Shown here: positions 1 to 62,139 of the stretch, in pieces | Layout of the letters: every line of letters starts with the position of its first letter | Position numbering within the stretch: position 1 is the first letter of the stretch | IMG/VR virus record: IMGVR_UViG_3300023179_000110 | Coordinates: 1-62,139 of that record | Origin: a virus | Lineage: Duplodnaviria > Caudoviricetes | Reading direction: 5' to 3' (one strand) | Length of the DNA stretch: 62,139 bases | Notes under the pieces: model-generated | The model's database searches: none | Told to the model about the DNA's origin: nothing | The model's input: only the letters and a program-made list of their open reading frames with translations | Made by a program: the position numbers and the translations under genes

Positions 1-950
1 CGGAACCTGAGTCCAGAGCAGGTGCTTGTAGCCACACACAGCCACCCCAATCGGCTTGACGCAAATGATGGTAGTGACCAGTCACAAGAATGTCAGAATT
101 GCCTATGTGCTGTTTACCGCCAGCCATCTTGTTGTACCAAGCATGCAATTTGGACTCAGCCGTACCACCTGAACGAGCGACATGCCCATGGGTCAAACCA
201 AGAATCCAACCAGCAATTTCCACCGTAATTGTTAAATGGTCTTTCGGCAGTACAAACTCAACATGTCCGTACGCCTCTTTATTTGACGCTAAAATTTCAG
301 CAACTTGTTCCACCACAGCCAAATCATCGTTATCACCAAAAGTTGTAAACGCTTTTCCAGCACCACCACGATTTTCGCCATGGTTGCCAGCAACTGCCAC
401 CACAACCACTTTGTCAAACAATTTTGACCAGCGAATTAAGGAATCACGCAACAATCTACGGGTCAATTTAACTTGGTCACGCCTGTCTAGTTCGGTGGTG
501 AATGTCTGCATCTCATAATGCCCCACACAGCCCTCTACGCTGTCACCAGTCCACAAAACAAACAAAGTACCTAGTGGGCGACCTATCTTACGCAATTCCT
601 TTACACGGGCTTCTACAGCGTCTATGCCTTGCAAAACCCTGTGAACTGTGCCGTTCGTGCCTTCTTTACCAATTTGCCAATCTGCAAGAACTACACAAAA
701 AGCCCCATCGCCAACGGGTAATTTTTTGGCAGGTTTGTGTTTTTTGATTTCATCAATTAATTCGCTAATGTCCACTCGTTCATGTTGAACTCGGCGGATA
801 ATTTTGGCTTTCCATTGCCTAAAAAGTTGTGGACCCTCAGCCGTGGCACCATGCCAAGCGTTGAATAAAACAGGCTCTACCACCTGATACTCGTCAGGAT
901 TTAACTCAAAAACGGATAATACGGCACCCCACTCAGGGGCATCAGTCCCA
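1..950. repeat. Terminal overlap copy 1 (circular permutation / assembly overlap)
   Basis: 1-950 aligns to 61190-62139 (offset 61189) with roughly 20 substitutions, e.g. at 128, 188, 272, 314, 401. Confidence 0.97.
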
Positions 951-1096
951 GCAATCGGGTCAGTCGTGACTGTTCCAGCACTACCATCCCAAGTTATTCC
1001 AGAACGCCACTCAGCATCTTTTTTACGGGTCGGCTCCATTGTTTTGCCATTTTCAACTGGCTCCAACAACTGCTGAATGTCGTCATCAAGATTCAC
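1..1096 (-). CDS. Calcineurin-like metallophosphoesterase, 5' part; the full gene (about 397 aa) runs 1096 to 1 and across the circular join to 61092
   Basis: GTG at 1096 overlaps the upstream stop (GTGA) and is in frame with the 61092-61964 ORF after the 61189 offset. N-terminus NLDDDIQQLLEPVENG. Not in the supplied track because it runs off the edge. Confidence 0.85.
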   Translation of the reverse strand, partial: MNLDDDIQQLLEPVENGKTMEPTRKKDAEWRSGITWDGSAGTVTTDPIAGTDAPEWGAVLSVFELNPDEYQVVEPVLFNAWHGATAEGPQLFRQWKAKIIRRVQHERVDISELIDEIKKHKPAKKLPVGDGAFCVVLADWQIGKEGTNGTVHRVLQGIDAVEARVKELRKIGRPLGTLFVLWTGDSVEGCVGHYEMQTFTTELDRRDQVKLTRRLLRDSLIRWSKLFDKVVVVAVAGNHGENRGGAGKAFTTFGDNDDLAVVEQVAEILASNKEAYGHVEFVLPKDHLTITVEIAGWILGLTHGHVARSGGTAESKLHAWYNKMAGGKQHIGNSDILVTGHYHHLRQADWGGCVWLQAPALDSGS

Positions 1097-1461
1097 TTAG
1101 GGCACCTGCACCCTGAACCGCTTTTAAACCGTTTACGATGACGCAAAATGCTTTGATACGAAATGGTAAATCCGTGACGAGCCATCATTTCAGAAATTTT
1201 AGTGGCTTGAACTGACGAATTATCAAAAATTGCTGACAATTTTTCTTGTTGGTCAGCAGGGATTCGCTCCAAAACCCAAGCAACTTTACATTGTGAAGGT
1301 GGACGAAAATCCAAATTCATTAAATTTTCAATGTCGTCACTGAGCGTTATTGGCTTTGCATCTTGAACATCTGATGCTCCAAGGTCGGGTGACTTTGAGG
1401 GCAAGAATTCTGTTGCATCGCCAACACCTTGGGAGTTCGTCTGTTTTGATACCCCTGCCAT
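1093..1461 (-). CDS. Small HTH-like/Zn-binding phage protein (true start possibly 1320)
   Basis: CKVAWVL...ISEMMARHGFTISYQSILRHRK...CRC pattern, typical of small actinophage genes upstream of the phosphoesterase. Confidence 0.6.
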   Translation of the reverse strand: MAGVSKQTNSQGVGDATEFLPSKSPDLGASDVQDAKPITLSDDIENLMNLDFRPPSQCKVAWVLERIPADQQEKLSAIFDNSSVQATKISEMMARHGFTISYQSILRHRKRFKSGSGCRCPK

Positions 1462-1501
1462 AAGCGTCTGGTTTCCCTTCGGTCACTGTGGTGGCTCCCA
1501 T
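1337..1501 (-). CDS. Com-like zinc-ribbon protein
   Basis: RCWRCNRIL...IRCSRCKANN (CxxC...CxxC) resembles the Mu Com family; ATG at 1501. Confidence 0.6.
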   Translation of the reverse strand: MGATTVTEGKPDAYGRGIKTDELPRCWRCNRILALKVTRPWSIRCSRCKANNAQ

Positions 1502-1731
1502 TGCAAGTCGCAATCTAAGCACAAGGACACTTTTCTTCCACCCATCATTTCAAAATTTTGTATTGAATTATGGGAACAAGCACCTTCTGGCGTGTCGCTA
1601 TTTGCAACTTCAGTGGTGTTTTCAACCACAGAACTTACAAGAGCAAGTCTAATGGCTTGCAGTTGCATAATCGCTGAGTCAATAGCCTTGATAGAAGCCA
1701 ACTCTTTTGGGGTCATGACTGAATAATACAC
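1483..1731 (-). CDS. Hypothetical protein with C-terminal CxH...CxxC
   Basis: In operon order; overlaps both neighbours. Confidence 0.6.
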   Translation of the reverse strand: MYYSVMTPKELASIKAIDSAIMQLQAIRLALVSSVVENTTEVANSDTPEGACSHNSIQNFEMMGGRKVSLCLDCDLQWEPPQ

Positions 1732-2108
1732 CTGAAGTTGGCACTAACATGGGGACGGTCATTTGTGTCATCACCCATAGGTAAAATTGAGCCAACAGGA
1801 GCAATTCTAAGCACTGTAATTCCTGACAAGGTGGTATTGGCTACTTGAGCCAACAAAAGCCGAATGGACTGTGCTGTGTCCCTTGCAGTGGGATAATCTT
1901 CGATGCCAGCCCGAACGATGATTTGAATAGCAGGATTGTCCAGCAAAACAGTTCCCATAGTGAAATCGGGAACCCCACCTTCGTTTTCATAAATACCAAT
2001 GCAGACATCAGGTTTATTTGGCATTTTGCCAAGAAAAATGTTAGTACCTAGCGTTCCGTAGCCCTGAGCCACAAGATAATCGCCAATAGCCTCAAGAATT
2101 GTACTCAT
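1713..2108 (-). CDS. Tail terminator / minor capsid-type neck protein
   Basis: IFLGKMP...P.IQIIVRA...DTNDRP..SANF pattern; position after HK97 gp10-like gene. Confidence 0.8.
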   Translation of the reverse strand: MSTILEAIGDYLVAQGYGTLGTNIFLGKMPNKPDVCIGIYENEGGVPDFTMGTVLLDNPAIQIIVRAGIEDYPTARDTAQSIRLLLAQVANTTLSGITVLRIAPVGSILPMGDDTNDRPHVSANFRCIIQS

Positions 2109-2509
2109 TTGCCAGCCCACAATCTACGCAACATGTCATTCATACGAATAGCAATGTTTTTCTGCAAGAACCTAGAACGCTCGTTTACAGGACGCTCCAA
2201 GTATTTACGCTGAGTTGGCTCAGTGTGTTTTGCAAAAGATTCGTGAACCCACATTGCATAACTGGCCGCAGGTCCACCATAACCAATGTCCTGATAACTG
2301 ACATCCCCAGAACGCTTGACTGGTGTTACATAACCAGAACCTTTTAAAACGCCCGTGGCAACTGGTACAAGCATTTGTGAACGAGCAAAAATTACTGCCG
2401 ATTCTTCAGCCAAAGCCATTTCAAAAATGTCCGTCAAGTAGGGTGGCGAGTTTTTTAGGGCAAATTTCAACTCATCTAACCCTTCCCATTCAATTCCAGT
2501 TTTAGCCAT
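2105..2509 (-). CDS. HK97 gp10-like neck protein
   Basis: VPVATGVLKGSG, YAMWVHE and KYLERP motifs. Confidence 0.8.
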   Translation of the reverse strand: MAKTGIEWEGLDELKFALKNSPPYLTDIFEMALAEESAVIFARSQMLVPVATGVLKGSGYVTPVKRSGDVSYQDIGYGGPAASYAMWVHESFAKHTEPTQRKYLERPVNERSRFLQKNIAIRMNDMLRRLWAGK

Positions 2510-2511
2510 GA

Positions 2512-2841
2512 TTATCTACCAAACCTAATAACTGCATGGTGATACACGGCAGTTTCATCAGAAATAACGGACACAGAAACAATTGGCGGAGTTGAACCAT
2601 CAGGCAACAGCAACTTAGAATCTACGGTTACGGTAGATACATCGTCAGCCGTTATGATGCGACCAGACGACAACACATCACGCCCATCTTTATCTTTGTT
2701 TAACTGCGTATCGTAAATAAGACGACATTTAAATTTTTTACCCGAACCCCTAGAACGCTTACCATAAGCATCAGTAGTTGTGTACGGATAGATGGTAACG
2801 GAATCAACCATTAACTCAACAAGTTCAGCATCAATAGCCAT
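2512..2841 (-). CDS. Head-to-tail stopper
   Basis: DAYG, LLLPDG, beta-rich 109 aa; synteny. Confidence 0.7.
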   Translation of the reverse strand: MAIDAELVELMVDSVTIYPYTTTDAYGKRSRGSGKKFKCRLIYDTQLNKDKDGRDVLSSGRIITADDVSTVTVDSKLLLPDGSTPPIVSVSVISDETAVYHHAVIRFGR

Positions 2842-3263
2842 TAGAACGACCTGTTATCAGTCATGCCTTCAAAGAAATCAGTCCTACGAGGGGAACTAAA
2901 ATCACGGTCAGAAGTAGCAAGCAAATTATTGCGAGCAACCACAGGAGTAGCAGGGAACAATCTAGCCCTTTGTTCAGCCAACTCATCGGACAATTTGGTG
3001 TATTCGTCAGCCTTAGCAGTGTAAGACTTAGAAATTGTTAAATCGCCAACAGTACGAGTAATGTGGTCAGCCTGACGGGTAAACTTGGCCGCAATTCGTT
3101 CAGCACAAGCCCTACCAGCCTCATACACATTGCCCCAAGTAGCCAACATGTAGGTGTACTCTTCATCCGACATCAACACATCAGTGCTGTCTGTATCCCA
3201 TAGCAAAAACCGAATCAAATCCAAATCAGAATTTGCTGGGTCGCCAGTGTAAGTAAAAGACAT
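2841..3263 (-). CDS. Head-to-tail adaptor
   Basis: FTYTGDP...IRFLLWDT....MSDEE...VGDLTIS pattern; synteny after capsid. Confidence 0.75.
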   Translation of the reverse strand: MSFTYTGDPANSDLDLIRFLLWDTDSTDVLMSDEEYTYMLATWGNVYEAGRACAERIAAKFTRQADHITRTVGDLTISKSYTAKADEYTKLSDELAEQRARLFPATPVVARNNLLATSDRDFSSPRRTDFFEGMTDNRSF

Positions 3264-3279
3264 AATGACTCCTTAAAGT

Positions 3280-3305
3280 AAAAGAGCGACCCTTTCAGGT
3301 CGCTA
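3280..3305 (-). terminator. Intrinsic terminator after the capsid genes
   Basis: Inverted repeat agcgacc/ggtcgct followed by a T-rich tract on the minus strand. Confidence 0.6.
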
Positions 3306-3308
3306 CTT

Positions 3309-3557
3309 CTACTCTACTTCTGTAGTAGGTTTGGCAACCTTTTTGGTTGCTGTAGTTTTTTTAGGCTCTTCAGCCTTGGCTTTTTGAGGTTCGTTCTGCT
3401 CCTGCTTGACGAGGAAGGAACTCAAGTACCGAGTAGCCACTAATTTGTGAGCATGTTTCCATGTTGACACCTCAACGATGTCGCCAATCTGGTAACGAGT
3501 TCCGTTCCCGTCAAACGGACGCAGTACCTCTCGGTACTGCTTAGTCATGTTATGCAA
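3309..3557 (-). CDS. Small capsid-associated hypothetical protein with Lys/Ala-rich tail
   Basis: Directly after the major capsid gene; YREVLRPF...YQIGDIV. Confidence 0.65.
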   Translation of the reverse strand: MHNMTKQYREVLRPFDGNGTRYQIGDIVEVSTWKHAHKLVATRYLSSFLVKQEQNEPQKAKAEEPKKTTATKKVAKPTTEVE

Positions 3558-4527
3558 CCACCGAAGCGAAGTAAACGCCTAGGTCAGCACCGATAACCTT
3601 GTTATCGAAAGCCATTTCAGCCTCAACACGGGTAGCCTTGATGCTTTCCATGCGGAACTGTGAAGTACCGATGGTCTGACCAAGACCGCCTGAAACACCA
3701 TTCCAAGCGAAGGTGTAACCAGCCGAAGGAGTTAGGAGGCCTGGGTTGGTAGCAACATGGCAAAGTAGAGCAGACTTACCAACATTGAACGCATAGGCAC
3801 CAGTGGCACCTTCGTTGTTGGTTGCCTTTACTGACTTAGCAACAAGCACACGGTCAACGCCAAACATACGAGCAATCATGTCTTCGGTGATGACATTTGA
3901 AGAGGTGTACTTGATACGGTCAACCAAATCAGGGTGATTCTTCAACTTACGGAATACCTGATAGCCAAGAACAAGAGTGTTTGCCTCAAAACCAGTGGTT
4001 GAAAGAATGGTTTCTTTTGCAAGTTCCATGTCTTCCAATGGGTCAGAGTTAGTGAAATCACTCCACTGAATGAACTGATTGGTAGTAGCATTTGAAGCAA
4101 CACCAGTTAGGTCGGTACCCCAAACACCAGTCTTGATGTAATCGGTAACAAACTGAATTTCCTTGCGAAGAAGCATACGATTTGTTACGAACTCAGCGGC
4201 CTCACGAAGAGGTGACAAAGGTGCGTCAGAGTTAGCGATGGTCTGGTCGCCGACATCCTTGTGGAATGCGAATACATCTGCACTGTAGGTATCAGTGTTC
4301 AGGCTGTAGCCAGAACCTGCTGATTCAGTAGCATCTGCACGGCGTTGTGCCTCATCACGGAACCAGTCGTTCTTGGTGTAAGTGAAGAACTTATTGCTCT
4401 TCTTATCTACAGGAACAACAGGGAAAACCTTGTCGGCAATGTAATTCTCAGCCTTCTGCATGTAAGCAACTGAGATGTTGGTGAGAATAGCGTCAATGTG
4501 AACGCTATTAATGGATGGCTGTGGCAT
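3550..4527 (-). CDS. Major capsid protein (HK97 fold, lambda gpE-like)
   Basis: LTNISVAY...IADKVFPVVPV...SDPLED...NTLVLG...LKNHP; 325 aa; synteny. Confidence 0.92.
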   Translation of the reverse strand: MPQPSINSVHIDAILTNISVAYMQKAENYIADKVFPVVPVDKKSNKFFTYTKNDWFRDEAQRRADATESAGSGYSLNTDTYSADVFAFHKDVGDQTIANSDAPLSPLREAAEFVTNRMLLRKEIQFVTDYIKTGVWGTDLTGVASNATTNQFIQWSDFTNSDPLEDMELAKETILSTTGFEANTLVLGYQVFRKLKNHPDLVDRIKYTSSNVITEDMIARMFGVDRVLVAKSVKATNNEGATGAYAFNVGKSALLCHVATNPGLLTPSAGYTFAWNGVSGGLGQTIGTSQFRMESIKATRVEAEMAFDNKVIGADLGVYFASVVA

Positions 4528-4540
4528 GTGTTAACTCCTC

Positions 4541-4933
4541 TTAGTTAGCCCGTGTAGCGTTGGCACAGTTGATAACGGCTGTAACAACATTTCCGTCTGC
4601 TCCAGAAGCAGTAATCAATGAACCGACAACATACTTGGTGGTATCTGTTGTGGTCAAAGCAACTGCTTTACCTGTAGCACCAGTACCGATTGCACTTGGA
4701 AGCGTGATTGAAGCACCAGCGACAACCTTGGTTCCACCTACAATTAGAACTTCTGCTTCTTGACCTGAAATTGGTGCGTTCTGAAGAACTCCAACAGGAA
4801 CATCGGTAGCGGCCGCAACGGCAATAGCCTGACCACTTGAATTCAACTTAACAAAGTTGTACTGCTTTGCGGAAAGGTCTTCACCTGCAACAAGTGTCAC
4901 CTTTACGCTGTAATTACTGAACTCGTATGCCAT
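4541..4933 (-). CDS. Capsid decoration/cement protein (DUF2190-like)
   Basis: AGEDL..YNFVKL...PVGVLQN...GQEAEV...GTKVVAG; immediately before the capsid gene. Confidence 0.8.
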   Translation of the reverse strand: MAYEFSNYSVKVTLVAGEDLSAKQYNFVKLNSSGQAIAVAAATDVPVGVLQNAPISGQEAEVLIVGGTKVVAGASITLPSAIGTGATGKAVALTTTDTTKYVVGSLITASGADGNVVTAVINCANATRAN

Positions 4934-4938
4934 GGTAA

Positions 4939-5706
4939 TTAGGCACCTTTCTCGTTTAGGTACTGTGCGTACAGTGATGGTTCGGCAGATGCTACTTCAG
5001 CAAAAGCCTGTTCAAATGTGTTTGCTTCACCAGCAGAAACCATGGACTTAGCCATTGCTTCCATCTGAGAAAAAGCATTTCCCGTATTGGCTGAAGTGCG
5101 ACCAATTTCGGCAAAAATGTTTGCTGATTCAGCCTGAGAATTAACACTCTCAAGAACTGCTTCAACTGATTTTGCAAGAACAGCATCGGTTTCTGCCAAC
5201 TTACGAAGGGCAGGTCCAACATGTTCTGCGTCTAGTGAAAGGTGTGTCCATGAGCGAGCCTTAGCAACAGCCTCTGCATCTGCACGGGCATCACGCTCTG
5301 ACTTCAAAACGGCTTCAACTTCTTCAGCCTTAGCAACTGCTTCTTCCGCTTGCTTACGCAAAACTTCAAAAGCCTTCTGCACAGGCTCTGGGGCTGACTT
5401 AATTACTTCATCGGCTTCATCAGCAGGAGCCTTAACTTCTGCGTCAACCTCTGTTGCTTCCTCAAGTTCAGCAATTCTTTCTTCTGCCTTTTGAAGCAAA
5501 TCCATTGCTTCTTCAAGACGGTTTTCAATGGTTTCCGACATTGATTCCTCCTGTTTGATAACGGATGATTCAAGAATTTCACGAACAGCATCTGAATCGG
5601 CTGATTTCATAACTAGCCAACCATCATGCAAATGTGCAGGACGGTCAACTCCACTGGTTTCCTCAATGTCGAGATTAACCATCTTGCGAGTTGTGGTGCG
5701 AGCCAT
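4939..5706 (-). CDS. Scaffolding protein with XkdF-associated N-terminal motif
   Basis: LDIEETSGVDRPAH...VMKS N-terminus, acidic coiled coil, C-terminal PSLYAQY; many hydrophobic-x-K-(A/S) sites. Confidence 0.75.
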   Translation of the reverse strand: MARTTTRKMVNLDIEETSGVDRPAHLHDGWLVMKSADSDAVREILESSVIKQEESMSETIENRLEEAMDLLQKAEERIAELEEATEVDAEVKAPADEADEVIKSAPEPVQKAFEVLRKQAEEAVAKAEEVEAVLKSERDARADAEAVAKARSWTHLSLDAEHVGPALRKLAETDAVLAKSVEAVLESVNSQAESANIFAEIGRTSANTGNAFSQMEAMAKSMVSAGEANTFEQAFAEVASAEPSLYAQYLNEKGA

Positions 5707-5809
5707 AACATCCTCTGTTCCGAACATGCAGGTTTAACTGCAAATCTTGACTTGCTCAAAATTAACACAAATCAATTACACTGAGGGTTCGACTTTCGGC
5801 GTGTCTTAT

Positions 5810-6004
5810 TTATCTACCTTGGTAAAAACCAGTGGTTGCACCAGTTGGATTAACTTTAGTAGCACCAGTAATTGTTCTTTTTGTGGCACCATTACCAATG
5901 CGTAAATTTAAAGTTGTTTGATTTGTAACCGCAGTAACAATCGCATGATACACACGACCAGATTCACGATAACGAACTGAAGTGCCAGCCTGAAAAACTT
6001 GCAT
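5810..6004 (-). CDS. Small hypothetical protein
   Basis: TAATG-coupled to dps; 64 aa. Confidence 0.6.
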   Translation of the reverse strand: MQVFQAGTSVRYRESGRVYHAIVTAVTNQTTLNLRIGNGATKRTITGATKVNPTGATTGFYQGR

Positions 6005-6501
6005 TACATCCCCAAACTAGAACGAAGTTGCCAATCCCATTTTTTATGCATGTCAATGCGTTCAGCAAGAAAATTTGCAATTCCTTGCTCATTAGATGAG
6101 TTTGCAGAAGCGAAAGCCATGTTTAATGTGTTAATAAGTTGAAGGTTTGCCTTCTGCAAATCTGATGCCATGGAACGGGGGTCATCAGCAGAACCAATGG
6201 TGGTTTCTGGCAGGGTTCGGTAAGCAATAAAATCTGACAACTTAAATGGTGCATCAACGCCAAGTTTCAACATGTTTTCAGCCATAGGGTCAATTGAACT
6301 GTAAACATCTTCATAAATAGATTCAAAAAGTTCGTGGTATTGAGCAAAATCCGAACCTTTAACATTCCAATGAAAGCCATGAGCACGAGTGTAAAAAGTG
6401 ACAACATCAGCCAAGGCTGTACGCAATAACGAGGCAACATCGCCAACGGCTTTATTCATCGCTCCAAAAGGAACATAATCACTATCGTTAGTCAGAAACA
6501 T
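6004..6501 (-). CDS. dps: Dps family ferritin-like DNA-protecting protein
   Basis: HGFHWNVKGSDFAQYHELFESIYE...IDPMAE and ERIDMHKKWDWQL are Dps signatures. Confidence 0.9.
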   Translation of the reverse strand: MFLTNDSDYVPFGAMNKAVGDVASLLRTALADVVTFYTRAHGFHWNVKGSDFAQYHELFESIYEDVYSSIDPMAENMLKLGVDAPFKLSDFIAYRTLPETTIGSADDPRSMASDLQKANLQLINTLNMAFASANSSNEQGIANFLAERIDMHKKWDWQLRSSLGM

Positions 6502-7267
6502 CTTCGTCAGACACCTTTACATCTTTTTTGGGCTTCTTCTTTTGCCCACCCATAACAGTATCCACATGAACAGTGTTCACTGTAGGACCCGACACGGTAG
6601 ATGAACTGTCTTCTTTAGCAACTGGCAAATCAACTTCAAGACGCTGGGCACGACCACCAATCGAATAACCCATCAACTTTCCAGCCTTGACCATTTCCCA
6701 AGCCCAAGGTTCCCAAACAACGCCAAGGAAAACTGTGTCTTTAGGAAAAGTTACATCTTCCATGGTTCCGTCAGATTTCTGCATGGGAACTGATACTTCG
6801 TAAGGCCACGCCATTACTTCAACCCATTCACCAGCAACGATGTCTTTATTGTGCTGTAAACGAATACGGCGGTCATCTTTACGCACATAATCCCAAACTG
6901 ATTTCTGCAACTCAGCAGAATCTGTCCATTCACCATGAGCATCAACACGGTCAGGAACATACATTGGACCTAGGGTGTATCGGTTTTCGTTGACAGCCTT
7001 GGAAACCAAAGACATTTTTTTAACTGGTGTTTCGATAAATTGGTCAAAAAATCCTTCGCTGTAGGAATCCTCAATGTCATAGTCGGCATCGCCCCATTCA
7101 GCAGGAATAGCCATAGCAATGTCGTAATTTTTTAAAGATTGATAAGTTTCTACAAGGTCATTGTAAATTTTTTTTGTTTCTTCGTTAGAAACATACTTAC
7201 TATTAGACGCTTCAATTCCTGCACAAACTTCCTGCGTCATTAAATCAATAATGCGAGCATCAATCAT
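6488..7267 (-). CDS. XkdF-like putative prohead serine protease with ~85-aa N-terminal extension
   Basis: RYTLGPMYVPDRVDAHGEW...RLQHN...WEMVKAGKLMGYSIGG is the XkdF pattern. Confidence 0.85.
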   Translation of the reverse strand: MIDARIIDLMTQEVCAGIEASNSKYVSNEETKKIYNDLVETYQSLKNYDIAMAIPAEWGDADYDIEDSYSEGFFDQFIETPVKKMSLVSKAVNENRYTLGPMYVPDRVDAHGEWTDSAELQKSVWDYVRKDDRRIRLQHNKDIVAGEWVEVMAWPYEVSVPMQKSDGTMEDVTFPKDTVFLGVVWEPWAWEMVKAGKLMGYSIGGRAQRLEVDLPVAKEDSSSTVSGPTVNTVHVDTVMGGQKKKPKKDVKVSDEDVSD

Positions 7268-9327
7268 TATTTAACTCCCCCTTTCTTAGTTGATGCAATC
7301 AAAACTGGCGGTGCCCCTTCGGGGCGAGTGTCATGATTTGTGTCGAATAACACAAAATTATCAAACTCTTTTGACATCTTTGGCATTATTGAAGACACAG
7401 ATTTGTGATTAGCCAAAAAATTATTTGCTGGAACTAATCCACGATTAGGGTCTTCAATCGCCCTTTGCATGTTTTGTTTCCAAGCCAAATCAATACTTGC
7501 ACTTACATAACAACCGTTAACTTTGTATCCAGCGTTTCTCGCTTTAGCAATTTTTTTGCCCAAACTGGCTTCACTTGAATTTCCAGTTCCATCTAAGAAA
7601 ATGTCCATGCCAGCCTTGGTAGCGGCCGCATCAATTGCTTTACCCAAATCAGATGATTCTTCGTGCGTCCAACCTGCAACATCCAATTTTCTGCCATTGT
7701 CAACAAATACTTGAAAATCTGGCAATTTTGCTTTTAACTCATCCGCATCAATAATAACAGCCTTGCCTTTTTCTGGCAAAATTACACCATGTTCTTTGGC
7801 TAACTCAAGGGCTTGTTGATTCCTTCTAATCGTTCCTTTTCCAGAACCGCCACCGCCACCCATCATGGTAAAAGTTGGGTCACTAGAACGAGGAATTCCT
7901 TTTAAGGCTTCTTTAATAATTTCGGCGTGTAAAGCCTCACGCTCAGGAGTGTAAATGTAATTACCATTTCCATCGTCCATCAAATAATGCCAAAGACCAG
8001 TTGTGTCAGCCGAAATTTCCTCGCCTTTGTATGTAATAGTGCGAGGTTTCGCCAAAACTTCTGGACGATTGCTTCCGTAACCCCAATCGTAGGTTTCAGG
8101 GTCAAAAGATTCGTTTCTTTTAACCTCAACTACATTTTGAGTTTTTAAAAATTCAGCCCATCGGTTATTTAAATCAGAAACAGTTGTTCTATCAACTGAT
8201 TTATTAATAAAATTTTGCCAAGCAGTGCTGTCGTGAATTTCAAGACCGTCAGCAAAGTTTTCACTTGCACCGCCATGTGCCCAGTTTCCGTGCGTTTTTT
8301 GGTCGTGATGTCCATGTTTCAACAATGGAACCGTGCTTAACTGAGGTATTACTGGGTCAACTAAAAGACGGCGATACCTGCGTTTTGCACCATTTAAAGC
8401 ATCAAAAAATCCTGCGTCTGTAACAATTTGGTCAGCATAAACTGGGCTGGTTGACCAATGCTGATTTTTACGGAATTCGTCTAACAATCCATGCAATTCT
8501 TCATGTCGTTTCATGACAGCAGGAATGGCAAAAGGGTTTGAATTCGTGCGTTTTAACTCAAGTCCTTGACCGTAGCCCTCGTTGTAAGACAACCGAATAG
8601 ATTTTTTACTTAAAGTTTTGCCAATCATTTGAAAATCAGAAGCACTTACAGAAGAGCCATGTGCCCAATCGCCGTGAGTTGATTGGTCGTGTTTGCCTTG
8701 CATGTGCTTAGACATGCCATTTAACAAATCTTCAGGAATCACCCAGAACTTGCACAAAGCCATGTGGTCAATTTGACCTTCAACAATCTCACAACCGCCA
8801 CCGCCTTCATAAAAAATGCAGTTGGCACACATCAAACCTTCATCAACAAACGGGTTATCTTCCATGTAATGTGCCCCGTTAGCATCTGAACTCTGATTAA
8901 ATTTGCCAACCGCTTCGGTTAAAGATTCCAAAAACTCGTAAATAGCATTTTGCGTGGGGTTTAATCTATCTTCGGGTTCGCCCTCTTTTTTAACGGTATC
9001 AAACTTTAGGGTGTAGCCATCAACCGTCAAAATAGTGGTTTTTGAAACTAAATCGGGATAACCCAACTCAGCATTGACCGTATCAACTACATCAGCAGGA
9101 ATTCCGTTAAAAGCCTTATTTACGGGGACATTGTTTTCAACGCCTACCTCAATAACAGCCCGATTCCATTCGTCCCCACTATGCCCATGGTCTAAACCAC
9201 GAACCAACAATTCCGTTGTAACAAGGTGGTGGGCTTGAACTTTTACGGGGTCATAAACATCCGCATGCAATGATTTATGCAATTCCTCTAATTGAGCATT
9301 GCTTAATTTGTTTAAATCAAATGACAT
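7267..9327 (-). CDS. Tagged polyprotein: His-rich N-domain, HiPIP-like domain, tag + unknown domain, tag + Zeta-toxin-like P-loop kinase
   Basis: CANC...C...C HiPIP pattern; two HDQxTHGxW tags; GGGGGSGKGT, IIDADELK, HEESS, LDGT Zeta motifs. Confidence 0.85.
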   Translation of the reverse strand: MSFDLNKLSNAQLEELHKSLHADVYDPVKVQAHHLVTTELLVRGLDHGHSGDEWNRAVIEVGVENNVPVNKAFNGIPADVVDTVNAELGYPDLVSKTTILTVDGYTLKFDTVKKEGEPEDRLNPTQNAIYEFLESLTEAVGKFNQSSDANGAHYMEDNPFVDEGLMCANCIFYEGGGGCEIVEGQIDHMALCKFWVIPEDLLNGMSKHMQGKHDQSTHGDWAHGSSVSASDFQMIGKTLSKKSIRLSYNEGYGQGLELKRTNSNPFAIPAVMKRHEELHGLLDEFRKNQHWSTSPVYADQIVTDAGFFDALNGAKRRYRRLLVDPVIPQLSTVPLLKHGHHDQKTHGNWAHGGASENFADGLEIHDSTAWQNFINKSVDRTTVSDLNNRWAEFLKTQNVVEVKRNESFDPETYDWGYGSNRPEVLAKPRTITYKGEEISADTTGLWHYLMDDGNGNYIYTPEREALHAEIIKEALKGIPRSSDPTFTMMGGGGGSGKGTIRRNQQALELAKEHGVILPEKGKAVIIDADELKAKLPDFQVFVDNGRKLDVAGWTHEESSDLGKAIDAAATKAGMDIFLDGTGNSSEASLGKKIAKARNAGYKVNGCYVSASIDLAWKQNMQRAIEDPNRGLVPANNFLANHKSVSSIMPKMSKEFDNFVLFDTNHDTRPEGAPPVLIASTKKGGVK

Positions 9328-9364
9328 TTGAACTCCTCACCGAAAGAATAGCAAACAAGGTTGA

Positions 9365-9436
9365 CTATTGAGGTTCCATCGGCTCAGGCAATTTTCTTGG
9401 GTCAATAATGTCCACTATTTCGTCTTTTTCGGTCAT
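9365..9436 (-). CDS. 23-aa peptide MTEKDEIVDIIDPRKLPEPMEPQ, putative zincin inhibitor
   Basis: Translated by hand; ATGA overlap with the stop of the 9433-10224 zincin. Confidence 0.55.
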   Translation of the reverse strand: MTEKDEIVDIIDPRKLPEPMEPQ

Positions 9437-10224
9437 ACTGGTATTCCTTTGTCTAAATAACCCTGTCTTAAATTATCAGCAACTTCTTTACCTGCCACAT
9501 GCTCCCAAATAAATAATTGATTACGAGCAAATTCAACTCCGTGACCTTCGTATTTATTATCCGCTTTTAACATGGTTGCATAGTGAGCAAGTTCATGAAT
9601 TAAGGTTGATTCATCTTTTGCATAATTTTTGTGAATCAAAATTTCATTAATTTCTTGATAACCTTTACTGCCACTTATTTTTATGCCCCAGCGATGCCTA
9701 CCAGCAAAACTGCCAGACTTTCTTACTGCTATTTTTAACTCAGGAACACGAGAACCATCGCCAAATTCAGCAATAAACCAATCACTGCTGGTAATTTCTT
9801 TGTAAAGATTTTTAATACCTTTTACTGTTCCATCAATGTGTTTTTTACCTAATTCTGAAACTTGTAAATCGTTTGCTGAAGACTGCCAATCGTCAAAATT
9901 TTTACTGTATTGCGTCCACGCCTTTTCGTATGCCTCATAAGAATCAAAATTTTCTCGTTTGGGTGCAACTGGAGGAGTTCCACTATCACGGTCAAATACT
10001 TCAGATTCAGCCTTGTAAATGTCACTTTGATAACGGTCTGAACCCAATTGCAAATCAACTCTGTCCCGAAAAACCAAATTACTACCAGAATCATTGACAG
10101 TTATGTCGTTGTTAGCCCAGTTGCCATGAGTCCTTTGGTCATGTTTGCCAGCAAGATGCTTGAAAACATTATTATTTTCTTCATCTATTAAAAACAAAGA
10201 CATTCTTTCTTTTAATTCACTCAT
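9433..10224 (-). CDS. Tagged SprT-like HExxH metallopeptidase
   Basis: Tag VFKHLAGKHDQRTHGNWA; LIHELAH...HGVEF. Confidence 0.85.
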   Translation of the reverse strand: MSELKERMSLFLIDEENNNVFKHLAGKHDQRTHGNWANNDITVNDSGSNLVFRDRVDLQLGSDRYQSDIYKAESEVFDRDSGTPPVAPKRENFDSYEAYEKAWTQYSKNFDDWQSSANDLQVSELGKKHIDGTVKGIKNLYKEITSSDWFIAEFGDGSRVPELKIAVRKSGSFAGRHRWGIKISGSKGYQEINEILIHKNYAKDESTLIHELAHYATMLKADNKYEGHGVEFARNQLFIWEHVAGKEVADNLRQGYLDKGIPV

Positions 10225-11129
10225 TTAATAAAAACGCCTTCTTCTTCTGTATTAAAATTTTTTGATGCAACAATTAACGGGTCATAAGGCAACTGATTTT
10301 GAATCACTGTTACTTCATAAAAATTATCGTTGATTTTTTCAACTTTTGAAACCGTGTATGTACCAGAAGCAATAACTTCATTGCCGTTTGACACTTCTTC
10401 GCTTTTATTGCTTGTATGTGGAACTAATGGTATTCCACGCAATCCATCAATTTTCATTAAAATGGATGTTTCTGCTGGGTTGCCATAATAATCTTTTGCA
10501 AAAGTTGTTGCCAGTTCTTCATCAGGAGTCCAAGATGCAATTCCTTCTTTAAATGTGGAACCAACCGTTGTTAATTTTTTAACTTGTTCAGAACCCCATT
10601 TACTGAAAGACAAACCTCTGTACATTTTTTCATTTAATGGTTTAGCGGTTGTCAAGGCTAAAAGAATTTGTTTAGTTGAATCAAAAATTTCTTTGTAGTC
10701 AACATCTCTTCTTATTTTGCCATCTTCATCTAATTTTGGATAATAATTGTCTGAAACATTAGTTAATACTCTGTAAGCACTACGAATGTTGTCAACATTG
10801 GCGTATGGGTATTTATTTGTTCCGCCTATCCAAGCATCAGCAAAAGCATTAATCATTGGAATTTGAGAATTATCAGCCCAGTTGCCGTGAGTTGACTGGT
10901 CGTGCTGACCTGCAAGATGTTTTTGAATTTTTTGCGTATCAAGCCAATCTAAAACATCCCCATTGGTCAAAGTAATAATTGAACTCAAAGACACTTTGCG
11001 ACCATCAGCCAATTGAAGCATGGTTTCAGGGGTCAATTCTCCGTCCCAAGACCAAGAACCGCCAAAATCAGGTGCAAGCAACTTAAACATAGTAACCCTT
11101 TTCAATGTGTTCCCCGACAACAACTTCAA
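10221..11129 (-). CDS. PDFGG domain + tag + R-S-E type ADP-ribosyltransferase-like domain (start probably ATG ~11090)
   Basis: MYRGL...IASWT...A..FA...NEVI..G..TV is the VIP2/exotoxin-type ART pattern. Confidence 0.8.
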   Translation of the reverse strand: MKLLSGNTLKRVTMFKLLAPDFGGSWSWDGELTPETMLQLADGRKVSLSSIITLTNGDVLDWLDTQKIQKHLAGQHDQSTHGNWADNSQIPMINAFADAWIGGTNKYPYANVDNIRSAYRVLTNVSDNYYPKLDEDGKIRRDVDYKEIFDSTKQILLALTTAKPLNEKMYRGLSFSKWGSEQVKKLTTVGSTFKEGIASWTPDEELATTFAKDYYGNPAETSILMKIDGLRGIPLVPHTSNKSEEVSNGNEVIASGTYTVSKVEKINDNFYEVTVIQNQLPYDPLIVASKNFNTEEEGVFIK

Positions 11130-14100
11130 TGCCTTTGCCAGCCAACATTTCCTTAGTAGCCTTAGTCAAACTTGTTGATTTTGGAATAACAATTGTGGCA
11201 ACATCATCCAACGATAAACCGCCATGAATTTGAGTTTCAACATAACCGTAAGTAGCAATTTCTCTTAAATCAGCCTTGCCACTGTATCCAGTTATTCCAC
11301 CCCACTCTGGTTTTCCAGTACTAATGCTGTTTTTCCAATTGTAAGTTTTGCCAGAACGATTTGAATTGTTAAAAGTGTTAATTAATAAGCCAAAATGAGT
11401 GTCCCATAAATCATTTACAGAAACTTTGCCATTAGCGTAATCTTCCAGCCAATGAGTTCCATTAAGAAATCCGTCTAAAGAATCGCCAATTGTTGCTGTT
11501 GTTCTATGTTTTACCGAATCTTTAAAAATTACTTGGGCATCGCCATAAGTTGATTCTTTAGAACTGCGTCCTATGACTCCGTAAACGGGACGCTTATCGT
11601 TAGGTGTTTCGCTCGGAATGCCCATAATGTCAAATTCAAATTCATTTCTTCTTTCCATGTATTTTTGCCTAGTAGCCCCTTTTCCAGACAAAGTGGTTTC
11701 ACTAGCAGTTCGATAATGGTCTTCAGTTATGAATTTTTTTAATTTACCTGTACTCATGGTTAAAGAAACATCATTATTATTTGCAATTTCTTGCATTTGG
11801 TCTAACAAACTTTGAGCCACGCCATCTATGACTTCGCCAACAGTTTGCCCACTTGGAAATTTAATTTGACGAATTTTATTTTGAACAAATTTATTTTCCG
11901 CAACAAGATAAGCCCGTGCTGATTGAAAATCTTGTTCAGCCCAAACATTTATGGCTTTTCTTCTCAACTCATCAATGTTTGAATCAGAAAATTCTTTGTT
12001 TTGTTCAATAATTTGTTTTGCCCACCAAGTATTTGCAATAGCCGTATCCATAAATTTTTTAGGGATTTGAGGATAATTTGGGTCGTTAAAAATGGTTTTT
12101 GTCAATTTTTTTATTGCGTCTAAACCCGAAAAATTTTCGGAACTTTTGGATGAATTTTTTAATGCTAAAACCGCATAATAAAATTCTGCTGTGGAAACAG
12201 GTGTTCCAACCCAACTTGTAGAATCTGTTTGCAAAATTCTTGCAATAGGTCCGAAACTGTTAGCAACATCTTCTTCATAAGACATAGCAGGAATTGAAGA
12301 AAAACTTTTTTTTCGCCCTGAAAAATCTAACTCATAAGGTCTGTCGGTTGAATGACCGTGTGCCCAGTTGCCATGACTGGACTGGTCGTGTTGTCCTGCA
12401 AAATGTTTAAAAAAAAACGAATTTACTGGAACCTTGACAATTACTGAGGTTTTGGCAACTTCTTGTAAATCTGTTCCGCCCAAGTCATAATTTCCTCGTC
12501 CGTCATCTCGTTTAACGGCTTCGGCGACTGAGCGATGTTGATTATTTCTTTTTTCGACTGTTCCACCAGTACCTCCTGTTTGAATCTCATCAAAGTTGAC
12601 GACATCCCAAATACTGATTTGGTTACGCCTTCTACCTAACGAAATTGCTTGTTTCTTGTCAACGATTTTGTCCGTAACATCCAAATGAACTCGTTGCTGG
12701 TCTTTTGGTATTTCTACCGTAACACCATTAACCGTTTTGGTTGTTTCGTGCCAAACACCGAGATAAGCACGACCAGAACCTAATTCTGCTTTGTTCTTAA
12801 CCAAGAACGCACCCAGAATTTTGGCTCCTTTATCCTCATTAAAGAAGTCTGATGCCATTACAACGGTGCCGAACTTGTCACTGTTTCGAGATACCATGTA
12901 GCCATCTGGGGGCAGTGAGCCGTCCGTTAACTTGATTGATAAACCACCATTTTCGGCTACTTGACTCAAAACATCATGAACAACTTCTGGTGCAACATGG
13001 CTGTTGAACCTGCGTCCGTGAGTTGATTGGTCGTGTTGACCTTGAAGGTGTTTCTCAACCTCGGTTGATTTAATCTTAGCCCGTAATACCGCAATGTCAA
13101 ATGCCAACATTTTCTTCATGTTTTCTTTATTTGACTCACCAAGAGCAATTGGCTTAATTCCAACGGTTTTATTCCAAGCCAAAACAACTTTAATTAATTC
13201 GTCATGAGGCAAATCAACTTTTAAAGCCTTCATTTTCACATTTTTATGTTTTGGTTTTAAACCAAGAAACAAAGCGGCCGCCCAGCGATGGTGTCCGTCA
13301 ATCACATAATCATCTTTAGAAATAGTAATTGGAGTATCACCAACTCCATCTTTTTCCATTGACCGCATAATTTTTCCAGATTTAGAAGCAGAAATTTCAG
13401 CCTGAATTGGGTGTAGTCCAAAGGGAGCAACATCAACCATTTCAACTTTAACTCCACGGTCTTGCATAGCCTTAATAAAATCATTTTGAGTTCCAGCAGG
13501 AATTTGAGGCATTTTGTCACGCATAATTCCAAGATTGTCCCTTGTGAAATACTGCGTTCCTAAAATTTCCAAATTAGTTAAATCGGGATTATCTTTGCGG
13601 TCAGCCATTGCATCCAACCATGCTGGAGCGTCAATTGGGCTAACAATACCTTCTTCGCCAGCAACTACTTTGTCGTAAGCGGTTTGAACTGGATGTGGAT
13701 ACGGATTGCCTTCGGCAGTGTTTTTACGGTCAACAGCATGTCCGTGATGTCCAGCCCAGTTGCCATGCGTGGCTTGGTCGTGCTGACCTGATAAATGTTT
13801 TTGAACTGCTTGCGGATAGTAAGACCATTCGTACAAAGAATTGCCATCAGTGTAAATTTCATTAGCGTGAACTGTGGTGTGCAAAATGTCGTAATCACCA
13901 AAACGAGCAGTCACACTACTTTCGCCATGTAATTTGGCGTATTCTTCGGAAATAGTAACCCAATCACCAGCATTAACTTTAGTAACGCCTTTGGGTACAG
14001 CACGATAAATGGTCACATGAGCATCGGGTTTATTACGAATACTTACAAGCAAATCATGGATTTTTTTATCTTCAGCCCTATTACTGCCACCGTGCCCATA

Positions 14101-14361
14101 AATTCTGGCACCATCAGAATCATAAACATCTTTTGGGTAAATGTTTCCATTGCCAGTTAAATCGTATGCAGGGGCACCATCTTCGGGTTCTGGAGGACGG
14201 TGACTCATTTGATAATCAGTTTCATTGTTGGCACCGCCATGTGCCCAATCGCCGTGTGAACTCTGGTCGTGTTGTCCTGCAAGATGTTTTTCAACTTTCA
14301 CACCATGTTTAACACCCAAATCGGGGTAAACCACATCAAAAGTCACATCATCTAAAATCAT
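11083..14361 (-). CDS. Tagged polyprotein with four cargo domains: ART-like, ParB/Srx-like, putative SAM-lyase-like, DUF3626-like
   Basis: Four tags; VTIYRAVP..GDWVT..YA..HG..EW; IDGHHRWAA; GYMVS..LGVW..LDVT..NQISIWD; RPVYG..YGD..RTT...DSL..YVETQIHGG. Confidence 0.85.
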   Translation of the reverse strand: MILDDVTFDVVYPDLGVKHGVKVEKHLAGQHDQSSHGDWAHGGANNETDYQMSHRPPEPEDGAPAYDLTGNGNIYPKDVYDSDGARIYGHGGSNRAEDKKIHDLLVSIRNKPDAHVTIYRAVPKGVTKVNAGDWVTISEEYAKLHGESSVTARFGDYDILHTTVHANEIYTDGNSLYEWSYYPQAVQKHLSGQHDQATHGNWAGHHGHAVDRKNTAEGNPYPHPVQTAYDKVVAGEEGIVSPIDAPAWLDAMADRKDNPDLTNLEILGTQYFTRDNLGIMRDKMPQIPAGTQNDFIKAMQDRGVKVEMVDVAPFGLHPIQAEISASKSGKIMRSMEKDGVGDTPITISKDDYVIDGHHRWAAALFLGLKPKHKNVKMKALKVDLPHDELIKVVLAWNKTVGIKPIALGESNKENMKKMLAFDIAVLRAKIKSTEVEKHLQGQHDQSTHGRRFNSHVAPEVVHDVLSQVAENGGLSIKLTDGSLPPDGYMVSRNSDKFGTVVMASDFFNEDKGAKILGAFLVKNKAELGSGRAYLGVWHETTKTVNGVTVEIPKDQQRVHLDVTDKIVDKKQAISLGRRRNQISIWDVVNFDEIQTGGTGGTVEKRNNQHRSVAEAVKRDDGRGNYDLGGTDLQEVAKTSVIVKVPVNSFFFKHFAGQHDQSSHGNWAHGHSTDRPYELDFSGRKKSFSSIPAMSYEEDVANSFGPIARILQTDSTSWVGTPVSTAEFYYAVLALKNSSKSSENFSGLDAIKKLTKTIFNDPNYPQIPKKFMDTAIANTWWAKQIIEQNKEFSDSNIDELRRKAINVWAEQDFQSARAYLVAENKFVQNKIRQIKFPSGQTVGEVIDGVAQSLLDQMQEIANNNDVSLTMSTGKLKKFITEDHYRTASETTLSGKGATRQKYMERRNEFEFDIMGIPSETPNDKRPVYGVIGRSSKESTYGDAQVIFKDSVKHRTTATIGDSLDGFLNGTHWLEDYANGKVSVNDLWDTHFGLLINTFNNSNRSGKTYNWKNSISTGKPEWGGITGYSGKADLREIATYGYVETQIHGGLSLDDVATIVIPKSTSLTKATKEMLAGKGIEVVVGEHIEKGYYV

Positions 14362-15059
14362 GAAAACACCCCATTGCCACTTGTGTCATAAGTAAAGAAA
14401 TCCAAAACATTAGCCTGTTTTTCTAACCCTTCATTGCGTAAAAGGTATTTCCAAGTGTCCAAAAATGGCAAATTATGACCGCCGTGACCAGCCTCACCTT
14501 TAATCCAGTTTCCTTCCAAAATGTGCGAAATTTCATGTAACAAAACAAATTGGCTAACACCTGAAGGTTTGTAAATTAATACGGGAATGTTTGCACCATG
14601 CAACGGATGACCTTCTGGGACATCTCCACGGGTAATTCCAGCCTCAATACCGTCAACTAAGTATTGGTCGTTTTCGTCAGGATACGGTTTCCAAACCCTG
14701 TTACCGTAACCGTATTTGGCAAATACTTCATCAACATAAGCCACAAGTTCTTTTGCATCAGTGAAAATTTTTCCTTGCCCAACTGCTTGCAAAGGTGCTG
14801 AATCCAAAGACAACCCTGCACCAAATTCAATGTTTTTATCGTCAGGGGCATCAGTTGGGACAACATCGCTCCAGTCTTTACTGTCTTTCCAAGGTATTGC
14901 TACACCAGTCAAATTATTTGGCTTATGGATAACACCACCATTTTTAGCCCAATTTCCGTGCGAACTCTGGTCGTGCTGTCCCTCTAAATGCTTGATTAAA
15001 ACAGCATCAGAAGATTCAACCACCCCAATGAACTTGGCGAGCCGTGCAATGCGTGACAC
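14358..15059 (-). CDS. Tagged SprT-like HExxH metallopeptidase
   Basis: GTG 15059 follows GGAGG; tag LIKHLEGQHDQSSHGNWA; LLHEISH...GHNLPF. Confidence 0.8.
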   Translation of the reverse strand: MSRIARLAKFIGVVESSDAVLIKHLEGQHDQSSHGNWAKNGGVIHKPNNLTGVAIPWKDSKDWSDVVPTDAPDDKNIEFGAGLSLDSAPLQAVGQGKIFTDAKELVAYVDEVFAKYGYGNRVWKPYPDENDQYLVDGIEAGITRGDVPEGHPLHGANIPVLIYKPSGVSQFVLLHEISHILEGNWIKGEAGHGGHNLPFLDTWKYLLRNEGLEKQANVLDFFTYDTSGNGVFS

Positions 15060-15128
15060 AAAACCTCCTGAAATACTAAACAAGAATACCTCAGAAGCAT
15101 TACCTCAAAAGGTCAACTCGCTTTAGAA

Positions 15129-15314
15129 CTAAACAGTATTTTCATTCCCTTGATTGAGCCACCATTCAAGAGCATCACCATTGGTGCGACTAATTATGTG
15201 ACTAAATAAAGTTTCTGACCCATCAGCAACAATAATTTTAGTTTCAGGAGTCAACTCACCGTCCCAAGACCAAGAACCGCCAAAATCAGGGCAAATAACT
15301 TTATGTTGGCTCAT
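15129..15314 (-). CDS. 61-aa PDFGG protein, putative partner/immunity of the upstream DUF3626-like domain
   Basis: PDFGGSWSWDGELTPET...DG...II..TNGD.L.W, nearly identical to the N-domain of 10221-11129. Confidence 0.8.
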   Translation of the reverse strand: MSQHKVICPDFGGSWSWDGELTPETKIIVADGSETLFSHIISRTNGDALEWWLNQGNENTV

Positions 15315-16843
15315 CCTTCTAACCCGTAACTTTCATAATCGGTTTTTTCAATTTGACTAATGTTAGGTTCAATAATTATTTTAATTCCTTGTTTTGTTAA
15401 CTTATTTTGCAATGCTTTAGGAATCGCCGTTTCGCTAGTAATAATAACTTCAGCAATGTCAGATGCTTTAACACCACCATGAACTTGTGCTTCCACATAA
15501 TTGTACATAGTGCTTTGTTTAAAATCATTTTTAGAACCAGTAATAAATTGGTTAACATCAAGATTTGAATTTGGATTATCATTTTTGACAGAAGTAAAAT
15601 TCAATTCATAATTTCTGTCATAAATTGACCTAGTGGTCATTTCGCCAGAATAATGCCAAAAAGTTTCAGGTGAAATTTTGCCGTCCCTGACTTCGGAAGC
15701 CAAAAAACCACCTTTTGCATTGCCATCTAAAGAATCATCAACAGTTAAAGTGGTTCTACTTTTAACTTCATCTTTTAAAACAATACGAACATCGCCATAA
15801 TTAACAGTATTTGCATTTGCCAAATAGCCGTAAACAGGTCGTTGCTCATTTGGAATGTCTTCTGGAACTCCCATAAGCGTTTCAGCCCGTTTACGAACTG
15901 CAATGTAATCATTTCTTGTACTGCCTTTGCCTACAGATGTAACTTCATAAACTGTTTTAAATCTTCCATCATCTATTAAACGCTTTAATCGTGAAGCAGA
16001 TGTTTGAATTGTAATTGGTTGTTCTGTAGCCATTTTTTTCAATTTACTCAATTGAGATTTAGCCAACCCGTCCATAATTTCTTTAATGGTTTCACCCGAT
16101 TGCATTTTAATTTCGCCAAGTTTTTTAATAACAAAAGCATTTTCTTTTAAAGCATACTGTCGAAATTCTTCCGCAGAAACAACTTTATTTAAATTATGAA
16201 ATTCTAATTCTTGTTCACCGTACATACCGCCTTTAGGCATTGGTGGGTCAACTAAACCTTCATCACGAGTAGCCCATCTGTACTGGATACTATTTCGCCA
16301 TTCTTCAAGTTGCCATTTTTGCCATCTTTCTTCCCATTCTTTAGGCATAGCAGGATAATCAGGGTCAGATTTTATTTTTTCTAAAACCCTATTTTTGTAA
16401 TTTCCCCAATCTCTCCATTTTCCTTCTTCAAGGTAAGTCGCCTCTTCGCCTGTCTGTTGTGCGTAGCGACTATTAGCCAAAGTAAGCATTGAAGCAAAAT
16501 AACCATCATAAGTTCTTTTATTTAAATCTAAAGGTATGGCATGAATGTTTGGGTCGCTTATTTGAAAATAATCATACAAATCTCTGGTAATGCCACCGAA
16601 GGAATAAATTTTGTCATCGTATCTACCTAGTAAAGTTCCTTTATGATAAGCCAAAATCGGTTTAAGTTCATACGGCATTTCGCCATGTGCCCAGTTACCG
16701 TGGGAACTTTGGTCATGCTGACCTGCCAGATGCTTGACCAAACTTAAAGGAGGAACAACAAAAATTGTTTTAGCCACAGGTTTATCTAAGCCAAAAGTAC
16801 AACCAATTTTTTGACCCGAAAACATTGGAGGACTTTGCAACAT
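15311..16843 (-). CDS. Tagged DUF3626-like (putative ART-fold) protein
   Basis: Tag; RFKTVYE...RPVYGYL..YGDVRIVLKDEVKSRTTLTVDDSL...YVEAQVHGG. Confidence 0.85.
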   Translation of the reverse strand: MLQSPPMFSGQKIGCTFGLDKPVAKTIFVVPPLSLVKHLAGQHDQSSHGNWAHGEMPYELKPILAYHKGTLLGRYDDKIYSFGGITRDLYDYFQISDPNIHAIPLDLNKRTYDGYFASMLTLANSRYAQQTGEEATYLEEGKWRDWGNYKNRVLEKIKSDPDYPAMPKEWEERWQKWQLEEWRNSIQYRWATRDEGLVDPPMPKGGMYGEQELEFHNLNKVVSAEEFRQYALKENAFVIKKLGEIKMQSGETIKEIMDGLAKSQLSKLKKMATEQPITIQTSASRLKRLIDDGRFKTVYEVTSVGKGSTRNDYIAVRKRAETLMGVPEDIPNEQRPVYGYLANANTVNYGDVRIVLKDEVKSRTTLTVDDSLDGNAKGGFLASEVRDGKISPETFWHYSGEMTTRSIYDRNYELNFTSVKNDNPNSNLDVNQFITGSKNDFKQSTMYNYVEAQVHGGVKASDIAEVIITSETAIPKALQNKLTKQGIKIIIEPNISQIEKTDYESYGLEG

Positions 16844-16849
16844 ACTAAA

Positions 16850-18529
16850 TCACTTCTTCCATTTGTACTGCATACCCCATTTATCTTCTTTAGCCAAAGC
16901 CTGAACAATAGGAATTTCAGACTTACCATCAGTCATAAACCATTCAGCAAACGCTTCAGCATAACCCTCGCCAGTATTGCTTCTACCATACGGACTTAAC
17001 TGATTTTCATGAGCCATTAACATTAAACCTGTAGTTTGTTCGTTTTTGTAACCGCTTCCAGCCATTGTTCCATTGCCACCTTTATGGAAAAGGGCATCGT
17101 AATTAGTTGCATGACCCCATTCATGAGCCAAAAAGTATTCCATAGCAAAAAATTGTTTGGCATTGGCTGAAGGCATCCAACTCTGACGAGCCGTATCTTC
17201 ATCAGCGTAATGATTCATGTCTTCAGGACGAACAGCAATAATAACTTTGTGAATTGCAGGTTTTACTAATTCACGAACAGTTCTAAGTTGTTTTTCATCA
17301 AATACCGTTTTCATTGTTTCTGGTTGAGATAAATTAACAGTCCAACCTCGTTGCATTTCGGAATCGTAATCAAAATCATTACTTACAACAATTTTTACTT
17401 CAGACATTGGTGACAACGGTGCAATTGTTTGCAAATCATGAACTAAAGCCAACACATCTCGTTTTTGGTCTTCAGTAATGTTGTCCCTGTTGTCAAAAAA
17501 AGTTGCAAAACTAGAACCGTTAATTTTCGATTCATGAACATCAGCGTTTTCAAGTACAAGGTCATTTACGCCAAAAGCATGCCTAAAATTAGTTTTTGTT
17601 TTAGCCCAATTGCCGTGGGTAGATTGGTCATGCTGACCTGCAAGATGTTTACTTACATCAGGCAACTCAATAAAAGAAGGGGGTGGTGTTTTACTAAAAG
17701 TATCAGCAATTAAAATACTTGAACCCATAGTTTTAACTAAATTAAAAACACCAGTATCCCAACCATACTTTGAAGCCATTTCTTGAACATGAGGCAAAGA
17801 GGTTTGTCCAGCCGAAAAAAACCATTCCGCAAAAGCCTCAGCATAAGACTCCATTGTGTTTTCCATCCCATAAGTAGTTTGTCCTTCTTTTTTCCATTTC
17901 CATTCTGATTTGCTTTGAGCAAGATAATTTTTGTATTCATCATGAGCCAACTGGTCATCAACGAGTTGGCTTTGTGTTCTTTTATCAAGAGCGTGACCCC
18001 ATTCGTGGGCTAAAACAGACATGATGTAATTTGCTTTTGAATCTGCACGGGCAGGGTCGCCTCCCCATAAATTATGTTCTTCCTGTATTGCTGTTTCCAT
18101 ACTAAGAACTATTTCGCCTTTACCCAAAGTACAAAAACCTACAACACCAGACAAATGACCTTTGGCTTTGTAGTCTTCCATTTTGCTGTCATCAAATTCA
18201 ACACGCATTCCTTCAATTGGAAAATGCGTTTGCAATTCGGCAATAGTTTGATAAATAAGTTTTTTTGTATCATCACTTATTGTTCCATTTACTTCTTCAA
18301 AACCAACAAAAACTCTAGGAAATTCACCAGAAACGATAACATCGTGAGCAATGCCCACCAGTGTTTCATCAGTTATGTCTTGTACTGTGTATTTTGCTTC
18401 GCCATGTGCCCAGTTTCCGTGCGAACTCTGGTCATGCTGTCCAGCAAGATGTTTATTTACAGATAAAGAACGCAACCAAAAAGCATTAGCACCAGCATCA
18501 ATGTCAATTATCAACTTAACCACCACCAA
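16850..18529 (-). CDS. Tagged polyprotein with two lethal-factor-like HEWGH metallopeptidase domains
   Basis: Two tags; LAHEWGH ... YG..N..E.YAEAFAEW occurs twice. Confidence 0.88.
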   Translation of the reverse strand: MVVVKLIIDIDAGANAFWLRSLSVNKHLAGQHDQSSHGNWAHGEAKYTVQDITDETLVGIAHDVIVSGEFPRVFVGFEEVNGTISDDTKKLIYQTIAELQTHFPIEGMRVEFDDSKMEDYKAKGHLSGVVGFCTLGKGEIVLSMETAIQEEHNLWGGDPARADSKANYIMSVLAHEWGHALDKRTQSQLVDDQLAHDEYKNYLAQSKSEWKWKKEGQTTYGMENTMESYAEAFAEWFFSAGQTSLPHVQEMASKYGWDTGVFNLVKTMGSSILIADTFSKTPPPSFIELPDVSKHLAGQHDQSTHGNWAKTKTNFRHAFGVNDLVLENADVHESKINGSSFATFFDNRDNITEDQKRDVLALVHDLQTIAPLSPMSEVKIVVSNDFDYDSEMQRGWTVNLSQPETMKTVFDEKQLRTVRELVKPAIHKVIIAVRPEDMNHYADEDTARQSWMPSANAKQFFAMEYFLAHEWGHATNYDALFHKGGNGTMAGSGYKNEQTTGLMLMAHENQLSPYGRSNTGEGYAEAFAEWFMTDGKSEIPIVQALAKEDKWGMQYKWKK

Positions 18530-19721
18530 AATGACTCATGATGCCAGCCAAAGCAGACCTAGGTTGACTTACCCAAACATTTGCTTGAATTGTTCCACCA
18601 AGTAAAACATGTTCTTGTTCAACTTCTGCACCTAACCCAGTAGCGTAAGTAGAAAAAACATTTTCTACAGGAACTACAATTTTAGTAACAGCATTGCCAA
18701 AAGTTTTAGCCACACTTTCCTTACTTGTCCAGCAACTCAAAGGTTGCATGCGAATTGTTTGTTTTGATTCTGTTCCATACAAACTTTCATCAAGTAAATC
18801 AAAGCCACGCCATAACTCCACAGCCTTGATGCCTTCGTCAGCAAAAGTTTTTTGAGTTTCCTCATACATAGCCGTAGTAATAGACTGCAAAACATTATGA
18901 TTTTTAACTAAAATTTTTGCAACTTGAGATGCAATTTTTTCAGGATGCCCAGTAACAAAAGTATTTTTCAACCCAAAATCCTCACGGACGACATCATTTA
19001 ACGCATAATACAAAGGATTAGAGTTCTGCAACTTAGCCCATTGTTCCATGACTTCAACAACAGCAAATTGCTTAATCATTTTTTCTTTTTGAGCAACAGT
19101 TTGCGTTTTATTATTAGTTCCATTTAAAGAAGAATTAGTTCTATCAACCCAAAGAGTGTTGTAATAAGACCATTTAAAAACAGCGTTAGGGTCATTGATG
19201 GCTTCTATTATTTGTTGAGGAGTTGTAAAAGTTGCAGTTCCTCCTGTTTTTACCGATTCTTCAGATACATAATTGATGCCATTAGAAAAACCTTCTGGAA
19301 TAATCATTGGTGTATTTAAAAATTCTTCAATAGGAACATCTGTAAGATGTTTTACAACATTGTTGGATGCAATCCATACCGTTTTATCTTTAGATGAAAA
19401 ATTACTGGAATTGCCAACTTGTTCATAAAATTCTTTAGTTGATGGTCTGGGAGCAATACTGTAATAATCTGCTTCAACATCATGTTGTGCCCAGTTCCCG
19501 TGTGAACTCTGGTCGTGTTGTCCTGACATGTGCTTGGCAAAAGCATCAACTACTGTCCAATTACCAACTTTTTGCCATTTATCAAATAGCCCAACTGTGC
19601 TTGTTGTGCCATTTTTCTGGCGTAAATACCCGTATGGATAACCGTCAGCATCAACGAAATCAAAAATCAACTCGGCTCCGTCAGCCCTTACAGCGTAAAC
19701 ACTACCTTTGGTTAGTTCCAT
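18516..19721 (-). CDS. 60-aa N-domain + tag + R-S-E ADP-ribosyltransferase-like domain
   Basis: LWRGF...LSCWTS...A..FG...EQEHVLL (ExE). Confidence 0.82.
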   Translation of the reverse strand: MELTKGSVYAVRADGAELIFDFVDADGYPYGYLRQKNGTTSTVGLFDKWQKVGNWTVVDAFAKHMSGQHDQSSHGNWAQHDVEADYYSIAPRPSTKEFYEQVGNSSNFSSKDKTVWIASNNVVKHLTDVPIEEFLNTPMIIPEGFSNGINYVSEESVKTGGTATFTTPQQIIEAINDPNAVFKWSYYNTLWVDRTNSSLNGTNNKTQTVAQKEKMIKQFAVVEVMEQWAKLQNSNPLYYALNDVVREDFGLKNTFVTGHPEKIASQVAKILVKNHNVLQSITTAMYEETQKTFADEGIKAVELWRGFDLLDESLYGTESKQTIRMQPLSCWTSKESVAKTFGNAVTKIVVPVENVFSTYATGLGAEVEQEHVLLGGTIQANVWVSQPRSALAGIMSHFGGG

Positions 19722-19723
19722 AA

Positions 19724-22700
19724 TTAATACTCTACCACCCTAATTCCCTTGGGAACAAGAGGGCTGATGTCAGCAAAACTGTCGGAAGGAATGTAAACAG
19801 CCTCAACATCACTCAATTTTGCTCCATCGTGAATTTGGGCTTCAAAATAAGAACCTTCATTAAGAAATCCAATTTCATAAGATTCATTGTTCCAGCCTTC
19901 GTCTTTTGCTATGTTGTACAGAATTCTGTCTGAGGCTCGCCAAGCATCGTAAGGGGTAATTTCTTTTTGAGTCATAGAAACAGGAATGCAACCAGTTCCC
20001 AAAGAATCCCCAACTGTCACGGTTGACCGAGGTTTAACATTATCTTTAAAAACTATTCGGATGTCGCCATACTGCCACGGTCCATTAATTAAAACATTTT
20101 CATCTAAATCATCTTCCGAAACATAACCATAAAGAGGGCGTTTAGAAACAGGTTCGTTTATGGGAATACTTTGACAACGCAACTCACTAGCAAGACGGCT
20201 TGCTTTACTAAATAACCCATTGCTTTTTTGTGTTTCAAATTGTGTTTTAAATCTTTGGTCATCGCTTTGTAATAACTCAGTAAACGATTCTTCGTCAATA
20301 GCCATGCAAATTTTTCCATCTGTTTGCATGTTTTTTAAATCATCAGCAATAAAACTTTGATAAAGCAACTCAGAATTATCTAATTTGCGATAAGTGGCTA
20401 ATTTAACTACTTCGTCAGATAATCTACGAAGCATTGCTTCATACATAATGACTGCGGAATTGTCTTGAGTAATAACTAAAGCATTTCTTTCCCCCTTAAA
20501 TGTGTTATCGTCACCACCACCAGTTTTTAAAAAAACAGCATTTGGATAAACTTTTTTAACTTGTTCTTGCAATTCTTTGCAAATTTTAGAATTAGCGAAA
20601 TCATCTGTATGAAAAAATTGCACCAGTATGTCTTCAGATAAACTTCCAGCACTTAACTGATAAGAGTCTGTACTAATTTTGTCAGCCAAATCAATAGAAA
20701 ATTTCTTAACAGCATTTAAAAATGTTGTTGTGTCAGCAAAATCATGTACCGCACCGTGCGACCAATTGCCGTGAGTGGATTGGTCATGTTGTCCTAAATA
20801 ATGTTTTGACAATGAACTTGGATTAGTCAAAACAGAAGTAAACGCATCTACTCGGTCAAACGGAATTGGCAAATTTGTTTTTTCATAGCCATCAAAATCC
20901 AAACGCCAATTGTCAACGGGGTCATAACGAAAACGAACAATTCGATAATTGTCCCCATTGGTAGGAGCGTAAAATGCTCCCGTTGAACGATGACTGGCAA
21001 CTGTTCCTTCGTTATTATCCAAATTCATTCTGGCATCTGATTGAAAAAATCCTCGTTCTTTTGCTTGATTGAACTCGGCTTCCGATACGACACGGTACAA
21101 ATGTTTCAAAGGTTTTCGAGCAATAATTTTTCCGTAAATTGGAGAAGATACTCTTTCGGAATCTGGAACTTTAATCCATTCTTGCGGAGTTACTGCCATT
21201 ACTTCTAAAACTTCAGGAGCAGATTGACCATCCCGTGTAGAAGCCATACGCAATGCAGTTTGTCCTTCAATCAAGTTGCCTCTTGAATCGTATCTTTCAG
21301 GATGTGCATTACGAGGAGATTGTAAAGATTTAGATTCTTCCGTCAAAATAGCATTCCAAGCAGATTCATTATCGGGTGAATTTAATTGAATTTCTTTGCC
21401 ATCAGCCCAATTGCCGTGGGTAGATTGGTCGTGCTGACCAGCCAAATGTTTTTCAACTGAATTAGGATTTTTAACTACTAAAGCACCAGCATTTAAAACA
21501 ACCATTTCTCGGTCAGGCAAACTTGTATCGGCTGGGTCATAAAGCATTGGACTGTCATTAATTGCGTCATAGCCCATTGCCAAAGCCATAAGATTTCTAG
21601 TTGTTAATCTATCAGTAAAAAACCAACTTGTTGGAAAATCTGTTAAAGCCGTATGACGAAGTAAATTAATTTGAGATTCTAGCAATCCACTATTTGCCAA
21701 TACCAAATTTGCTTCAGAAGAAGGAATAGTTAAAATTTTTGCATTAGGTTTAAAAGCCATTTTAACTATTTGTTTTTCATCACTTTTGTAACCCCAAATT
21801 TCAGCCTCTTTTTTCGTATGAGCACCATAAAGACCAATTCCATTTCTACCCATAGAAATGTAAGGCAACTCCGAAGCCATAAATTGTTTGATTTTATCTT
21901 CAGCAGATAATCTAATGTTGTCTGAAGTTTCCAAATCAAAAGCAGAACCTTGCTGAAAAGTTCGCCAAAATTCCATACCCTGTGAAGTATCACCAAAAGT
22001 AGGTTTACCAGTTTTGCCTGTGGCTTTTAAAACATCTTGCAAAGTTTTACGCCAAACATCAAGGCTGTCGTATGGTTTATTCGCGTTAATTATTGACGCA
22101 AGTTGCTGAATGCTAATTTCATTTGACCCATCACCATCAGCCCAGTTACCGTGTGAACTCTGGTCATGTTTACCCTGAAGATGTTTAACCAAAAAAGACT
22201 TAACGGGAACTTTTACAATTACTGAAGATTTAGCAACATTATTTAATAACGCTTCAGTATCAATGTTTGAATACTGTTTAACCCAAGCAAGTTCTTGTTC
22301 ATACTCTGGAATTGGATTTCCGAAAAGTTCAAATTTTCCTCTTTCTCTAGCAAGTTTTATTTTTGTTGCTTTTTGTTCTCTTGTTGCTGGATGAGTACTT
22401 GGAAAATGAACAACAATTCCAGCCTTTGCACCTGCTTGAAGAATTTTTTCTTTATTTATTTTTGAAACTTGTCCGTTAATAATAATTTCTTGAACATCTT
22501 TAGGAGTTAAACCACCAAAAATTTGAAACTCTGGATAATCATCAGAGGTGGTGTAAATAATGTCATTTGGCAAACTTTCTTTGTCCCCTAAAATTTGTTC
22601 ATTAGTAATTTTACCTGTTGCTGAAACAGGAGTTTGCTGATAAAGCAAACTATCTGAATTAGTAAAAGTTGAGCGTTTTTTTACTTCATCTTTTAAAACA

Positions 22701-23113
22701 ACAAGCACCTCACCAAAATGTTCGGTAGCCCCCATCAAAAAAATACCGTTAGGTTCAATGGCAGAAGCAAAAATAGGCCGCATTGAAGCAGGAGCATCAA
22801 GAGGAATCCCCCAAGTTCTTAACTCTGATTGTTTTCTTCTATCAATCCCTAATGAACCTCTAGTTTCACCACTTTCGTGATAATTTTTGAACTTACCTTC
22901 ATTGAGAAAAGCCAAAACTGCTTCTTCTGGCATCTGAATACCCATAGTCGCGTCACGATGTTTTCTAAAATTTTCAAAATACCATTTATGAGATTGCCTA
23001 ATCATTGTTTTTAATTTTTGAGCATTACTATCAGCCCAGTTGCCGTGTGAACTTTGGTCATGTTGACCTGCAAGATGCTTGGATACGGGAACTACAACAT
23101 AAACAGATTTCAT
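19724..23113 (-). CDS. Tagged polyprotein with four cargo domains: DUF3626-like, PARP-like ART, ART-like, DUF3626-like
   Basis: Four tags; RPIF..FGEV..RSTFT.SDS..EFQIFGG; GIGLY..GYDAI..EMVVLN; LYRVVSEAEF; RPLYGY..YGDI..YFEAQIHDG. Confidence 0.85.
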   Translation of the reverse strand: MKSVYVVVPVSKHLAGQHDQSSHGNWADSNAQKLKTMIRQSHKWYFENFRKHRDATMGIQMPEEAVLAFLNEGKFKNYHESGETRGSLGIDRRKQSELRTWGIPLDAPASMRPIFASAIEPNGIFLMGATEHFGEVLVVLKDEVKKRSTFTNSDSLLYQQTPVSATGKITNEQILGDKESLPNDIIYTTSDDYPEFQIFGGLTPKDVQEIIINGQVSKINKEKILQAGAKAGIVVHFPSTHPATREQKATKIKLARERGKFELFGNPIPEYEQELAWVKQYSNIDTEALLNNVAKSSVIVKVPVKSFLVKHLQGKHDQSSHGNWADGDGSNEISIQQLASIINANKPYDSLDVWRKTLQDVLKATGKTGKPTFGDTSQGMEFWRTFQQGSAFDLETSDNIRLSAEDKIKQFMASELPYISMGRNGIGLYGAHTKKEAEIWGYKSDEKQIVKMAFKPNAKILTIPSSEANLVLANSGLLESQINLLRHTALTDFPTSWFFTDRLTTRNLMALAMGYDAINDSPMLYDPADTSLPDREMVVLNAGALVVKNPNSVEKHLAGQHDQSTHGNWADGKEIQLNSPDNESAWNAILTEESKSLQSPRNAHPERYDSRGNLIEGQTALRMASTRDGQSAPEVLEVMAVTPQEWIKVPDSERVSSPIYGKIIARKPLKHLYRVVSEAEFNQAKERGFFQSDARMNLDNNEGTVASHRSTGAFYAPTNGDNYRIVRFRYDPVDNWRLDFDGYEKTNLPIPFDRVDAFTSVLTNPSSLSKHYLGQHDQSTHGNWSHGAVHDFADTTTFLNAVKKFSIDLADKISTDSYQLSAGSLSEDILVQFFHTDDFANSKICKELQEQVKKVYPNAVFLKTGGGDDNTFKGERNALVITQDNSAVIMYEAMLRRLSDEVVKLATYRKLDNSELLYQSFIADDLKNMQTDGKICMAIDEESFTELLQSDDQRFKTQFETQKSNGLFSKASRLASELRCQSIPINEPVSKRPLYGYVSEDDLDENVLINGPWQYGDIRIVFKDNVKPRSTVTVGDSLGTGCIPVSMTQKEITPYDAWRASDRILYNIAKDEGWNNESYEIGFLNEGSYFEAQIHDGAKLSDVEAVYIPSDSFADISPLVPKGIRVVEY

Positions 23114-24117
23114 GCCTGTTCCCCCGAATACCTCATTTGCCCAGTCCTAATCCACTCAGCATCATTCAAACCACGGCTAGGAGGCACCAGAAACGCCGTA
23201 CAGCGACAATGAGGATGGGCAGGTGGCATAAGTAGTCCATTGTCAAAAGCACTGTCCCAACGCACCTGAACTCCATCTAACGGAGCACATTTATCACAAG
23301 GGGGGCCACCAGCATTATTTTTGTAAACCGTTTGCCACTGTTTCATGGAATCACCAGCAACCCAACCACCATCAACAGCCTGTTGCCAAGCCAACTGACG
23401 ACCCATGTTTTGAGCAATCTGAATCTCGGTACGAGCAATCATTGTGGCACGGGCACGAATCAATTTTTGGCGATACTTGTCGGTCAACAAATCTGTTTTT
23501 TCAAGTGCTTTTTCAGGCTTTAACCCTTGCTTTAACAAGTTTTTGTAGGTGCGGTCATAAAACTTGTCAACTGCCTGTGCCCAACGAGGATGCAAACCAA
23601 TAACTTGACGCAATTTCTTAGCCGTGTAGGGAACCGAAATCTCTTTGCTGAAAGAATCGCTAATAATCTGACGAATTGCCAAACGCATTGAATCGTTAAT
23701 CGCTGTCACTAAACGCCCAGCCTGACGCTCTGCATACAAATCCGCCACGGGGTTATGAATGTTAAAAGTGAACTCACCTTTAGGTTTACCCGTCAAAGTG
23801 TTAGCGTTACCCCAATCAGGTGTTGCCTCAATTAACGGTTTTATTTCCTGACCAGCCAAAACACCAGCATTATTGATAACTGCGGTAATCGAATCACGAA
23901 TAATTTGACCAATGGTGTCAACATTAATTGTCAATAATGCTTGCTCAAGCAAATCAGGTTGCAGATTGATAATCGCTGAAGCCAATGCGTCTGCATCTGC
24001 AATTCGCCCAGCACGATACAAAGCATTACGAATAATGTTGTACAACTGCTCTTCAGTTACATTAAAAACTGGAGGTACAGGTACCGAAGATTTGGCTTTC
24101 CTGACTAATGGCATCAA
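23110..24117 (-). CDS. MuF / SPP1 gp7-like head morphogenesis (minor capsid) protein
   Basis: RATMIARTE...KQW...CDKCAPLDG...PPAHPHCRC. Confidence 0.9.
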   Translation of the reverse strand: MMPLVRKAKSSVPVPPVFNVTEEQLYNIIRNALYRAGRIADADALASAIINLQPDLLEQALLTINVDTIGQIIRDSITAVINNAGVLAGQEIKPLIEATPDWGNANTLTGKPKGEFTFNIHNPVADLYAERQAGRLVTAINDSMRLAIRQIISDSFSKEISVPYTAKKLRQVIGLHPRWAQAVDKFYDRTYKNLLKQGLKPEKALEKTDLLTDKYRQKLIRARATMIARTEIQIAQNMGRQLAWQQAVDGGWVAGDSMKQWQTVYKNNAGGPPCDKCAPLDGVQVRWDSAFDNGLLMPPAHPHCRCTAFLVPPSRGLNDAEWIRTGQMRYSGEQA

Positions 24118-24122
24118 AACCC

Positions 24123-25574
24123 CTAGAAAGCATTATCGGATTGTCCAGCATCCTGTTTGCTAGGTGCAGGTTGTTTAGCATTTGGTTGCTGTGCAGGAGG
24201 TTGAACTGCTTGACCTTGCTGTGGTGGTTGACCTGTAGTTAATGGCATTCCCGTAGCAGGGTCAACGGCACCTGTGGTTTGAGCATTGTGTTCAGCAGGT
24301 GGAAGCGAGCCAAGTTCACGCAAATAATCTTCAAGATTCGGGTCAGAAACAATGATTCCTGCATTAGCCAACTTGGTGACATAATCTGCAACTTCGGTCA
24401 AATCAACATGAGCAATGTCACCATAGGTCAACTTAGGAAGGCGTGAAGTATCCATTCCGTTCAAACGCATTAAACGAGTAATGGCATGCTGATTGATAAC
24501 TTCGGCGATGGACTTGGCAATAGCGTCAACTGCCATTGACCACAAATCCATTTTTGCGGTGCCCAATGCAAAAGAACCAACATTTTCATGACCCAACAAA
24601 ATAAAGTCAGATAGCACCGACATCGCAATTCGCTGGTCGTAACGAGAAATAATTTTGTCCGTATCGAACTGACGGGAACCACCAGCCGACAAAAGGGTTA
24701 AATCAAATAGTTTTTTGCCTGATTCGTCATACTGTGCAGGAAAAACTACGCCTTCTTGTTCGTTTCGCTTTATGTTCTGAACAATTTCAACAATGCTATT
24801 TAAAACCGCTTTTTGTGCATCTGTAGCCGTAGATGAAAGAAACTCAGGTGGAACATAAGCGACAGGAAGACCAGCCAAATCACGCTCAATACCAATTGCT
24901 TCGATTTCTTCAACACGCTTTTTAAAGAAATACGGACGGTAAGCGTTCCTAAGCATGGAACGACCTTCAGGATTATTTTTTTGGTTTGTGGTACGGAAAA
25001 GTAATGCTTTTTCGATTGGGACATAATGGGTTCCACCGCCTGAAGGGTCATTTTGAATCATGCAGTTCACGCCACCATCGTCATCAAATTCCCAACGCAT
25101 TAAGGAATCTTGACTACGGATGGCAAATTTACGCCAACCAATTTTGCCGTCTGTGTATTGTGAACGCTTTGTGGGGTCATTTTCGTCAGGTCCAACTCGG
25201 CGTTTGTAAACAATTTCGTGGTATGACCAGCCGAAAGTAAGCATTGACAGGATGCTCGCTAAGGTTGCGTCCCATGAATCGGACATGTCAAAAAGACAAG
25301 ATTCAATAAAATCGGAAACTTCGACATCTTTTTCTTTTGGGTCACCTTCAGCATTTGGCTCAAGATACGGGTCAACTCGCCATTCAAGGCGAACAATTAC
25401 TTTTTCTATTGCGTAAAGGATTGAGCCAATTACGGGGTCGTTATCAGCCATTTCACGGTAAGCACGAATACCGTTCTTGTTGCGTAACGCTGTAAGGAAC
25501 TCTTCAAAAACTGTACCGCCAGCACGGTGAAGCCCTGTGGAGCCTAACTCAGAAAAATCTGGTTTTGGTGCCAT
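24123..25574 (-). CDS. Portal protein (DUF935 / Mu gp29-like)
   Basis: YREMADNDPVIG, NNPEGRSMLRNAY, EAIGIERDLAG, IISRYD, GSFAL. Confidence 0.92.
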   Translation of the reverse strand: MAPKPDFSELGSTGLHRAGGTVFEEFLTALRNKNGIRAYREMADNDPVIGSILYAIEKVIVRLEWRVDPYLEPNAEGDPKEKDVEVSDFIESCLFDMSDSWDATLASILSMLTFGWSYHEIVYKRRVGPDENDPTKRSQYTDGKIGWRKFAIRSQDSLMRWEFDDDGGVNCMIQNDPSGGGTHYVPIEKALLFRTTNQKNNPEGRSMLRNAYRPYFFKKRVEEIEAIGIERDLAGLPVAYVPPEFLSSTATDAQKAVLNSIVEIVQNIKRNEQEGVVFPAQYDESGKKLFDLTLLSAGGSRQFDTDKIISRYDQRIAMSVLSDFILLGHENVGSFALGTAKMDLWSMAVDAIAKSIAEVINQHAITRLMRLNGMDTSRLPKLTYGDIAHVDLTEVADYVTKLANAGIIVSDPNLEDYLRELGSLPPAEHNAQTTGAVDPATGMPLTTGQPPQQGQAVQPPAQQPNAKQPAPSKQDAGQSDNAF

Positions 25575-25646
25575 GTAAACATCCTTACCGTAAAATAAAC
25601 CTCATTGAATGATACATTGAAAAAAGCACTATCTTGAGGTGGCTCG

Positions 25647-26285
25647 CTATTTAATGTACAACCATGCTTCAAAATTCAATGATTTCCAAATCAACTCACC
25701 TTGCTTAAATCCAGCATCGTAAGCCATTTGTTGATTTTGCGATGAAGTGTTTAGTCGCATCAATTTACGCAAATCTGCGTCTTTGTCTAAAATTTCTGTC
25801 GCCTCAAAATAGGGTCGCTTATGCTGATGCAAGGTTGAAGTCAGGATGTCTTGTATTTTTCCCGATTCGGCATAAACTTTTTCAGCCCAAATAAATGCTC
25901 CATTTGGTAGCAGTCCTTGATAAATGCGGTCTAGTAATCCTTGTCGTTTGATGGAATCAATAAACTGCAAAGTAAAAATTGCCGTAATTAGTGAGCAGTT
26001 TTCGTAGCCCCAGTATTTTGTGGCATCGTAATGAAAATACTCAGCAGTTTTGTTTTCGTAATTTCTTGGCAAAATGTTATGCGAGGTGTCAATGCCTATT
26101 TTGACTCCATCATGAGAAATGGTTTCAATTAATTTGCCTGTACTGCAACCAATGTCAATAAAAGTGGTTTCAGGAACCAAGAAATAATCGCTTATTGTGA
26201 CAATCGTTTCAAATAATGTGTCATAGGCAGGTATTGAACTCGCTATGTGCTTGTCAAAATCCTTGACGGTATCAAAAGAAAACAT
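25647..26285 (-). CDS. CmoA-like carboxy-SAM synthase / SAM-dependent methyltransferase
   Basis: F.F....FD.HI..SIPAY, DIGCSTG, FTLQFI, IYQGL.PNGAFI.AEK, NFEAW, all CmoA-like. Confidence 0.8.
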   Translation of the reverse strand: MFSFDTVKDFDKHIASSIPAYDTLFETIVTISDYFLVPETTFIDIGCSTGKLIETISHDGVKIGIDTSHNILPRNYENKTAEYFHYDATKYWGYENCSLITAIFTLQFIDSIKRQGLLDRIYQGLLPNGAFIWAEKVYAESGKIQDILTSTLHQHKRPYFEATEILDKDADLRKLMRLNTSSQNQQMAYDAGFKQGELIWKSLNFEAWLYIK

Positions 26286-27228
26286 TTAATCCCCTGCCTA
26301 TTGCTTCCACAATTGGAACTGTAATTGTTCTGCCTAATCGTTCGTATCTGACATTATCGGAAACCAATGACCCATCTTCGTAATACTTGGTGAACTCATC
26401 TGGCAAACCCTGTAGCCGTTCGCATTCCAATGGCGTTAACCTGCGAATAGTCACAGAATCACCATCACTAATGGCAACTCCATGCCTATCTTGAGCCGTT
26501 AAAGTAAACGATGATTCGTTATGTTCTTTGAATCTGCGTCCATTTTGGCGTTTTTCTGCACGATTAACCGTCAAAACTGGTCGAACTGTTTTTGTTAAAA
26601 TAGTTGAGGTTCCTCTTCCCCATAATTCGTCACTTCTTTGGGTTGATTCAACAATTCCGTTTCCCGATTTGCTTTTGAAATCATTTGTTGAACTTGTTCG
26701 TCCGATAGGAAATACTTTGGGTCGGGGTTTTCCTCTAAGATTTGCGACAAGGAAAATGCGTTCACGGTGTTGTGGGACTCCAAAGTTTTCGCTGTTAAGC
26801 AATTCCCATTGGCAGTCATACCCCATCTCATCCAAGACTCCGAGGATAACTGCGAAAGTTGTTCCATTGTCGTGGTTGAGGAGTCCTTTGACATTCTCAA
26901 AAACGAGGTACGGTATTCGCTTATCTCTGGCAAGTCTGAACATTTCAAAAGCCAAAGTACCTCTTGTGTCTTCCAGAGAGAATCCAGTTCTTTTTCCTGC
27001 AACTGAAAAAGTTGCACAAGGAAATCCTCCAACGATGAGGTCGGCATCAGGGAGGTCGCTGGCGGAAATAGTCCGAACATCTCGTCCATCTGGTTGTTCG
27101 CCGAATTGTCGTTCATAAATCCTTCTTGGTGCTTTTTCCCATTCGTTTGCCCAAACACAGGTATGACCAGTGCGTTCCAGCCCTAGCCGAAACGCACCGA
27201 TACCTGCGAAAAGTTCAATAAACTTCAT
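26272..27228 (-). CDS. DNA cytosine-C5 methyltransferase family enzyme, probable carboxymethyltransferase
   Basis: ELFAGIG, GGFPC, ENVKG, PQHRERIF, RRLTPLECERLQG; motif X reads RYERLGRT instead of GNS. Confidence 0.9.
   Translation of the reverse strand: MKFIELFAGIGAFRLGLERTGHTCVWANEWEKAPRRIYERQFGEQPDGRDVRTISASDLPDADLIVGGFPCATFSVAGKRTGFSLEDTRGTLAFEMFRLARDKRIPYLVFENVKGLLNHDNGTTFAVILGVLDEMGYDCQWELLNSENFGVPQHRERIFLVANLRGKPRPKVFPIGRTSSTNDFKSKSGNGIVESTQRSDELWGRGTSTILTKTVRPVLTVNRAEKRQNGRRFKEHNESSFTLTAQDRHGVAISDGDSVTIRRLTPLECERLQGLPDEFTKYYEDGSLVSDNVRYERLGRTITVPIVEAIGRGLNVFF
26595..27116 (-). CDS. Out-of-frame overlapping ORF, putative second polypeptide of the methyltransferase
   Basis: 173-aa ORF nested in the MTase gene; contains WMRWGM and SLSQILEENPDPKYFLS. 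Confidence 0.6.
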   Translation of the reverse strand: MNDNSANNQMDEMFGLFPPATSLMPTSSLEDFLVQLFQLQEKELDSLWKTQEVLWLLKCSDLPEISEYRTSFLRMSKDSSTTTMEQLSQLSSESWMRWGMTANGNCLTAKTLESHNTVNAFSLSQILEENPDPKYFLSDEQVQQMISKANRETELLNQPKEVTNYGEEEPQLF

Positions 27229-27404
27229 TCGCCTATTTGTTCAATTTTTGTTGCTTGAACTGGTGGCGACCATGTTGACCAAGCATCAGCACGAAACGCA
27301 ATTCGCCCGATGTCATTGCCCCAAGTTGTTACAAGAATTTGTGAACCGTCAACCATGTCGAAAATGTAATTGCGTCCAACTGTTTTTTCTTCTTGTTCGC
27401 TCAT
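27225..27404 (-). CDS. 59-aa hypothetical protein (MSEQEEKTVG...WSTWSPP)
   Basis: Hand-translated; ATGA overlaps at both ends. Confidence 0.6.
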   Translation of the reverse strand: MSEQEEKTVGRNYIFDMVDGSQILVTTWGNDIGRIAFRADAWSTWSPPVQATKIEQIGE

Positions 27405-27571
27405 GCTGTTACCAATCCTGCTTCAATAAGTGCTGTTGCGGTGCGTCCGTAGTGTCCTTGAAGCGTCCATGCTTGACCAGTGTTCACAAGTTTTTGGAAA
27501 AGGGTAACAATTTCGTCTTCGGTTAATTCACCATTTTCATACGCAATAATTTGATTAATTAGTTTCACCAT
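27401..27571 (-). CDS. 56-aa conserved-looking phage protein (IIAYENGEL...WTLQGHYGR)
   Basis: Hand-translated; preceded by GGAAGGACA RBS. Confidence 0.7.
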   Translation of the reverse strand: MVKLINQIIAYENGELTEDEIVTLFQKLVNTGQAWTLQGHYGRTATALIEAGLVTA

Positions 27572-27755
27572 TATTTTTGTCCTTCCTTGTAAAGTTTTAA
27601 CTCATGTTCAATAAGTGAAATTGCTTCTTCAATCGTTATTAAATCTTCTTGCTCTGATTTAATAATGCTTATGACCGTTGGAATCAAATTTGAACTCACG
27701 GCATTTGTCCTTCCTGTTGGGGTTACATTTCAAAGGTAACACACTTGAGGTTTAT

Positions 27756-28010
27756 TTACAACTCTTTAGATTCTGTGTCATTTTTATCCCGACATTTGCA
27801 GTCATCACTATCGCAACTACCTACGATGTCCCAATCAAAATTGTCCCACTCAAAACCCTGTTTTTCACGCTTCGGAAGGCTGTTACGAATCCAACTAATA
27901 GCAGTCATAATCAAAGCAATCCAGCCAAGAATTTGAACGGTGTACTCATGCCAATAAAAAGCCAAACCAACAATTGTGGCGTTAACTATGAATTTGAAAT
28001 AGTTGTACAT
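27756..28010 (-). CDS. Small membrane protein
   Basis: Two hydrophobic segments; ATG at 28010 abuts the ssb stop. Confidence 0.55.
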   Translation of the reverse strand: MYNYFKFIVNATIVGLAFYWHEYTVQILGWIALIMTAISWIRNSLPKREKQGFEWDNFDWDIVGSCDSDDCKCRDKNDTESKEL

Positions 28011-28432
28011 CAGAACGGAAACTCCTCGGTTGGAGCAGGTGTACCCCAAGGGTCAACTTGTTCAGAAACTTGCGAACGACCAGCACCTTTATTGATGCTC
28101 ACTGGGTCACGCTTCAAATCAACTGCAACATTGTAAGCCTGAATTTGCATAGCCCCACCTTTGTTGCCATCTTTGGTTTCCCATTCTTTCCACGATGCTT
28201 TACCAACTACAACAACAGGCGAACCTTTTGCAATTGATTCTGCAACATTTTCAGCCAACTTGTCCCAAGCCGAAACACGCCATGCGGTTACATCGGTTGA
28301 TTCCCAACCAGAATCTGTTTTCTTGGATGTTGAAGTTAAAACTGTAAAAGTTGCTACAGCCTTACCATCTTTTGTAAATCGCAACTCAGGGTCGCCAGCA
28401 AGATTTCCAATCACCGTTACTGTTGCACTCAT
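28010..28432 (-). CDS. ssb: Single-stranded DNA-binding protein
   Basis: VIGNLAGDPELRFT..G.AVA.F, LAENVAES..KG, acidic DPW...EEFPF tail. Confidence 0.95.
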   Translation of the reverse strand: MSATVTVIGNLAGDPELRFTKDGKAVATFTVLTSTSKKTDSGWESTDVTAWRVSAWDKLAENVAESIAKGSPVVVVGKASWKEWETKDGNKGGAMQIQAYNVAVDLKRDPVSINKGAGRSQVSEQVDPWGTPAPTEEFPF

Positions 28433-28761
28433 TCTTTTTCCTTTTCTTTTTGGAGTTCTTTCAATAAAGCCCTTTTTTCACGGGCTTTTATTGCTTGTGG
28501 TGTTGTTGACAAAAACTCAAAAATTGGTTTTGCAACAATTCCTCTAGTCTTTCTTATCACTTTTCGTTGCGGATAGGTAGTACCGCCCCAAATTCCTTGC
28601 ACATCAACTTGAACTGCGTACTCCAAGCATTCCGTAACAAAGTGACATTTTTGACAAATTTTCATGGCATCTCTGTTTGCTCTTATTAAAGAACCTTCGG
28701 GAAACCAAATTTCTGGGTCAACTTGGGCACATAATTGTGACCCATCAAAATCTGGGTACAA
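28429..28761 (-). CDS. whiB: WhiB family transcription factor
   Basis: CAQVDPEIWFP...ICQKC....ECLEYA...GIWGG: four Cys plus GIWGG turn. Confidence 0.93.
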   Translation of the reverse strand: MYPDFDGSQLCAQVDPEIWFPEGSLIRANRDAMKICQKCHFVTECLEYAVQVDVQGIWGGTTYPQRKVIRKTRGIVAKPIFEFLSTTPQAIKAREKRALLKELQKEKEKE

Positions 28762-29025
28762 CTATTCTTCCTCTTCATCTGAAGATAAAATTTCGTCTAA
28801 CTCAGATTGTGATTTTGCCAAAATTCCGACATGGTGCCATGGTGGGGCTTTATCATCGGTAAGCGTTACCGTGTAATACTCACCGTTGATTGCGACCCAT
28901 TCAGTTGCCAAAACCCACGCTGTTGAAATTGCTCCTTCGGGAAACATTTCCTTTTGGATTTCATACAACATGCTGTCCACTGGGGACTTTTGCAATGCTT
29001 CAACTGCATCGTCATCTTTTGGCAT
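28762..29025 (-). CDS. Hypothetical protein
   Basis: Abuts whiB; WVLATEW...PPWHHVGIL. Confidence 0.7.
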   Translation of the reverse strand: MPKDDDAVEALQKSPVDSMLYEIQKEMFPEGAISTAWVLATEWVAINGEYYTVTLTDDKAPPWHHVGILAKSQSELDEILSSDEEEE

Positions 29026-29162
29026 GCCTTTATTCTATTGTTTGTCCTTAGAATTTTTCAGCAACTCGCATGTCGAACATTTGCCAAGTTTCAGCATTGG
29101 TTCCCAAACCCGATGCCCACAATTGGGGCAATTTACAATTTTGGTATCTGGCAATTCAGCCA

Positions 29163-29642
29163 TTAATACCAGCCATTGCGGTTATGGAAATTCAAAGCCG
29201 AACATGGTGTTCCGTAACGATTTTGAATGTAACTAATTCCCCAACGGATTTGGGTTTTTCCATTTGTCAGGTAATCGGCACCAGCCGAACGCATTTTTGA
29301 TGCTGGTAACGCTTGTGGGATGCCATGGGCACCTGAACTGGAATTGTGTGCCCGTGGATTCCAGCCTGATTCCTGATTCCACAATTTCACCAAGCAAGAA
29401 TGTTGGTGTGAACTCCAACCCCGTTTAACGCCCTGAGAACGGGCGTAGGAGCGTAAAGAAACCTTTACTGGTGGCTTTGTGTGGGCAATTACTGAAACTG
29501 CCTGAGATTTGTTTTTAGCATCGTATTTGGCTAGGGCAACTGCATCTGTAAATTCCAATGAGCCACAGAACCCAATTGCCAAAAACACCAAAATTGCATA
29601 AAAAGTGTTTACAACCGCTTTGCCTCGTTTGGTCAATTTCAT
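29163..29642 (-). CDS. Membrane-anchored lytic transglycosylase (SLT domain)
   Basis: CLVKLWNQESGWNPRAHN.SSGAHGIPQALP..KM...QIRWG..YI..RYG.PC.A. Confidence 0.88.
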   Translation of the reverse strand: MKLTKRGKAVVNTFYAILVFLAIGFCGSLEFTDAVALAKYDAKNKSQAVSVIAHTKPPVKVSLRSYARSQGVKRGWSSHQHSCLVKLWNQESGWNPRAHNSSSGAHGIPQALPASKMRSAGADYLTNGKTQIRWGISYIQNRYGTPCSALNFHNRNGWY

Positions 29643-30199
29643 GTTTCCTCCGTGTGTCCACAGTTGCTACATGTGTGAATGCGTTTTTTACGCCCGTGAG
29701 GGCTTGTCTGACGCTCGTTGACGAACTCAGGCAACACATACACCGCAGAGCGACTGCGTTTCTCTGTTAGGCGATTTATTCGGTTTTCTAGGTGTAGAAC
29801 CGACAACACACTTGTTGCTTGACCATGATGCCAGCCAAAGTGGGAAGCCAACTCTTTCCAAGTTAAGCCCAGTTTACCAGCCTTGGCTAATGCCCTGATT
29901 GTGGTTAATTGCCGTCCCTTGGTTGTACCGTCAGAATCTTCAGCAATTGCACGGGCTTTAGAAGTTTCAGAACCTGACCAGCCCGAAGTGTCGGAATACG
30001 GCAAAAATGGAAATTGGTCATCGAAATTGTTGCTGACCCATTTCGATTGTGGAGTCAACACACCAGTCATTTGCTCTAATGCCTCAAGCCGACCACAATC
30101 CGAACAGACATGAGTTTTATTGTCTGTTCGAGATAAGGCAGGATGAACTGTGCTTAATACACCGCATCGGGGACACTTAAATGGATTTGAATGGGACAT
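29639..30199 (-). CDS. Zn-finger + winged-helix-like hypothetical protein
   Basis: CPRC..PALSR.DN...CSDC; GLTWKELA...HHGQATSVLS.LH; C-terminal CSNC. Confidence 0.7.
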   Translation of the reverse strand: MSHSNPFKCPRCGVLSTVHPALSRTDNKTHVCSDCGRLEALEQMTGVLTPQSKWVSNNFDDQFPFLPYSDTSGWSGSETSKARAIAEDSDGTTKGRQLTTIRALAKAGKLGLTWKELASHFGWHHGQATSVLSVLHLENRINRLTEKRSRSAVYVLPEFVNERQTSPHGRKKRIHTCSNCGHTEET

Positions 30200-30200
30200 G

Positions 30201-30362
30201 TTAATTACCTACCGTTCGTAGTTCGTAGCCTTCATACTTAAAAGCCCAATCAGCCGAGTATGAATGGTGTTTGTGGATGTATGCGAGAACACCTAGCCAA
30301 TCATCAAATTGTTGGATAAGTTCCCCGTCACGGAACAAATGAAGTTTTGCTGAATCTGACAT
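30201..30362 (-). CDS. 53-aa hypothetical protein
   Basis: Hand-translated MSDSAKLHLF...ALKYEGYEL; strong RBS. Confidence 0.6.
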   Translation of the reverse strand: MSDSAKLHLFRDGELIQQFDDWLGVLAYIHKHHSYSADWAFKYEGYELRTVGN

Positions 30363-30375
30363 GTTTACCTTCCTT

Positions 30376-30735
30376 TTAGACTTGCTCTACTAATTGACCG
30401 AATTCAGGATGTGAACGAAAACAACTTGCGTAGTAAGCGATTTCGCCAACTTGGTCGAAGTACACACCTTCAACTGAACCCTTGATGTTTTCGCTAATTC
30501 CCTTTTTGGTGTTTTTGACGATTACTCGTTGCACCGTGTAAGTGTCATCCCAATCAAGGAAAATGCGAACTCGGTATCCGTGCGATACTGGCAATTCGAC
30601 TTGTTGGGTCAAACCGTCTTGGTAAGTTTTGCCGTCAATGTAAAAGCGTCCACCAGAAATGGCGAAGATGTTGCCAATTCCGATTTGTGCTTTTAGCACC
30701 TGTGGGTCAAACGGACGGGTTTCTTGCTTTGTCAT
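30376..30735 (-). CDS. Hypothetical protein
   Basis: GGAAGGACA RBS; QIG..NIFAISGG...LDWDDTYTVQR...GVYFDQV. Confidence 0.75.
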   Translation of the reverse strand: MTKQETRPFDPQVLKAQIGIGNIFAISGGRFYIDGKTYQDGLTQQVELPVSHGYRVRIFLDWDDTYTVQRVIVKNTKKGISENIKGSVEGVYFDQVGEIAYYASCFRSHPEFGQLVEQV

Positions 30736-30747
30736 GTTTTGTCCTTC

Positions 30748-31077
30748 CTAGTAGGTTCCGACTGGAGATTGACCAAGTTGCTGACCTGACCAAATGTTTT
30801 GTGCGAACTTGTAGTCATTGATTCGGATTGACCACCAGCCACCGTGCGATTCGTAAATTTTCAACTTTCGTGAGAACGCAATGCCATCAAATTCATCTTC
30901 GACTGGCACCACATAATCGGCGTAACTGGTAGATTCGCCAACAAATTTTTTCGCAAGTTTTCGCAACTTGACGCTTTTTTCGGTGACACCTACGACTTTG
31001 TAGAAATCATAAAATGTCGCATCGTATCCGTATGAGGCATAGAGAATGTCCCCCACTGCTGGCTTTTGAACTTCCAT
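30748..31077 (-). CDS. Hypothetical protein (VGDILYASYGYDAT..DFYKVV)
   Basis: ATG 31077 after GGAAGGACA; upstream promoter motif. Confidence 0.75.
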   Translation of the reverse strand: MEVQKPAVGDILYASYGYDATFYDFYKVVGVTEKSVKLRKLAKKFVGESTSYADYVVPVEDEFDGIAFSRKLKIYESHGGWWSIRINDYKFAQNIWSGQQLGQSPVGTY

Positions 31078-31106
31078 TTTTTGTCCTTCCTTTTTGCTTA
31101 CACTTA

Positions 31107-31131
31107 ATTGTAACACACTTTTGGTTTAGTT
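31107..31131 (-). promoter_or_regulatory. Repeated phage promoter-like motif (AACTAAAC-n-TGTGnTAnAnT)
   Basis: Exact reverse complement of 35830-35854; variants near 32097, 32371, 48729, 60541, 60787, all upstream of gene starts. Confidence 0.7.
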
Positions 31132-31132
31132 T

Positions 31133-32071
31133 TTACCACTCGCCACGCAGACGCTTCCAAGATTCACGGGCTTCCAAAGTTTCCTTAACTCGCTTGGCAA
31201 CCTTTTTATCTAGGTCGGCACGGACATCATCAACTGATACACCATGTTTACCAGCAAGGGCTGACAAAATGTTTTCCAAAGATTCTTGGATAACCGCAAT
31301 CTCATCTTCAGGCTTGTTTTCTTTCCAAAGAGCCAACGATTCGGATTTGTCAACATACCAAATTCGAGCCGTCCGTTCCGTCTTTAACTCTTCAACACGG
31401 AAGTTGCCATTGGACAATTTCCAGCCATCCGAAACCAAAAGCGGTGAACCGTCAACTGTTGGTGCCGATGCAATTCGTTTTGCTTCACGAATTTTTTTGG
31501 CTTCTGCCCGTTCAGCCTTCCGTGCTTCTTTTTCTAATTTTTCCTCGGTGACAATTACCGATGGACGATTCAAAACTTCAGCAGGAGCCGATGGATAACA
31601 CACGGTACAAGCATCTTGACCTGCATCCGAAACGATGTCTTCTTCAGCCGAACCACTGTATTGGGTCAACCACAAATAATTGGTTGATGGAAAACATGTT
31701 GAACAGTCTTGACTTTTGTGAACATGCCCGTTGGTGTTGGTGACAAGGTAAGCCCGTGTCCATTTGTGCTGAAGGTAAATTGCATTCAGCGAATTGATGG
31801 TGGCTCGAATTTGATTTGCGTCAATTCGTGCCTGTCGGTATTTTGCGATAAGTTCCTGAACACGAGTGTTGTCTGGACTCACGCTGTCAATTACGCTTCC
31901 GATTGATTCGCTGTAAACCCGTTCGTATTTGACGATTTCGTATTTGGCATTTGAAGCCCAATAAATTTCTGACTTGTATCGTTCAACTTGAAATTCTGCA
32001 CCAACAAGTTTTGATAGTTCTTCTGCGATTGCTGTGTCTGTCGCAACTGCGAGGGTTTTGATGTCGGTCAT
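31133..32071 (-). CDS. Hypothetical protein with HVH...CSTC / CTVCYPSAP metal-binding motif
   Basis: 312 aa; own promoter motif and RBS. Confidence 0.8.
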   Translation of the reverse strand: MTDIKTLAVATDTAIAEELSKLVGAEFQVERYKSEIYWASNAKYEIVKYERVYSESIGSVIDSVSPDNTRVQELIAKYRQARIDANQIRATINSLNAIYLQHKWTRAYLVTNTNGHVHKSQDCSTCFPSTNYLWLTQYSGSAEEDIVSDAGQDACTVCYPSAPAEVLNRPSVIVTEEKLEKEARKAERAEAKKIREAKRIASAPTVDGSPLLVSDGWKLSNGNFRVEELKTERTARIWYVDKSESLALWKENKPEDEIAVIQESLENILSALAGKHGVSVDDVRADLDKKVAKRVKETLEARESWKRLRGEW

Positions 32072-32126
32072 GTTTTGTCCTTTCTGACAAATTCAGTGTA
32101 ACACAACTTTAGTTTAGTTTTGACAT

Positions 32127-32351
32127 TTAACGCAAACTCACGCCACGCAACGAGAGGCATGGGTACGCTTGCTTCGACTCGACACCGCCGATTATCTGCT
32201 TGCACTGGATACAGAACCCGTCAACATTTTTGTGTCGCTCTAACAGACCTTCTTGAACTTCACGGTAGGTCAGTGGTTTTTCTTTACGCCTTCGTTTTTG
32301 AACCCCGTACTCTAATAGCAGTTGTTCTCTGGACAATTTGGTTTTTGCCAT
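32127..32351 (-). CDS. Small Zn-binding protein (H...CxxC...YPC)
   Basis: Same pattern as the two genes at 43522-44009. Confidence 0.55.
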   Translation of the reverse strand: MAKTKLSREQLLLEYGVQKRRRKEKPLTYREVQEGLLERHKNVDGFCIQCKQIIGGVESKQAYPCLSLRGVSLR

Positions 32352-32479
32352 TGCTACCTCCTACTACCATTCTACCACAACTTTGGTTTAGTTAGAACCA
32401 TTGGTATTAAAGGGTTTTTGGCTGGCTTAAACTAAACCCCCGATTTCATAAATGTCAGTGGACCTGCTACAATGGTTAT

Positions 32480-33283
32480 GTGGGAGGAAACATGACAAAG
32501 CAAGTTCGATGGAAATGTCCATCGTGTAATCATGGTGTCTTGAACTCGTCACGCCCACGCATGAATGATGTCAAGCGATACTGCTTGCCGTGTTCTTCAA
32601 AGTCTGGGGTGCTGGTTCAGCGAATCGCACCTGCACTTGAAAAACAGCGTGACGCATCCAAGGCAAAAACTGTAGCGAAGCAAACTGCCAAGCGGAAAAA
32701 AGAATCTGCCAAACGCAAAAAGCAAAATGAGCGAACTAAAGCCCAACAAGCAAAATGGCGTGAAGAACGATTAACCGCAGAACGGGAACGCAAACGCAAA
32801 CAAGCCGATTTGAAATGGTCTGGCGACTTGAACATTCCTAAAGAAGCCGAACGGCTTTGGAAATTGTTGGAACCGTATCACCGTGGTCGGGCGTTACCGC
32901 CGATTGAGATTCGGGAAAACAATTACAGGGGCAACTTGGGCTGGGCACATGTCGGTCAATCGTGGCGTGGCATCGTGATTAAAAAACAGAGCAATGAAAT
33001 TTGGACTTGGGGAATCTTGCTACACGAACTGACGCACATGGCTGTTGGTGTTCGATACCCCAAAGGTCGGGATGGTCGTTGTTCGGCACACGATGAAAAA
33101 TTCTACAAAGCACAAAAAGATGTAGCCGAACGCCGATGGAAAACTAGAATTTCATTCTACGAAGTCACCAAGTATGGCTACAATGTGGATGGAATAATCC
33201 TGAGCCAGTTACGCAAACAGGGCGTGGTGAAATTCTCACCACGCTACAAGACCAAGAAGCAAATAACGGAAGAGGTAGCATGA
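32480..33283 (+). CDS. Zn-finger + SprT-like metallopeptidase
   Basis: CPSC..CLPC N-terminus; LLHELTH...AHDEKF. Confidence 0.75.
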   Translation: MGGNMTKQVRWKCPSCNHGVLNSSRPRMNDVKRYCLPCSSKSGVLVQRIAPALEKQRDASKAKTVAKQTAKRKKESAKRKKQNERTKAQQAKWREERLTAERERKRKQADLKWSGDLNIPKEAERLWKLLEPYHRGRALPPIEIRENNYRGNLGWAHVGQSWRGIVIKKQSNEIWTWGILLHELTHMAVGVRYPKGRDGRCSAHDEKFYKAQKDVAERRWKTRISFYEVTKYGYNVDGIILSQLRKQGVVKFSPRYKTKKQITEEVA

Positions 33284-33498
33284 GGCTTTATCACGGTGAC
33301 GACATAAATCGAACTCCTCGACAATACGAAGCAAAACCAATCGGCTACAACTTCATGTGCCGATACAATCCCCGAACAAAAACTTGGGCATGTTGGGAAG
33401 TGGATGCTGTCGGCAATCCTGTTCCGCAACTCAACGGGGAAATCGAAAAAGTCTTTAGTACCAAGAGCGAAATGGTTAATTTTGTATTTGGCATGTAG
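33280..33498 (+). CDS. Hypothetical protein
   Basis: ATGA-coupled in the plus-strand block. Confidence 0.65.
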   Translation: MRLYHGDDINRTPRQYEAKPIGYNFMCRYNPRTKTWACWEVDAVGNPVPQLNGEIEKVFSTKSEMVNFVFGM

Positions 33499-33531
33499 CC
33501 GTGGTACCGTAATCACAACAGGAAGGACAAC

Positions 33532-33738
33532 ATGGAAAAGTTCAATGTAAAAGTTGGCGACAAGATTCAATACCGAATCGCATCGGGGGAACTTCGTTCG
33601 ATAGAAGTTACCAGTATTGAAATCGAAAATAGTCAAGGTGTATTTCTTGGCGAAACATTACCTGAATACCACGATGGAAAAGTCGAACTCGTTTGGGGTT
33701 GGGCTGACCAAATCGTAAAAGTTTTAGAAAAGGACTAA
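33532..33738 (+). CDS. Hypothetical protein (SH3/KOW-like VKVGDKI)
   Basis: GGAAGGACAAC-ATG start. Confidence 0.7.
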   Translation: MEKFNVKVGDKIQYRIASGELRSIEVTSIEIENSQGVFLGETLPEYHDGKVELVWGWADQIVKVLEKD

Positions 33739-33740
33739 AC

Positions 33741-33923
33741 ATGAAAAACAAATACGGCATCGAATACGCCGACAGTAAAGAACTGCTAGAACATAACATC
33801 AGCGTTTACAAAATGCGTATTCGTGAATGGGACGGATGCACATGCGAACTTGCAAAATTGGAAGAGCGTTTAAATCAATTGTCGGAAACACTTGACGAAT
33901 TAATTCAAGAGGTTGGTGCGTAA
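33741..33923 (+). CDS. Hypothetical protein
   Basis: Tight packing with neighbours. Confidence 0.6.
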   Translation: MKNKYGIEYADSKELLEHNISVYKMRIREWDGCTCELAKLEERLNQLSETLDELIQEVGA

Positions 33924-34111
33924 TGAATCCTGATGAATGGCGAGGTTCTGGTGTTTTGTCATACGACATTTCGATGAAGGTTTCGTGCCCGAATGAGAAA
34001 TGTGATTTCGATGAAGTAGCAGATGTCCATGTTGATGATTGGAAGAACTATTGGTTCGATTGTCCCAAATGTGATTTCGATGACCAACTGGAAAACGACA
34101 CACCGTTTTAG
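33923..34111 (+). CDS. Small zinc-ribbon protein
   Basis: CPNEKC...CPKC; TAATG coupling. Confidence 0.65.
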   Translation: MNPDEWRGSGVLSYDISMKVSCPNEKCDFDEVADVHVDDWKNYWFDCPKCDFDDQLENDTPF

Positions 34112-34173
34112 GTTGTTGCGGAAAACTAACGCCAATGCTAAATTGGCAACTAACCCCTCATGAAAGGAACCCC

Positions 34174-34581
34174 ATGAAGAAGCCCCTAATAGCCGTAATC
34201 GGCTCTGTACTGTTGGTGCTGACACTTACCGCTTGCGGTGGTGGGTCAACATCGGCAACCGATACAACAGACACCACAACTAGCAGTGATGTTGTTGATA
34301 CTCCCGTTGATAGTGGATTCACAACCAACGAGGATGAATTTTTGTACGATGTGCATGGTGTTGATAATTCGATTATCGAACGAAACACCGATTCAAGAAT
34401 TGTCGAAGTTGGTCACACTGTTTGCGACACATTGGATTCTGGTGAAACCGTCACCACGATTTCAAATTACCTAATGTCAACTGGTGATTACGAAGGCGAT
34501 ACCGCAATCGAATTTGTGGCATCAATGGTTGCTGGTGCAGTAATCAATCTTTGCCCCGAATACAAATACCAGTTGCCGTAA
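34174..34581 (+). CDS. DUF732-like lipoprotein
   Basis: Signal peptide with lipobox LTAC; GHTVC..L..G...AVINLCPEY. Confidence 0.8.
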   Translation: MKKPLIAVIGSVLLVLTLTACGGGSTSATDTTDTTTSSDVVDTPVDSGFTTNEDEFLYDVHGVDNSIIERNTDSRIVEVGHTVCDTLDSGETVTTISNYLMSTGDYEGDTAIEFVASMVAGAVINLCPEYKYQLP

Positions 34582-34734
34582 TGGTGACAAATCAATTTGG
34601 TACAGAGTGCCCACACTTTGTAATCAAAACCGCAGATGCTGTGACGCTGGCAAATGTCACTGGTTCAGTATTTTGCGAATTATGTAAAAACCCCGAAACT
34701 CCACAAACTTTGTGGGAAAGGAAATTTGGTCAAG

Positions 34735-34962
34735 ATGGCGAAAACTAAAAACCTAACTGGTATGAAGTGGCTACGCTCCGAGATGGAACGCAATGGCTAC
34801 ACATCGCTAGAAGCGGTAGCAAGTGAAATGAGCATCAATCGTGGAAATCTCTATCGGTACTTTACTTTTGAGAATCGTCCAAGCATTGACATGTTGCCTG
34901 TAATCGCTGTGGCATTAGACACCACAATTGACGATGTGCTAATTGCCCTAGAAGTGGTTTAA
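34735..34962 (+). CDS. XRE-type HTH DNA-binding protein
   Basis: SLEAVASEMSINRGNLYRY...RPSID....IAVAL. Confidence 0.8.
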   Translation: MAKTKNLTGMKWLRSEMERNGYTSLEAVASEMSINRGNLYRYFTFENRPSIDMLPVIAVALDTTIDDVLIALEVV

Positions 34963-35108
34963 TCAACTCAGGTTGTTTGACCCCATAATCTTGCCGACAA
35001 CAATTTTGCCTCCTATCTCAAATTTGTTGTTCATCAGACTGGGTTGCTCCGCCAGTGGCAAACACGGAGCCTCTAAACTTAAGCAAGAATTTAAAAAAAG
35101 GAACTCGC

Positions 35109-35468
35109 ATGGCTGAAATTGTCGAATTTGGTAAAGAAGATGTTGGTCGCCTAATTGACGCATCGCAGGGCTGGAGAGTAATCGGTGGTGCAATTCGATT
35201 AGCGGTAACTGCTGGATACCAAATCACTGCATCGGACGCAATTGCCGTTGAAGCGTTTGAAAATGAATTTCCTAAATACACTGATGCGTTTGGAATAGTC
35301 CGAGAAACGGCTCAGACGCTTTTTGACGAGAACGGATTGGCTGACCGTGCAATTACATGGCTTAACAAAGAAAAGGCTCCAGAGGGCTGTGTTTTCCATT
35401 TTCATGAAGGTGCTTTTTATTTGTCTGAACTTGAGGAAACGGATTCTAAGGAAGAATCACATGGCTAG
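35109..35468 (+). CDS. Hypothetical protein
   Basis: MAEIVEFG..GRLIDASQGW...AITWLN...APEG..F.F.EG.FYL. Confidence 0.7.
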   Translation: MAEIVEFGKEDVGRLIDASQGWRVIGGAIRLAVTAGYQITASDAIAVEAFENEFPKYTDAFGIVRETAQTLFDENGLADRAITWLNKEKAPEGCVFHFHEGAFYLSELEETDSKEESHG

Positions 35469-35622
35469 TGAAGAAGAACTAAACAAGATTTTTGGTCAAG
35501 CACACAATTCGCTGGTGCAAGGTGCAATTGCAATGCACGAACTTTATTTATCTTTTATCCAAGCAGGATTTACCGAAGAGCAAGCATTAAAACTTGTCGT
35601 TGAGGTCATGAAGGGGAACTGA
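35461..35622 (+). CDS. 53-aa phage protein (MHELYLSF..AGFTEEQAL)
   Basis: AGFTxxQAL motif is common in small actinophage proteins. Confidence 0.65.
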   Translation: MASEEELNKIFGQAHNSLVQGAIAMHELYLSFIQAGFTEEQALKLVVEVMKGN

Positions 35623-35829
35623 TGATTGGTTGGGCTTTTGTCGGCATCATGATTTGGATTCTTGGAATCATTTTATGGATTAACTATGACAGAAATCGGT
35701 AACGAAATTTCCGTTAGATGTAATTGGTGCGACAAGCCAACTCATGAACCTCAAGTTTTCAAGGGCTGGAACATTTTGTGCCCAAAGTGCTTTAAATACG
35801 CCTTTTCTGAGTGGTTTGAGGATGGTAAT

Positions 35830-35854
35830 AACTAAACCAAAAGTGTGTTACAAT
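35830..35854 (+). promoter_or_regulatory. Repeated phage promoter-like motif
   Basis: aactaaaccaaaagtgtgttacaat followed by GGAAGGACAAAATG. Confidence 0.7.
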
Positions 35855-36016
35855 GAAGTGTAGCGATAGGAAGGACAAAATGAAAACCTACAAGATAACA
35901 CTGGAATGCGATGAAGCCACAGCCAAGCAAATTTTGGCAATAGACGGAAAAGTGCTAAATGACAGGTGGCTGAAAATCATCGCTGTCGAAAAAGAAAAAA
36001 AGAAGGCAGGTAAGTA

Positions 36017-36274
36017 ATGGCGACTGTAACTAAGAAGCAAGCAGAAAAAGCCTTTACTCAAATCAAAAACAAATACAAGGGTTATTGGTCGGTTGAAAAT
36101 AATGCACCTAAATTGGTGAAGGATTGGAACTGGTCAGGAACCACTGCACCATACGCAATCATTTGGGAAGAGGGTCCATTTGAATGGGCAATTGACGCAT
36201 CGTTCAGCGTAAAAGTGGAAGGCGTGTTTGCTGAACCTTACACAAGTTGGGCACTAGGAATCTTTAAGGACTAA
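36017..36274 (+). CDS. Hypothetical protein (WEEGPFEW...FAEPYTSWALG)
   Basis: In plus-strand block with start/stop coupling. Confidence 0.7.
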   Translation: MATVTKKQAEKAFTQIKNKYKGYWSVENNAPKLVKDWNWSGTTAPYAIIWEEGPFEWAIDASFSVKVEGVFAEPYTSWALGIFKD

Positions 36275-36276
36275 AC

Positions 36277-36498
36277 ATGAACTGTCAGATTTGTGAACCG
36301 CTACTAGGTCGGGTTGTTCCGATGGAACGAGTCGTGCATAAGAAGCGAGAAGTCACGGGTTACACAAAACGACCTCGTGGTGGTTGGGCATACAAACGCA
36401 AAACCCTTGGTGAGAGTGTTAGTTGGTACTGTCCAAACAGTTTCTCGCATACAATCGTGGAAGAGGAAAATGATGAAACGGATAAAAGCGACACCTGA
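36277..36498 (+). CDS. Hypothetical protein
   Basis: CQIC...WYCP; follows previous gene. Confidence 0.55.
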   Translation: MNCQICEPLLGRVVPMERVVHKKREVTGYTKRPRGGWAYKRKTLGESVSWYCPNSFSHTIVEEENDETDKSDT

Positions 36499-36626
36499 GC
36501 AACTCAAGGCTCGGCTAGAACTTCGGCGTTCATCAGCGTCAGGTGCCCACACATCAAAAAAGGTTTACAAGCGGAAACCCAAACATGCTTGCAATCTTGA
36601 CGATTAGTCCTTAGAATCAGACATAG

Positions 36627-36671
36627 AAAAACCCCTGAAGGTTAATGGGAAGTCACCTTTAGGGGTTTTTT
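36627..36671. terminator. Bidirectional intrinsic terminator at the strand convergence
   Basis: aaaaacccctgaaggt ... acctttaggggtttttt hairpin with A/T tracts on both sides. Confidence 0.8.
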
Positions 36672-36675
36672 GCTG

Positions 36676-37095
36676 TTATTTACCCTTGTAACGGAAAATC
36701 CATTTAGGGTTAACGCCTTTACCAACTTGCCAAAATGGTGTTGGTTGTGCTTCAAAATGTAGATGCGAGCCCGAATGAGCGTTGCCTTCAACTCCGACAT
36801 CTGCAATGTGCTGACCCATCTTTACGAAATCGCCAGCCTTCACATAAACCTTTTTTACATGTGCGTAGGTGCAGTAATAAGTTTTGAAACGGAATTTGTG
36901 TTTGATTGTTGGTGAGAATTTTCCTAGGGCTGAACCTTGGGCACCAACTGATGTAACGATTCCATCGGCAACCGCATAAACGGGTGTTCCAAGCGGTGCC
37001 CCGAAATCTACGCCTTGATGCCATCCCGACATCCACTGCGTACCTTTTACCCCGTATTCACAAGTGACTTTTGGGTTTTTTACTGGGTATGCCAT
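36676..37095 (-). CDS. M23 peptidase endolysin
   Basis: HQGVDFG...GTPVYAVADG...YAH...HLHFE. Confidence 0.9.
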   Translation of the reverse strand: MAYPVKNPKVTCEYGVKGTQWMSGWHQGVDFGAPLGTPVYAVADGIVTSVGAQGSALGKFSPTIKHKFRFKTYYCTYAHVKKVYVKAGDFVKMGQHIADVGVEGNAHSGSHLHFEAQPTPFWQVGKGVNPKWIFRYKGK

Positions 37096-37316
37096 TATTC
37101 TGCACTTCCTCTACCGTATCGGGAATCCTGTGGATTCAAATAATTAATAGCAATGGTCAAAATAGCAATTACAACTGCTGACAGGGCTGGTGACAAATTA
37201 AATGCACTGATGTTATCCAATAACCACACTGCACTAGCACCAAAACCAATTTTTAGGGCTGTGCCAACTGGACTGGTCGCAACCATGTGTAAAAACTTTT
37301 CCCAATACTTTTTCAT
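37095..37316 (-). CDS. Putative holin
   Basis: Two TM segments, NYLNP.D.RYGRG tail, adjacent to the lysin. Confidence 0.7.
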   Translation of the reverse strand: MKKYWEKFLHMVATSPVGTALKIGFGASAVWLLDNISAFNLSPALSAVVIAILTIAINYLNPQDSRYGRGSAE

Positions 37317-37353
37317 GATTTGATGGTACCTCTGTTTTTTGACAATCGGGTTT

Positions 37354-37470
37354 TTAGCCACGGGATTTGCGTAAATGTGCAAGATTAAATTGAATTCCTT
37401 TACAGCAATCTGCGTATGATTCATGGTCTTGTGTTGGACATCCTTCTCTGCAATTTGGATTTCTTTCCAT
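37354..37470 (-). CDS. 38-aa Cys/His peptide (CREGCPTQDHESYADC)
   Basis: Hand-translated; TAATG coupling to the fibre gene. Confidence 0.6.
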   Translation of the reverse strand: MERNPNCREGCPTQDHESYADCCKGIQFNLAHLRKSRG

Positions 37471-39737
37471 TACAACATCACCGTCCAGTTTGTGCCATCT
37501 GTTACCAATAAGGCTGAACTGCCAGCCGTGGCAGGAAGAATTGCGTTACCTAATGTGCGTGAATTTTTAGGGTAAACATTGGATGACGCTGAATTTATTG
37601 CTCCACCGCCAACATTTAAAATACGGATTTCCACACCAGCCAATGCTGTCGGCAATGTTACTGTGCATCCTGTTGCTGAAGTTAAAACAACATTGATGTT
37701 TGTTAATGTAATTGTGTATGTAGTTCCTGCTTGAACGCTTGGTGTTCCGTTTGATAAACGAATGTTTGGCATTACAGGTGTGCCAGTAAAACTTGGTGAA
37801 GCAGACCTTACTGTTGAACCTGTGCCAGTAGATGTCGTTACTCCTGTTCCTCCGTACAAAACTGGAATAACTCCAGCATTCCAAGCACCTGTTGTAATTG
37901 TTCCAACTGTTGTAATGTCTGTTCCAACAAGGGCTGACGCTAGCACCGTACCTGCTGTTAAACCTACACCAGAACCGTAAAATTGGCTTGCTGTTACGCT
38001 TGATGTTGTAGTAATTGTTTGATTGCTTGTGATTTGACCAACATTTAAACTGTTAGCAACAATTCCGCCATCTTTTTGAACATAGGCAACAGGACTTGTA
38101 GCACTGCTACTGCCTTGTTTCCATTCGGTTAAATTGCCAGAAACCGTAATTGCTGTAACTGTTCCATTAACACCGCTTACATTATTACCTCCAGTTAAAA
38201 GTCCAATGGTGCTACCACCCAAGGTACCAATTTGATAAGTACCATTACCTGCTGTCATTCCACTTAAAGTAACCCATTGGTTTACAAATAATCCAGTAGT
38301 AATACCATTTGTTACTTGAACATAACTAAATGGCGTATTGTTATTTAAAAAACTAACAGAATAGGTAATTGTTCCTGTTGGTTGTATTACTAAAGGTGCA
38401 TTTGAACCTGTTGACGATGAATTAACTAAAACCTGACCACTACCACTTTGGGTAATGTTTCCTGTTCCGCTACTTGTAATACTTCCTGAACCAGAAACAT
38501 TTATCGAACCATTGCTGACATTTAATCCAGAACTAGGAATTGATGCTGGCGGTGTACCAATCACCATTCCTTGAACTGAAACGCCACCTGACGCATTGTA
38601 AGCAACAAGGCTTGATGCGGTTTGACCTAATGCACCTTGTAAATTTCCAGCCATAGAACGAGGTGCCCAGTTTGTTGAATCGGCTGATGGTGCTGTAGTA
38701 CCTGCACCAGCAACACGGCGAACATAATAACCCGTTTGATAAAGAACAAGGTCGCCAACTGCATAAGTGGTACCAGAAACCCATGTTGTAGCAACAGGGA
38801 TAGCGGTTTGACCCGTGCCACCATTGCTAACTGGAACCGTACCTAAACCAATTGTTCCCGTAGATGTGATTGTTCCACCTGTTAATGGTGAAGAAGCGGT
38901 AATTGAGGTTACACCCGTAACAGGAAAATTAGTGTTTTTCCATACAGAATTTGCTGAATCGTAAGAAATGGTTTGCCCGTCAGCAAGTGAAGAAATTTGT
39001 ACATTGTGTAATTCTTCCAACTCGAAACCGTTTTGAGGTTTTACATAAATAACGCCATTGTTTTGTTGGGCACGAAGAACATAGCCAACAAAAACCATGT
39101 GTGTTGGGGCTGAAGGTTTATTAGCAATACCAAAAACCATGCCACCAGCCGTAGTCCCAGATAACCAAATTGGGTCGCCATCTGAAGCAGAACCTGTGTT
39201 TATTCCTGTCAAAATTCCTTCGGTGGCAACATAACCAAAAGCGTTAACTGCTAAATCTTGTTCCAATACACCAAGAGTTTTTGATGATGTTGCCTCACTA
39301 TTTGCTTGGGCTAATGCAATAAGGGGATTGGCTCCAACTGCACTGTTGATGTAAACAACTTGACCCTTGGTCATTACTGACCCTGACCCATTTTTTACAT
39401 AAACATGAACTTGTTGGGCTGTGGCACTATTGGTTGCTATGTCGTAAACCGTTTTAACGCTGTTTGGTGTAGCACCCGTTGTGGTGCTTGTGCTGGATAC
39501 GGAATCTTCCAACTGCACTGCACCTTTTTGTGCGGTGGTTGCGTCATTGATAGCCACGGTTTTGGTTGTGCTGTTGTATGTAATTGGGGATGTTGCGTTA
39601 ACAACCCCTGATGGACCCTGTAGCCCAATGTCGGACACGGTAACAGCAACTGGTGATTCTGTAACGCTTACTGCTACAGCATTTTCGGTAGTTGTAATTT
39701 CAACTATTTGTTCAGTGGTACTAATTTCACCAGCCAT
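37470..39737 (-). CDS. Tail fibre / virion fibre protein
   Basis: 755 aa G/S/T-rich; ATTAQKGAVQL, GGTG repeats, carbohydrate-binding-like WVSGTTYAVGDLV.Y, C-terminal TDGTNW. Confidence 0.8.
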   Translation of the reverse strand: MAGEISTTEQIVEITTTENAVAVSVTESPVAVTVSDIGLQGPSGVVNATSPITYNSTTKTVAINDATTAQKGAVQLEDSVSSTSTTTGATPNSVKTVYDIATNSATAQQVHVYVKNGSGSVMTKGQVVYINSAVGANPLIALAQANSEATSSKTLGVLEQDLAVNAFGYVATEGILTGINTGSASDGDPIWLSGTTAGGMVFGIANKPSAPTHMVFVGYVLRAQQNNGVIYVKPQNGFELEELHNVQISSLADGQTISYDSANSVWKNTNFPVTGVTSITASSPLTGGTITSTGTIGLGTVPVSNGGTGQTAIPVATTWVSGTTYAVGDLVLYQTGYYVRRVAGAGTTAPSADSTNWAPRSMAGNLQGALGQTASSLVAYNASGGVSVQGMVIGTPPASIPSSGLNVSNGSINVSGSGSITSSGTGNITQSGSGQVLVNSSSTGSNAPLVIQPTGTITYSVSFLNNNTPFSYVQVTNGITTGLFVNQWVTLSGMTAGNGTYQIGTLGGSTIGLLTGGNNVSGVNGTVTAITVSGNLTEWKQGSSSATSPVAYVQKDGGIVANSLNVGQITSNQTITTTSSVTASQFYGSGVGLTAGTVLASALVGTDITTVGTITTGAWNAGVIPVLYGGTGVTTSTGTGSTVRSASPSFTGTPVMPNIRLSNGTPSVQAGTTYTITLTNINVVLTSATGCTVTLPTALAGVEIRILNVGGGAINSASSNVYPKNSRTLGNAILPATAGSSALLVTDGTNWTVML

Positions 39738-39745
39738 GAAAACCC

Positions 39746-40069
39746 CTATTTGTTGGTGCGGTTGCTTACGGTGATGGTTCCCTGCATAAGTGATGTTGGA
39801 TGACCACTGGTATCTGTGATTTCAAAATCGTACACAAATTCGCCAATACCCATAGCGGTGGCTTGGGCACTTGTAATTGTTATGGTGAAACTGCCGTTAG
39901 CAAGGGTAATGCCATTATTTTTGGTCAGGGCTAATAACACAGATGAATCAAGGTGTGCCCGTACAGTAAATCTGGCTGTGTAATCGGTTAAATTGTATCC
40001 AGCCATGGTGAACTGTTGGCTCCAATAAGAAGCCGTAGGTACCTCAAAATCGTATGTGCCGTATTTCAT
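39746..40069 (-). CDS. Fibre-associated BppU-like adaptor
   Basis: YNLTDYTARFTVR...ITITSAQAT.....VYDFEI.......LMQG.ITV. Confidence 0.7.
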   Translation of the reverse strand: MKYGTYDFEVPTASYWSQQFTMAGYNLTDYTARFTVRAHLDSSVLLALTKNNGITLANGSFTITITSAQATAMGIGEFVYDFEITDTSGHPTSLMQGTITVSNRTNK

Positions 40070-40677
40070 TAATCATCAGCCTCTAAAGATTTTTTTAAAA
40101 GATTTTTAGTAGTAGCAAATTTACGCAAATGGGCTTCCGCATAACCAAATCCAGCCAAATAAGCCGTAGCATAATCGTATGTACCAAAATCATTAGTAAT
40201 TATGTATCGTTTTGGTTTTCGTAAACTACTCAACTTTACAGGTTTTTCACCGTGGCTAGTTTTTTGCTCCCAATACTTAATGCCATCCTCAAACGCTTTA
40301 CGCCCAGTGTTTCTGCTATTACCAACTGATGCATAGGCTCGCATGGCCGCTGTATGTGTTAATTTTTTAAACACTTCAATGTCATCATTTTTTATTGCGT
40401 CTTCAATTTCTTGTGGACTGAATTTGCGTTTTGTTGATGCTGGGCTTACATAATCTGATTTGGGTTTTGTTGTGTTGGTGGTGCTGGGTGCATTATTAGT
40501 GGTGTTAGGTGTTGGATTAGGTGCAACATCAACATTGGAATTGCCACCATTATTGGAACCACCATGTGCCCAATTACCGTGTGCTGATTGGTCGCCTGAA
40601 CCATGCTTCTCTAGTTTTTCTGCTAAAGATTCCATCTGGTCTTCTAGTTCTTGAAGAATTTCGCCAAGATTGCCCAT
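40069..40677 (-). CDS. Tagged protein (coiled-coil leader + tag + unknown domain)
   Basis: LEKHGSGDQSAHGNWAHGG. Confidence 0.8.
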   Translation of the reverse strand: MGNLGEILQELEDQMESLAEKLEKHGSGDQSAHGNWAHGGSNNGGNSNVDVAPNPTPNTTNNAPSTTNTTKPKSDYVSPASTKRKFSPQEIEDAIKNDDIEVFKKLTHTAAMRAYASVGNSRNTGRKAFEDGIKYWEQKTSHGEKPVKLSSLRKPKRYIITNDFGTYDYATAYLAGFGYAEAHLRKFATTKNLLKKSLEADD

Positions 40678-40694
40678 CGTTAACTCCTAAATTT

Positions 40695-41204
40695 TTAATA
40701 ATTATTTGCGTTCGGATGATGCTCTGCAAGATACATGCCAAAATCGTAAGCATTTCTTTCTTCGGGAGTCATGTCTTCAACACCCCAATTGGTGTCATAG
40801 CCCATTGTTGATGCTAAACCTGAATCGTATTTTTTCCCATGATTAATGCCATCTCGCCCCATGTCTATGGCTTGTTTAAATTTTCGACCTCGTTGGCGTT
40901 GTGTTGTTAACCATTTGCCCAATTGTGCATTTGAAGCGGTTGACCAATCTTTCTGGGTAGTGCCAGCAAAAGGTGCTGAAGTTGATGGTTTTACATCTTC
41001 TGAAGTCAATTTTATTTTTTGTCGGGTTGAAACAACGGCTGGACCTGATGTGGGTTTACCGCTAATAATTTTTTTGTCCCCACCTGAACCACCTGTAGCC
41101 CAATTACCATGAGAACTCTGGTCATGAGAACCGCCACCATGTTTTTCTAAACGGGTACGCAAAGATTCAATTTGTGTTTCTAATGCTTTTAATAAATTTT
41201 CCAC
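40695..41204 (-). CDS. Tagged protein (coiled-coil leader + tag + unknown domain)
   Basis: LEKHGGGSHDQSSHGNWATGG. Confidence 0.8.
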   Translation of the reverse strand: MENLLKALETQIESLRTRLEKHGGGSHDQSSHGNWATGGSGGDKKIISGKPTSGPAVVSTRQKIKLTSEDVKPSTSAPFAGTTQKDWSTASNAQLGKWLTTQRQRGRKFKQAIDMGRDGINHGKKYDSGLASTMGYDTNWGVEDMTPEERNAYDFGMYLAEHHPNANNY

Positions 41205-41253
41205 AGCAACTCCTTAGTTTGGTGCGATTTACTTTACCAAACAAAAATAACGA

Positions 41254-42858
41254 TTAGACTACTCGCCACCCGTTTGCTTGACCCAATGACACGGGAACAG
41301 CAGGAATAACGGCTCGACCCTTTGATGGTTCGTACATCGCTAAAAGGATTGCTTCACCACGGTCAGGGGAAGTCATGCCACGGCGTTTCATTTCCACCTT
41401 TGATTCGATTTGGATGCGTCCAGCAGAATCGGATTTGAATGTTGGGGTAGATAATTGGGCTAAGGTTGCTCTATCCGTATCAAGGGCAACATCTTGCTCT
41501 TTAGCGTCATTAGGTTGTAGCAATAATCGCCCGTTCCACCACATTTCGGCTCTTTGATTGCGGAACTTATCAGGGTCATTTGCTCGTTCTGAAACATTCA
41601 CACCAATAATGTTTGCGTTCCACTGTTTTTCGTCACACCACTTTTTGAGCAATGAAACGACACCCCAGCCCACGCCAATGGTGTCAATTTTTACATGTAA
41701 TTTGTCTTGAACTCCACGCTCTTCATGGATTGCTAGGCATTCCTCGATTTCACGGGCTACAACACCTGCAACATCCACGGCGTTATGGTTTTGAATACCA
41801 GAGGATTTGTGGGTGATTTTGACCCTGTAGCCGTCCATACGGGCAATTACGAACTCGTCACCACCATCGGATGCAACATCCACCCCAAGCCTAATACGGG
41901 GCGATTCTAGGGGGTTTTCGTTTTGTGATGCTAAATCAGCCCACATAAACGGAATTACCTTGTTGGCAACTGCTCGTGGGAATCTTGCATGAACACGGGC
42001 TTCCACGAAAGGGGAATCCTCACCGAATTCGCCTACAACATCGTCAACCCACCTTTGGTCAACTAAATGCGTTGCTACAGCATGCGGAGCGATGTGAACA
42101 GGGCAGGATTGGCACATTCCCGTTTCTTCCCCTGTGAAATTGGGTGTGTCATAAGCACCAATGGGAATTGTTTTGTACAAATCGCTATTACAGGCTCGCT
42201 CAAACCATGAATCTTCTTGGTCGGTAGGTGGATTACCCAAAAGTAATAAACGGGTATTTCCACCCGTCATGAGGGCTTCTAATGAGCGTCCTACAACTTC
42301 ACCAATACCGCCAGCCTCATCCACGATAATGAGCAAATTGGGCATGTGAATACCTTGGGCCGCCGACTCATCATAGGGATTTGGGCTAAATCCGTAGGCA
42401 ACGATGTCCCCGTTAACTTTCCATGTCTGGGTCAGCACCTCACCCTTCAATTTCGCTTTTGTGGCGGTTTTGCGAATGTGGGGCCAGATAATGTTGCGTA
42501 CCTGACGGTGTGTTGGAGCGATAGTAACGCATAGCGTTGTACCTACGGGATGAGCCGATACCCACCAAGCGGCCAGACGGGCTGAAAGGTGAGATTTTCC
42601 AGGTCCATGGCATGCTGGAACTGCTACACGCTGGTTTTCTAGGATTGCGTTGGCGATTTCACGCTGTTTTGACCACATGACCTCACCCAAACCTTCGGTG
42701 ATGAAGCCAACTGGGTCTTTTTCCCATTTTGCCCACGGGTTATCAATTTCGGCATCCAGCAGGTTTGATAATGCTAGTCGTTCGTCAGGTTCTAATCCTG
42801 CGTAGATTCGCATGCGTTCCTGTGGGTCGGCTTGGAGCAAACGGTCAACTAAACGCAT
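41254..42858 (-). CDS. terL: Terminase large subunit
   Basis: ACHGPGKS Walker A, IIVDEA Walker B, LGNP, LGVDVA nuclease, SPDRGEA. Confidence 0.95.
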   Translation of the reverse strand: MRLVDRLLQADPQERMRIYAGLEPDERLALSNLLDAEIDNPWAKWEKDPVGFITEGLGEVMWSKQREIANAILENQRVAVPACHGPGKSHLSARLAAWWVSAHPVGTTLCVTIAPTHRQVRNIIWPHIRKTATKAKLKGEVLTQTWKVNGDIVAYGFSPNPYDESAAQGIHMPNLLIIVDEAGGIGEVVGRSLEALMTGGNTRLLLLGNPPTDQEDSWFERACNSDLYKTIPIGAYDTPNFTGEETGMCQSCPVHIAPHAVATHLVDQRWVDDVVGEFGEDSPFVEARVHARFPRAVANKVIPFMWADLASQNENPLESPRIRLGVDVASDGGDEFVIARMDGYRVKITHKSSGIQNHNAVDVAGVVAREIEECLAIHEERGVQDKLHVKIDTIGVGWGVVSLLKKWCDEKQWNANIIGVNVSERANDPDKFRNQRAEMWWNGRLLLQPNDAKEQDVALDTDRATLAQLSTPTFKSDSAGRIQIESKVEMKRRGMTSPDRGEAILLAMYEPSKGRAVIPAVPVSLGQANGWRVV

Positions 42859-42867
42859 AACCGTAGT

Positions 42868-43392
42868 TTACTCTTCCGTTTCTCGCTTGCTTGCTATCTG
42901 AAGGATTTTGCGTTCCAATTCATCTGAGGCAACATCAATTTTGATTGCTCCACCATCGGCTCCTGTAATTTCGGTGTGGTCGGTGCGTCCCCATTTCTTC
43001 GGGTATGAGCGTTCCAGATACCATGCTGATGCTTGCCATGTTCCCGTACTCGCGGCCTGCTGGATTTGCATGACGGCTCGTAATTCGGATTCTGCCCGTA
43101 CCTTTTCGACTGCCACCAAGAATTCTAGAAACACTACCTCGGTTTCATCTGGTTGGCTGTCAGGAAATACCTCTAGCCTGTCCCGTTCTTTCTTTCCACG
43201 GGCTAACCAATTGAATAATGTGGCTTGACTGATTCCTGCGTAACTGGCCGCCGTATCTAGATAACAGCCAGATTTTAGGGCTTCAAGGATGATTTCTGAT
43301 TTTTCTAGCGTTAATTTGGTTTTGCGTCCAACGGTAGGTTTTTTGGCTGTCGCTTTTTTTGCTGGTGTGGCTTTTTTAGGCGTTGCGGTCAT
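42868..43392 (-). CDS. terS: Terminase small subunit
   Basis: GRKTKL...G.YLDTAASYAGIS..TLFNWL..G...WQASAWYLER. Confidence 0.85.
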   Translation of the reverse strand: MTATPKKATPAKKATAKKPTVGRKTKLTLEKSEIILEALKSGCYLDTAASYAGISQATLFNWLARGKKERDRLEVFPDSQPDETEVVFLEFLVAVEKVRAESELRAVMQIQQAASTGTWQASAWYLERSYPKKWGRTDHTEITGADGGAIKIDVASDELERKILQIASKRETEE

Positions 43393-43521
43393 TTTTCTTG
43401 TTCCTACGCTTGTTTGAATTTTTAAAGTCTTCCCATGTCATCAGAAATAAAGTGGCAATGAGCAGAAATGATGTACTCGCTAAAAATACAACTATTGTTC
43501 CTGTAATTATTTCGTCAATGC

Positions 43522-43767
43522 TCACGATTCCTCCAGTAACTCAATTGTTGGGCATGGGTAAATGTATTTGTAATGAAAGCCGTTAGTGCCGATGGTGACA
43601 TTTTGCTCGCTAATCGTCCAGCAATGCTTACACACCGTTAAATCAGCAAATTTCTGTGGTTTGTGTAATTCACGGATTTTGTCTTTGATTTCGTTTTGTG
43701 CTGAAATCCATAATGTTTGTTGCCATTTGTCTAGGCAACTCTTAAAGGTGAAACGGTGTTGAGTCAT
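43522..43767 (-). CDS. Small Zn-binding protein (IRELHKP...CxxC...YPCPTI)
   Basis: Motif shared with the next gene. Confidence 0.7.
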   Translation of the reverse strand: MTQHRFTFKSCLDKWQQTLWISAQNEIKDKIRELHKPQKFADLTVCKHCWTISEQNVTIGTNGFHYKYIYPCPTIELLEES

Positions 43768-44009
43768 TTCTGCTCACCGTCTAACGCTTTGATTGTTGGG
43801 CATGGGTAAGGGGTCAGGTATTCTTCCATTCCTTGCTCTACCGAACATTCGTAACACCAAATTGTTACACCATGAAGCACACTGTCTTTTACATAATGCT
43901 GATTGGTGTCTTCGTATGGTTTGTGCAATTCTCGAATTCGCTCAATTGCTGATTCTGCAATTTTTAAGCGTTCTAGGGCTTTACGCACATACTCGGTAGT
44001 GAATCTCAT
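43764..44009 (-). CDS. Small Zn-binding protein (IRELHKP...CxxC...YPCPTI)
   Basis: Paralogue of 43522-43767; ATG 44009 overlaps the upstream stop. Confidence 0.7.
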   Translation of the reverse strand: MRFTTEYVRKALERLKIAESAIERIRELHKPYEDTNQHYVKDSVLHGVTIWCYECSVEQGMEEYLTPYPCPTIKALDGEQK

Positions 44010-45193
44010 GAATAAATTATGCCCTGCTCTGGTATTTGCAAGCGATAACTGATGTCTTCGTGTGTTAATCCTGCACACCATCTGTTTATGTCTGCTTTAG
44101 GCATACGGAATGCAAATGAGCCAACTTTGCATGTGGTTTTGCCCGTTGTGTCTGGTGCTGGGCTTGGTGCCCCTCCACCCAATAATTCGGCTACATCGGC
44201 TGGTTCGTATCCTGTGCCTTTCCAGTCGGGTAGGGAACTGATTAGGAGCCGTAATGCTTCCCTGTCGTATGTTCCGTGGTCGCTGGTGCGGTTATCTACC
44301 AAAACTATGCGTGAGGCTTCATCGTCTGTGCATTGAATGTAGGTGACAGCGATTTGTTTCCATCCGAGTGCTTTGACGGCTTGGTAGGTGTGGTTTCCTG
44401 CGAGGATTGTTCCGTCTGTTCGGGCTACGATTGGTCGGTATTGTCCGAGTTCTTTGAGGGATTGAGCGATTGCTCCGATGTCCCCTTCTCGTGGGTTTTG
44501 TGGGTATGGGCGTAGGTCTTGAATGTCCACTAGGACTGCTTCTACCCGTTCTGGTGGGCTTAATAATGTCGCTGGGTCGTTGTACATTGGCAATGCAGGT
44601 GTGGGCAACTGGAGCCATTCCTTGATTGTCGCTATGACTCGTGGGCGTTTCTGGTCACAATCTGCCAGCATCGCTTCTTCCCATGCTTCGTAAATCTGTG
44701 CATCTAGAGTCCCCCTGAATTTACCTAGCACCAACTGGTATTCGTCATCTTGTGCTTCACGCATTGGTTTGTCATCTGGAGTGAATGGGCTGTTTAGGAG
44801 TTCGCTGAGATTAGCAAGGTCGTCATCTGTAAATCCTGTCCCTGCGAGGTCGGGAAGTTCACTGAGCATGCCAAAAAGTGCGTCCTCATTGTATGAACTC
44901 AAATCGGAAGTGCGATTATCGGCAATCATGATTTTCTTGGCTGTGGCTTCATCCACATCTACCCAAACCACGGCAACTTTAGTCCAGCGTAGTTTTTTAA
45001 TTGCTTTGTATGTGTGATTACCTGCAAGAATGCACTTGTCACGCTTGTTAACCACAATGGGCTTGTATTGCCCGTGCCTGTCTAGGGACTCAGCAATCTT
45101 GTCAATGTCACCCCGTCTAGCGTTTTGTGGGTGAGGCGTGATTGAGTTGACTGGAACTGTTTCGGTTTCGGCAATCCTGATGTTGTTGCCCAT
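44006..45193 (-). CDS. Tandem double ParB/Srx-like domain protein
   Basis: P.N.R.GDI..IA.SL...GQY.PIV....ILAGNHTY.A.K.L.W...DNRTSD occurs twice. Confidence 0.85.
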   Translation of the reverse strand: MGNNIRIAETETVPVNSITPHPQNARRGDIDKIAESLDRHGQYKPIVVNKRDKCILAGNHTYKAIKKLRWTKVAVVWVDVDEATAKKIMIADNRTSDLSSYNEDALFGMLSELPDLAGTGFTDDDLANLSELLNSPFTPDDKPMREAQDDEYQLVLGKFRGTLDAQIYEAWEEAMLADCDQKRPRVIATIKEWLQLPTPALPMYNDPATLLSPPERVEAVLVDIQDLRPYPQNPREGDIGAIAQSLKELGQYRPIVARTDGTILAGNHTYQAVKALGWKQIAVTYIQCTDDEASRIVLVDNRTSDHGTYDREALRLLISSLPDWKGTGYEPADVAELLGGGAPSPAPDTTGKTTCKVGSFAFRMPKADINRWCAGLTHEDISYRLQIPEQGIIYS

Positions 45194-45197
45194 GGAT

Positions 45198-45404
45198 TTA
45201 CTCCGTGTTTTTCAATGCGTATGACGCACGAACTAGGGCTTCAGCATCTGATTCCCGTCCGTCAGCCATTTCAAGGTTTGCTCGAACCTCTAACCAATGT
45301 GCGAACCATTCGGTTGCTACTTGTGCCACGGTTTCGTCAATGTGGCTGGTTTCCTCGTTGCAAGCAAGTGCTTTTACAAGGCTTTGAGTTGCTGTGTTGG
45401 TCAT
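45198..45404 (-). CDS. Hypothetical protein
   Basis: ATG 45404 after a GAGAGGGG RBS. Confidence 0.6.
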   Translation of the reverse strand: MTNTATQSLVKALACNEETSHIDETVAQVATEWFAHWLEVRANLEMADGRESDAEALVRASYALKNTE

Positions 45405-45417
45405 TTTGTATCCCCTC

Positions 45418-45696
45418 TCAAGGATTTCGTGGTGGTCGTCCAACTCTGGCTTTGCCGTGTTCATCTCTTGGGATTTCATCTTTGATGATTTTGTAAATGT
45501 TCTGGTATGTGGTGCCCATGTACTCAGACATTGTTTTGTAGGTAATTTGTTTTTCTTTAAGTTTCAGGATGAGTTCTTTACGGCGTTTCATGAGCGTTTC
45601 AATCTGGTCGTGGTGTTCTTTCATCATTCCCGAAACCAATCGAAGTTCTTCAAGTTGGCGTTCGGTTTCTTTACCTGCTGGTCGTAAAAATGCCAT
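45418..45696 (-). CDS. HTH DNA-binding protein
   Basis: RRKELILKL...ITYKTMSEYMGTTYQNIYKI; GRPP AT-hook-like end. Confidence 0.7.
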   Translation of the reverse strand: MAFLRPAGKETERQLEELRLVSGMMKEHHDQIETLMKRRKELILKLKEKQITYKTMSEYMGTTYQNIYKIIKDEIPRDEHGKARVGRPPRNP

Positions 45697-46079
45697 TATG
45701 AGGTTCCTGTTCCTTTTATGTGTAGTGTCAATCCGTTTTTTGCTCTTGTGGGTTGTAGAAATGTGATGGAAGTTAAAAATCTTGGCGAGTCGTCCACCAT
45801 CACTCCTGCATCTACAAGTCCGTCAATGGCCGCTTTACATGCTGGGTTGCATGCCCCAACATCTTGAAGTCGTCCTTTTTCTTGCTGTACCGCTACTGTG
45901 ATTTGCACATCCGTCAGTTGCGGTATTTGTTGCTGTTTGGCTAGGTAGTAAAAGGCAGTTCGCCATGTTTTGACATTGTTTGCCCTTTCCCACCTGTTTC
46001 CTGCTCGTTCTGCGTTTGTCGTCCACGGTTTTTGAGCAAAATGGAGCGTGAACTCATGGGTGTGAGTCGTGCTACACAT
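45696..46079 (-). CDS. RusA-like Holliday junction resolvase
   Basis: TTN.ER...D......KAAIDGLVDAGV..DDS. Confidence 0.8.
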   Translation of the reverse strand: MCSTTHTHEFTLHFAQKPWTTNAERAGNRWERANNVKTWRTAFYYLAKQQQIPQLTDVQITVAVQQEKGRLQDVGACNPACKAAIDGLVDAGVMVDDSPRFLTSITFLQPTRAKNGLTLHIKGTGTS

Positions 46080-46109
46080 AAACCGTAGTTTAACAACTCA
46101 AGTTGTGTA

Positions 46110-46496
46110 TTACAAGTCATTTTGAGTGCCTTTTTCTGTGGTTTCTACCCACAAAAACTTGGTTCCATCGTTCAAAATGGTGAACATTTGCCCTTCTTTG
46201 TTGGTAAACGGTACAACTTCAGCGTCTTGTCCCCGTCTTACAAGCAATCCGAGTTCGTATGCTTGCTCACGGTTTGACTCAACCCAACCGTGGCATCCTG
46301 TGGTTCCTGAGCCACATAAAACCAATAAATTTGCTGGTTCATTGATTTCTTTGACTCTTGTACCACCCATTCCTCTTGGAGTTCGGTGATGAATGTTTAG
46401 TGAACTGTTTTTCCAGCCACAGTATTCGCAAGTGAAATAGGCTCGTGCCAAAACTTCACGCCTTGTGTCTGGATGCACTTTTTGAGATTTGCTCAT
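46110..46496 (-). CDS. HNH endonuclease
   Basis: CEYC....IHHR..RGMGG....NL..LCGSGTTGCHG. Confidence 0.88.
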   Translation of the reverse strand: MSKSQKVHPDTRREVLARAYFTCEYCGWKNSSLNIHHRTPRGMGGTRVKEINEPANLLVLCGSGTTGCHGWVESNREQAYELGLLVRRGQDAEVVPFTNKEGQMFTILNDGTKFLWVETTEKGTQNDL

Positions 46497-46843
46497 TTTA
46501 TCCTTCTTAGTTTTGCTAGTGCTTCTTTGAACTCTGGAGTTGGCGGTACGCCTTCTTGGGCACTACGCTCCAAACTTGCTTGTTTTTCGCTCTCAGTACG
46601 CTTGTGAGCCCTCCACGGCACATTCAGGTGGCTGGGCATGATTCTTTCGGTAGAAACGCTGTAGTGGCGTTTAAGGGCTTCTACGGCAAATTCAAAAGTC
46701 AGGTCGTCATCTAAAATGAGTTCCCACGCATAAACACGGGCTTCATCCACAGAAATCCTGTCATCTACGGCTTTAACCATCGTTAGCAATCTGGCGAGGT
46801 CTGAACGCTTCAATTTCTGCCACCATCCCTTCCTGAGCCTCAA
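46493..46843 (-). CDS. Putative replicative helicase loader/inhibitor (start uncertain)
   Basis: D.R......AW..IL......A..A...HY......IMP; directly after the replication initiator. Confidence 0.6.
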   Translation of the reverse strand: MRLRKGWWQKLKRSDLARLLTMVKAVDDRISVDEARVYAWELILDDDLTFEFAVEALKRHYSVSTERIMPSHLNVPWRAHKRTESEKQASLERSAQEGVPPTPEFKEALAKLRRIK

Positions 46844-47537
46844 ACTGGCGAACCAAGTTCAATCCCGTGGCTATGCTGTCATTTCTCGCTGAACTCGTGC
46901 TACGGGTTCCATTCGCAGTCAACCATGCATAAGCCGAGTCCAGCCTTGCATGACCATCTGTTGCACACTTTTTGGCAGATTCTATGAGTCGAGTCGGCTC
47001 AACCCCTTGTTCAAGCATGATTCTCGCTTCACGGGATAATTGACCAATCTGCCGAGCCAATGGTTTTTCCCCATGCAACTCAATCCAAGTATCCACATAA
47101 GCACCTACAACTTCCCTAGCAGTTATGGGAGCATCAACCGCAGGTTGTAGTTCTTTTAATAAGTCTTTTGTATTAGTCTTTTCTAAGGTGCCTGAGTTAC
47201 CGATGACTGGAAATCCGTCTTCGGTGTTATTTGGATTTGCGTACTCTGGGTGGTCGTAGATAGTCCACAAGGTTTCCCAATGACCCAACTCGTTCTGTGA
47301 TTTTGACCTTACGAGATACCCTGCTTCTTCCATCTCAGTCAAACATTTGCGTATGGCATCTCGACCTTCAATTGAGGCTTTTGCAAGGGTTACGGAATCG
47401 GTTCGCCAATTATCTGGCAACGACAAAATGTAAATCAGCAGTCCACGGGCACGGTAGGACAAACGAGAATCTTGAGCGACATCGTTGCGTACTACCGTGA
47501 ACCCTGCATTTGGACGCTGGGCACGGATAATGCTCAT
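46773..47537 (-). CDS. Phage replication initiator (HTH)
   Basis: FTVVRN...D.RLS.RARGLL.YILS.PDNW.......EGRDAI...L.E.E.AGY. Confidence 0.82.
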   Translation of the reverse strand: MSIIRAQRPNAGFTVVRNDVAQDSRLSYRARGLLIYILSLPDNWRTDSVTLAKASIEGRDAIRKCLTEMEEAGYLVRSKSQNELGHWETLWTIYDHPEYANPNNTEDGFPVIGNSGTLEKTNTKDLLKELQPAVDAPITAREVVGAYVDTWIELHGEKPLARQIGQLSREARIMLEQGVEPTRLIESAKKCATDGHARLDSAYAWLTANGTRSTSSARNDSIATGLNLVRQFEAQEGMVAEIEAFRPRQIANDG

Positions 47538-47545
47538 TAAAATCC

Positions 47546-48160
47546 TTACTTGGTGAGTTCAGTAAAGCGTTGAGTGTACACCGTGCGAAGTGATTTTTTC
47601 TCTTTGTCCGTGAAATTGTAGTTGCCAACGGTTTGAGCAATTTCCGTCAATTTTTCTGGAGTTTCGGCTTCCAACAACCCTGCGTGTACCGTGTTGTACT
47701 CTTCCTCGGTTGCTGGTGGCAACGGCTCTGAACGCTCGTAGGACACAGAATCTGGGTCAGGCTCATCAGTTGGCAGTGCCAATGCCTGTAGCAATGCTGT
47801 GCGGAAAGCAACGGACATCGCTTTGGACATTGCTTTGTCACCTGAGTCCATGGCTTCAGACACCACCACGGCTTCAATTGCGTCCCCAGCAATACCAATG
47901 AACTTGTACGACACTTTTAAAATTACATGACTCATCGGTGTGCGGTTTTTGCCAATTTCGACTGTGCCGTATTGATGTTCCAAAACGACAGGCACGACCA
48001 CTACCTTGTGCTTACGCAAGGCTGGTGCAACTGCGTTTACAACTGCATCAATGCCACGGAAACTAAAACCTTGGGCATTGTTGCGGTCTTTTTTAGCGAC
48101 TGCTTGCACATCTTCCATAACGAGAGCAAGCGATTGTTGAATGGTGGGGTTCTCTGACAT
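47546..48160 (-). CDS. ERF family single-strand annealing protein
   Basis: F.FRGID.VVN...PAL......EAMDSGDKA..KAMS.A.R.AL......PT...DPD. Confidence 0.88.
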   Translation of the reverse strand: MSENPTIQQSLALVMEDVQAVAKKDRNNAQGFSFRGIDAVVNAVAPALRKHKVVVVPVVLEHQYGTVEIGKNRTPMSHVILKVSYKFIGIAGDAIEAVVVSEAMDSGDKAMSKAMSVAFRTALLQALALPTDEPDPDSVSYERSEPLPPATEEEYNTVHAGLLEAETPEKLTEIAQTVGNYNFTDKEKKSLRTVYTQRFTELTK

Positions 48161-48161
48161 T

Positions 48162-48704
48162 CTACTCCGATTCGATTGTGATTGAGGTGGACTCTGGCTG
48201 TACGGTTACGCCTTGTACGACTTCGCCTGTAGCCTTAAGGACGACTTTATCGCCCACAATGTCAAACAGTTCCTTAAATACCGAAACTGCTGGTTCTTCT
48301 TTGACTCGTATCAATTCGCTGGACTCGGTAGCCTTTGCCCAACCTAGAAAAACTTCTGCGTCTTCAACTTTTACCTTGGCTGAACTCGCACGAGTCTTAA
48401 TGGTGCCATGAGGCAAGGTAATGGTTTTGCGGTTTTCGGTAGTCCGAACTTGATTGGCGTATTCGGTCAAGATACCAACGAAATAATTCTCGTCTTTTGC
48501 CAATGATTCATCTGCCTTTTCCAGCCAAGATGTAATTCTCGCCAACTCACTTTCAAACAGTTTGCGATTTTCTTTGATTTTTTTTCTCACCGACAACAAT
48601 TGACGCAATGCCCAATTTGCGGAAGAATCGTCCGTTATTCTAAACGCTTGTTTTACAACAAGGTCTTCTGTTTTTGTGTCATCAAATTCATGAATGTTTT
48701 CCAT
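48162..48704 (-). CDS. Mu Gam-like host-nuclease inhibitor
   Basis: FRITDDSSANWALR...KTITLPHG.IK.R...GEVVQGV. Confidence 0.82.
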   Translation of the reverse strand: MENIHEFDDTKTEDLVVKQAFRITDDSSANWALRQLLSVRKKIKENRKLFESELARITSWLEKADESLAKDENYFVGILTEYANQVRTTENRKTITLPHGTIKTRASSAKVKVEDAEVFLGWAKATESSELIRVKEEPAVSVFKELFDIVGDKVVLKATGEVVQGVTVQPESTSITIESE

Positions 48705-48897
48705 GATTAACTCCTAACTTTGAGTCCAGAATACACCTTTGGTTTAGAAAGTCAAATACGGCTTGTATCGTCACAACAAAAAAGAAAAAATAAGAACAGC
48801 AAGATTTTAAATTTCACTTGCGAGAGCAACTGGTAAGGGGTTCCCAGTCGCTCGGCTGGAACTGGAGTGTTTTTTCCCTTTTCACTCCAGTTTCAGT

Positions 48898-49188
48898 CTA
48901 TTGACGATTGGTTAAGAGAGCCTGTAAAAGTTCCCGAATAATGGTAATTTCGCCCGAAATTTCGTTATTAACACGCTCATTTGCGTTAACTTTATCCATC
49001 AAACTAGAGCCACCGTTGGGCCACAATTGGTGTTCAACTCTACCAATACGCTCTGACACGGTGCGACCTTCTCTGTCTAATCCTATGGAGGCATCAATTC
49101 GTTTAGTCAACTGATAGATTTTAACAATCCCACCGAGGATTACAATTATTGAGCAGGTAATTGCCAAATAGGATTGCCAAAGTGTCAC
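48898..49188 (-). CDS. Small membrane protein (possible holin-associated)
   Basis: N-terminal TM, PNGGSSL.D motif; end of tail operon. Confidence 0.7.
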   Translation of the reverse strand: MTLWQSYLAITCSIIVILGGIVKIYQLTKRIDASIGLDREGRTVSERIGRVEHQLWPNGGSSLMDKVNANERVNNEISGEITIIRELLQALLTNRQ

Positions 49189-49242
49189 TTATTCACTCCA
49201 CTAAGTTTGTTTGAACATTAAACTTAGTTTACATAAATAATG

Positions 49243-49998
49243 TTACGGAGTTTCATAGACATAAGTAAAAATTAGACGAGAACCAGATGCCCACCAACTT
49301 GCTGAAGGTATTGTTGAAGTTACGCCACTCAAAGAAGCATAAGTAGAACCAGTGTTTTGAGCATACAAACGAATTGTCGTGTCAGTATCTTGCATAGCCA
49401 CCCCACTAAAATAAGTGGCACCGTTGTACAAAACAACGCCAGTTTGAGCCAAACGATAATTTTGACTGGATGAGGTCACGGGTAAACTTACAGCGAAAAT
49501 GTTGGTGCTACCCGTAGCACTGGCTCCAGTTCCAGCCAACAAATTAAACTTACAAATTACAGTTTTTCCAATTTGAACCCACTTGTAATACTTTGTTGGG
49601 CTTGTACCTTCAGTAAAATTTGTTAAAGTTGGAGTCCAAGTTTGCCAAGAATCCAAAAAAGAAGAAGCGTCAACTCTTTGCTGACCAATGGCTAAATAAT
49701 CCGTGTCAATTTTTAACAACCACACGGCTTTGCCGACAACTGGTTCAAAATTATTGAGCATTTTAATTGGACTGATTGCGGTTGAAGAACCGCCAACATA
49801 GACACTTAAAGTCCCTTTTGTAGAATCAAAAGACGCAATTTTGCCCAATACACATTTTAAATTAGGTAAAGCATTGCTGAATGTGTCAACAAAACTGTCA
49901 AACATGCCAGTTTCAAAATTAAAATTGAATTCTGTGCCGTATTCAACTGAAGTTTCTGTTGAATTTCCAGCCTTTGTGGGCGTTAAATCATCCATCAA
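49243..49998 (-). CDS. Minor tail / fibre protein
   Basis: WQTWTPTLT...QIGKTV...SLPV receptor-binding-type C-terminus. Confidence 0.7.
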   Translation of the reverse strand: MMDDLTPTKAGNSTETSVEYGTEFNFNFETGMFDSFVDTFSNALPNLKCVLGKIASFDSTKGTLSVYVGGSSTAISPIKMLNNFEPVVGKAVWLLKIDTDYLAIGQQRVDASSFLDSWQTWTPTLTNFTEGTSPTKYYKWVQIGKTVICKFNLLAGTGASATGSTNIFAVSLPVTSSSQNYRLAQTGVVLYNGATYFSGVAMQDTDTTIRLYAQNTGSTYASLSGVTSTIPSASWWASGSRLIFTYVYETP

Positions 49999-50639
49999 TT
50001 AAAACCGTAAACTTTGATGGTTCCCGTGTAAACACCTGAAGTTAAATTGAATTTAATGCCATCATAAGAGGTATTTGCCTTGTGCATACCTGCGTAATTT
50101 GCCATGCCCATCATGCCACCACTGCTTTGATTTGGAATAATACCTCGTGCATAAAAATGAGTTTGATTTGCTACTTGTGGTTGCATAATTTCCAAAATTA
50201 AACTTGCATTTTGCCCAGTTACTGAAGTTGCCCCGTAATTCCATGGCATTTTCCAACTTGTGTCAGTTTGACCTTCATCAACTCCAGTTATGCTGGAAAC
50301 AGAGTAGTAAATGTATCTACCTGCCCACGCATAATTTCCTGAAGTTGCTTCAGTGGTACCACCCGAACGCAATTGCACGGTGCAAGTTGACGGTGTGGAT
50401 AATGCACTAATCACCGTGTCAACAATAATTTTGTAATGTTTGTAAGTTGAAGTAAAAATACTGTCAATTACAACACTTGATAGATTTGTGTTAAAAGTCG
50501 TAGTACTGACCAAAAACATGCCAACTTTGTTTGTAACATCATTATTAACATCTGATGCCAAATTTTGTATGTCAGTTGCAATGTTTGGGGTATCCGAATT
50601 AGACGGATAACGATAACCTCTAGATGTTGTGCCAGCCAT
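49995..50639 (-). CDS. Minor tail / fibre protein
   Basis: TT.RG.RYP...D.P....DIQNLA; FTSTYKHYKI...GTIKVYG. Confidence 0.72.
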   Translation of the reverse strand: MAGTTSRGYRYPSNSDTPNIATDIQNLASDVNNDVTNKVGMFLVSTTTFNTNLSSVVIDSIFTSTYKHYKIIVDTVISALSTPSTCTVQLRSGGTTEATSGNYAWAGRYIYYSVSSITGVDEGQTDTSWKMPWNYGATSVTGQNASLILEIMQPQVANQTHFYARGIIPNQSSGGMMGMANYAGMHKANTSYDGIKFNLTSGVYTGTIKVYGFN

Positions 50640-50667
50640 GAAAACTCCTCAATTTTCTAATAGTGTA

Positions 50668-51960
50668 TCAACTCAACGGCAAAAACTTGATAGAACGAGC
50701 CTTAGCCGACATGGACTCATTAGCCCCAAAAGGTATGTTTAATGAGTCAATAATAAGAACAACATTTACTTGTGCCCCAGTATTTTGCACTTGAACTACA
50801 TCGAAAACATCATGAGCAGGGTTTGTTATTGAAGTCCAAGTAATTTCTTCGTTGGCTCCTATGTAACGATACAAACTACGAACTGCCGTAGCATTGCAAA
50901 TAGCCTGTGTCGTAAGCAAATTAGAGGTCAAGAAAATTGGAACTTGTCCAAAACTGCCGTAACGATAAGTGGGCGAACTTGAGTCCTCATCCCACGCCGT
51001 TGCCATAAAAGGCTCAGGCATAGCAGTGCCCGTAGCCGTTAAATGAACGCCGTTGTAAGTGTTGTCTGACGAAATTTTTCTACTGACGCTTAACAAAACA
51101 GCCTCTGAGCCTTCTTGATAAGTCACCATTGGAATCATTGTGGATGCATCTGGAATAGCGTTGAGAGTACAAACACCATCTGCATCAAAATACAAATCGT
51201 AACCGCAAGCATTGGCAATTTCTACTGCTTTTGTCCATGGGTCTTCTCCAATTCCGATGGTAAAAGCGTTAATGTTTAAATCAATAGGCGTAAAATTTAA
51301 TTTAACATCAGCCCATCTGCTTTGTATTAAATTAGTAAGAGCAGTTACTAAATTAATAATTTCAGTGCCAGTTGAACCAGCCGTTCCTCCTGACGAGTAA
51401 TAAGGAGCATCAGTAAATTTATTGCGACTGATACGCAATGAACGGTCAACACCATCTACTTTTACAGTAACGCCATTGTCGTTGGAATCAACCTCAACAC
51501 TGGTGATGAGAAACACGCCAAGCGACACTTCTTCAATTGTTCCGTCATCGTACTCAATGCCACGCCAAACGGTAATTTCATTACCAAAAGGAGTTAAGGG
51601 TGAATAAGCATTGGTTGGAACATAGGTTGGAACTGAAGAACTGATAATGCTGTAAGACAAAATTTGCAGAATAGATGCATAAGTTCCGTAATTGCTTGAA
51701 TACCAAGAATAATTACTACCTAAAGTATTAACATCTGCGTAAGTGTTGTAAACAGGTATGGTGTTGGAAAATTGAGTTCCTTCTTCTGTCAATGTCATAG
51801 TCATAGTACGGCGGAAAGTATTTGACGCATCAACCGTGACATTTCCACTGTTCGGATAAAGTTCTAAAACTTTTTGTCCAAAAGCCCTGACTTCACATCG
51901 GATTGTAGCCTTGTGGCTATGCCGTACCGCATTTAAAAATTTTGATGTAACTGGATACAT
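50668..51960 (-). CDS. Minor tail (baseplate hub, DUF5047-like) protein
   Basis: MYPVTSKF..AVR.SH...PFGNEI...RGI...LGVF.I...DRS. Confidence 0.78.
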   Translation of the reverse strand: MYPVTSKFLNAVRHSHKATIRCEVRAFGQKVLELYPNSGNVTVDASNTFRRTMTMTLTEEGTQFSNTIPVYNTYADVNTLGSNYSWYSSNYGTYASILQILSYSIISSSVPTYVPTNAYSPLTPFGNEITVWRGIEYDDGTIEEVSLGVFLITSVEVDSNDNGVTVKVDGVDRSLRISRNKFTDAPYYSSGGTAGSTGTEIINLVTALTNLIQSRWADVKLNFTPIDLNINAFTIGIGEDPWTKAVEIANACGYDLYFDADGVCTLNAIPDASTMIPMVTYQEGSEAVLLSVSRKISSDNTYNGVHLTATGTAMPEPFMATAWDEDSSSPTYRYGSFGQVPIFLTSNLLTTQAICNATAVRSLYRYIGANEEITWTSITNPAHDVFDVVQVQNTGAQVNVVLIIDSLNIPFGANESMSAKARSIKFLPLS

Positions 51961-51962
51961 GG

Positions 51963-53486
51963 TTACGGCACAACTTCAATGTAATCAATCTTTAAACTAC
52001 GAACTCTACGACCACTTGTACCAGCCAAATCAAGTTCACGAGTAATAAACCGTACATACTTTTGAGTTCCGTAAGGGTCTTGTACCAAAATAATGCACTG
52101 AGATTTCAACACATTTTCCATTGCATTCCATTCGGAATCATTTGTTAATGAAATCTGATAGTGACCATCATTTTGATAAATAGAACCTGCCACTACCACG
52201 GCATTGTCACGATTTAACGGGCGAAAAGTTCCTGTCGTTTCAACAATTGTTTCACTAATGCCATAATTAACTCGAACACCACCAATGTTGTAAGCAGGAA
52301 AAACAATAGGTTTAAACCACCATGTTCCGTCATTTGTAACTACAACCGTGCTTACTGAACTCCAAGCAGATACAAAAACATTAGAACCAACCGTGCCAAT
52401 TGCACGAACTCGGTAATAAACGGTAGTTCGGTAAGCCTCGTAATCAGTTACGGACGCAACATAACTGCCATTTGGCACTAATTCTGAAGCATTTGTAACA
52501 TCAGTCCAAGTAACTTGTGCATCATCTGAACGCTGTATTTGAAAAACTTGAGTGCCAGCAGAGTAAATGGCTCCAGTTGCGGTCAAAGAAACGCTGTTAG
52601 TTGTTGAACTGTAAGAGGCGGATAGAGTCGGAGCAGTTGGCGTAGAAACCGCCATTGTCAAAGCCGTTGAAGTTGTCCAATCTGAATAAAAAATTGACCC
52701 AGCAATTTTTTTGCCAGCCTTGACATAAAATTTGTAAGTTCCGTTTGGAATCAAATCTAGTGCAGTTGCAAACAAATCATAAGATGCAGTTTCACCAGAA
52801 TCATAAAAAGCCGTTGAAGTTTCTGGGTCAAATCCTGATGCAGAATACTGAGCCGTTGTAAAAACTTTCATGCGGTAATACTCTTGAGCATCGCCATCAG
52901 AATCCGTGTAAGTCCATGTAACTTGCGGATACGAAGTTGCAGTCGTTGAAGGATTAGTGACAACAATGGTCGGTTTGTTTGCTACAACAACATCAACATA
53001 CAATTCCAGCAAACTTACGGCGGAAACAGTTCCAGAATTTTCACCGTATTCAGTAACTTGTACAAATAAAGCATCTAAACGGTTTTGATTCCAAACTTGA
53101 CCATCTGGAGCATAAGTAAAGTAACCACCAGAAAAATCTGTTGCACTGGTGTACAAACCACGAATGCTTAATGGTTGAGAATAACTTGCAAGTCCAGATA
53201 CAACGGTTCCAATTTGTAAATCGTATTTACTGCTACTAACGGGTGTAGTTGCCCTTGCACGAACTCTTACATAACGAACCCTTTGAGATGAACTTAAGGT
53301 TGTAGTTGCCATGTTGAAATTCATGCGTTGAGTGCCAGTTACACTGGATTTCTTAATCACGCCAGTTGAGTCAACGGCAGGATTGTCGTCAATTGCTTGC
53401 CATAAATTACTTGTACCGCCAGCCAAAGTCTGAAAAGACGCTACGCCAGCCCCATCGCCATCAGGTCGTAAAACTACAGTTGCCAT
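51963..53486 (-). CDS. Minor tail protein with FN3/Ig-like domains (distal-tail-like)
   Basis: Follows the tape measure; WTYTD.DGD.Q, YYRVRA. Confidence 0.75.
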   Translation of the reverse strand: MATVVLRPDGDGAGVASFQTLAGGTSNLWQAIDDNPAVDSTGVIKKSSVTGTQRMNFNMATTTLSSSQRVRYVRVRARATTPVSSSKYDLQIGTVVSGLASYSQPLSIRGLYTSATDFSGGYFTYAPDGQVWNQNRLDALFVQVTEYGENSGTVSAVSLLELYVDVVVANKPTIVVTNPSTTATSYPQVTWTYTDSDGDAQEYYRMKVFTTAQYSASGFDPETSTAFYDSGETASYDLFATALDLIPNGTYKFYVKAGKKIAGSIFYSDWTTSTALTMAVSTPTAPTLSASYSSTTNSVSLTATGAIYSAGTQVFQIQRSDDAQVTWTDVTNASELVPNGSYVASVTDYEAYRTTVYYRVRAIGTVGSNVFVSAWSSVSTVVVTNDGTWWFKPIVFPAYNIGGVRVNYGISETIVETTGTFRPLNRDNAVVVAGSIYQNDGHYQISLTNDSEWNAMENVLKSQCIILVQDPYGTQKYVRFITRELDLAGTSGRRVRSLKIDYIEVVP

Positions 53487-53488
53487 AC

Positions 53489-56400
53489 TTACTTAGCCTT
53501 ACCTTGACGCACAGCCTCGGCAAACGCCTGTTTAATAGCCTTTGTCATCCACTTGTTCATTTCAACTCTTGTTGCATGGTCAACATTAGCCCCGAAATGG
53601 AACTGGAACGCACCATTTTGGAAAGTTTGAACTGTTGTAGCCTGTACACCTTTAGCCTCAGCCACACCCATGTTGAACTGAGATTTTGCACCAATGTCGC
53701 CAATTGCGTAGGCACCAACATCAATTGCAGATTGCAATGTATTGACTTTTTCTACACCACTTTTACCTGCACCAATCAAGGCTTTAGCCATCTTGTCGCC
53801 AGCCTCAGGTCCTGCTCCAATTAACTCCTGTAAATAAGCATTATTTAATCCCATACCAGCAAGAGTTTTTAAATCTTTGCCAAATTCGGTAATGCGAGCA
53901 AGACGCTGTTGAAGATTTGCGTAAATCATTTCTGCACTTACTGGTGTGTCAGCAGTTGCTTGCAAAGACATTAAACTGCCATAAGAACTAATGTTTTTGC
54001 GTATTTCATCAGCAAAATCTAAAACTTCTTGTGCTTTTCTTTTCATTTCATCTAAAACTGATTTAGCAGTGTCTTTAGCGATTTCTTTTGCACTTTTACC
54101 AAGTTTTTTAAGGTCATTAACCATTTTTTCATTTGCTGTGACAATTGGATTTTTACCCATGTCTTTTGGTTGTTCTGCACCTTTACCAAAAAGGTCGCCA
54201 GCAAGTTCACCAAAATTTTTGGCTGTTTCTTTTAATCTTGAAGCAAAATCATCGTTTGCGTGAGATAAAACTGTGTCACCAGCACTTGTAAGCCAAGCAC
54301 CAGCCTTTAATGCACCGTCAGAAATCGTGTTAACTACAGTATTTACAATACCTTCAACTTTTCCAGCAAAATCAGTGGCTTGGGCACCCCATTTCACTAA
54401 TTGAGTTCCAGCAATTCCAAAAGCCTTGCCTAAAAATTCAGCAACTTTTTCACCAACTGGTGTGTTGCCAACATTTCGCACGGTTTCAGCCCAAGAATCT
54501 AATTTGTCGGCAAATCCAAGCATTTGGTCGCCAATTTTGACTCCCCATTTTTGTGCAGTATCACCTAATTGAGCAGTTGAATCTTCAACTTCAGATTGTG
54601 CCCCAAGAATACCTTTAGCCCAATTTGTTACACCGTTAACTATGCTTTTGCCAAGATTCCAAATTGCCTTACCAACGCCTTTAAAAATTTCAAACAAAAT
54701 GTGACCAAGATTTTTTGCAATTCCAATTAATCCGTTGACAACTTCAGTAAATGATTGACCAAAAGATTGCATTCCAGTCAGCCATTTGCCAAGTCCACGC
54801 AATACCGTAGCAACTCCTTGTAAAATTGCGGAAATGACTGCACTGTAAACTTTTAAAATTCCGTTGACAACGGCTACTATTGCTTTGTAAAGAACCCCAT
54901 GGGCTTTAATGTTTTCTGACATGGCTAATAAAAATCTGCCGTACATAGTCAAAACAAAACCAATTACAGTAAAAATTGCTTTACCGATAGCGGTGTACCA
55001 TTGTCGAATGAATTTACCAAAACCACTGGTTGCACTCATCAATTGCCCGTATCCAGTCACAAGCCAACCCAATGCTTTTAATGCATAGCCAATTGTTGTC
55101 ATTACAATTTTTGCTATCGCATTAAACGCTTTATCCACATTTTTTGCAAATGCAGTAGAATGTTGATACGCATAAATAAACGCACCAACCAAAACAACAA
55201 TTACGGCTGTGGTAGCCAAAATTTGCCAGTTGACTCCAGCCAACATTTTTTTAACAAATTCAGTAGCCTTACCCCACAATTCAGTAGCCTTTGAAACTCC
55301 CTGAGTTCGCAACATGTAAATAGCCAAAATAGCGACAATTGCGTAAACAACAATTCGGTGTTTATCAAGCCATTGAACTCCAACTGCAAGCCATTTAGCC
55401 ATTCTTTCAAGACCCATAGCAACTAGATGCAACGCACCATTTAAAACTTTGCTAAATACGCCAGCAACTTCCATGCCAATGTTAAGTAAAGGTTTCAATG
55501 AAGTCACAATGCTCATTAATGCATGTTGAATTTCTGGACTGGTCAAAATCATGCCGACTAAAGCACCCAAAACAGGATTTAAACTTTCAAGAAATCCACC
55601 GATAAATGGCAAATCGCCCAAGAAAGTATTTCCAGCCTTAATAGCCAAAAATCCTGTTAAAGCAGTAATAAAAGGCATCAACATGGCAAATTTTTGAGCA
55701 AGGTGTTTAGTTTGAGCGTTTAACTCTGCAACTCCTTGAGCAGATTCACGCCATTTTTTGCTCATTTCAAAAAGTTCTTGTTTTTTCTTGAAAAATTCTG
55801 CAATTTTAGCAATCATTTCTGTTGCAGGTTTCATAATGTAAGTAAACACACGACCAATTGCATCAAAAATGTAATTTAAAGCACCACCTTCACGAACAAG
55901 ATGACTAAATGCTTTAGTTGCTTCATAGGCAGTAACAATCAAAGGTCCAAATGCTTTAGTTAGTCCTTGACCAACTGCTTCTTGAATGTCATCAAATAAA
56001 CGAGGAAATGAACGCAAAACTTTTGCAGGTTCTTTCATTGCTTTTTCATAAACGCCAGCAACTTTGGCACCTTCAGCAATAATCATGTTGGTGATGGCCG
56101 CTTTTTTATCCATTTCAGTCATGGATTTAACGCTCATGTGATTGGCAACAGCGTATTCACTAAATGCTTCTGAAGCAGATTTTGTAATACCAACGGAACG
56201 AAGCATTTGCGTATCTTGATTCATGATGGCGTAAGTCAAACGGGTTGCAGTTTCCGTTGAATTGGATTGCGAGATAACAGCCAAATCCTGAGCAACACGA
56301 GAAACTTGTTGAGCCTTAGCCACATCAAGATTTGCTTTTGCATAAAGCAAAACCATTTCTTGGGCCGCATGCATTTCAATACCGTTATCACGAACAGCAA

Positions 56401-56758
56401 GAGTCGCATCTCTTAATTTCAAATAACCAAGACCAGTGGAACGACCAACCGCTTGCATCGCAATGTCAAGTTCGTTAACACGGGCGGCCGCTTCAAAAGA
56501 CTTAACGCCAAAATGAACTAATGCACCGCCAGCAATACCAGCAACAACGCCAAGTGAAGCAAGTCCTTTGTTAATCAACTCGGAACGCATTTGCATGCCT
56601 TCCATGCTTGCGGTCATTCCATTGATTTGTTCAGTTCCACCAGAAACTGCTTGTTGCATACGCTGTGCAGAATCGGCGGCCAGTTGCATGCCACGCACAA
56701 AATTAGCGGAGTCAGCAGAAATCCTCGCAATGACATCGGTTACGATGGATTCGGACAC
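53489..56758 (-). CDS. Tape measure protein
   Basis: 1089 aa Ala/Gly-rich amphipathic repeats; after tail chaperones. Confidence 0.92.
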   Translation of the reverse strand: MSESIVTDVIARISADSANFVRGMQLAADSAQRMQQAVSGGTEQINGMTASMEGMQMRSELINKGLASLGVVAGIAGGALVHFGVKSFEAAARVNELDIAMQAVGRSTGLGYLKLRDATLAVRDNGIEMHAAQEMVLLYAKANLDVAKAQQVSRVAQDLAVISQSNSTETATRLTYAIMNQDTQMLRSVGITKSASEAFSEYAVANHMSVKSMTEMDKKAAITNMIIAEGAKVAGVYEKAMKEPAKVLRSFPRLFDDIQEAVGQGLTKAFGPLIVTAYEATKAFSHLVREGGALNYIFDAIGRVFTYIMKPATEMIAKIAEFFKKKQELFEMSKKWRESAQGVAELNAQTKHLAQKFAMLMPFITALTGFLAIKAGNTFLGDLPFIGGFLESLNPVLGALVGMILTSPEIQHALMSIVTSLKPLLNIGMEVAGVFSKVLNGALHLVAMGLERMAKWLAVGVQWLDKHRIVVYAIVAILAIYMLRTQGVSKATELWGKATEFVKKMLAGVNWQILATTAVIVVLVGAFIYAYQHSTAFAKNVDKAFNAIAKIVMTTIGYALKALGWLVTGYGQLMSATSGFGKFIRQWYTAIGKAIFTVIGFVLTMYGRFLLAMSENIKAHGVLYKAIVAVVNGILKVYSAVISAILQGVATVLRGLGKWLTGMQSFGQSFTEVVNGLIGIAKNLGHILFEIFKGVGKAIWNLGKSIVNGVTNWAKGILGAQSEVEDSTAQLGDTAQKWGVKIGDQMLGFADKLDSWAETVRNVGNTPVGEKVAEFLGKAFGIAGTQLVKWGAQATDFAGKVEGIVNTVVNTISDGALKAGAWLTSAGDTVLSHANDDFASRLKETAKNFGELAGDLFGKGAEQPKDMGKNPIVTANEKMVNDLKKLGKSAKEIAKDTAKSVLDEMKRKAQEVLDFADEIRKNISSYGSLMSLQATADTPVSAEMIYANLQQRLARITEFGKDLKTLAGMGLNNAYLQELIGAGPEAGDKMAKALIGAGKSGVEKVNTLQSAIDVGAYAIGDIGAKSQFNMGVAEAKGVQATTVQTFQNGAFQFHFGANVDHATRVEMNKWMTKAIKQAFAEAVRQGKAK

Positions 56759-56774
56759 TTCAACTCCTCACAAG

Positions 56775-56943
56775 TTAATCTTTAGATTCTTCGGCTTCCA
56801 ATGCGTACAAAGCCTCCCATTGCATTAACTCATAACCAGAAATTGGGGGTTGGTTGGCAGTGCCGTACAGCAACTCACCAACCGTTTTCCCCAACTCTCG
56901 TGCCAGAGTGAATACGAATCTACGATTCGGATACAGCAGGAAA
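56775..56943 (-). CDS. Tail assembly chaperone C-terminal extension (frameshift product)
   Basis: RRFVFTLARELGKTVGEL...EL..W.A.Y..E, lambda gpT-like; +1 frame relative to the chaperone. Confidence 0.7.
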
Positions 56944-57291
56944 CTGCTTACCTGCTTGTTCAACCTCATCATTCGTGAGTCCACCGACCTGCATACCTTC
57001 TTGAGCCAAACGGTCAAGAGCAGTAGCAGATTTCGCCAGCAACAAGTCTTTGTCCTCTGGAGTAAAAATTTGTTCCCCAGTTTCAGGGTCAAAGCACGAA
57101 GCAATAACAATCGCTGGGTACATAATCCGTAAGTCAACTTGACCCGTAGCAGGGTCAACGGCGTTCTCAAGGATTGTGGTACGGTCAGCACCAGTCATTC
57201 CACGGACTTCCACATCAATGCCCCATTCAGGTACATTAACGATTTTCTTTCGTATGTCATCTGTTGCCAGAATCTTGTCACGAAGGGACAT
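56920..57291 (-). CDS. Tail assembly chaperone
   Basis: LRDKIL..DD.....V.VPEWG..V.VRGMTG..R; AGGAG RBS. Confidence 0.85.
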   Translation of the reverse strand: MSLRDKILATDDIRKKIVNVPEWGIDVEVRGMTGADRTTILENAVDPATGQVDLRIMYPAIVIASCFDPETGEQIFTPEDKDLLLAKSATALDRLAQEGMQVGGLTNDEVEQAGKQFPAVSES

Positions 57292-57338
57292 TTTTACTCC
57301 TAGGGTTTGGGGCACTAAGCCACGATTGTTTTATTTAG

Positions 57339-57779
57339 TTATGCTGTTGCACGGGTTACTGCACCAGTAACCTGTAGTTCCAAAGAAAACGCTACTACAT
57401 CAGCCACGCCAGCCTTGACTTCGTATGACTTAATTAATGCAGTACCATTGTATTTTGGATTGGTTGCAGAAGTCGCACCACTATTGGCTTTGTATTCCCA
57501 GTTGAGAACCGAGATAGTTCCACCCTGCAATGCTGTAATTGCGGTCTGAATGTTTGCATCAATAGTTGCGTCAAACTTACCGCTAATTGAAATGCTTGCA
57601 TCCTGCAAACCAGTGATGTAAGCCTTTGCTGAGTTGCCAAGGGCTGTAACTTCACCCATGTCAATTGAGCGTGAAAAACCGACATCTTGAATGTAACTTG
57701 AAATGTCTGTAAGTGTTGGTGATACCGCACCGTCATCTAATTTGAATTGGGCGGATTTACCGTGGCGAAAAGTTGGCAT
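57339..57779 (-). CDS. Major tail tube protein
   Basis: MPTFRHG...DIS....V........EVT..G...K.YI.GL.D..ISISG...VADVV.FS.ELQVTG.VT. Confidence 0.85.
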   Translation of the reverse strand: MPTFRHGKSAQFKLDDGAVSPTLTDISSYIQDVGFSRSIDMGEVTALGNSAKAYITGLQDASISISGKFDATIDANIQTAITALQGGTISVLNWEYKANSGATSATNPKYNGTALIKSYEVKAGVADVVAFSLELQVTGAVTRATA

Positions 57780-57780
57780 G

Positions 57781-58761
57781 TTATCTCCTTGAAAAAGCCA
57801 ATGAGTAGGTGAGGCTACCAGTTCCCGTTGAACTGGTAACTACAGCACGAACATAACGATTAACAGTCGCTGAAGACGATGTTAAACGCTCTGCCGTGAC
57901 AAGCGATGCAGTTGTATTGACAAAAGTAGCCAGAGCAGTCCAATTGGTATTGTCAGTTGAATGTTGAACTACAATTGTCGGATTTGTTGTTAGTGTGTTT
58001 GCAGTCACATGTAAATGTGCTACATAACCTCGTGAAGTGGCACCAAGGGTTGCACCATTGTCTAAAGTTGTGCCATTGTTGGCACCAGAACCACCTGTAA
58101 CAGTTGTAGCACCCTGAAGCACATAACCAGCCTCAATGCCACCATCTGCTTGTAATTCTGCCGATACAGAAACCACATCAGCAACTGCCGATTTAATTTC
58201 ATAACTTTTCATTACGGTGCTTGCCATCAAGCACCGTGTACCTTGAGTCAAACCTTCTTGACATACGGTGACAAAACGGTTGTCGTCAGTGTAAGCACTT
58301 CCACCTGTTGAAGATGCCGTGGCAACTGGGGCTGTGAAAATTAAACTAAAACTGGTTGTGGTTGGTGCAGGTGAAGATGCAACCACGCCAGTAACATTAT
58401 GTGTAGTCTGAGTCGTATTAATTACGCTAACTCGTTGACCAGCAATGAAAGCCCGTTCCATGACTGGAACAACAAAAGCAATGTAGTTAGTTCCGTTGCT
58501 AGTACCTGAAGTAATGTTGCTCGCATTGTCAGCAACTAAAGCACTGCGAAGAACTGGGTCATTTTCAGAACCTTCAAAAAGTCCACTTAAAGAAATACCA
58601 GCATCTTCTATGCCAGTTATGTAAGTTTTTGCATCTACGCCAAAAGTGGTTGTTTCACTAGCATCAATTTGATTGGAAACACCAGCAGAATTCATGTATT
58701 GGGACAAGTTGTTGGCATCAAATAAAATAGCGGTTTTGCGACCATGACGGAAAGTTGGCAT
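57781..58761 (-). CDS. Second tail-tube-like protein with inserted and C-terminal beta domains
   Basis: Same MPTFRHG start and KSYE.K..VADVV...ELQ motif as 57339-57779. Confidence 0.8.
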   Translation of the reverse strand: MPTFRHGRKTAILFDANNLSQYMNSAGVSNQIDASETTTFGVDAKTYITGIEDAGISLSGLFEGSENDPVLRSALVADNASNITSGTSNGTNYIAFVVPVMERAFIAGQRVSVINTTQTTHNVTGVVASSPAPTTTSFSLIFTAPVATASSTGGSAYTDDNRFVTVCQEGLTQGTRCLMASTVMKSYEIKSAVADVVSVSAELQADGGIEAGYVLQGATTVTGGSGANNGTTLDNGATLGATSRGYVAHLHVTANTLTTNPTIVVQHSTDNTNWTALATFVNTTASLVTAERLTSSSATVNRYVRAVVTSSTGTGSLTYSLAFSRR

Positions 58762-59000
58762 TATTCTGACACCTCTTCTTCAATTACGGGTTCATCAATA
58801 ATGGTTTCTTCAGTAACTTCAGGAATCTCAACTGATGCAACATTTTTTGACGATTTTCCGTCTTCAACAAGTTCGATTGCATTTTCAGCAAGAAAGTATT
58901 TAACGCTTTTTGGAGGCAAATCATCAATGATTTCCCCTGCTTGGACATGATTATTTGGTGGGTAACTTATTAAAAAGTTAAGTACCCGATACTTAGCCAT
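58761..59000 (-). CDS. Small tail-associated protein
   Basis: KYRVL...ISYPP....AGEIIDDLP..SVK..L....IE; ATG 59000. Confidence 0.7.
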   Translation of the reverse strand: MAKYRVLNFLISYPPNNHVQAGEIIDDLPPKSVKYFLAENAIELVEDGKSSKNVASVEIPEVTEETIIDEPVIEEEVSE

Positions 59001-59129
59001 TTCCAGTCCCGTCTGTAGGCAAGGCGAAATCCCTGCCATAAGACCACCAAGGGTACGGTAACGGCTGGGGACACCTTGGTCACTTCGTTACCACATAGAA
59101 TACATTTTTTGCGTGACACGCCCATAAAG

Positions 59130-59178
59130 AAACGCCGAGTCATTCCGAAAGCAAGAAAAGAAATGACTCGGCGTTTTT
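59130..59178. terminator. Intrinsic terminator hairpin
   Basis: aaacgccgagtcatt ... aatgactcggcgttt perfect 15-bp stem. Confidence 0.75.
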
Positions 59179-59267
59179 GTTTAGGAAGGACAAACTAACT
59201 AAACAAGCAAACCGTTAGGGAGTTTGCATGTTAGCCAGTTTAACCAGATGAATCATGTTGGTCAACT

Positions 59268-60512
59268 TTACAGTTGCCATTCAATGTTTTTCAAGGCTTC
59301 TTTTTCAGCCTTGGTCAACTTTGGCTTAACCTCGGAGCATCGGGTCAACAGTGTTGAGTTCAAACCTTTGTAATTATCAAATCCCTTGACCGTTCCCTTC
59401 AGGTCAACCACACTGCCAATCTCTGCATCAAAACTGCCAGTTGAGAACCATTTGAATCGGGCACCCTCAGCAACGAAGGTGTAGATGGTTGTCCAGCCGT
59501 AGTCACTAGCGAATCCGAAGATGTCCACCACCTTGGCTTTGTTCAGTACCAACTTGGTGCCAGTTTCAGCAAACTGCGTTTGGATGGTAACTTCGCCTTC
59601 CAACTCAAGACGCTTGTTGGCTTCGGCTTCGGCTTTGGCTTTTTCCCACTCGGCTTTTTTCAAAACCGCAATGACCGAAACCAGCAACCCGACCAAGGAA
59701 GGAAACGCATACTCACTTTTAAGTGCAACCTTCAAGTTGTCGTAGTAACCGCCATGTTTATCGGCTACGAACTCAAGACCCTTGACGATGATGTCTTTGG
59801 CTTCGGCTTCGTATTTGCCAGTGGAGATTGAATCCCGTGCTTGAGTAAAAGGTTTGATGTAAGAGTTTTCGGTTTGTTCCACGGAAACCGAATAATCAAA
59901 ACCCAAAACTTTTTCTTTGGTTGAACCGTATTGACTGGATGGGATGTAGCCACCGTCAATTTCTGCGATAACCGCTAGGGCTTTTTCCAAAGCCCGAACC
60001 GTGGTGTCTGGGTAATCCCGAACGCTTCCGTAGCCACCAAACGCTTCTTCCAACTCATCCTTGGAACTAACAATGCTTGGCGTGAAAACCCAGCCCAAGA
60101 AATCTTTGGTACAGGTAGAGCCAACCACTTTGCGTTCGCCTTCGGCGTTTTCAACTACGACTTGGTAGTTACGCTTACGATTGGTACCACAGTGGTCACA
60201 GGCGTTTTGTTTAACCAGTGAACGGTCAATTTCAGCACCTTCGTAGTTAGGCGAAGATTTAGTGACAAATAAGTTTGTTTCAGGAACCCATTCGATGACC
60301 CCAACAAAAGTCCAACCACCGATTTCATAAGGTGTACCCGTAACAACAATTTCGTAATTGACTGCAAGCGTTTCTGGATTGATTCGCTCAATAAGTTCAA
60401 CGGAATAACCGCCGTTCAAGCCTTTTTTCTTACCACGCTTGACCAGTTTTTGAGCCTTTTCAAGCGATGCTTGGGCTGATAACGGGTCAACTACCCAACT
60501 GAAGATTTCCAT
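59268..60512 (-). CDS. Zn-finger + C-terminal OB-fold-like hypothetical protein
   Basis: CDHC...R.R......VGSTC..DFLG; C-terminal FKWF...LKGTVK....Y.G...T.LTRC. Confidence 0.8.
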   Translation of the reverse strand: MEIFSWVVDPLSAQASLEKAQKLVKRGKKKGLNGGYSVELIERINPETLAVNYEIVVTGTPYEIGGWTFVGVIEWVPETNLFVTKSSPNYEGAEIDRSLVKQNACDHCGTNRKRNYQVVVENAEGERKVVGSTCTKDFLGWVFTPSIVSSKDELEEAFGGYGSVRDYPDTTVRALEKALAVIAEIDGGYIPSSQYGSTKEKVLGFDYSVSVEQTENSYIKPFTQARDSISTGKYEAEAKDIIVKGLEFVADKHGGYYDNLKVALKSEYAFPSLVGLLVSVIAVLKKAEWEKAKAEAEANKRLELEGEVTIQTQFAETGTKLVLNKAKVVDIFGFASDYGWTTIYTFVAEGARFKWFSTGSFDAEIGSVVDLKGTVKGFDNYKGLNSTLLTRCSEVKPKLTKAEKEALKNIEWQL

Positions 60513-60567
60513 TTAGCCTCCCTGTCCTTACAGTTTAAGTTTAACACAACTTGGGTTTAGTTTCAAC

Positions 60568-60756
60568 TTAACGATAACCAGCGTCATGAAGTGCTTCGAA
60601 AATTAAAGCCACATCTTTTCGGGCTTTTTCGTATCGGGCTGGTTCTGCAACTGGGTCGAATACATAAGATTCGTACGCCTGAAGCACTGAATCGAGTTTT
60701 GCTATTTGTTCTGCACTGAATTCAACGGTAATTGTGGTGCCTTTTTGGATTCCCAT
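60568..60756 (-). CDS. Hypothetical protein
   Basis: GGAAGGACA RBS and upstream promoter motif. Confidence 0.65.
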   Translation of the reverse strand: MGIQKGTTITVEFSAEQIAKLDSVLQAYESYVFDPVAEPARYEKARKDVALIFEALHDAGYR

Positions 60757-60789
60757 AAAGTGTCCTTCCTATCTGACACTTTCATCCTA

Positions 60790-61095
60790 TCACACCTTTG
60801 GTTTAGTTTTTGCCATTTCCCGTTCAGCCCGTTCCTCACGAACCATGGCTAAAGTTAAAAAGTATCCAATGCCATCAATTATGGTGTCGGATTTTGGTTT
60901 GTGAACTTCACGAGCAATTTTTACCCCAATCATGCACAAGGCAACTTGTTCAGCACTGACAGGAATCCCCAAAATGGACTCCCAAATTAACCCAGCACGA
61001 GAAAAATCGTCTAGTGGATGCCCGTACTCATCGTTTCTATCCCCACTAACCAGACTGGCCGCATACGAGGCAATGTCATTGGGATGTTGCATCAC
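60790..61095 (-). CDS. DUF6378-like protein
   Basis: A..LV.GDR...YG.P...F......W..ILG......QVALCM...K.AR......D...D..GY. Confidence 0.8.
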   Translation of the reverse strand: MMQHPNDIASYAASLVSGDRNDEYGHPLDDFSRAGLIWESILGIPVSAEQVALCMIGVKIAREVHKPKSDTIIDGIGYFLTLAMVREERAEREMAKTKPKV

Positions 61096-62139
61096 AAAAC
61101 CTCCAAATCAGCAACTCGCTTGTCGGGATACACCGCAAATGTCAAAATTCCAGCATCTGAGTATTCGCCCGACACCAAACGCCACCATTCGGAACCTGAG
61201 TCCAGAGCAGGTGCTTGTAGCCACACACAGCCACCCCAATCGGCTTGACGCAAATGATGGTAGTGACCAGTCACAAGAATGTCAGAATTGCCTATGTGCT
61301 GTTTACCGCCAGCCATTTTGTTGTACCAAGCATGCAATTTGGACTCAGCCGTACCACCTGAACGAGCGACATGCCCGTGGGTCAAACCAAGAATCCAACC
61401 AGCAATTTCCACCGTAATTGTTAAATGGTCTTTCGGCAGTACAAACTCAACATGTCCGTAAGCCTCTTTATTTGACGCTAAAATTTCAGCAACTTGTTCC
61501 ACTACAGCCAAATCATCGTTATCACCAAAAGTTGTAAACGCTTTTCCAGCACCACCACGATTTTCGCCATGGTTGCCAGCAACTGCCACTACAACCACTT
61601 TGTCAAACAATTTTGACCAGCGAATCAGGGAATCACGCAACAATCTACGAGTTAATTTAACTTGGTCACGCCTGTCTAATTCGGTGGTGAATGTCTGCAT
61701 CTCATAATGCCCCACACAGCCCTCTACGCTGTCACCAGTCCACAAAACAAACAAGGTACCTAGTGGGCGACCTATCTTACGCAATTCCTTTACACGGGCT
61801 TCTACAGCGTCTATGCCTTGCAAAACCCTGTGGACTGTGCCGTTTGTGCCTTCTTTACCAATTTGCCAATCTGCAAGAACTACACAAAAAGCCCCATCGC
61901 CAACGGGTAATTTTTTGGCAGGTTTGTGTTTTTTGATTTCATCAATTAATTCGCTAATGTCCACCCGTTCATGTTGAACTCGGCGGATAATTTTGGCTTT
62001 CCATTGCCTAAAAAGTTGTGGACCTTCAGCCGTAGCACCATGCCAAGCGTTAAATAAAACAGGCTCTACTACTTGATACTCGTCAGGATTTAACTCAAAA
62101 ACGGATAATACGGCACCCCATTCAGGGGCATCAGTCCCA
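61092..62139 (-). CDS. Calcineurin-like metallophosphoesterase, 3' part (same gene as 1-1096)
   Basis: DWQIG, GDSVEG, GNHGE, THGH, GHYHH motifs. Confidence 0.9.
   Translation of the reverse strand, partial: GTDAPEWGAVLSVFELNPDEYQVVEPVLFNAWHGATAEGPQLFRQWKAKIIRRVQHERVDISELIDEIKKHKPAKKLPVGDGAFCVVLADWQIGKEGTNGTVHRVLQGIDAVEARVKELRKIGRPLGTLFVLWTGDSVEGCVGHYEMQTFTTELDRRDQVKLTRRLLRDSLIRWSKLFDKVVVVAVAGNHGENRGGAGKAFTTFGDNDDLAVVEQVAEILASNKEAYGHVEFVLPKDHLTITVEIAGWILGLTHGHVARSGGTAESKLHAWYNKMAGGKQHIGNSDILVTGHYHHLRQADWGGCVWLQAPALDSGSEWWRLVSGEYSDAGILTFAVYPDKRVADLEVL
61190..62139. repeat. Terminal overlap copy 2
   Basis: Begins cggaacctgagtccagagca like position 1 and ends atcagtccca like position 950. Confidence 0.97.

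What the first reader, a model, noticed from the sequence alone, without database searches (positions are those of the whole stretch)
7267..23113. 16-kb array of tagged effector polyproteins inside the head-morphogenesis operon: candidate capsid-packaged cargo system
Seen: nine genes between MuF/portal and XkdF protease/Dps/scaffold/capsid contain 17 copies of one peptide, phi-x-K-H-(L/M/F/Y)-x-G-(Q/K)-HDQ-x-(S/T)-HG(N/D)WA. Each copy starts a new 120-450 aa domain; two genes carry four each. Recognisable cargo: 4 DUF3626-like, 2 R-S-E ARTs, about 3 further ART-like domains, 4 HExxH zincins, a Zeta kinase, a ParB-like domain and a possible SAM lyase. The region is visibly more AT-rich than the core genes. 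Established: MuF-linked polymorphic toxins and injected phage ARTs (T4 Alt) exist, but those are single fusions. Inference: the tag is a portable head-targeting or ejection signal that loads a quarter-genome arsenal of host-takeover/anti-defence enzymes into the virion. I do not know of a described system with this tag.
Basis: partly seen in the sequence, partly recalled or inferred. Interest (0 to 1): 0.95.

Follow-up and report, generated by a model that had tools for sequence, protein, structure and literature searches.

The report
Junction-tagged capsid cargo proteins of phage
An uncultured phage gives a quarter of its genome to strings of enzyme domains, each preceded by the same 16-residue peptide, which most likely marks them to be cut apart and loaded into the virus head for injection into the host.

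Summary

The tag is family-wide. It occurs in 74 of 80 IMG/VR loci encoding a related protease, always on the coding strand and always between MuF and the scaffold gene. It also marks 986 protein clusters in a 1.84-billion-protein library, with up to 20 copies per protein.

AlphaFold2 places every tag modelled (4 of 4) in a disordered linker between confident domains. BLAST homology between modules starts and stops at tags.

The tag is a lineage form of a much wider junction, phi-x-K-[FY]-NP-x-HD-x-x-GRF. That junction joins effector domains to MuF, portal and prohead proteases in other phages.

So these are "polyvalent" head-cargo effectors, a known concept (Iyer et al. 2017), and not only "single fusions". 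The junction signal itself appears in no paper I could search.

My reading is a combined cut-and-load signal. Packaging and cleavage remain untested. First-stage notes of this scan recorded the same tag in two other genomes, and a follow-up described the NP-type junction elsewhere.

The parts
24123..25574 (-). portal protein (Mu-type)
   Evidence: Pfam Portal_Mu 134.8 bits
23110..24117 (-). stand-alone MuF-like head protein; overlaps the first cargo gene by 4 nt
   Evidence: Pfam Phage_Mu_F 39.3 bits; PHROG head morphogenesis families
19724..23113 (-). cargo polyprotein 1 (1129 aa). 12-aa leader, then 4 tags (23033-23080, 22139-22186, 21404-21451, 20759-20806). Two modules give sub-threshold DUF3626 hits.
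18516..19721 (-). cargo gene 2 (401 aa). 63-aa leader, 1 tag (19488-19535), DRAT-like ADP-ribosyltransferase.
   Evidence: DRAT 31 bits, cut-off 25
16850..18529 (-). cargo polyprotein 3 (559 aa). 2 tags (18407-18454, 17603-17650), each followed by a LAHEWGH zincin module.
   Evidence: ATLF 19.6 bits, below cut-off
15311..16843 (-). cargo gene 4 (510 aa). 37-aa leader, 1 tag (16688-16735), DUF3626-like module.
   Evidence: DUF3626 25.6 bits, cut-off 27
14358..15083 (-). cargo gene 5 (241 aa). 31-aa leader, 1 tag (14946-14993), HEISH zincin-like module.
11083..14361 (-). cargo polyprotein 6 (1092 aa). Tags at 14242-14289, 13753-13800, 13006-13053 (degenerate, ends HGRRF) and 12361-12408. Modules include a ParB/Srx-like domain, the most widely conserved module of the family (unknown fold), and a DUF3626-like module.
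10221..11129 (-). cargo gene 7 (302 aa). 70-aa leader, 1 tag (10875-10922), unknown module; the protein ends in V-F-I-K.
9433..10224 (-). cargo gene 8 (263 aa). 22-aa leader, 1 tag (10114-10161), SprT-like HExxH zincin.
   Evidence: residues 1-45 pLDDT below 50; residues 50-263 above 90
7267..9327 (-). cargo polyprotein 9 (686 aa). Untagged 207-aa first module, then tags at 8662-8709 and 8278-8319 (short form KHGHHDQKTHGNWA). The last module is a Zeta-toxin-like kinase.
6488..7267 (-). XkdF-type prohead protease. A variable 85-aa N-terminal extension is joined to the protease domain by an invariant [VLMI]-x-K90.
   Evidence: Pfam Peptidase_S78_2 46.2 bits; alignment A2, K90 invariant in 30 of 30
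6004..6501 (-). Dps/ferritin-like gene in the protease-to-scaffold slot; it has no tag
   Evidence: Pfam Ferritin 53.5 bits; this slot holds a tagged acidic protein in 52 of 80 relatives
4939..5727 (-). scaffolding protein; its N-terminus ...GVDRPAHLHDGWLVMK41-SA is invariant
   Evidence: alignment A3, 30 sequences; phrog_13547
4541..4933 (-). small head protein (decoration or scaffold-like)
   Evidence: phrog_673; weak Pfam XM1_gp53
3550..4527 (-). major capsid protein
   Evidence: phrog_1005, 336.8 bits
40695..41204 (-). extra tagged gene outside the array (169 aa; tag 41097-41144), directly after the large terminase
40069..40677 (-). paralogous gene with a weak tag (KHGSGDQSAHGNWA, 40567-40608)
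   Evidence: (22.6 bits)

Best explanation
The nine genes encode 'polyvalent' head-cargo proteins: strings of single-domain enzymes. Some are recognisable (an ADP-ribosyltransferase, zincin peptidases, a Zeta-like kinase, ParB/Srx-like and DUF3626-like domains) and several are unknown. They are made late, together with the head proteins.

The 16-residue tag is a disordered linear motif at the N-terminal border of every module. It is the local form of a widespread junction, phi-x-K-[FY]-NP-x-HD-x-x-GRF, that links effector domains to MuF, portal and prohead proteases in many phages.

My reading is a two-part cut-and-load signal.
- The phi-x-K part is the site where the capsid maturation protease (here XkdF) cuts the chains into single domains inside the procapsid. 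The same phi-x-K precedes the protease's own catalytic domain and lies in the scaffold N-terminus.
- The H...HDQ..HG.WA part, left at the new N-terminus, docks or retains each module in the head until it leaves with the DNA.

Shown: the motif, its positions, its predicted disorder, its role as a module border, its confinement to the head module, and its family-wide spread.

Inferred: packaging, cleavage, which protease cuts, and ejection.
For: Position and number.
- The window has 17 tags in nine genes plus 2 tags elsewhere. There are none on the other strand and none in the control.
- In 80 loci with a related protease there are 413 tags, 0 of them on the opposite strand. 358 lie upstream of the protease and 55 lie between protease and scaffold (in 52 loci). 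None lies after the scaffold start. None lies before the end of MuF in the 40 loci that reach MuF.
- Five complete or near-complete relatives have 18, 13, 14, 13 and 10 copies. In each they sit on one strand in a single 10-16 kb block; controls give 0.

Module border.
- Of 13,769 BLAST alignments (HSPs) between tagged proteins, 5,339 start within -5..+4 residues of the tag's K. 3,693 end at +10..+19.
- The SprT-like module aligns from K-H onward in 21 sequences, while the upstream sequence cannot be aligned. The module occurs both as a separate gene and as the last module of a polyprotein.

Disorder.
- All 4 tags modelled by AlphaFold2 fall in pLDDT<50 segments, between domains scoring 70-98.

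Cut-site logic.
- In 432 unique tag contexts K-H is invariant. The residue two before K is V/L/I/M in over 90% of them.
- An invariant [VLMI]-x-K precedes the protease domain in 30 of 30 relatives, although everything upstream of it varies. The scaffold has an invariant W-L-V-M-K.
- Distant XkdF fusions show the same pattern: TILK|TDDDKR and TIYK|ADDDKR.
- Relatives without tags carry extra domains fused directly to MuF or to the protease N-terminus (L050, L087, L115, Laroye gp17/gp18).

The wider junction.
- A scan for [FY]NPxHDxxGRF found at least 120 stretches in IMG/VR. In the 80 loci held, K sits at -1 in 80% of motifs and V/I/L at -3 in 71%.
- Of 91 ORFs bearing this motif, 9 contain MuF, 11 a portal domain, 7 XkdF, 2 S78 and 2 DUF2213. 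Their cargo families overlap those of the HDQ set: ADPrib_exo_Tox, DUF3626, topoisomerase IB and GNAT.
- One polyprotein (L072) uses both junction types at equivalent places.
- Tags persist in MuF-fused proteins, where targeting should be unnecessary (P0019, P0049).

Scale.
- 986 cluster representatives match at E<=1e-3 and 293 at E<=1e-10. There are up to 20 tags in one 7059-aa protein. P0065 is 9 x (tag + ART).
Against: - There is no direct evidence here that any tagged protein is in the virion, is cut, or is ejected.
- Sixteen strongly conserved residues are far more than a protease site usually needs.
- Separate single-domain genes (9433-10224, 14358-15083, 40695-41204) keep a leader plus a tag although nothing needs to be cut off them. 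That argues for a loading or other role, at least in addition to cutting.
- The residue before His is Y in P0049 and L in P0030, so Lys is not universal.
- The cousin junction occurs with three different protease families, so the recogniser need not be XkdF.
- The cargo itself contains four zincin peptidases. The 2017 paper proposed such peptidases as the processing enzymes.
- All candidate receptors (portal, MuF, protease, scaffold, capsid protein) also exist in relatives without tags, so co-occurrence cannot name the partner.
Confidence: 0.5

Rival explanations
1. Pure capsid-targeting or ejection address. The tag binds a procapsid component and loads each protein. It is not a cleavage site, and the polyproteins stay intact.
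For: Separate single-domain genes carry an N-terminal leader plus a tag. Two of them are encoded away from the array, after the terminase. Relatives without tags have cargo-like domains fused directly to MuF or to the protease. N-terminal capsid targeting signals are established for T4 IPIII and P1 DarB (PMC9024508, passages). The tag is disordered.
Against: One tag per junction is redundant for targeting an intact chain of up to 20 modules. Tags and the NP-type junction persist in proteins that are already fused to MuF, portal or protease. The invariant phi-x-K shared with the protease's own junction and with the scaffold is left unexplained.
Confidence: 0.2
2. The tag is a processing site, but it is cut by the cargo's own zincin metallopeptidases (as Iyer et al. 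proposed for MPTase domains) or by another enzyme, not by the XkdF prohead protease.
For: The array holds four HExxH modules. The SprT-like module recurs across the family: 21 distinct homologues were aligned, and 5 of 96 scanned tagged ORFs reach the Pfam SprT-like model. PMC5512222 argues that zincin MPTases process polyvalent proteins (passages). The NP-type junction is not tied to one prohead protease family.
Against: P0065, which is 9 x (tag + ART), and P0066 show no peptidase domain in the chain itself. The phi-x-K element is shared with the protease pro-junction and with the scaffold, which are classic substrates of prohead proteases.
Confidence: 0.1
3. The tag is a demarcation or function motif unrelated to head loading. 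It could be a conserved border that promotes cassette exchange, like the pre-toxin motifs of polymorphic toxins (recalled). Or it could be a His-rich N-terminal peptide that acts only after injection, for example in metal binding, activation or localisation in the host.
For: Homology breaks at tags, and modules are shuffled between genes and genomes. The HDQ form has three His and one Asp. Module order differs among close relatives.
Against: Synonymous sites in the tag are free, apart from Asp=GAC. That bias is explained by genome-wide avoidance of GATC, so there is no DNA-level constraint. The NP-type cousin has only one His, so a metal site is not conserved. Strict confinement to the MuF-scaffold interval argues for a link to the head.
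Confidence: 0.12
4. The tagged proteins are late-expressed but are not packaged at all. For example, they could be released at lysis as toxins against competitors or grazers. The latter is the 'Trojan horse' reading given to ARTs of freshwater phages.
For: PMC6802176 (passages) reads VIP2-like ARTs in 24 freshwater phages as anti-eukaryote toxins. No virion data exist for this family.
Against: The genes are translationally coupled within the head operon, between MuF and the protease. Fusions of the same junction and cargo types to portal, MuF, protease and even capsid proteins place them physically in heads. Cargo types such as ParB/Srx-like, topoisomerase IB, NUDIX and Acb1-like domains act on bacterial processes.
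Confidence: 0.05

Closest known systems
Phage-type polyvalent proteins (Iyer, Burroughs, Anand, de Souza, Aravind 2017, J Bacteriol; PMC5512222; abstract and passages read)
   Same: They are multi-domain effector chains (2-15 domains) in phages with a portal-terminase system, linked to MuF. They are predicted to be packed into the head and injected. They are rich in ARTs, zincin peptidases and ParB-like domains, with processing into units proposed. Tag-bearing relatives carry ART-PolyVal in 5 of 62 hits and MuF in 2 of 62.
   Different: That paper's main text mentions no shared inter-domain peptide. The words HDQ, interdomain, spacer, short motif and peptide motif each occur 0 times; its supplements were not visible to me. 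Here the chains are broken into nine genes plus two outliers, and every module carries the same tag. None of the window's own proteins reaches a PolyVal or LPD Pfam model.
T4 internal proteins and Alt, with the capsid targeting sequence and the gp21 prohead protease (as described in PMC9024508, section 3.3; details of the T4 site are recalled)
   Same: A short N-terminal peptide loads diverse proteins into the prohead and ends at a prohead-protease site. The cargo is injected and counters host defences.
   Different: T4's signal is a leader of about 10 residues that is removed, with one per protein. Here the conserved part lies after the putative cut and is repeated at every domain junction. 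No sequence likeness was tested.
P1 Dar system / DarB capsid targeting signal (PMC9024508; abstract and section 3.3 passages)
   Same: Anti-restriction proteins are packed into the head. An N-terminal signal of 30 residues or fewer is sufficient to load a reporter.
   Different: The authors found no consensus among the Dar N-termini. Here a single consensus marks about 19 modules per genome and about 1000 protein clusters.
MuF polymorphic toxins (Jamet et al. 2017, BMC Biol; PMC5576092)
   Same: They are variable toxin domains in the head module, tied to MuF.
   Different: They are defined by a direct MuF-toxin fusion. Here MuF is a separate 335-aa gene. That paper's main text has 0 occurrences of motif, linker, cleav, junction or boundary.
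NP-type junction phi-x-K-[FY]-NP-x-HD-x-x-GRF
   Same: It has the same build: a hydrophobic residue, x, K, an aromatic residue or His, ..., HD, ..., G-x-aromatic, a small residue, then a Gly-rich stretch. It occupies the same place, the N-terminal border of effector modules in head-module proteins. It goes with the same cargo families. Both types occur in one polyprotein (L072).
   Different: The spacing and letters differ: HDQxxHGxW against HDxxGRF. The window itself has no NP-type copy.
Encapsulin cargo-loading peptides; pre-toxin border motifs of polymorphic toxins (both recalled, not tested)
   Same: Short portable peptides address cargo to an HK97-fold shell, or conserved motifs mark the border of exchangeable toxin domains.
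   Different: The sequences are unrelated and the systems differ. They are analogies only.

Membership tests
Phage-type polyvalent proteins (Iyer et al. 2017) | Two or more unrelated effector domains in one polypeptide | tested here: met
   Five of the nine genes have 2-4 tagged modules, with different Pfam/PHROG matches per module. AlphaFold2 shows two separate folded domains in 11083-14361, residues 175-672.
Phage-type polyvalent proteins (Iyer et al. 2017) | Encoded by a phage with a portal-terminase system, in or next to the head module or MuF | tested here: met
   The array lies between MuF (23110-24117) and the prohead protease. The window is a complete virus record.
Phage-type polyvalent proteins (Iyer et al. 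2017) | Characteristic domain repertoire (ART, zincin MPTase, ParB-like, PolyVal/LPD families) | tested here: inconclusive
   DRAT-type ART, SprT-like zincin and a ParB/Srx-like domain are present. No window protein reaches ART-PolyVal, MPTase-PolyVal or an LPD model. ART-PolyVal is present in 5 of 62 tag-bearing relatives.
Phage-type polyvalent proteins (Iyer et al. 2017) | Present in the virion and delivered with the DNA | not testable with these tools
   This needs virion proteomics or an injection assay.
T4-type capsid-targeting-sequence cargo | A short N-terminal signal that is sufficient for loading into the prohead | not testable with these tools
   The first tags lie 12-70 residues from the start in 8 of 9 genes, but most copies are internal. 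Sufficiency needs a reporter experiment.
T4-type capsid-targeting-sequence cargo | Cleavage by the prohead protease at the end of the signal | not testable with these tools
   There is indirect evidence only: the phi-x-K element is shared with the protease pro-junction and with the scaffold.
MuF polymorphic toxins (Jamet et al. 2017) | An N-terminal MuF domain fused to a C-terminal toxin domain | tested here: not met
   The window's MuF is a separate 335-aa protein with no extra domain. Fusions do exist in tag-bearing relatives P0019 and P0049.
MuF polymorphic toxins (Jamet et al. 2017) | An adjacent immunity gene | not tested
   No search for immunity genes was made.
NP-type head-cargo junction (unnamed) | Literal motif [FY]-N-P-x-H-D-x-x-G-[RK]-F preceded by phi-x-K | tested here: not met
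   There are 0 copies in the window and 2 in relative L072, next to divergent HDQ-type tags. The relation is one of shared build, place and cargo, not of identical letters.

The most novel reading that the evidence does not exclude
The HDQ tag and its NP-type cousins form a general, portable 'address and scissor' code of tailed phages. Any domain that follows phi-x-K-(H/F)...HD...G-x-(W/F) is taken into the procapsid, cut free by the maturation protease, and injected with the DNA. If so, the injected proteome of thousands of uncultured phages could be read directly from sequence, and foreign proteins could be loaded into capsids by adding about 25 residues.
Probability: 0.35. Interest if true: 0.85.

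Novelty: new variant of a known kind. Interest (0 to 1): 0.7.

Why it matters
Which phage proteins travel inside the head and enter the cell with the DNA is known for only a few model phages. For P1 the authors found no consensus signal (PMC9024508).

A conserved junction peptide could serve as a sequence handle for this hidden 'first-strike' proteome. It marks 10-20 modules per genome and about 1000 protein clusters. It links up with a still wider NP-type junction on MuF, portal and protease fusions.

It would also reframe the ADP-ribosyltransferases of freshwater actinophage-like genomes. These have been read as anti-grazer toxins (PMC6802176). Here they appear as head-delivered host-takeover or anti-defence enzymes.

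It could give a simple tag for loading proteins into capsids.

Finally, it makes a concrete test possible: one reporter fusion and one protease mutant.

Tried and rejected
Complex prediction. I folded the protease domain (residues 92-259, alignment A2) with a 38-residue tag peptide (alignment A1, residues 8-45). Result: no verdict (ipSAE 0.01, 0.01; mark 0.32; controls not run). This is neither for nor against binding. Only one job was allowed, so scaffold, capsid protein, portal and MuF were not tried.

Close cultured relatives.
- Megablast of 3000-27000 against GenBank phages gave no match. So did tblastn with the 241-aa cargo gene.
- The nearest cultured phages are the Arthrobacter Laroye group (portal 57-58% identity, protease about 54%). 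Laroye has no tag in 9-22 kb.
- Actinomycetia phage DSL-LC01 has none of either type in the 30 kb examined.
- tblastn with a 29-aa NP-type peptide found only 2 records, in a portal and a prohead protease. BLAST is a poor tool for such short motifs.

Covariation test. I wanted to know whether lineages whose tags read Y-H or L-H (P0049, P0030) also change the K at the protease and scaffold junctions. I could not get their contigs.
- The search for related loci in metagenomes found nothing.
- The Y-H DNA pattern found nothing in IMG/VR or in metagenomes.

Ideas dropped.
- DNA-level function of the tag. The only synonymous bias is Asp=GAC in 428 of 443 tag contexts, and it is explained by the absence of GATC from the genome.
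- Asn-Pro autocleavage of the NPxH kind. The HDQ form has no N-P.
- Ni-assisted S/T-x-H hydrolysis. The needed S/T position is not conserved.
- A conserved metal site. The NP-type has a single His.
- Prophage origin. Of the 7 hits in 185,579 species' genomes, true tags occur only on 3 Actinomycetota MAG contigs.

Fold searches. The SprT-like model gave only weak zincin rows in Foldseek (SPRTN probability 0.75, E 0.32). The second domain of model 2 found no clear fold. The ESM Atlas gave only unnamed viral clusters at 0.86-0.88.

Curated models. No Pfam or NCBIfam model covers the tag. phrog_2859 (function unknown) covers it at profile positions 264-290.

Literature. Letter-string searches (HGNWA, HDQSSHG, HDQSTHG, HGSWA, HDQKTHG; NPYHD, NPNHD, NPHHD, FNPYH, YNPYH) returned nothing relevant. 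Searches on capsid targeting plus prohead protease plus cargo, on XkdF and on HK97 cleavage gave no description of this motif. Supplements of PMC5512222 were not visible and might show it in alignments.

Full report
WHAT IS THERE.
The window is a complete 62,139-bp virus record. On the minus strand the genes run in this order:
- portal (24123-25574);
- MuF (23110-24117);
- nine tightly packed or overlapping genes (23113 down to 7267);
- XkdF-type prohead protease (6488-7267);
- a Dps/ferritin-like gene;
- scaffold;
- a small head protein;
- major capsid protein.

A regex and an HMM built from the copies find 16 strict copies and one degenerate copy of the peptide in the nine genes. Two genes carry four each. 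The underlying DNA pattern occurs 17 times on the coding strand. It occurs 0 times on the other strand and 0 times in the reversed-pattern control. Two further copies lie in two small paralogous genes (40069-41204) directly after the large terminase.

CARGO.
Per-module Pfam and PHROG scans support the following:
- a Zeta-toxin-like kinase (74.7 bits);
- a SprT-like zincin (28.5 bits, cut-off 25.6);
- a DRAT-type ADP-ribosyltransferase (31 bits, cut-off 25);
- four DUF3626-like segments, all below the cut-off (best 25.6 against 27);
- four credible HExxH sites.

A ParB/Srx-like domain is supported by PHROG, by Foldseek (5k5d, probability 0.99, E 0.012) and by VIA-align (Z 6.4, 83-93 residues aligned). 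A second R-S-E ART, the further ART-like domains and a SAM lyase are not supported by anything I ran. About half of the modules remain without a name.

THE TAG IS A FAMILY TRAIT OF THE HEAD MODULE.
- A back-translated pattern found 31 stretches in IMG/VR, each with arrays of tags.
- Of 286 IMG/VR loci encoding a relative of the protease, the best 80 were held. 74 of these have at least one tag.
- The 80 loci hold 413 tags in all, and all 413 are on the protease's strand. 358 lie upstream of the protease and 55 lie between protease and scaffold (in 52 loci). None lies beyond the scaffold start. None lies before the end of MuF in the 40 loci that reach MuF.
- Three of the six loci without tags have almost no upstream DNA. 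Two (L048, L072) have divergent tags such as KHPGHPDQKVHGRR. One (L050) has none and instead has extra domains fused to MuF and to the protease.
- Five complete or near-complete relatives carry 18, 13, 14, 13 and 10 copies. In each they form one block of 10-16 kb on one strand.
- A profile of 80 tags run against 1.84 billion cluster representatives finds 986 proteins at E<=1e-3 and 293 at E<=1e-10. The top hit is a 7059-aa protein with 20 matched stretches. P0065 is nine repeats of tag plus ADP-ribosyltransferase.
- In 185,579 species' genomes the pattern found true tags only on three Actinomycetota MAG contigs. This is therefore a feature of free phage genomes, probably of actinobacterial hosts. 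The nearest cultured phages infect Arthrobacter and lack the tag.

ANATOMY OF THE TAG.
In 432 unique contexts K-H is invariant. 222 contexts have four residues and 202 have two residues before HDQ. The residue two before K is V/L/I/M in over 90%. HDQ, [ST]-H-G and W-A are near-invariant, and a Gly-rich stretch follows.

The tag is the border of exchangeable modules. Of 13,769 alignments between tagged proteins, 5,339 begin within five residues of the K. 3,693 end just after the next tag. The SprT-like module aligns from K-H onward in 21 sequences with unalignable leaders. It occurs either as its own gene or as the last module of a polyprotein.

AlphaFold2 puts all four modelled tags in pLDDT<50 segments, flanked by confident domains. 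These are residues 1-45 of gene 9433-10224, and segments 1-25/31-44, 260-281 and 427-498 of the 498-residue piece of gene 11083-14361. An invariant yet disordered peptide is what one expects of a linear motif read by another protein.

A WIDER JUNCTION.
One relative (L072) uses VVVKFNPNHDARGRF and KFNPHHDSKGRF in the same chain, at places equivalent to its HDQ-type tags. In the 80 loci held there are 110 motifs, with K at -1 in 80% and V/I/L at -3 in 71%.

I scanned 91 motif-bearing ORFs against Pfam.
- Head-protein domains: MuF in 9, portal domains in 11, XkdF in 7, S78 in 2, DUF2213 in 2, capsid domains in 2.
- Cargo domains: ADPrib_exo_Tox 8, ART-PolyVal 4, DUF3626 3, 2H 3, NUDIX 2, glutamine deamidase 2, Acb1 2, topoisomerase IB 1.

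In L138 and L160 the motif lies 16-30 residues after the MuF domain.

96 HDQ-tagged ORFs show an overlapping cargo list: ADPrib_exo_Tox 17, Hva1_TUDOR 10, Zeta 6, SprT-like 5, DUF3626 2, GNAT 2, topoisomerase IB 1, MuF 1, XkdF 2.

The two motifs share their build, their place and their cargo. I read the window's tag as a lineage form of this junction.

HOW IT MOST LIKELY WORKS.
Three observations point to cutting.
- There is one tag per junction, up to 20 in a chain.
- The tag persists where the chain is already fused to MuF (P0019, P0049), or to portal or protease in the NP-type. There loading needs no extra signal.
- The phi-x-K element recurs, invariant, just before the protease's own catalytic domain (K90 in 30 of 30, although everything upstream varies). 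It also recurs in the scaffold N-terminus (W-L-V-M-K41) and before the XkdF domain of distant fusions.

Two observations point to loading as well.
- Separate one-domain genes keep a leader and a tag, including two genes outside the array.
- In MuF-fused P0019, and in the family's most conserved internal module (13006-13053), the tag keeps KHLxGxHDQxxH but loses the N-W-A end. This hints that the two halves do different jobs.

I therefore favour a cut-and-load signal, with phi-x-K as the protease site and the HDQ..HG.WA half as the docking part (confidence 0.5).

The rivals are pure targeting (0.2), cutting by the cargo's own zincins (0.1), a border or function motif unrelated to the head (0.12), and no packaging at all (0.05).

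Against my reading:
- Lys is Y or L in other lineages.
- The conserved stretch is long for a protease site.
- Nothing here shows packaging or cleavage directly.

COMPARISON WITH WHAT IS KNOWN.
The concept is not new. Iyer et al. 2017 described phage polyvalent proteins of 2-15 domains, tied to MuF and predicted to be head-packaged, injected and processed. Their 2022 survey repeats this for ARTs, Nudix and 2H domains fused to MuF, portal and the capsid protease.

What I could not find in print is the shared junction peptide.
- The main texts of PMC5512222 and PMC5576092 do not mention it.
- Letter-string searches of the library return nothing relevant.
- No Pfam or NCBIfam model covers it.
- For P1 the authors state that no consensus exists among the Dar N-termini.

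Within this scan, first-stage notes recorded the same tag in two other genomes. An earlier follow-up described the NP-type junction with a similar reading. These are notes, not independent evidence. I reached the NP-type link from L072 before reading them.

VERDICT.
This is a real, strongly non-random, family-wide feature. It is a new variant (a shared junction signal) of a known kind (head-packaged polyvalent effectors). Interest is 0.7. The decisive tests are virion N-terminal proteomics and a tag-reporter in recombinant procapsids with a protease-dead control.

Noticed in passing
window 1-62139 (whole record): Extreme avoidance of four-base palindromes. Seven are completely absent; observed counts, with the maximal-order Markov expectation in brackets: ACGT 0 (212), AGCT 0 (207), ATAT 0 (105), CCGG 0 (115), GATC 0 (159), GCGC 0 (85), TATA 0 (76). 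Two more are nearly absent: CGCG 3 (63) and GGCC 23 (159). Relatives show lineage-specific subsets: AGCT is 0 in 15 of 15 metagenomic loci checked and GATC is 0 in 13 of 15. Arthrobacter phage Laroye shows none of this. The avoidance explains why the tag's Asp codon is GAC in 428 of 443 contexts.
   Followed up: partly
window 40069-41204 (-): Two small paralogous genes directly after the large terminase. Each has a helical leader (…LRTRLEK / …LAEKLEK), then a tag and a Gly/Asn-rich linker. They are the only tagged genes outside the MuF-protease array. The strict DNA pattern finds no such outliers in five complete relatives.
   Followed up: partly
window 6004-6501 (-); L091 10929-11201; L070 10525-11295: The slot between protease and scaffold holds an untagged Dps/ferritin-like gene in the window and its three closest relatives. 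In 52 of 80 related loci this slot holds at least one tag. Where I read it, the tagged gene is a small 'tag + very acidic tail' protein, often preceded by or fused to an Hva1_TUDOR-like domain. Whether Dps is cargo is unknown.
   Followed up: partly
window 4939-5727 (-), residues 14-43: The scaffold N-terminus RKMVNLxIEETSGVDxPAHLHxGWLVMK-SA is invariant in 30 relatives. From memory, it resembles the last conserved strand motif of S78-type prohead proteases. It ends in phi-x-K.
   Followed up: no
L115 9818-10606; L050 9215-10471; L087; L119 (Laroye gp17, gp18): In relatives with few or no tags, extra domains are fused directly to the protease N-terminus or to MuF, joined by the same phi-x-K. 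In L115 the extra domain is ParB-like, with a DGHH motif. In Laroye gp18 the fused N-terminal part is annotated 'RNA ligase'.
   Followed up: partly
P0063, P0064, P0065, P0066 (library proteins): Giant tagged chains exist: 7059 aa with 20 tag matches, and 3023 aa with 10. P0065 is nine repeats of tag plus an ADPrib_exo_Tox domain. P0066 has eight tags with six ART domains and a GNAT domain.
   Followed up: partly
window 16733-16843 and 17648-17770 (-): The 37-aa leader of gene 15311-16843 (…KIGCTFGLDKPVAKTIFVVPPLSLVK) resembles the tail that follows the first zincin inside gene 16850-18529 (…ILIADTFSKTPPPSFIELPDVSK). This suggests that gene borders are fissions of a longer chain just upstream of a tag.
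   Followed up: partly
window 25647-27228 (-): A small SAM-methyltransferase-fold gene overlaps a C5 cytosine DNA methylase just upstream of the portal (Pfam). An earlier first-stage note proposes that the pair makes 5-carboxymethylcytosine. I did not examine this.
   Followed up: no
literature: PMC6802176: VIP2-like ADP-ribosyltransferases in 24 freshwater phage genomes, some predicted to infect Actinobacteria, are read there as 'Trojan horse' toxins against eukaryotic grazers. In this family, ART domains sit behind head-cargo tags (17 of 96 tagged ORFs), which suggests delivery into the bacterial host instead.
   Followed up: no
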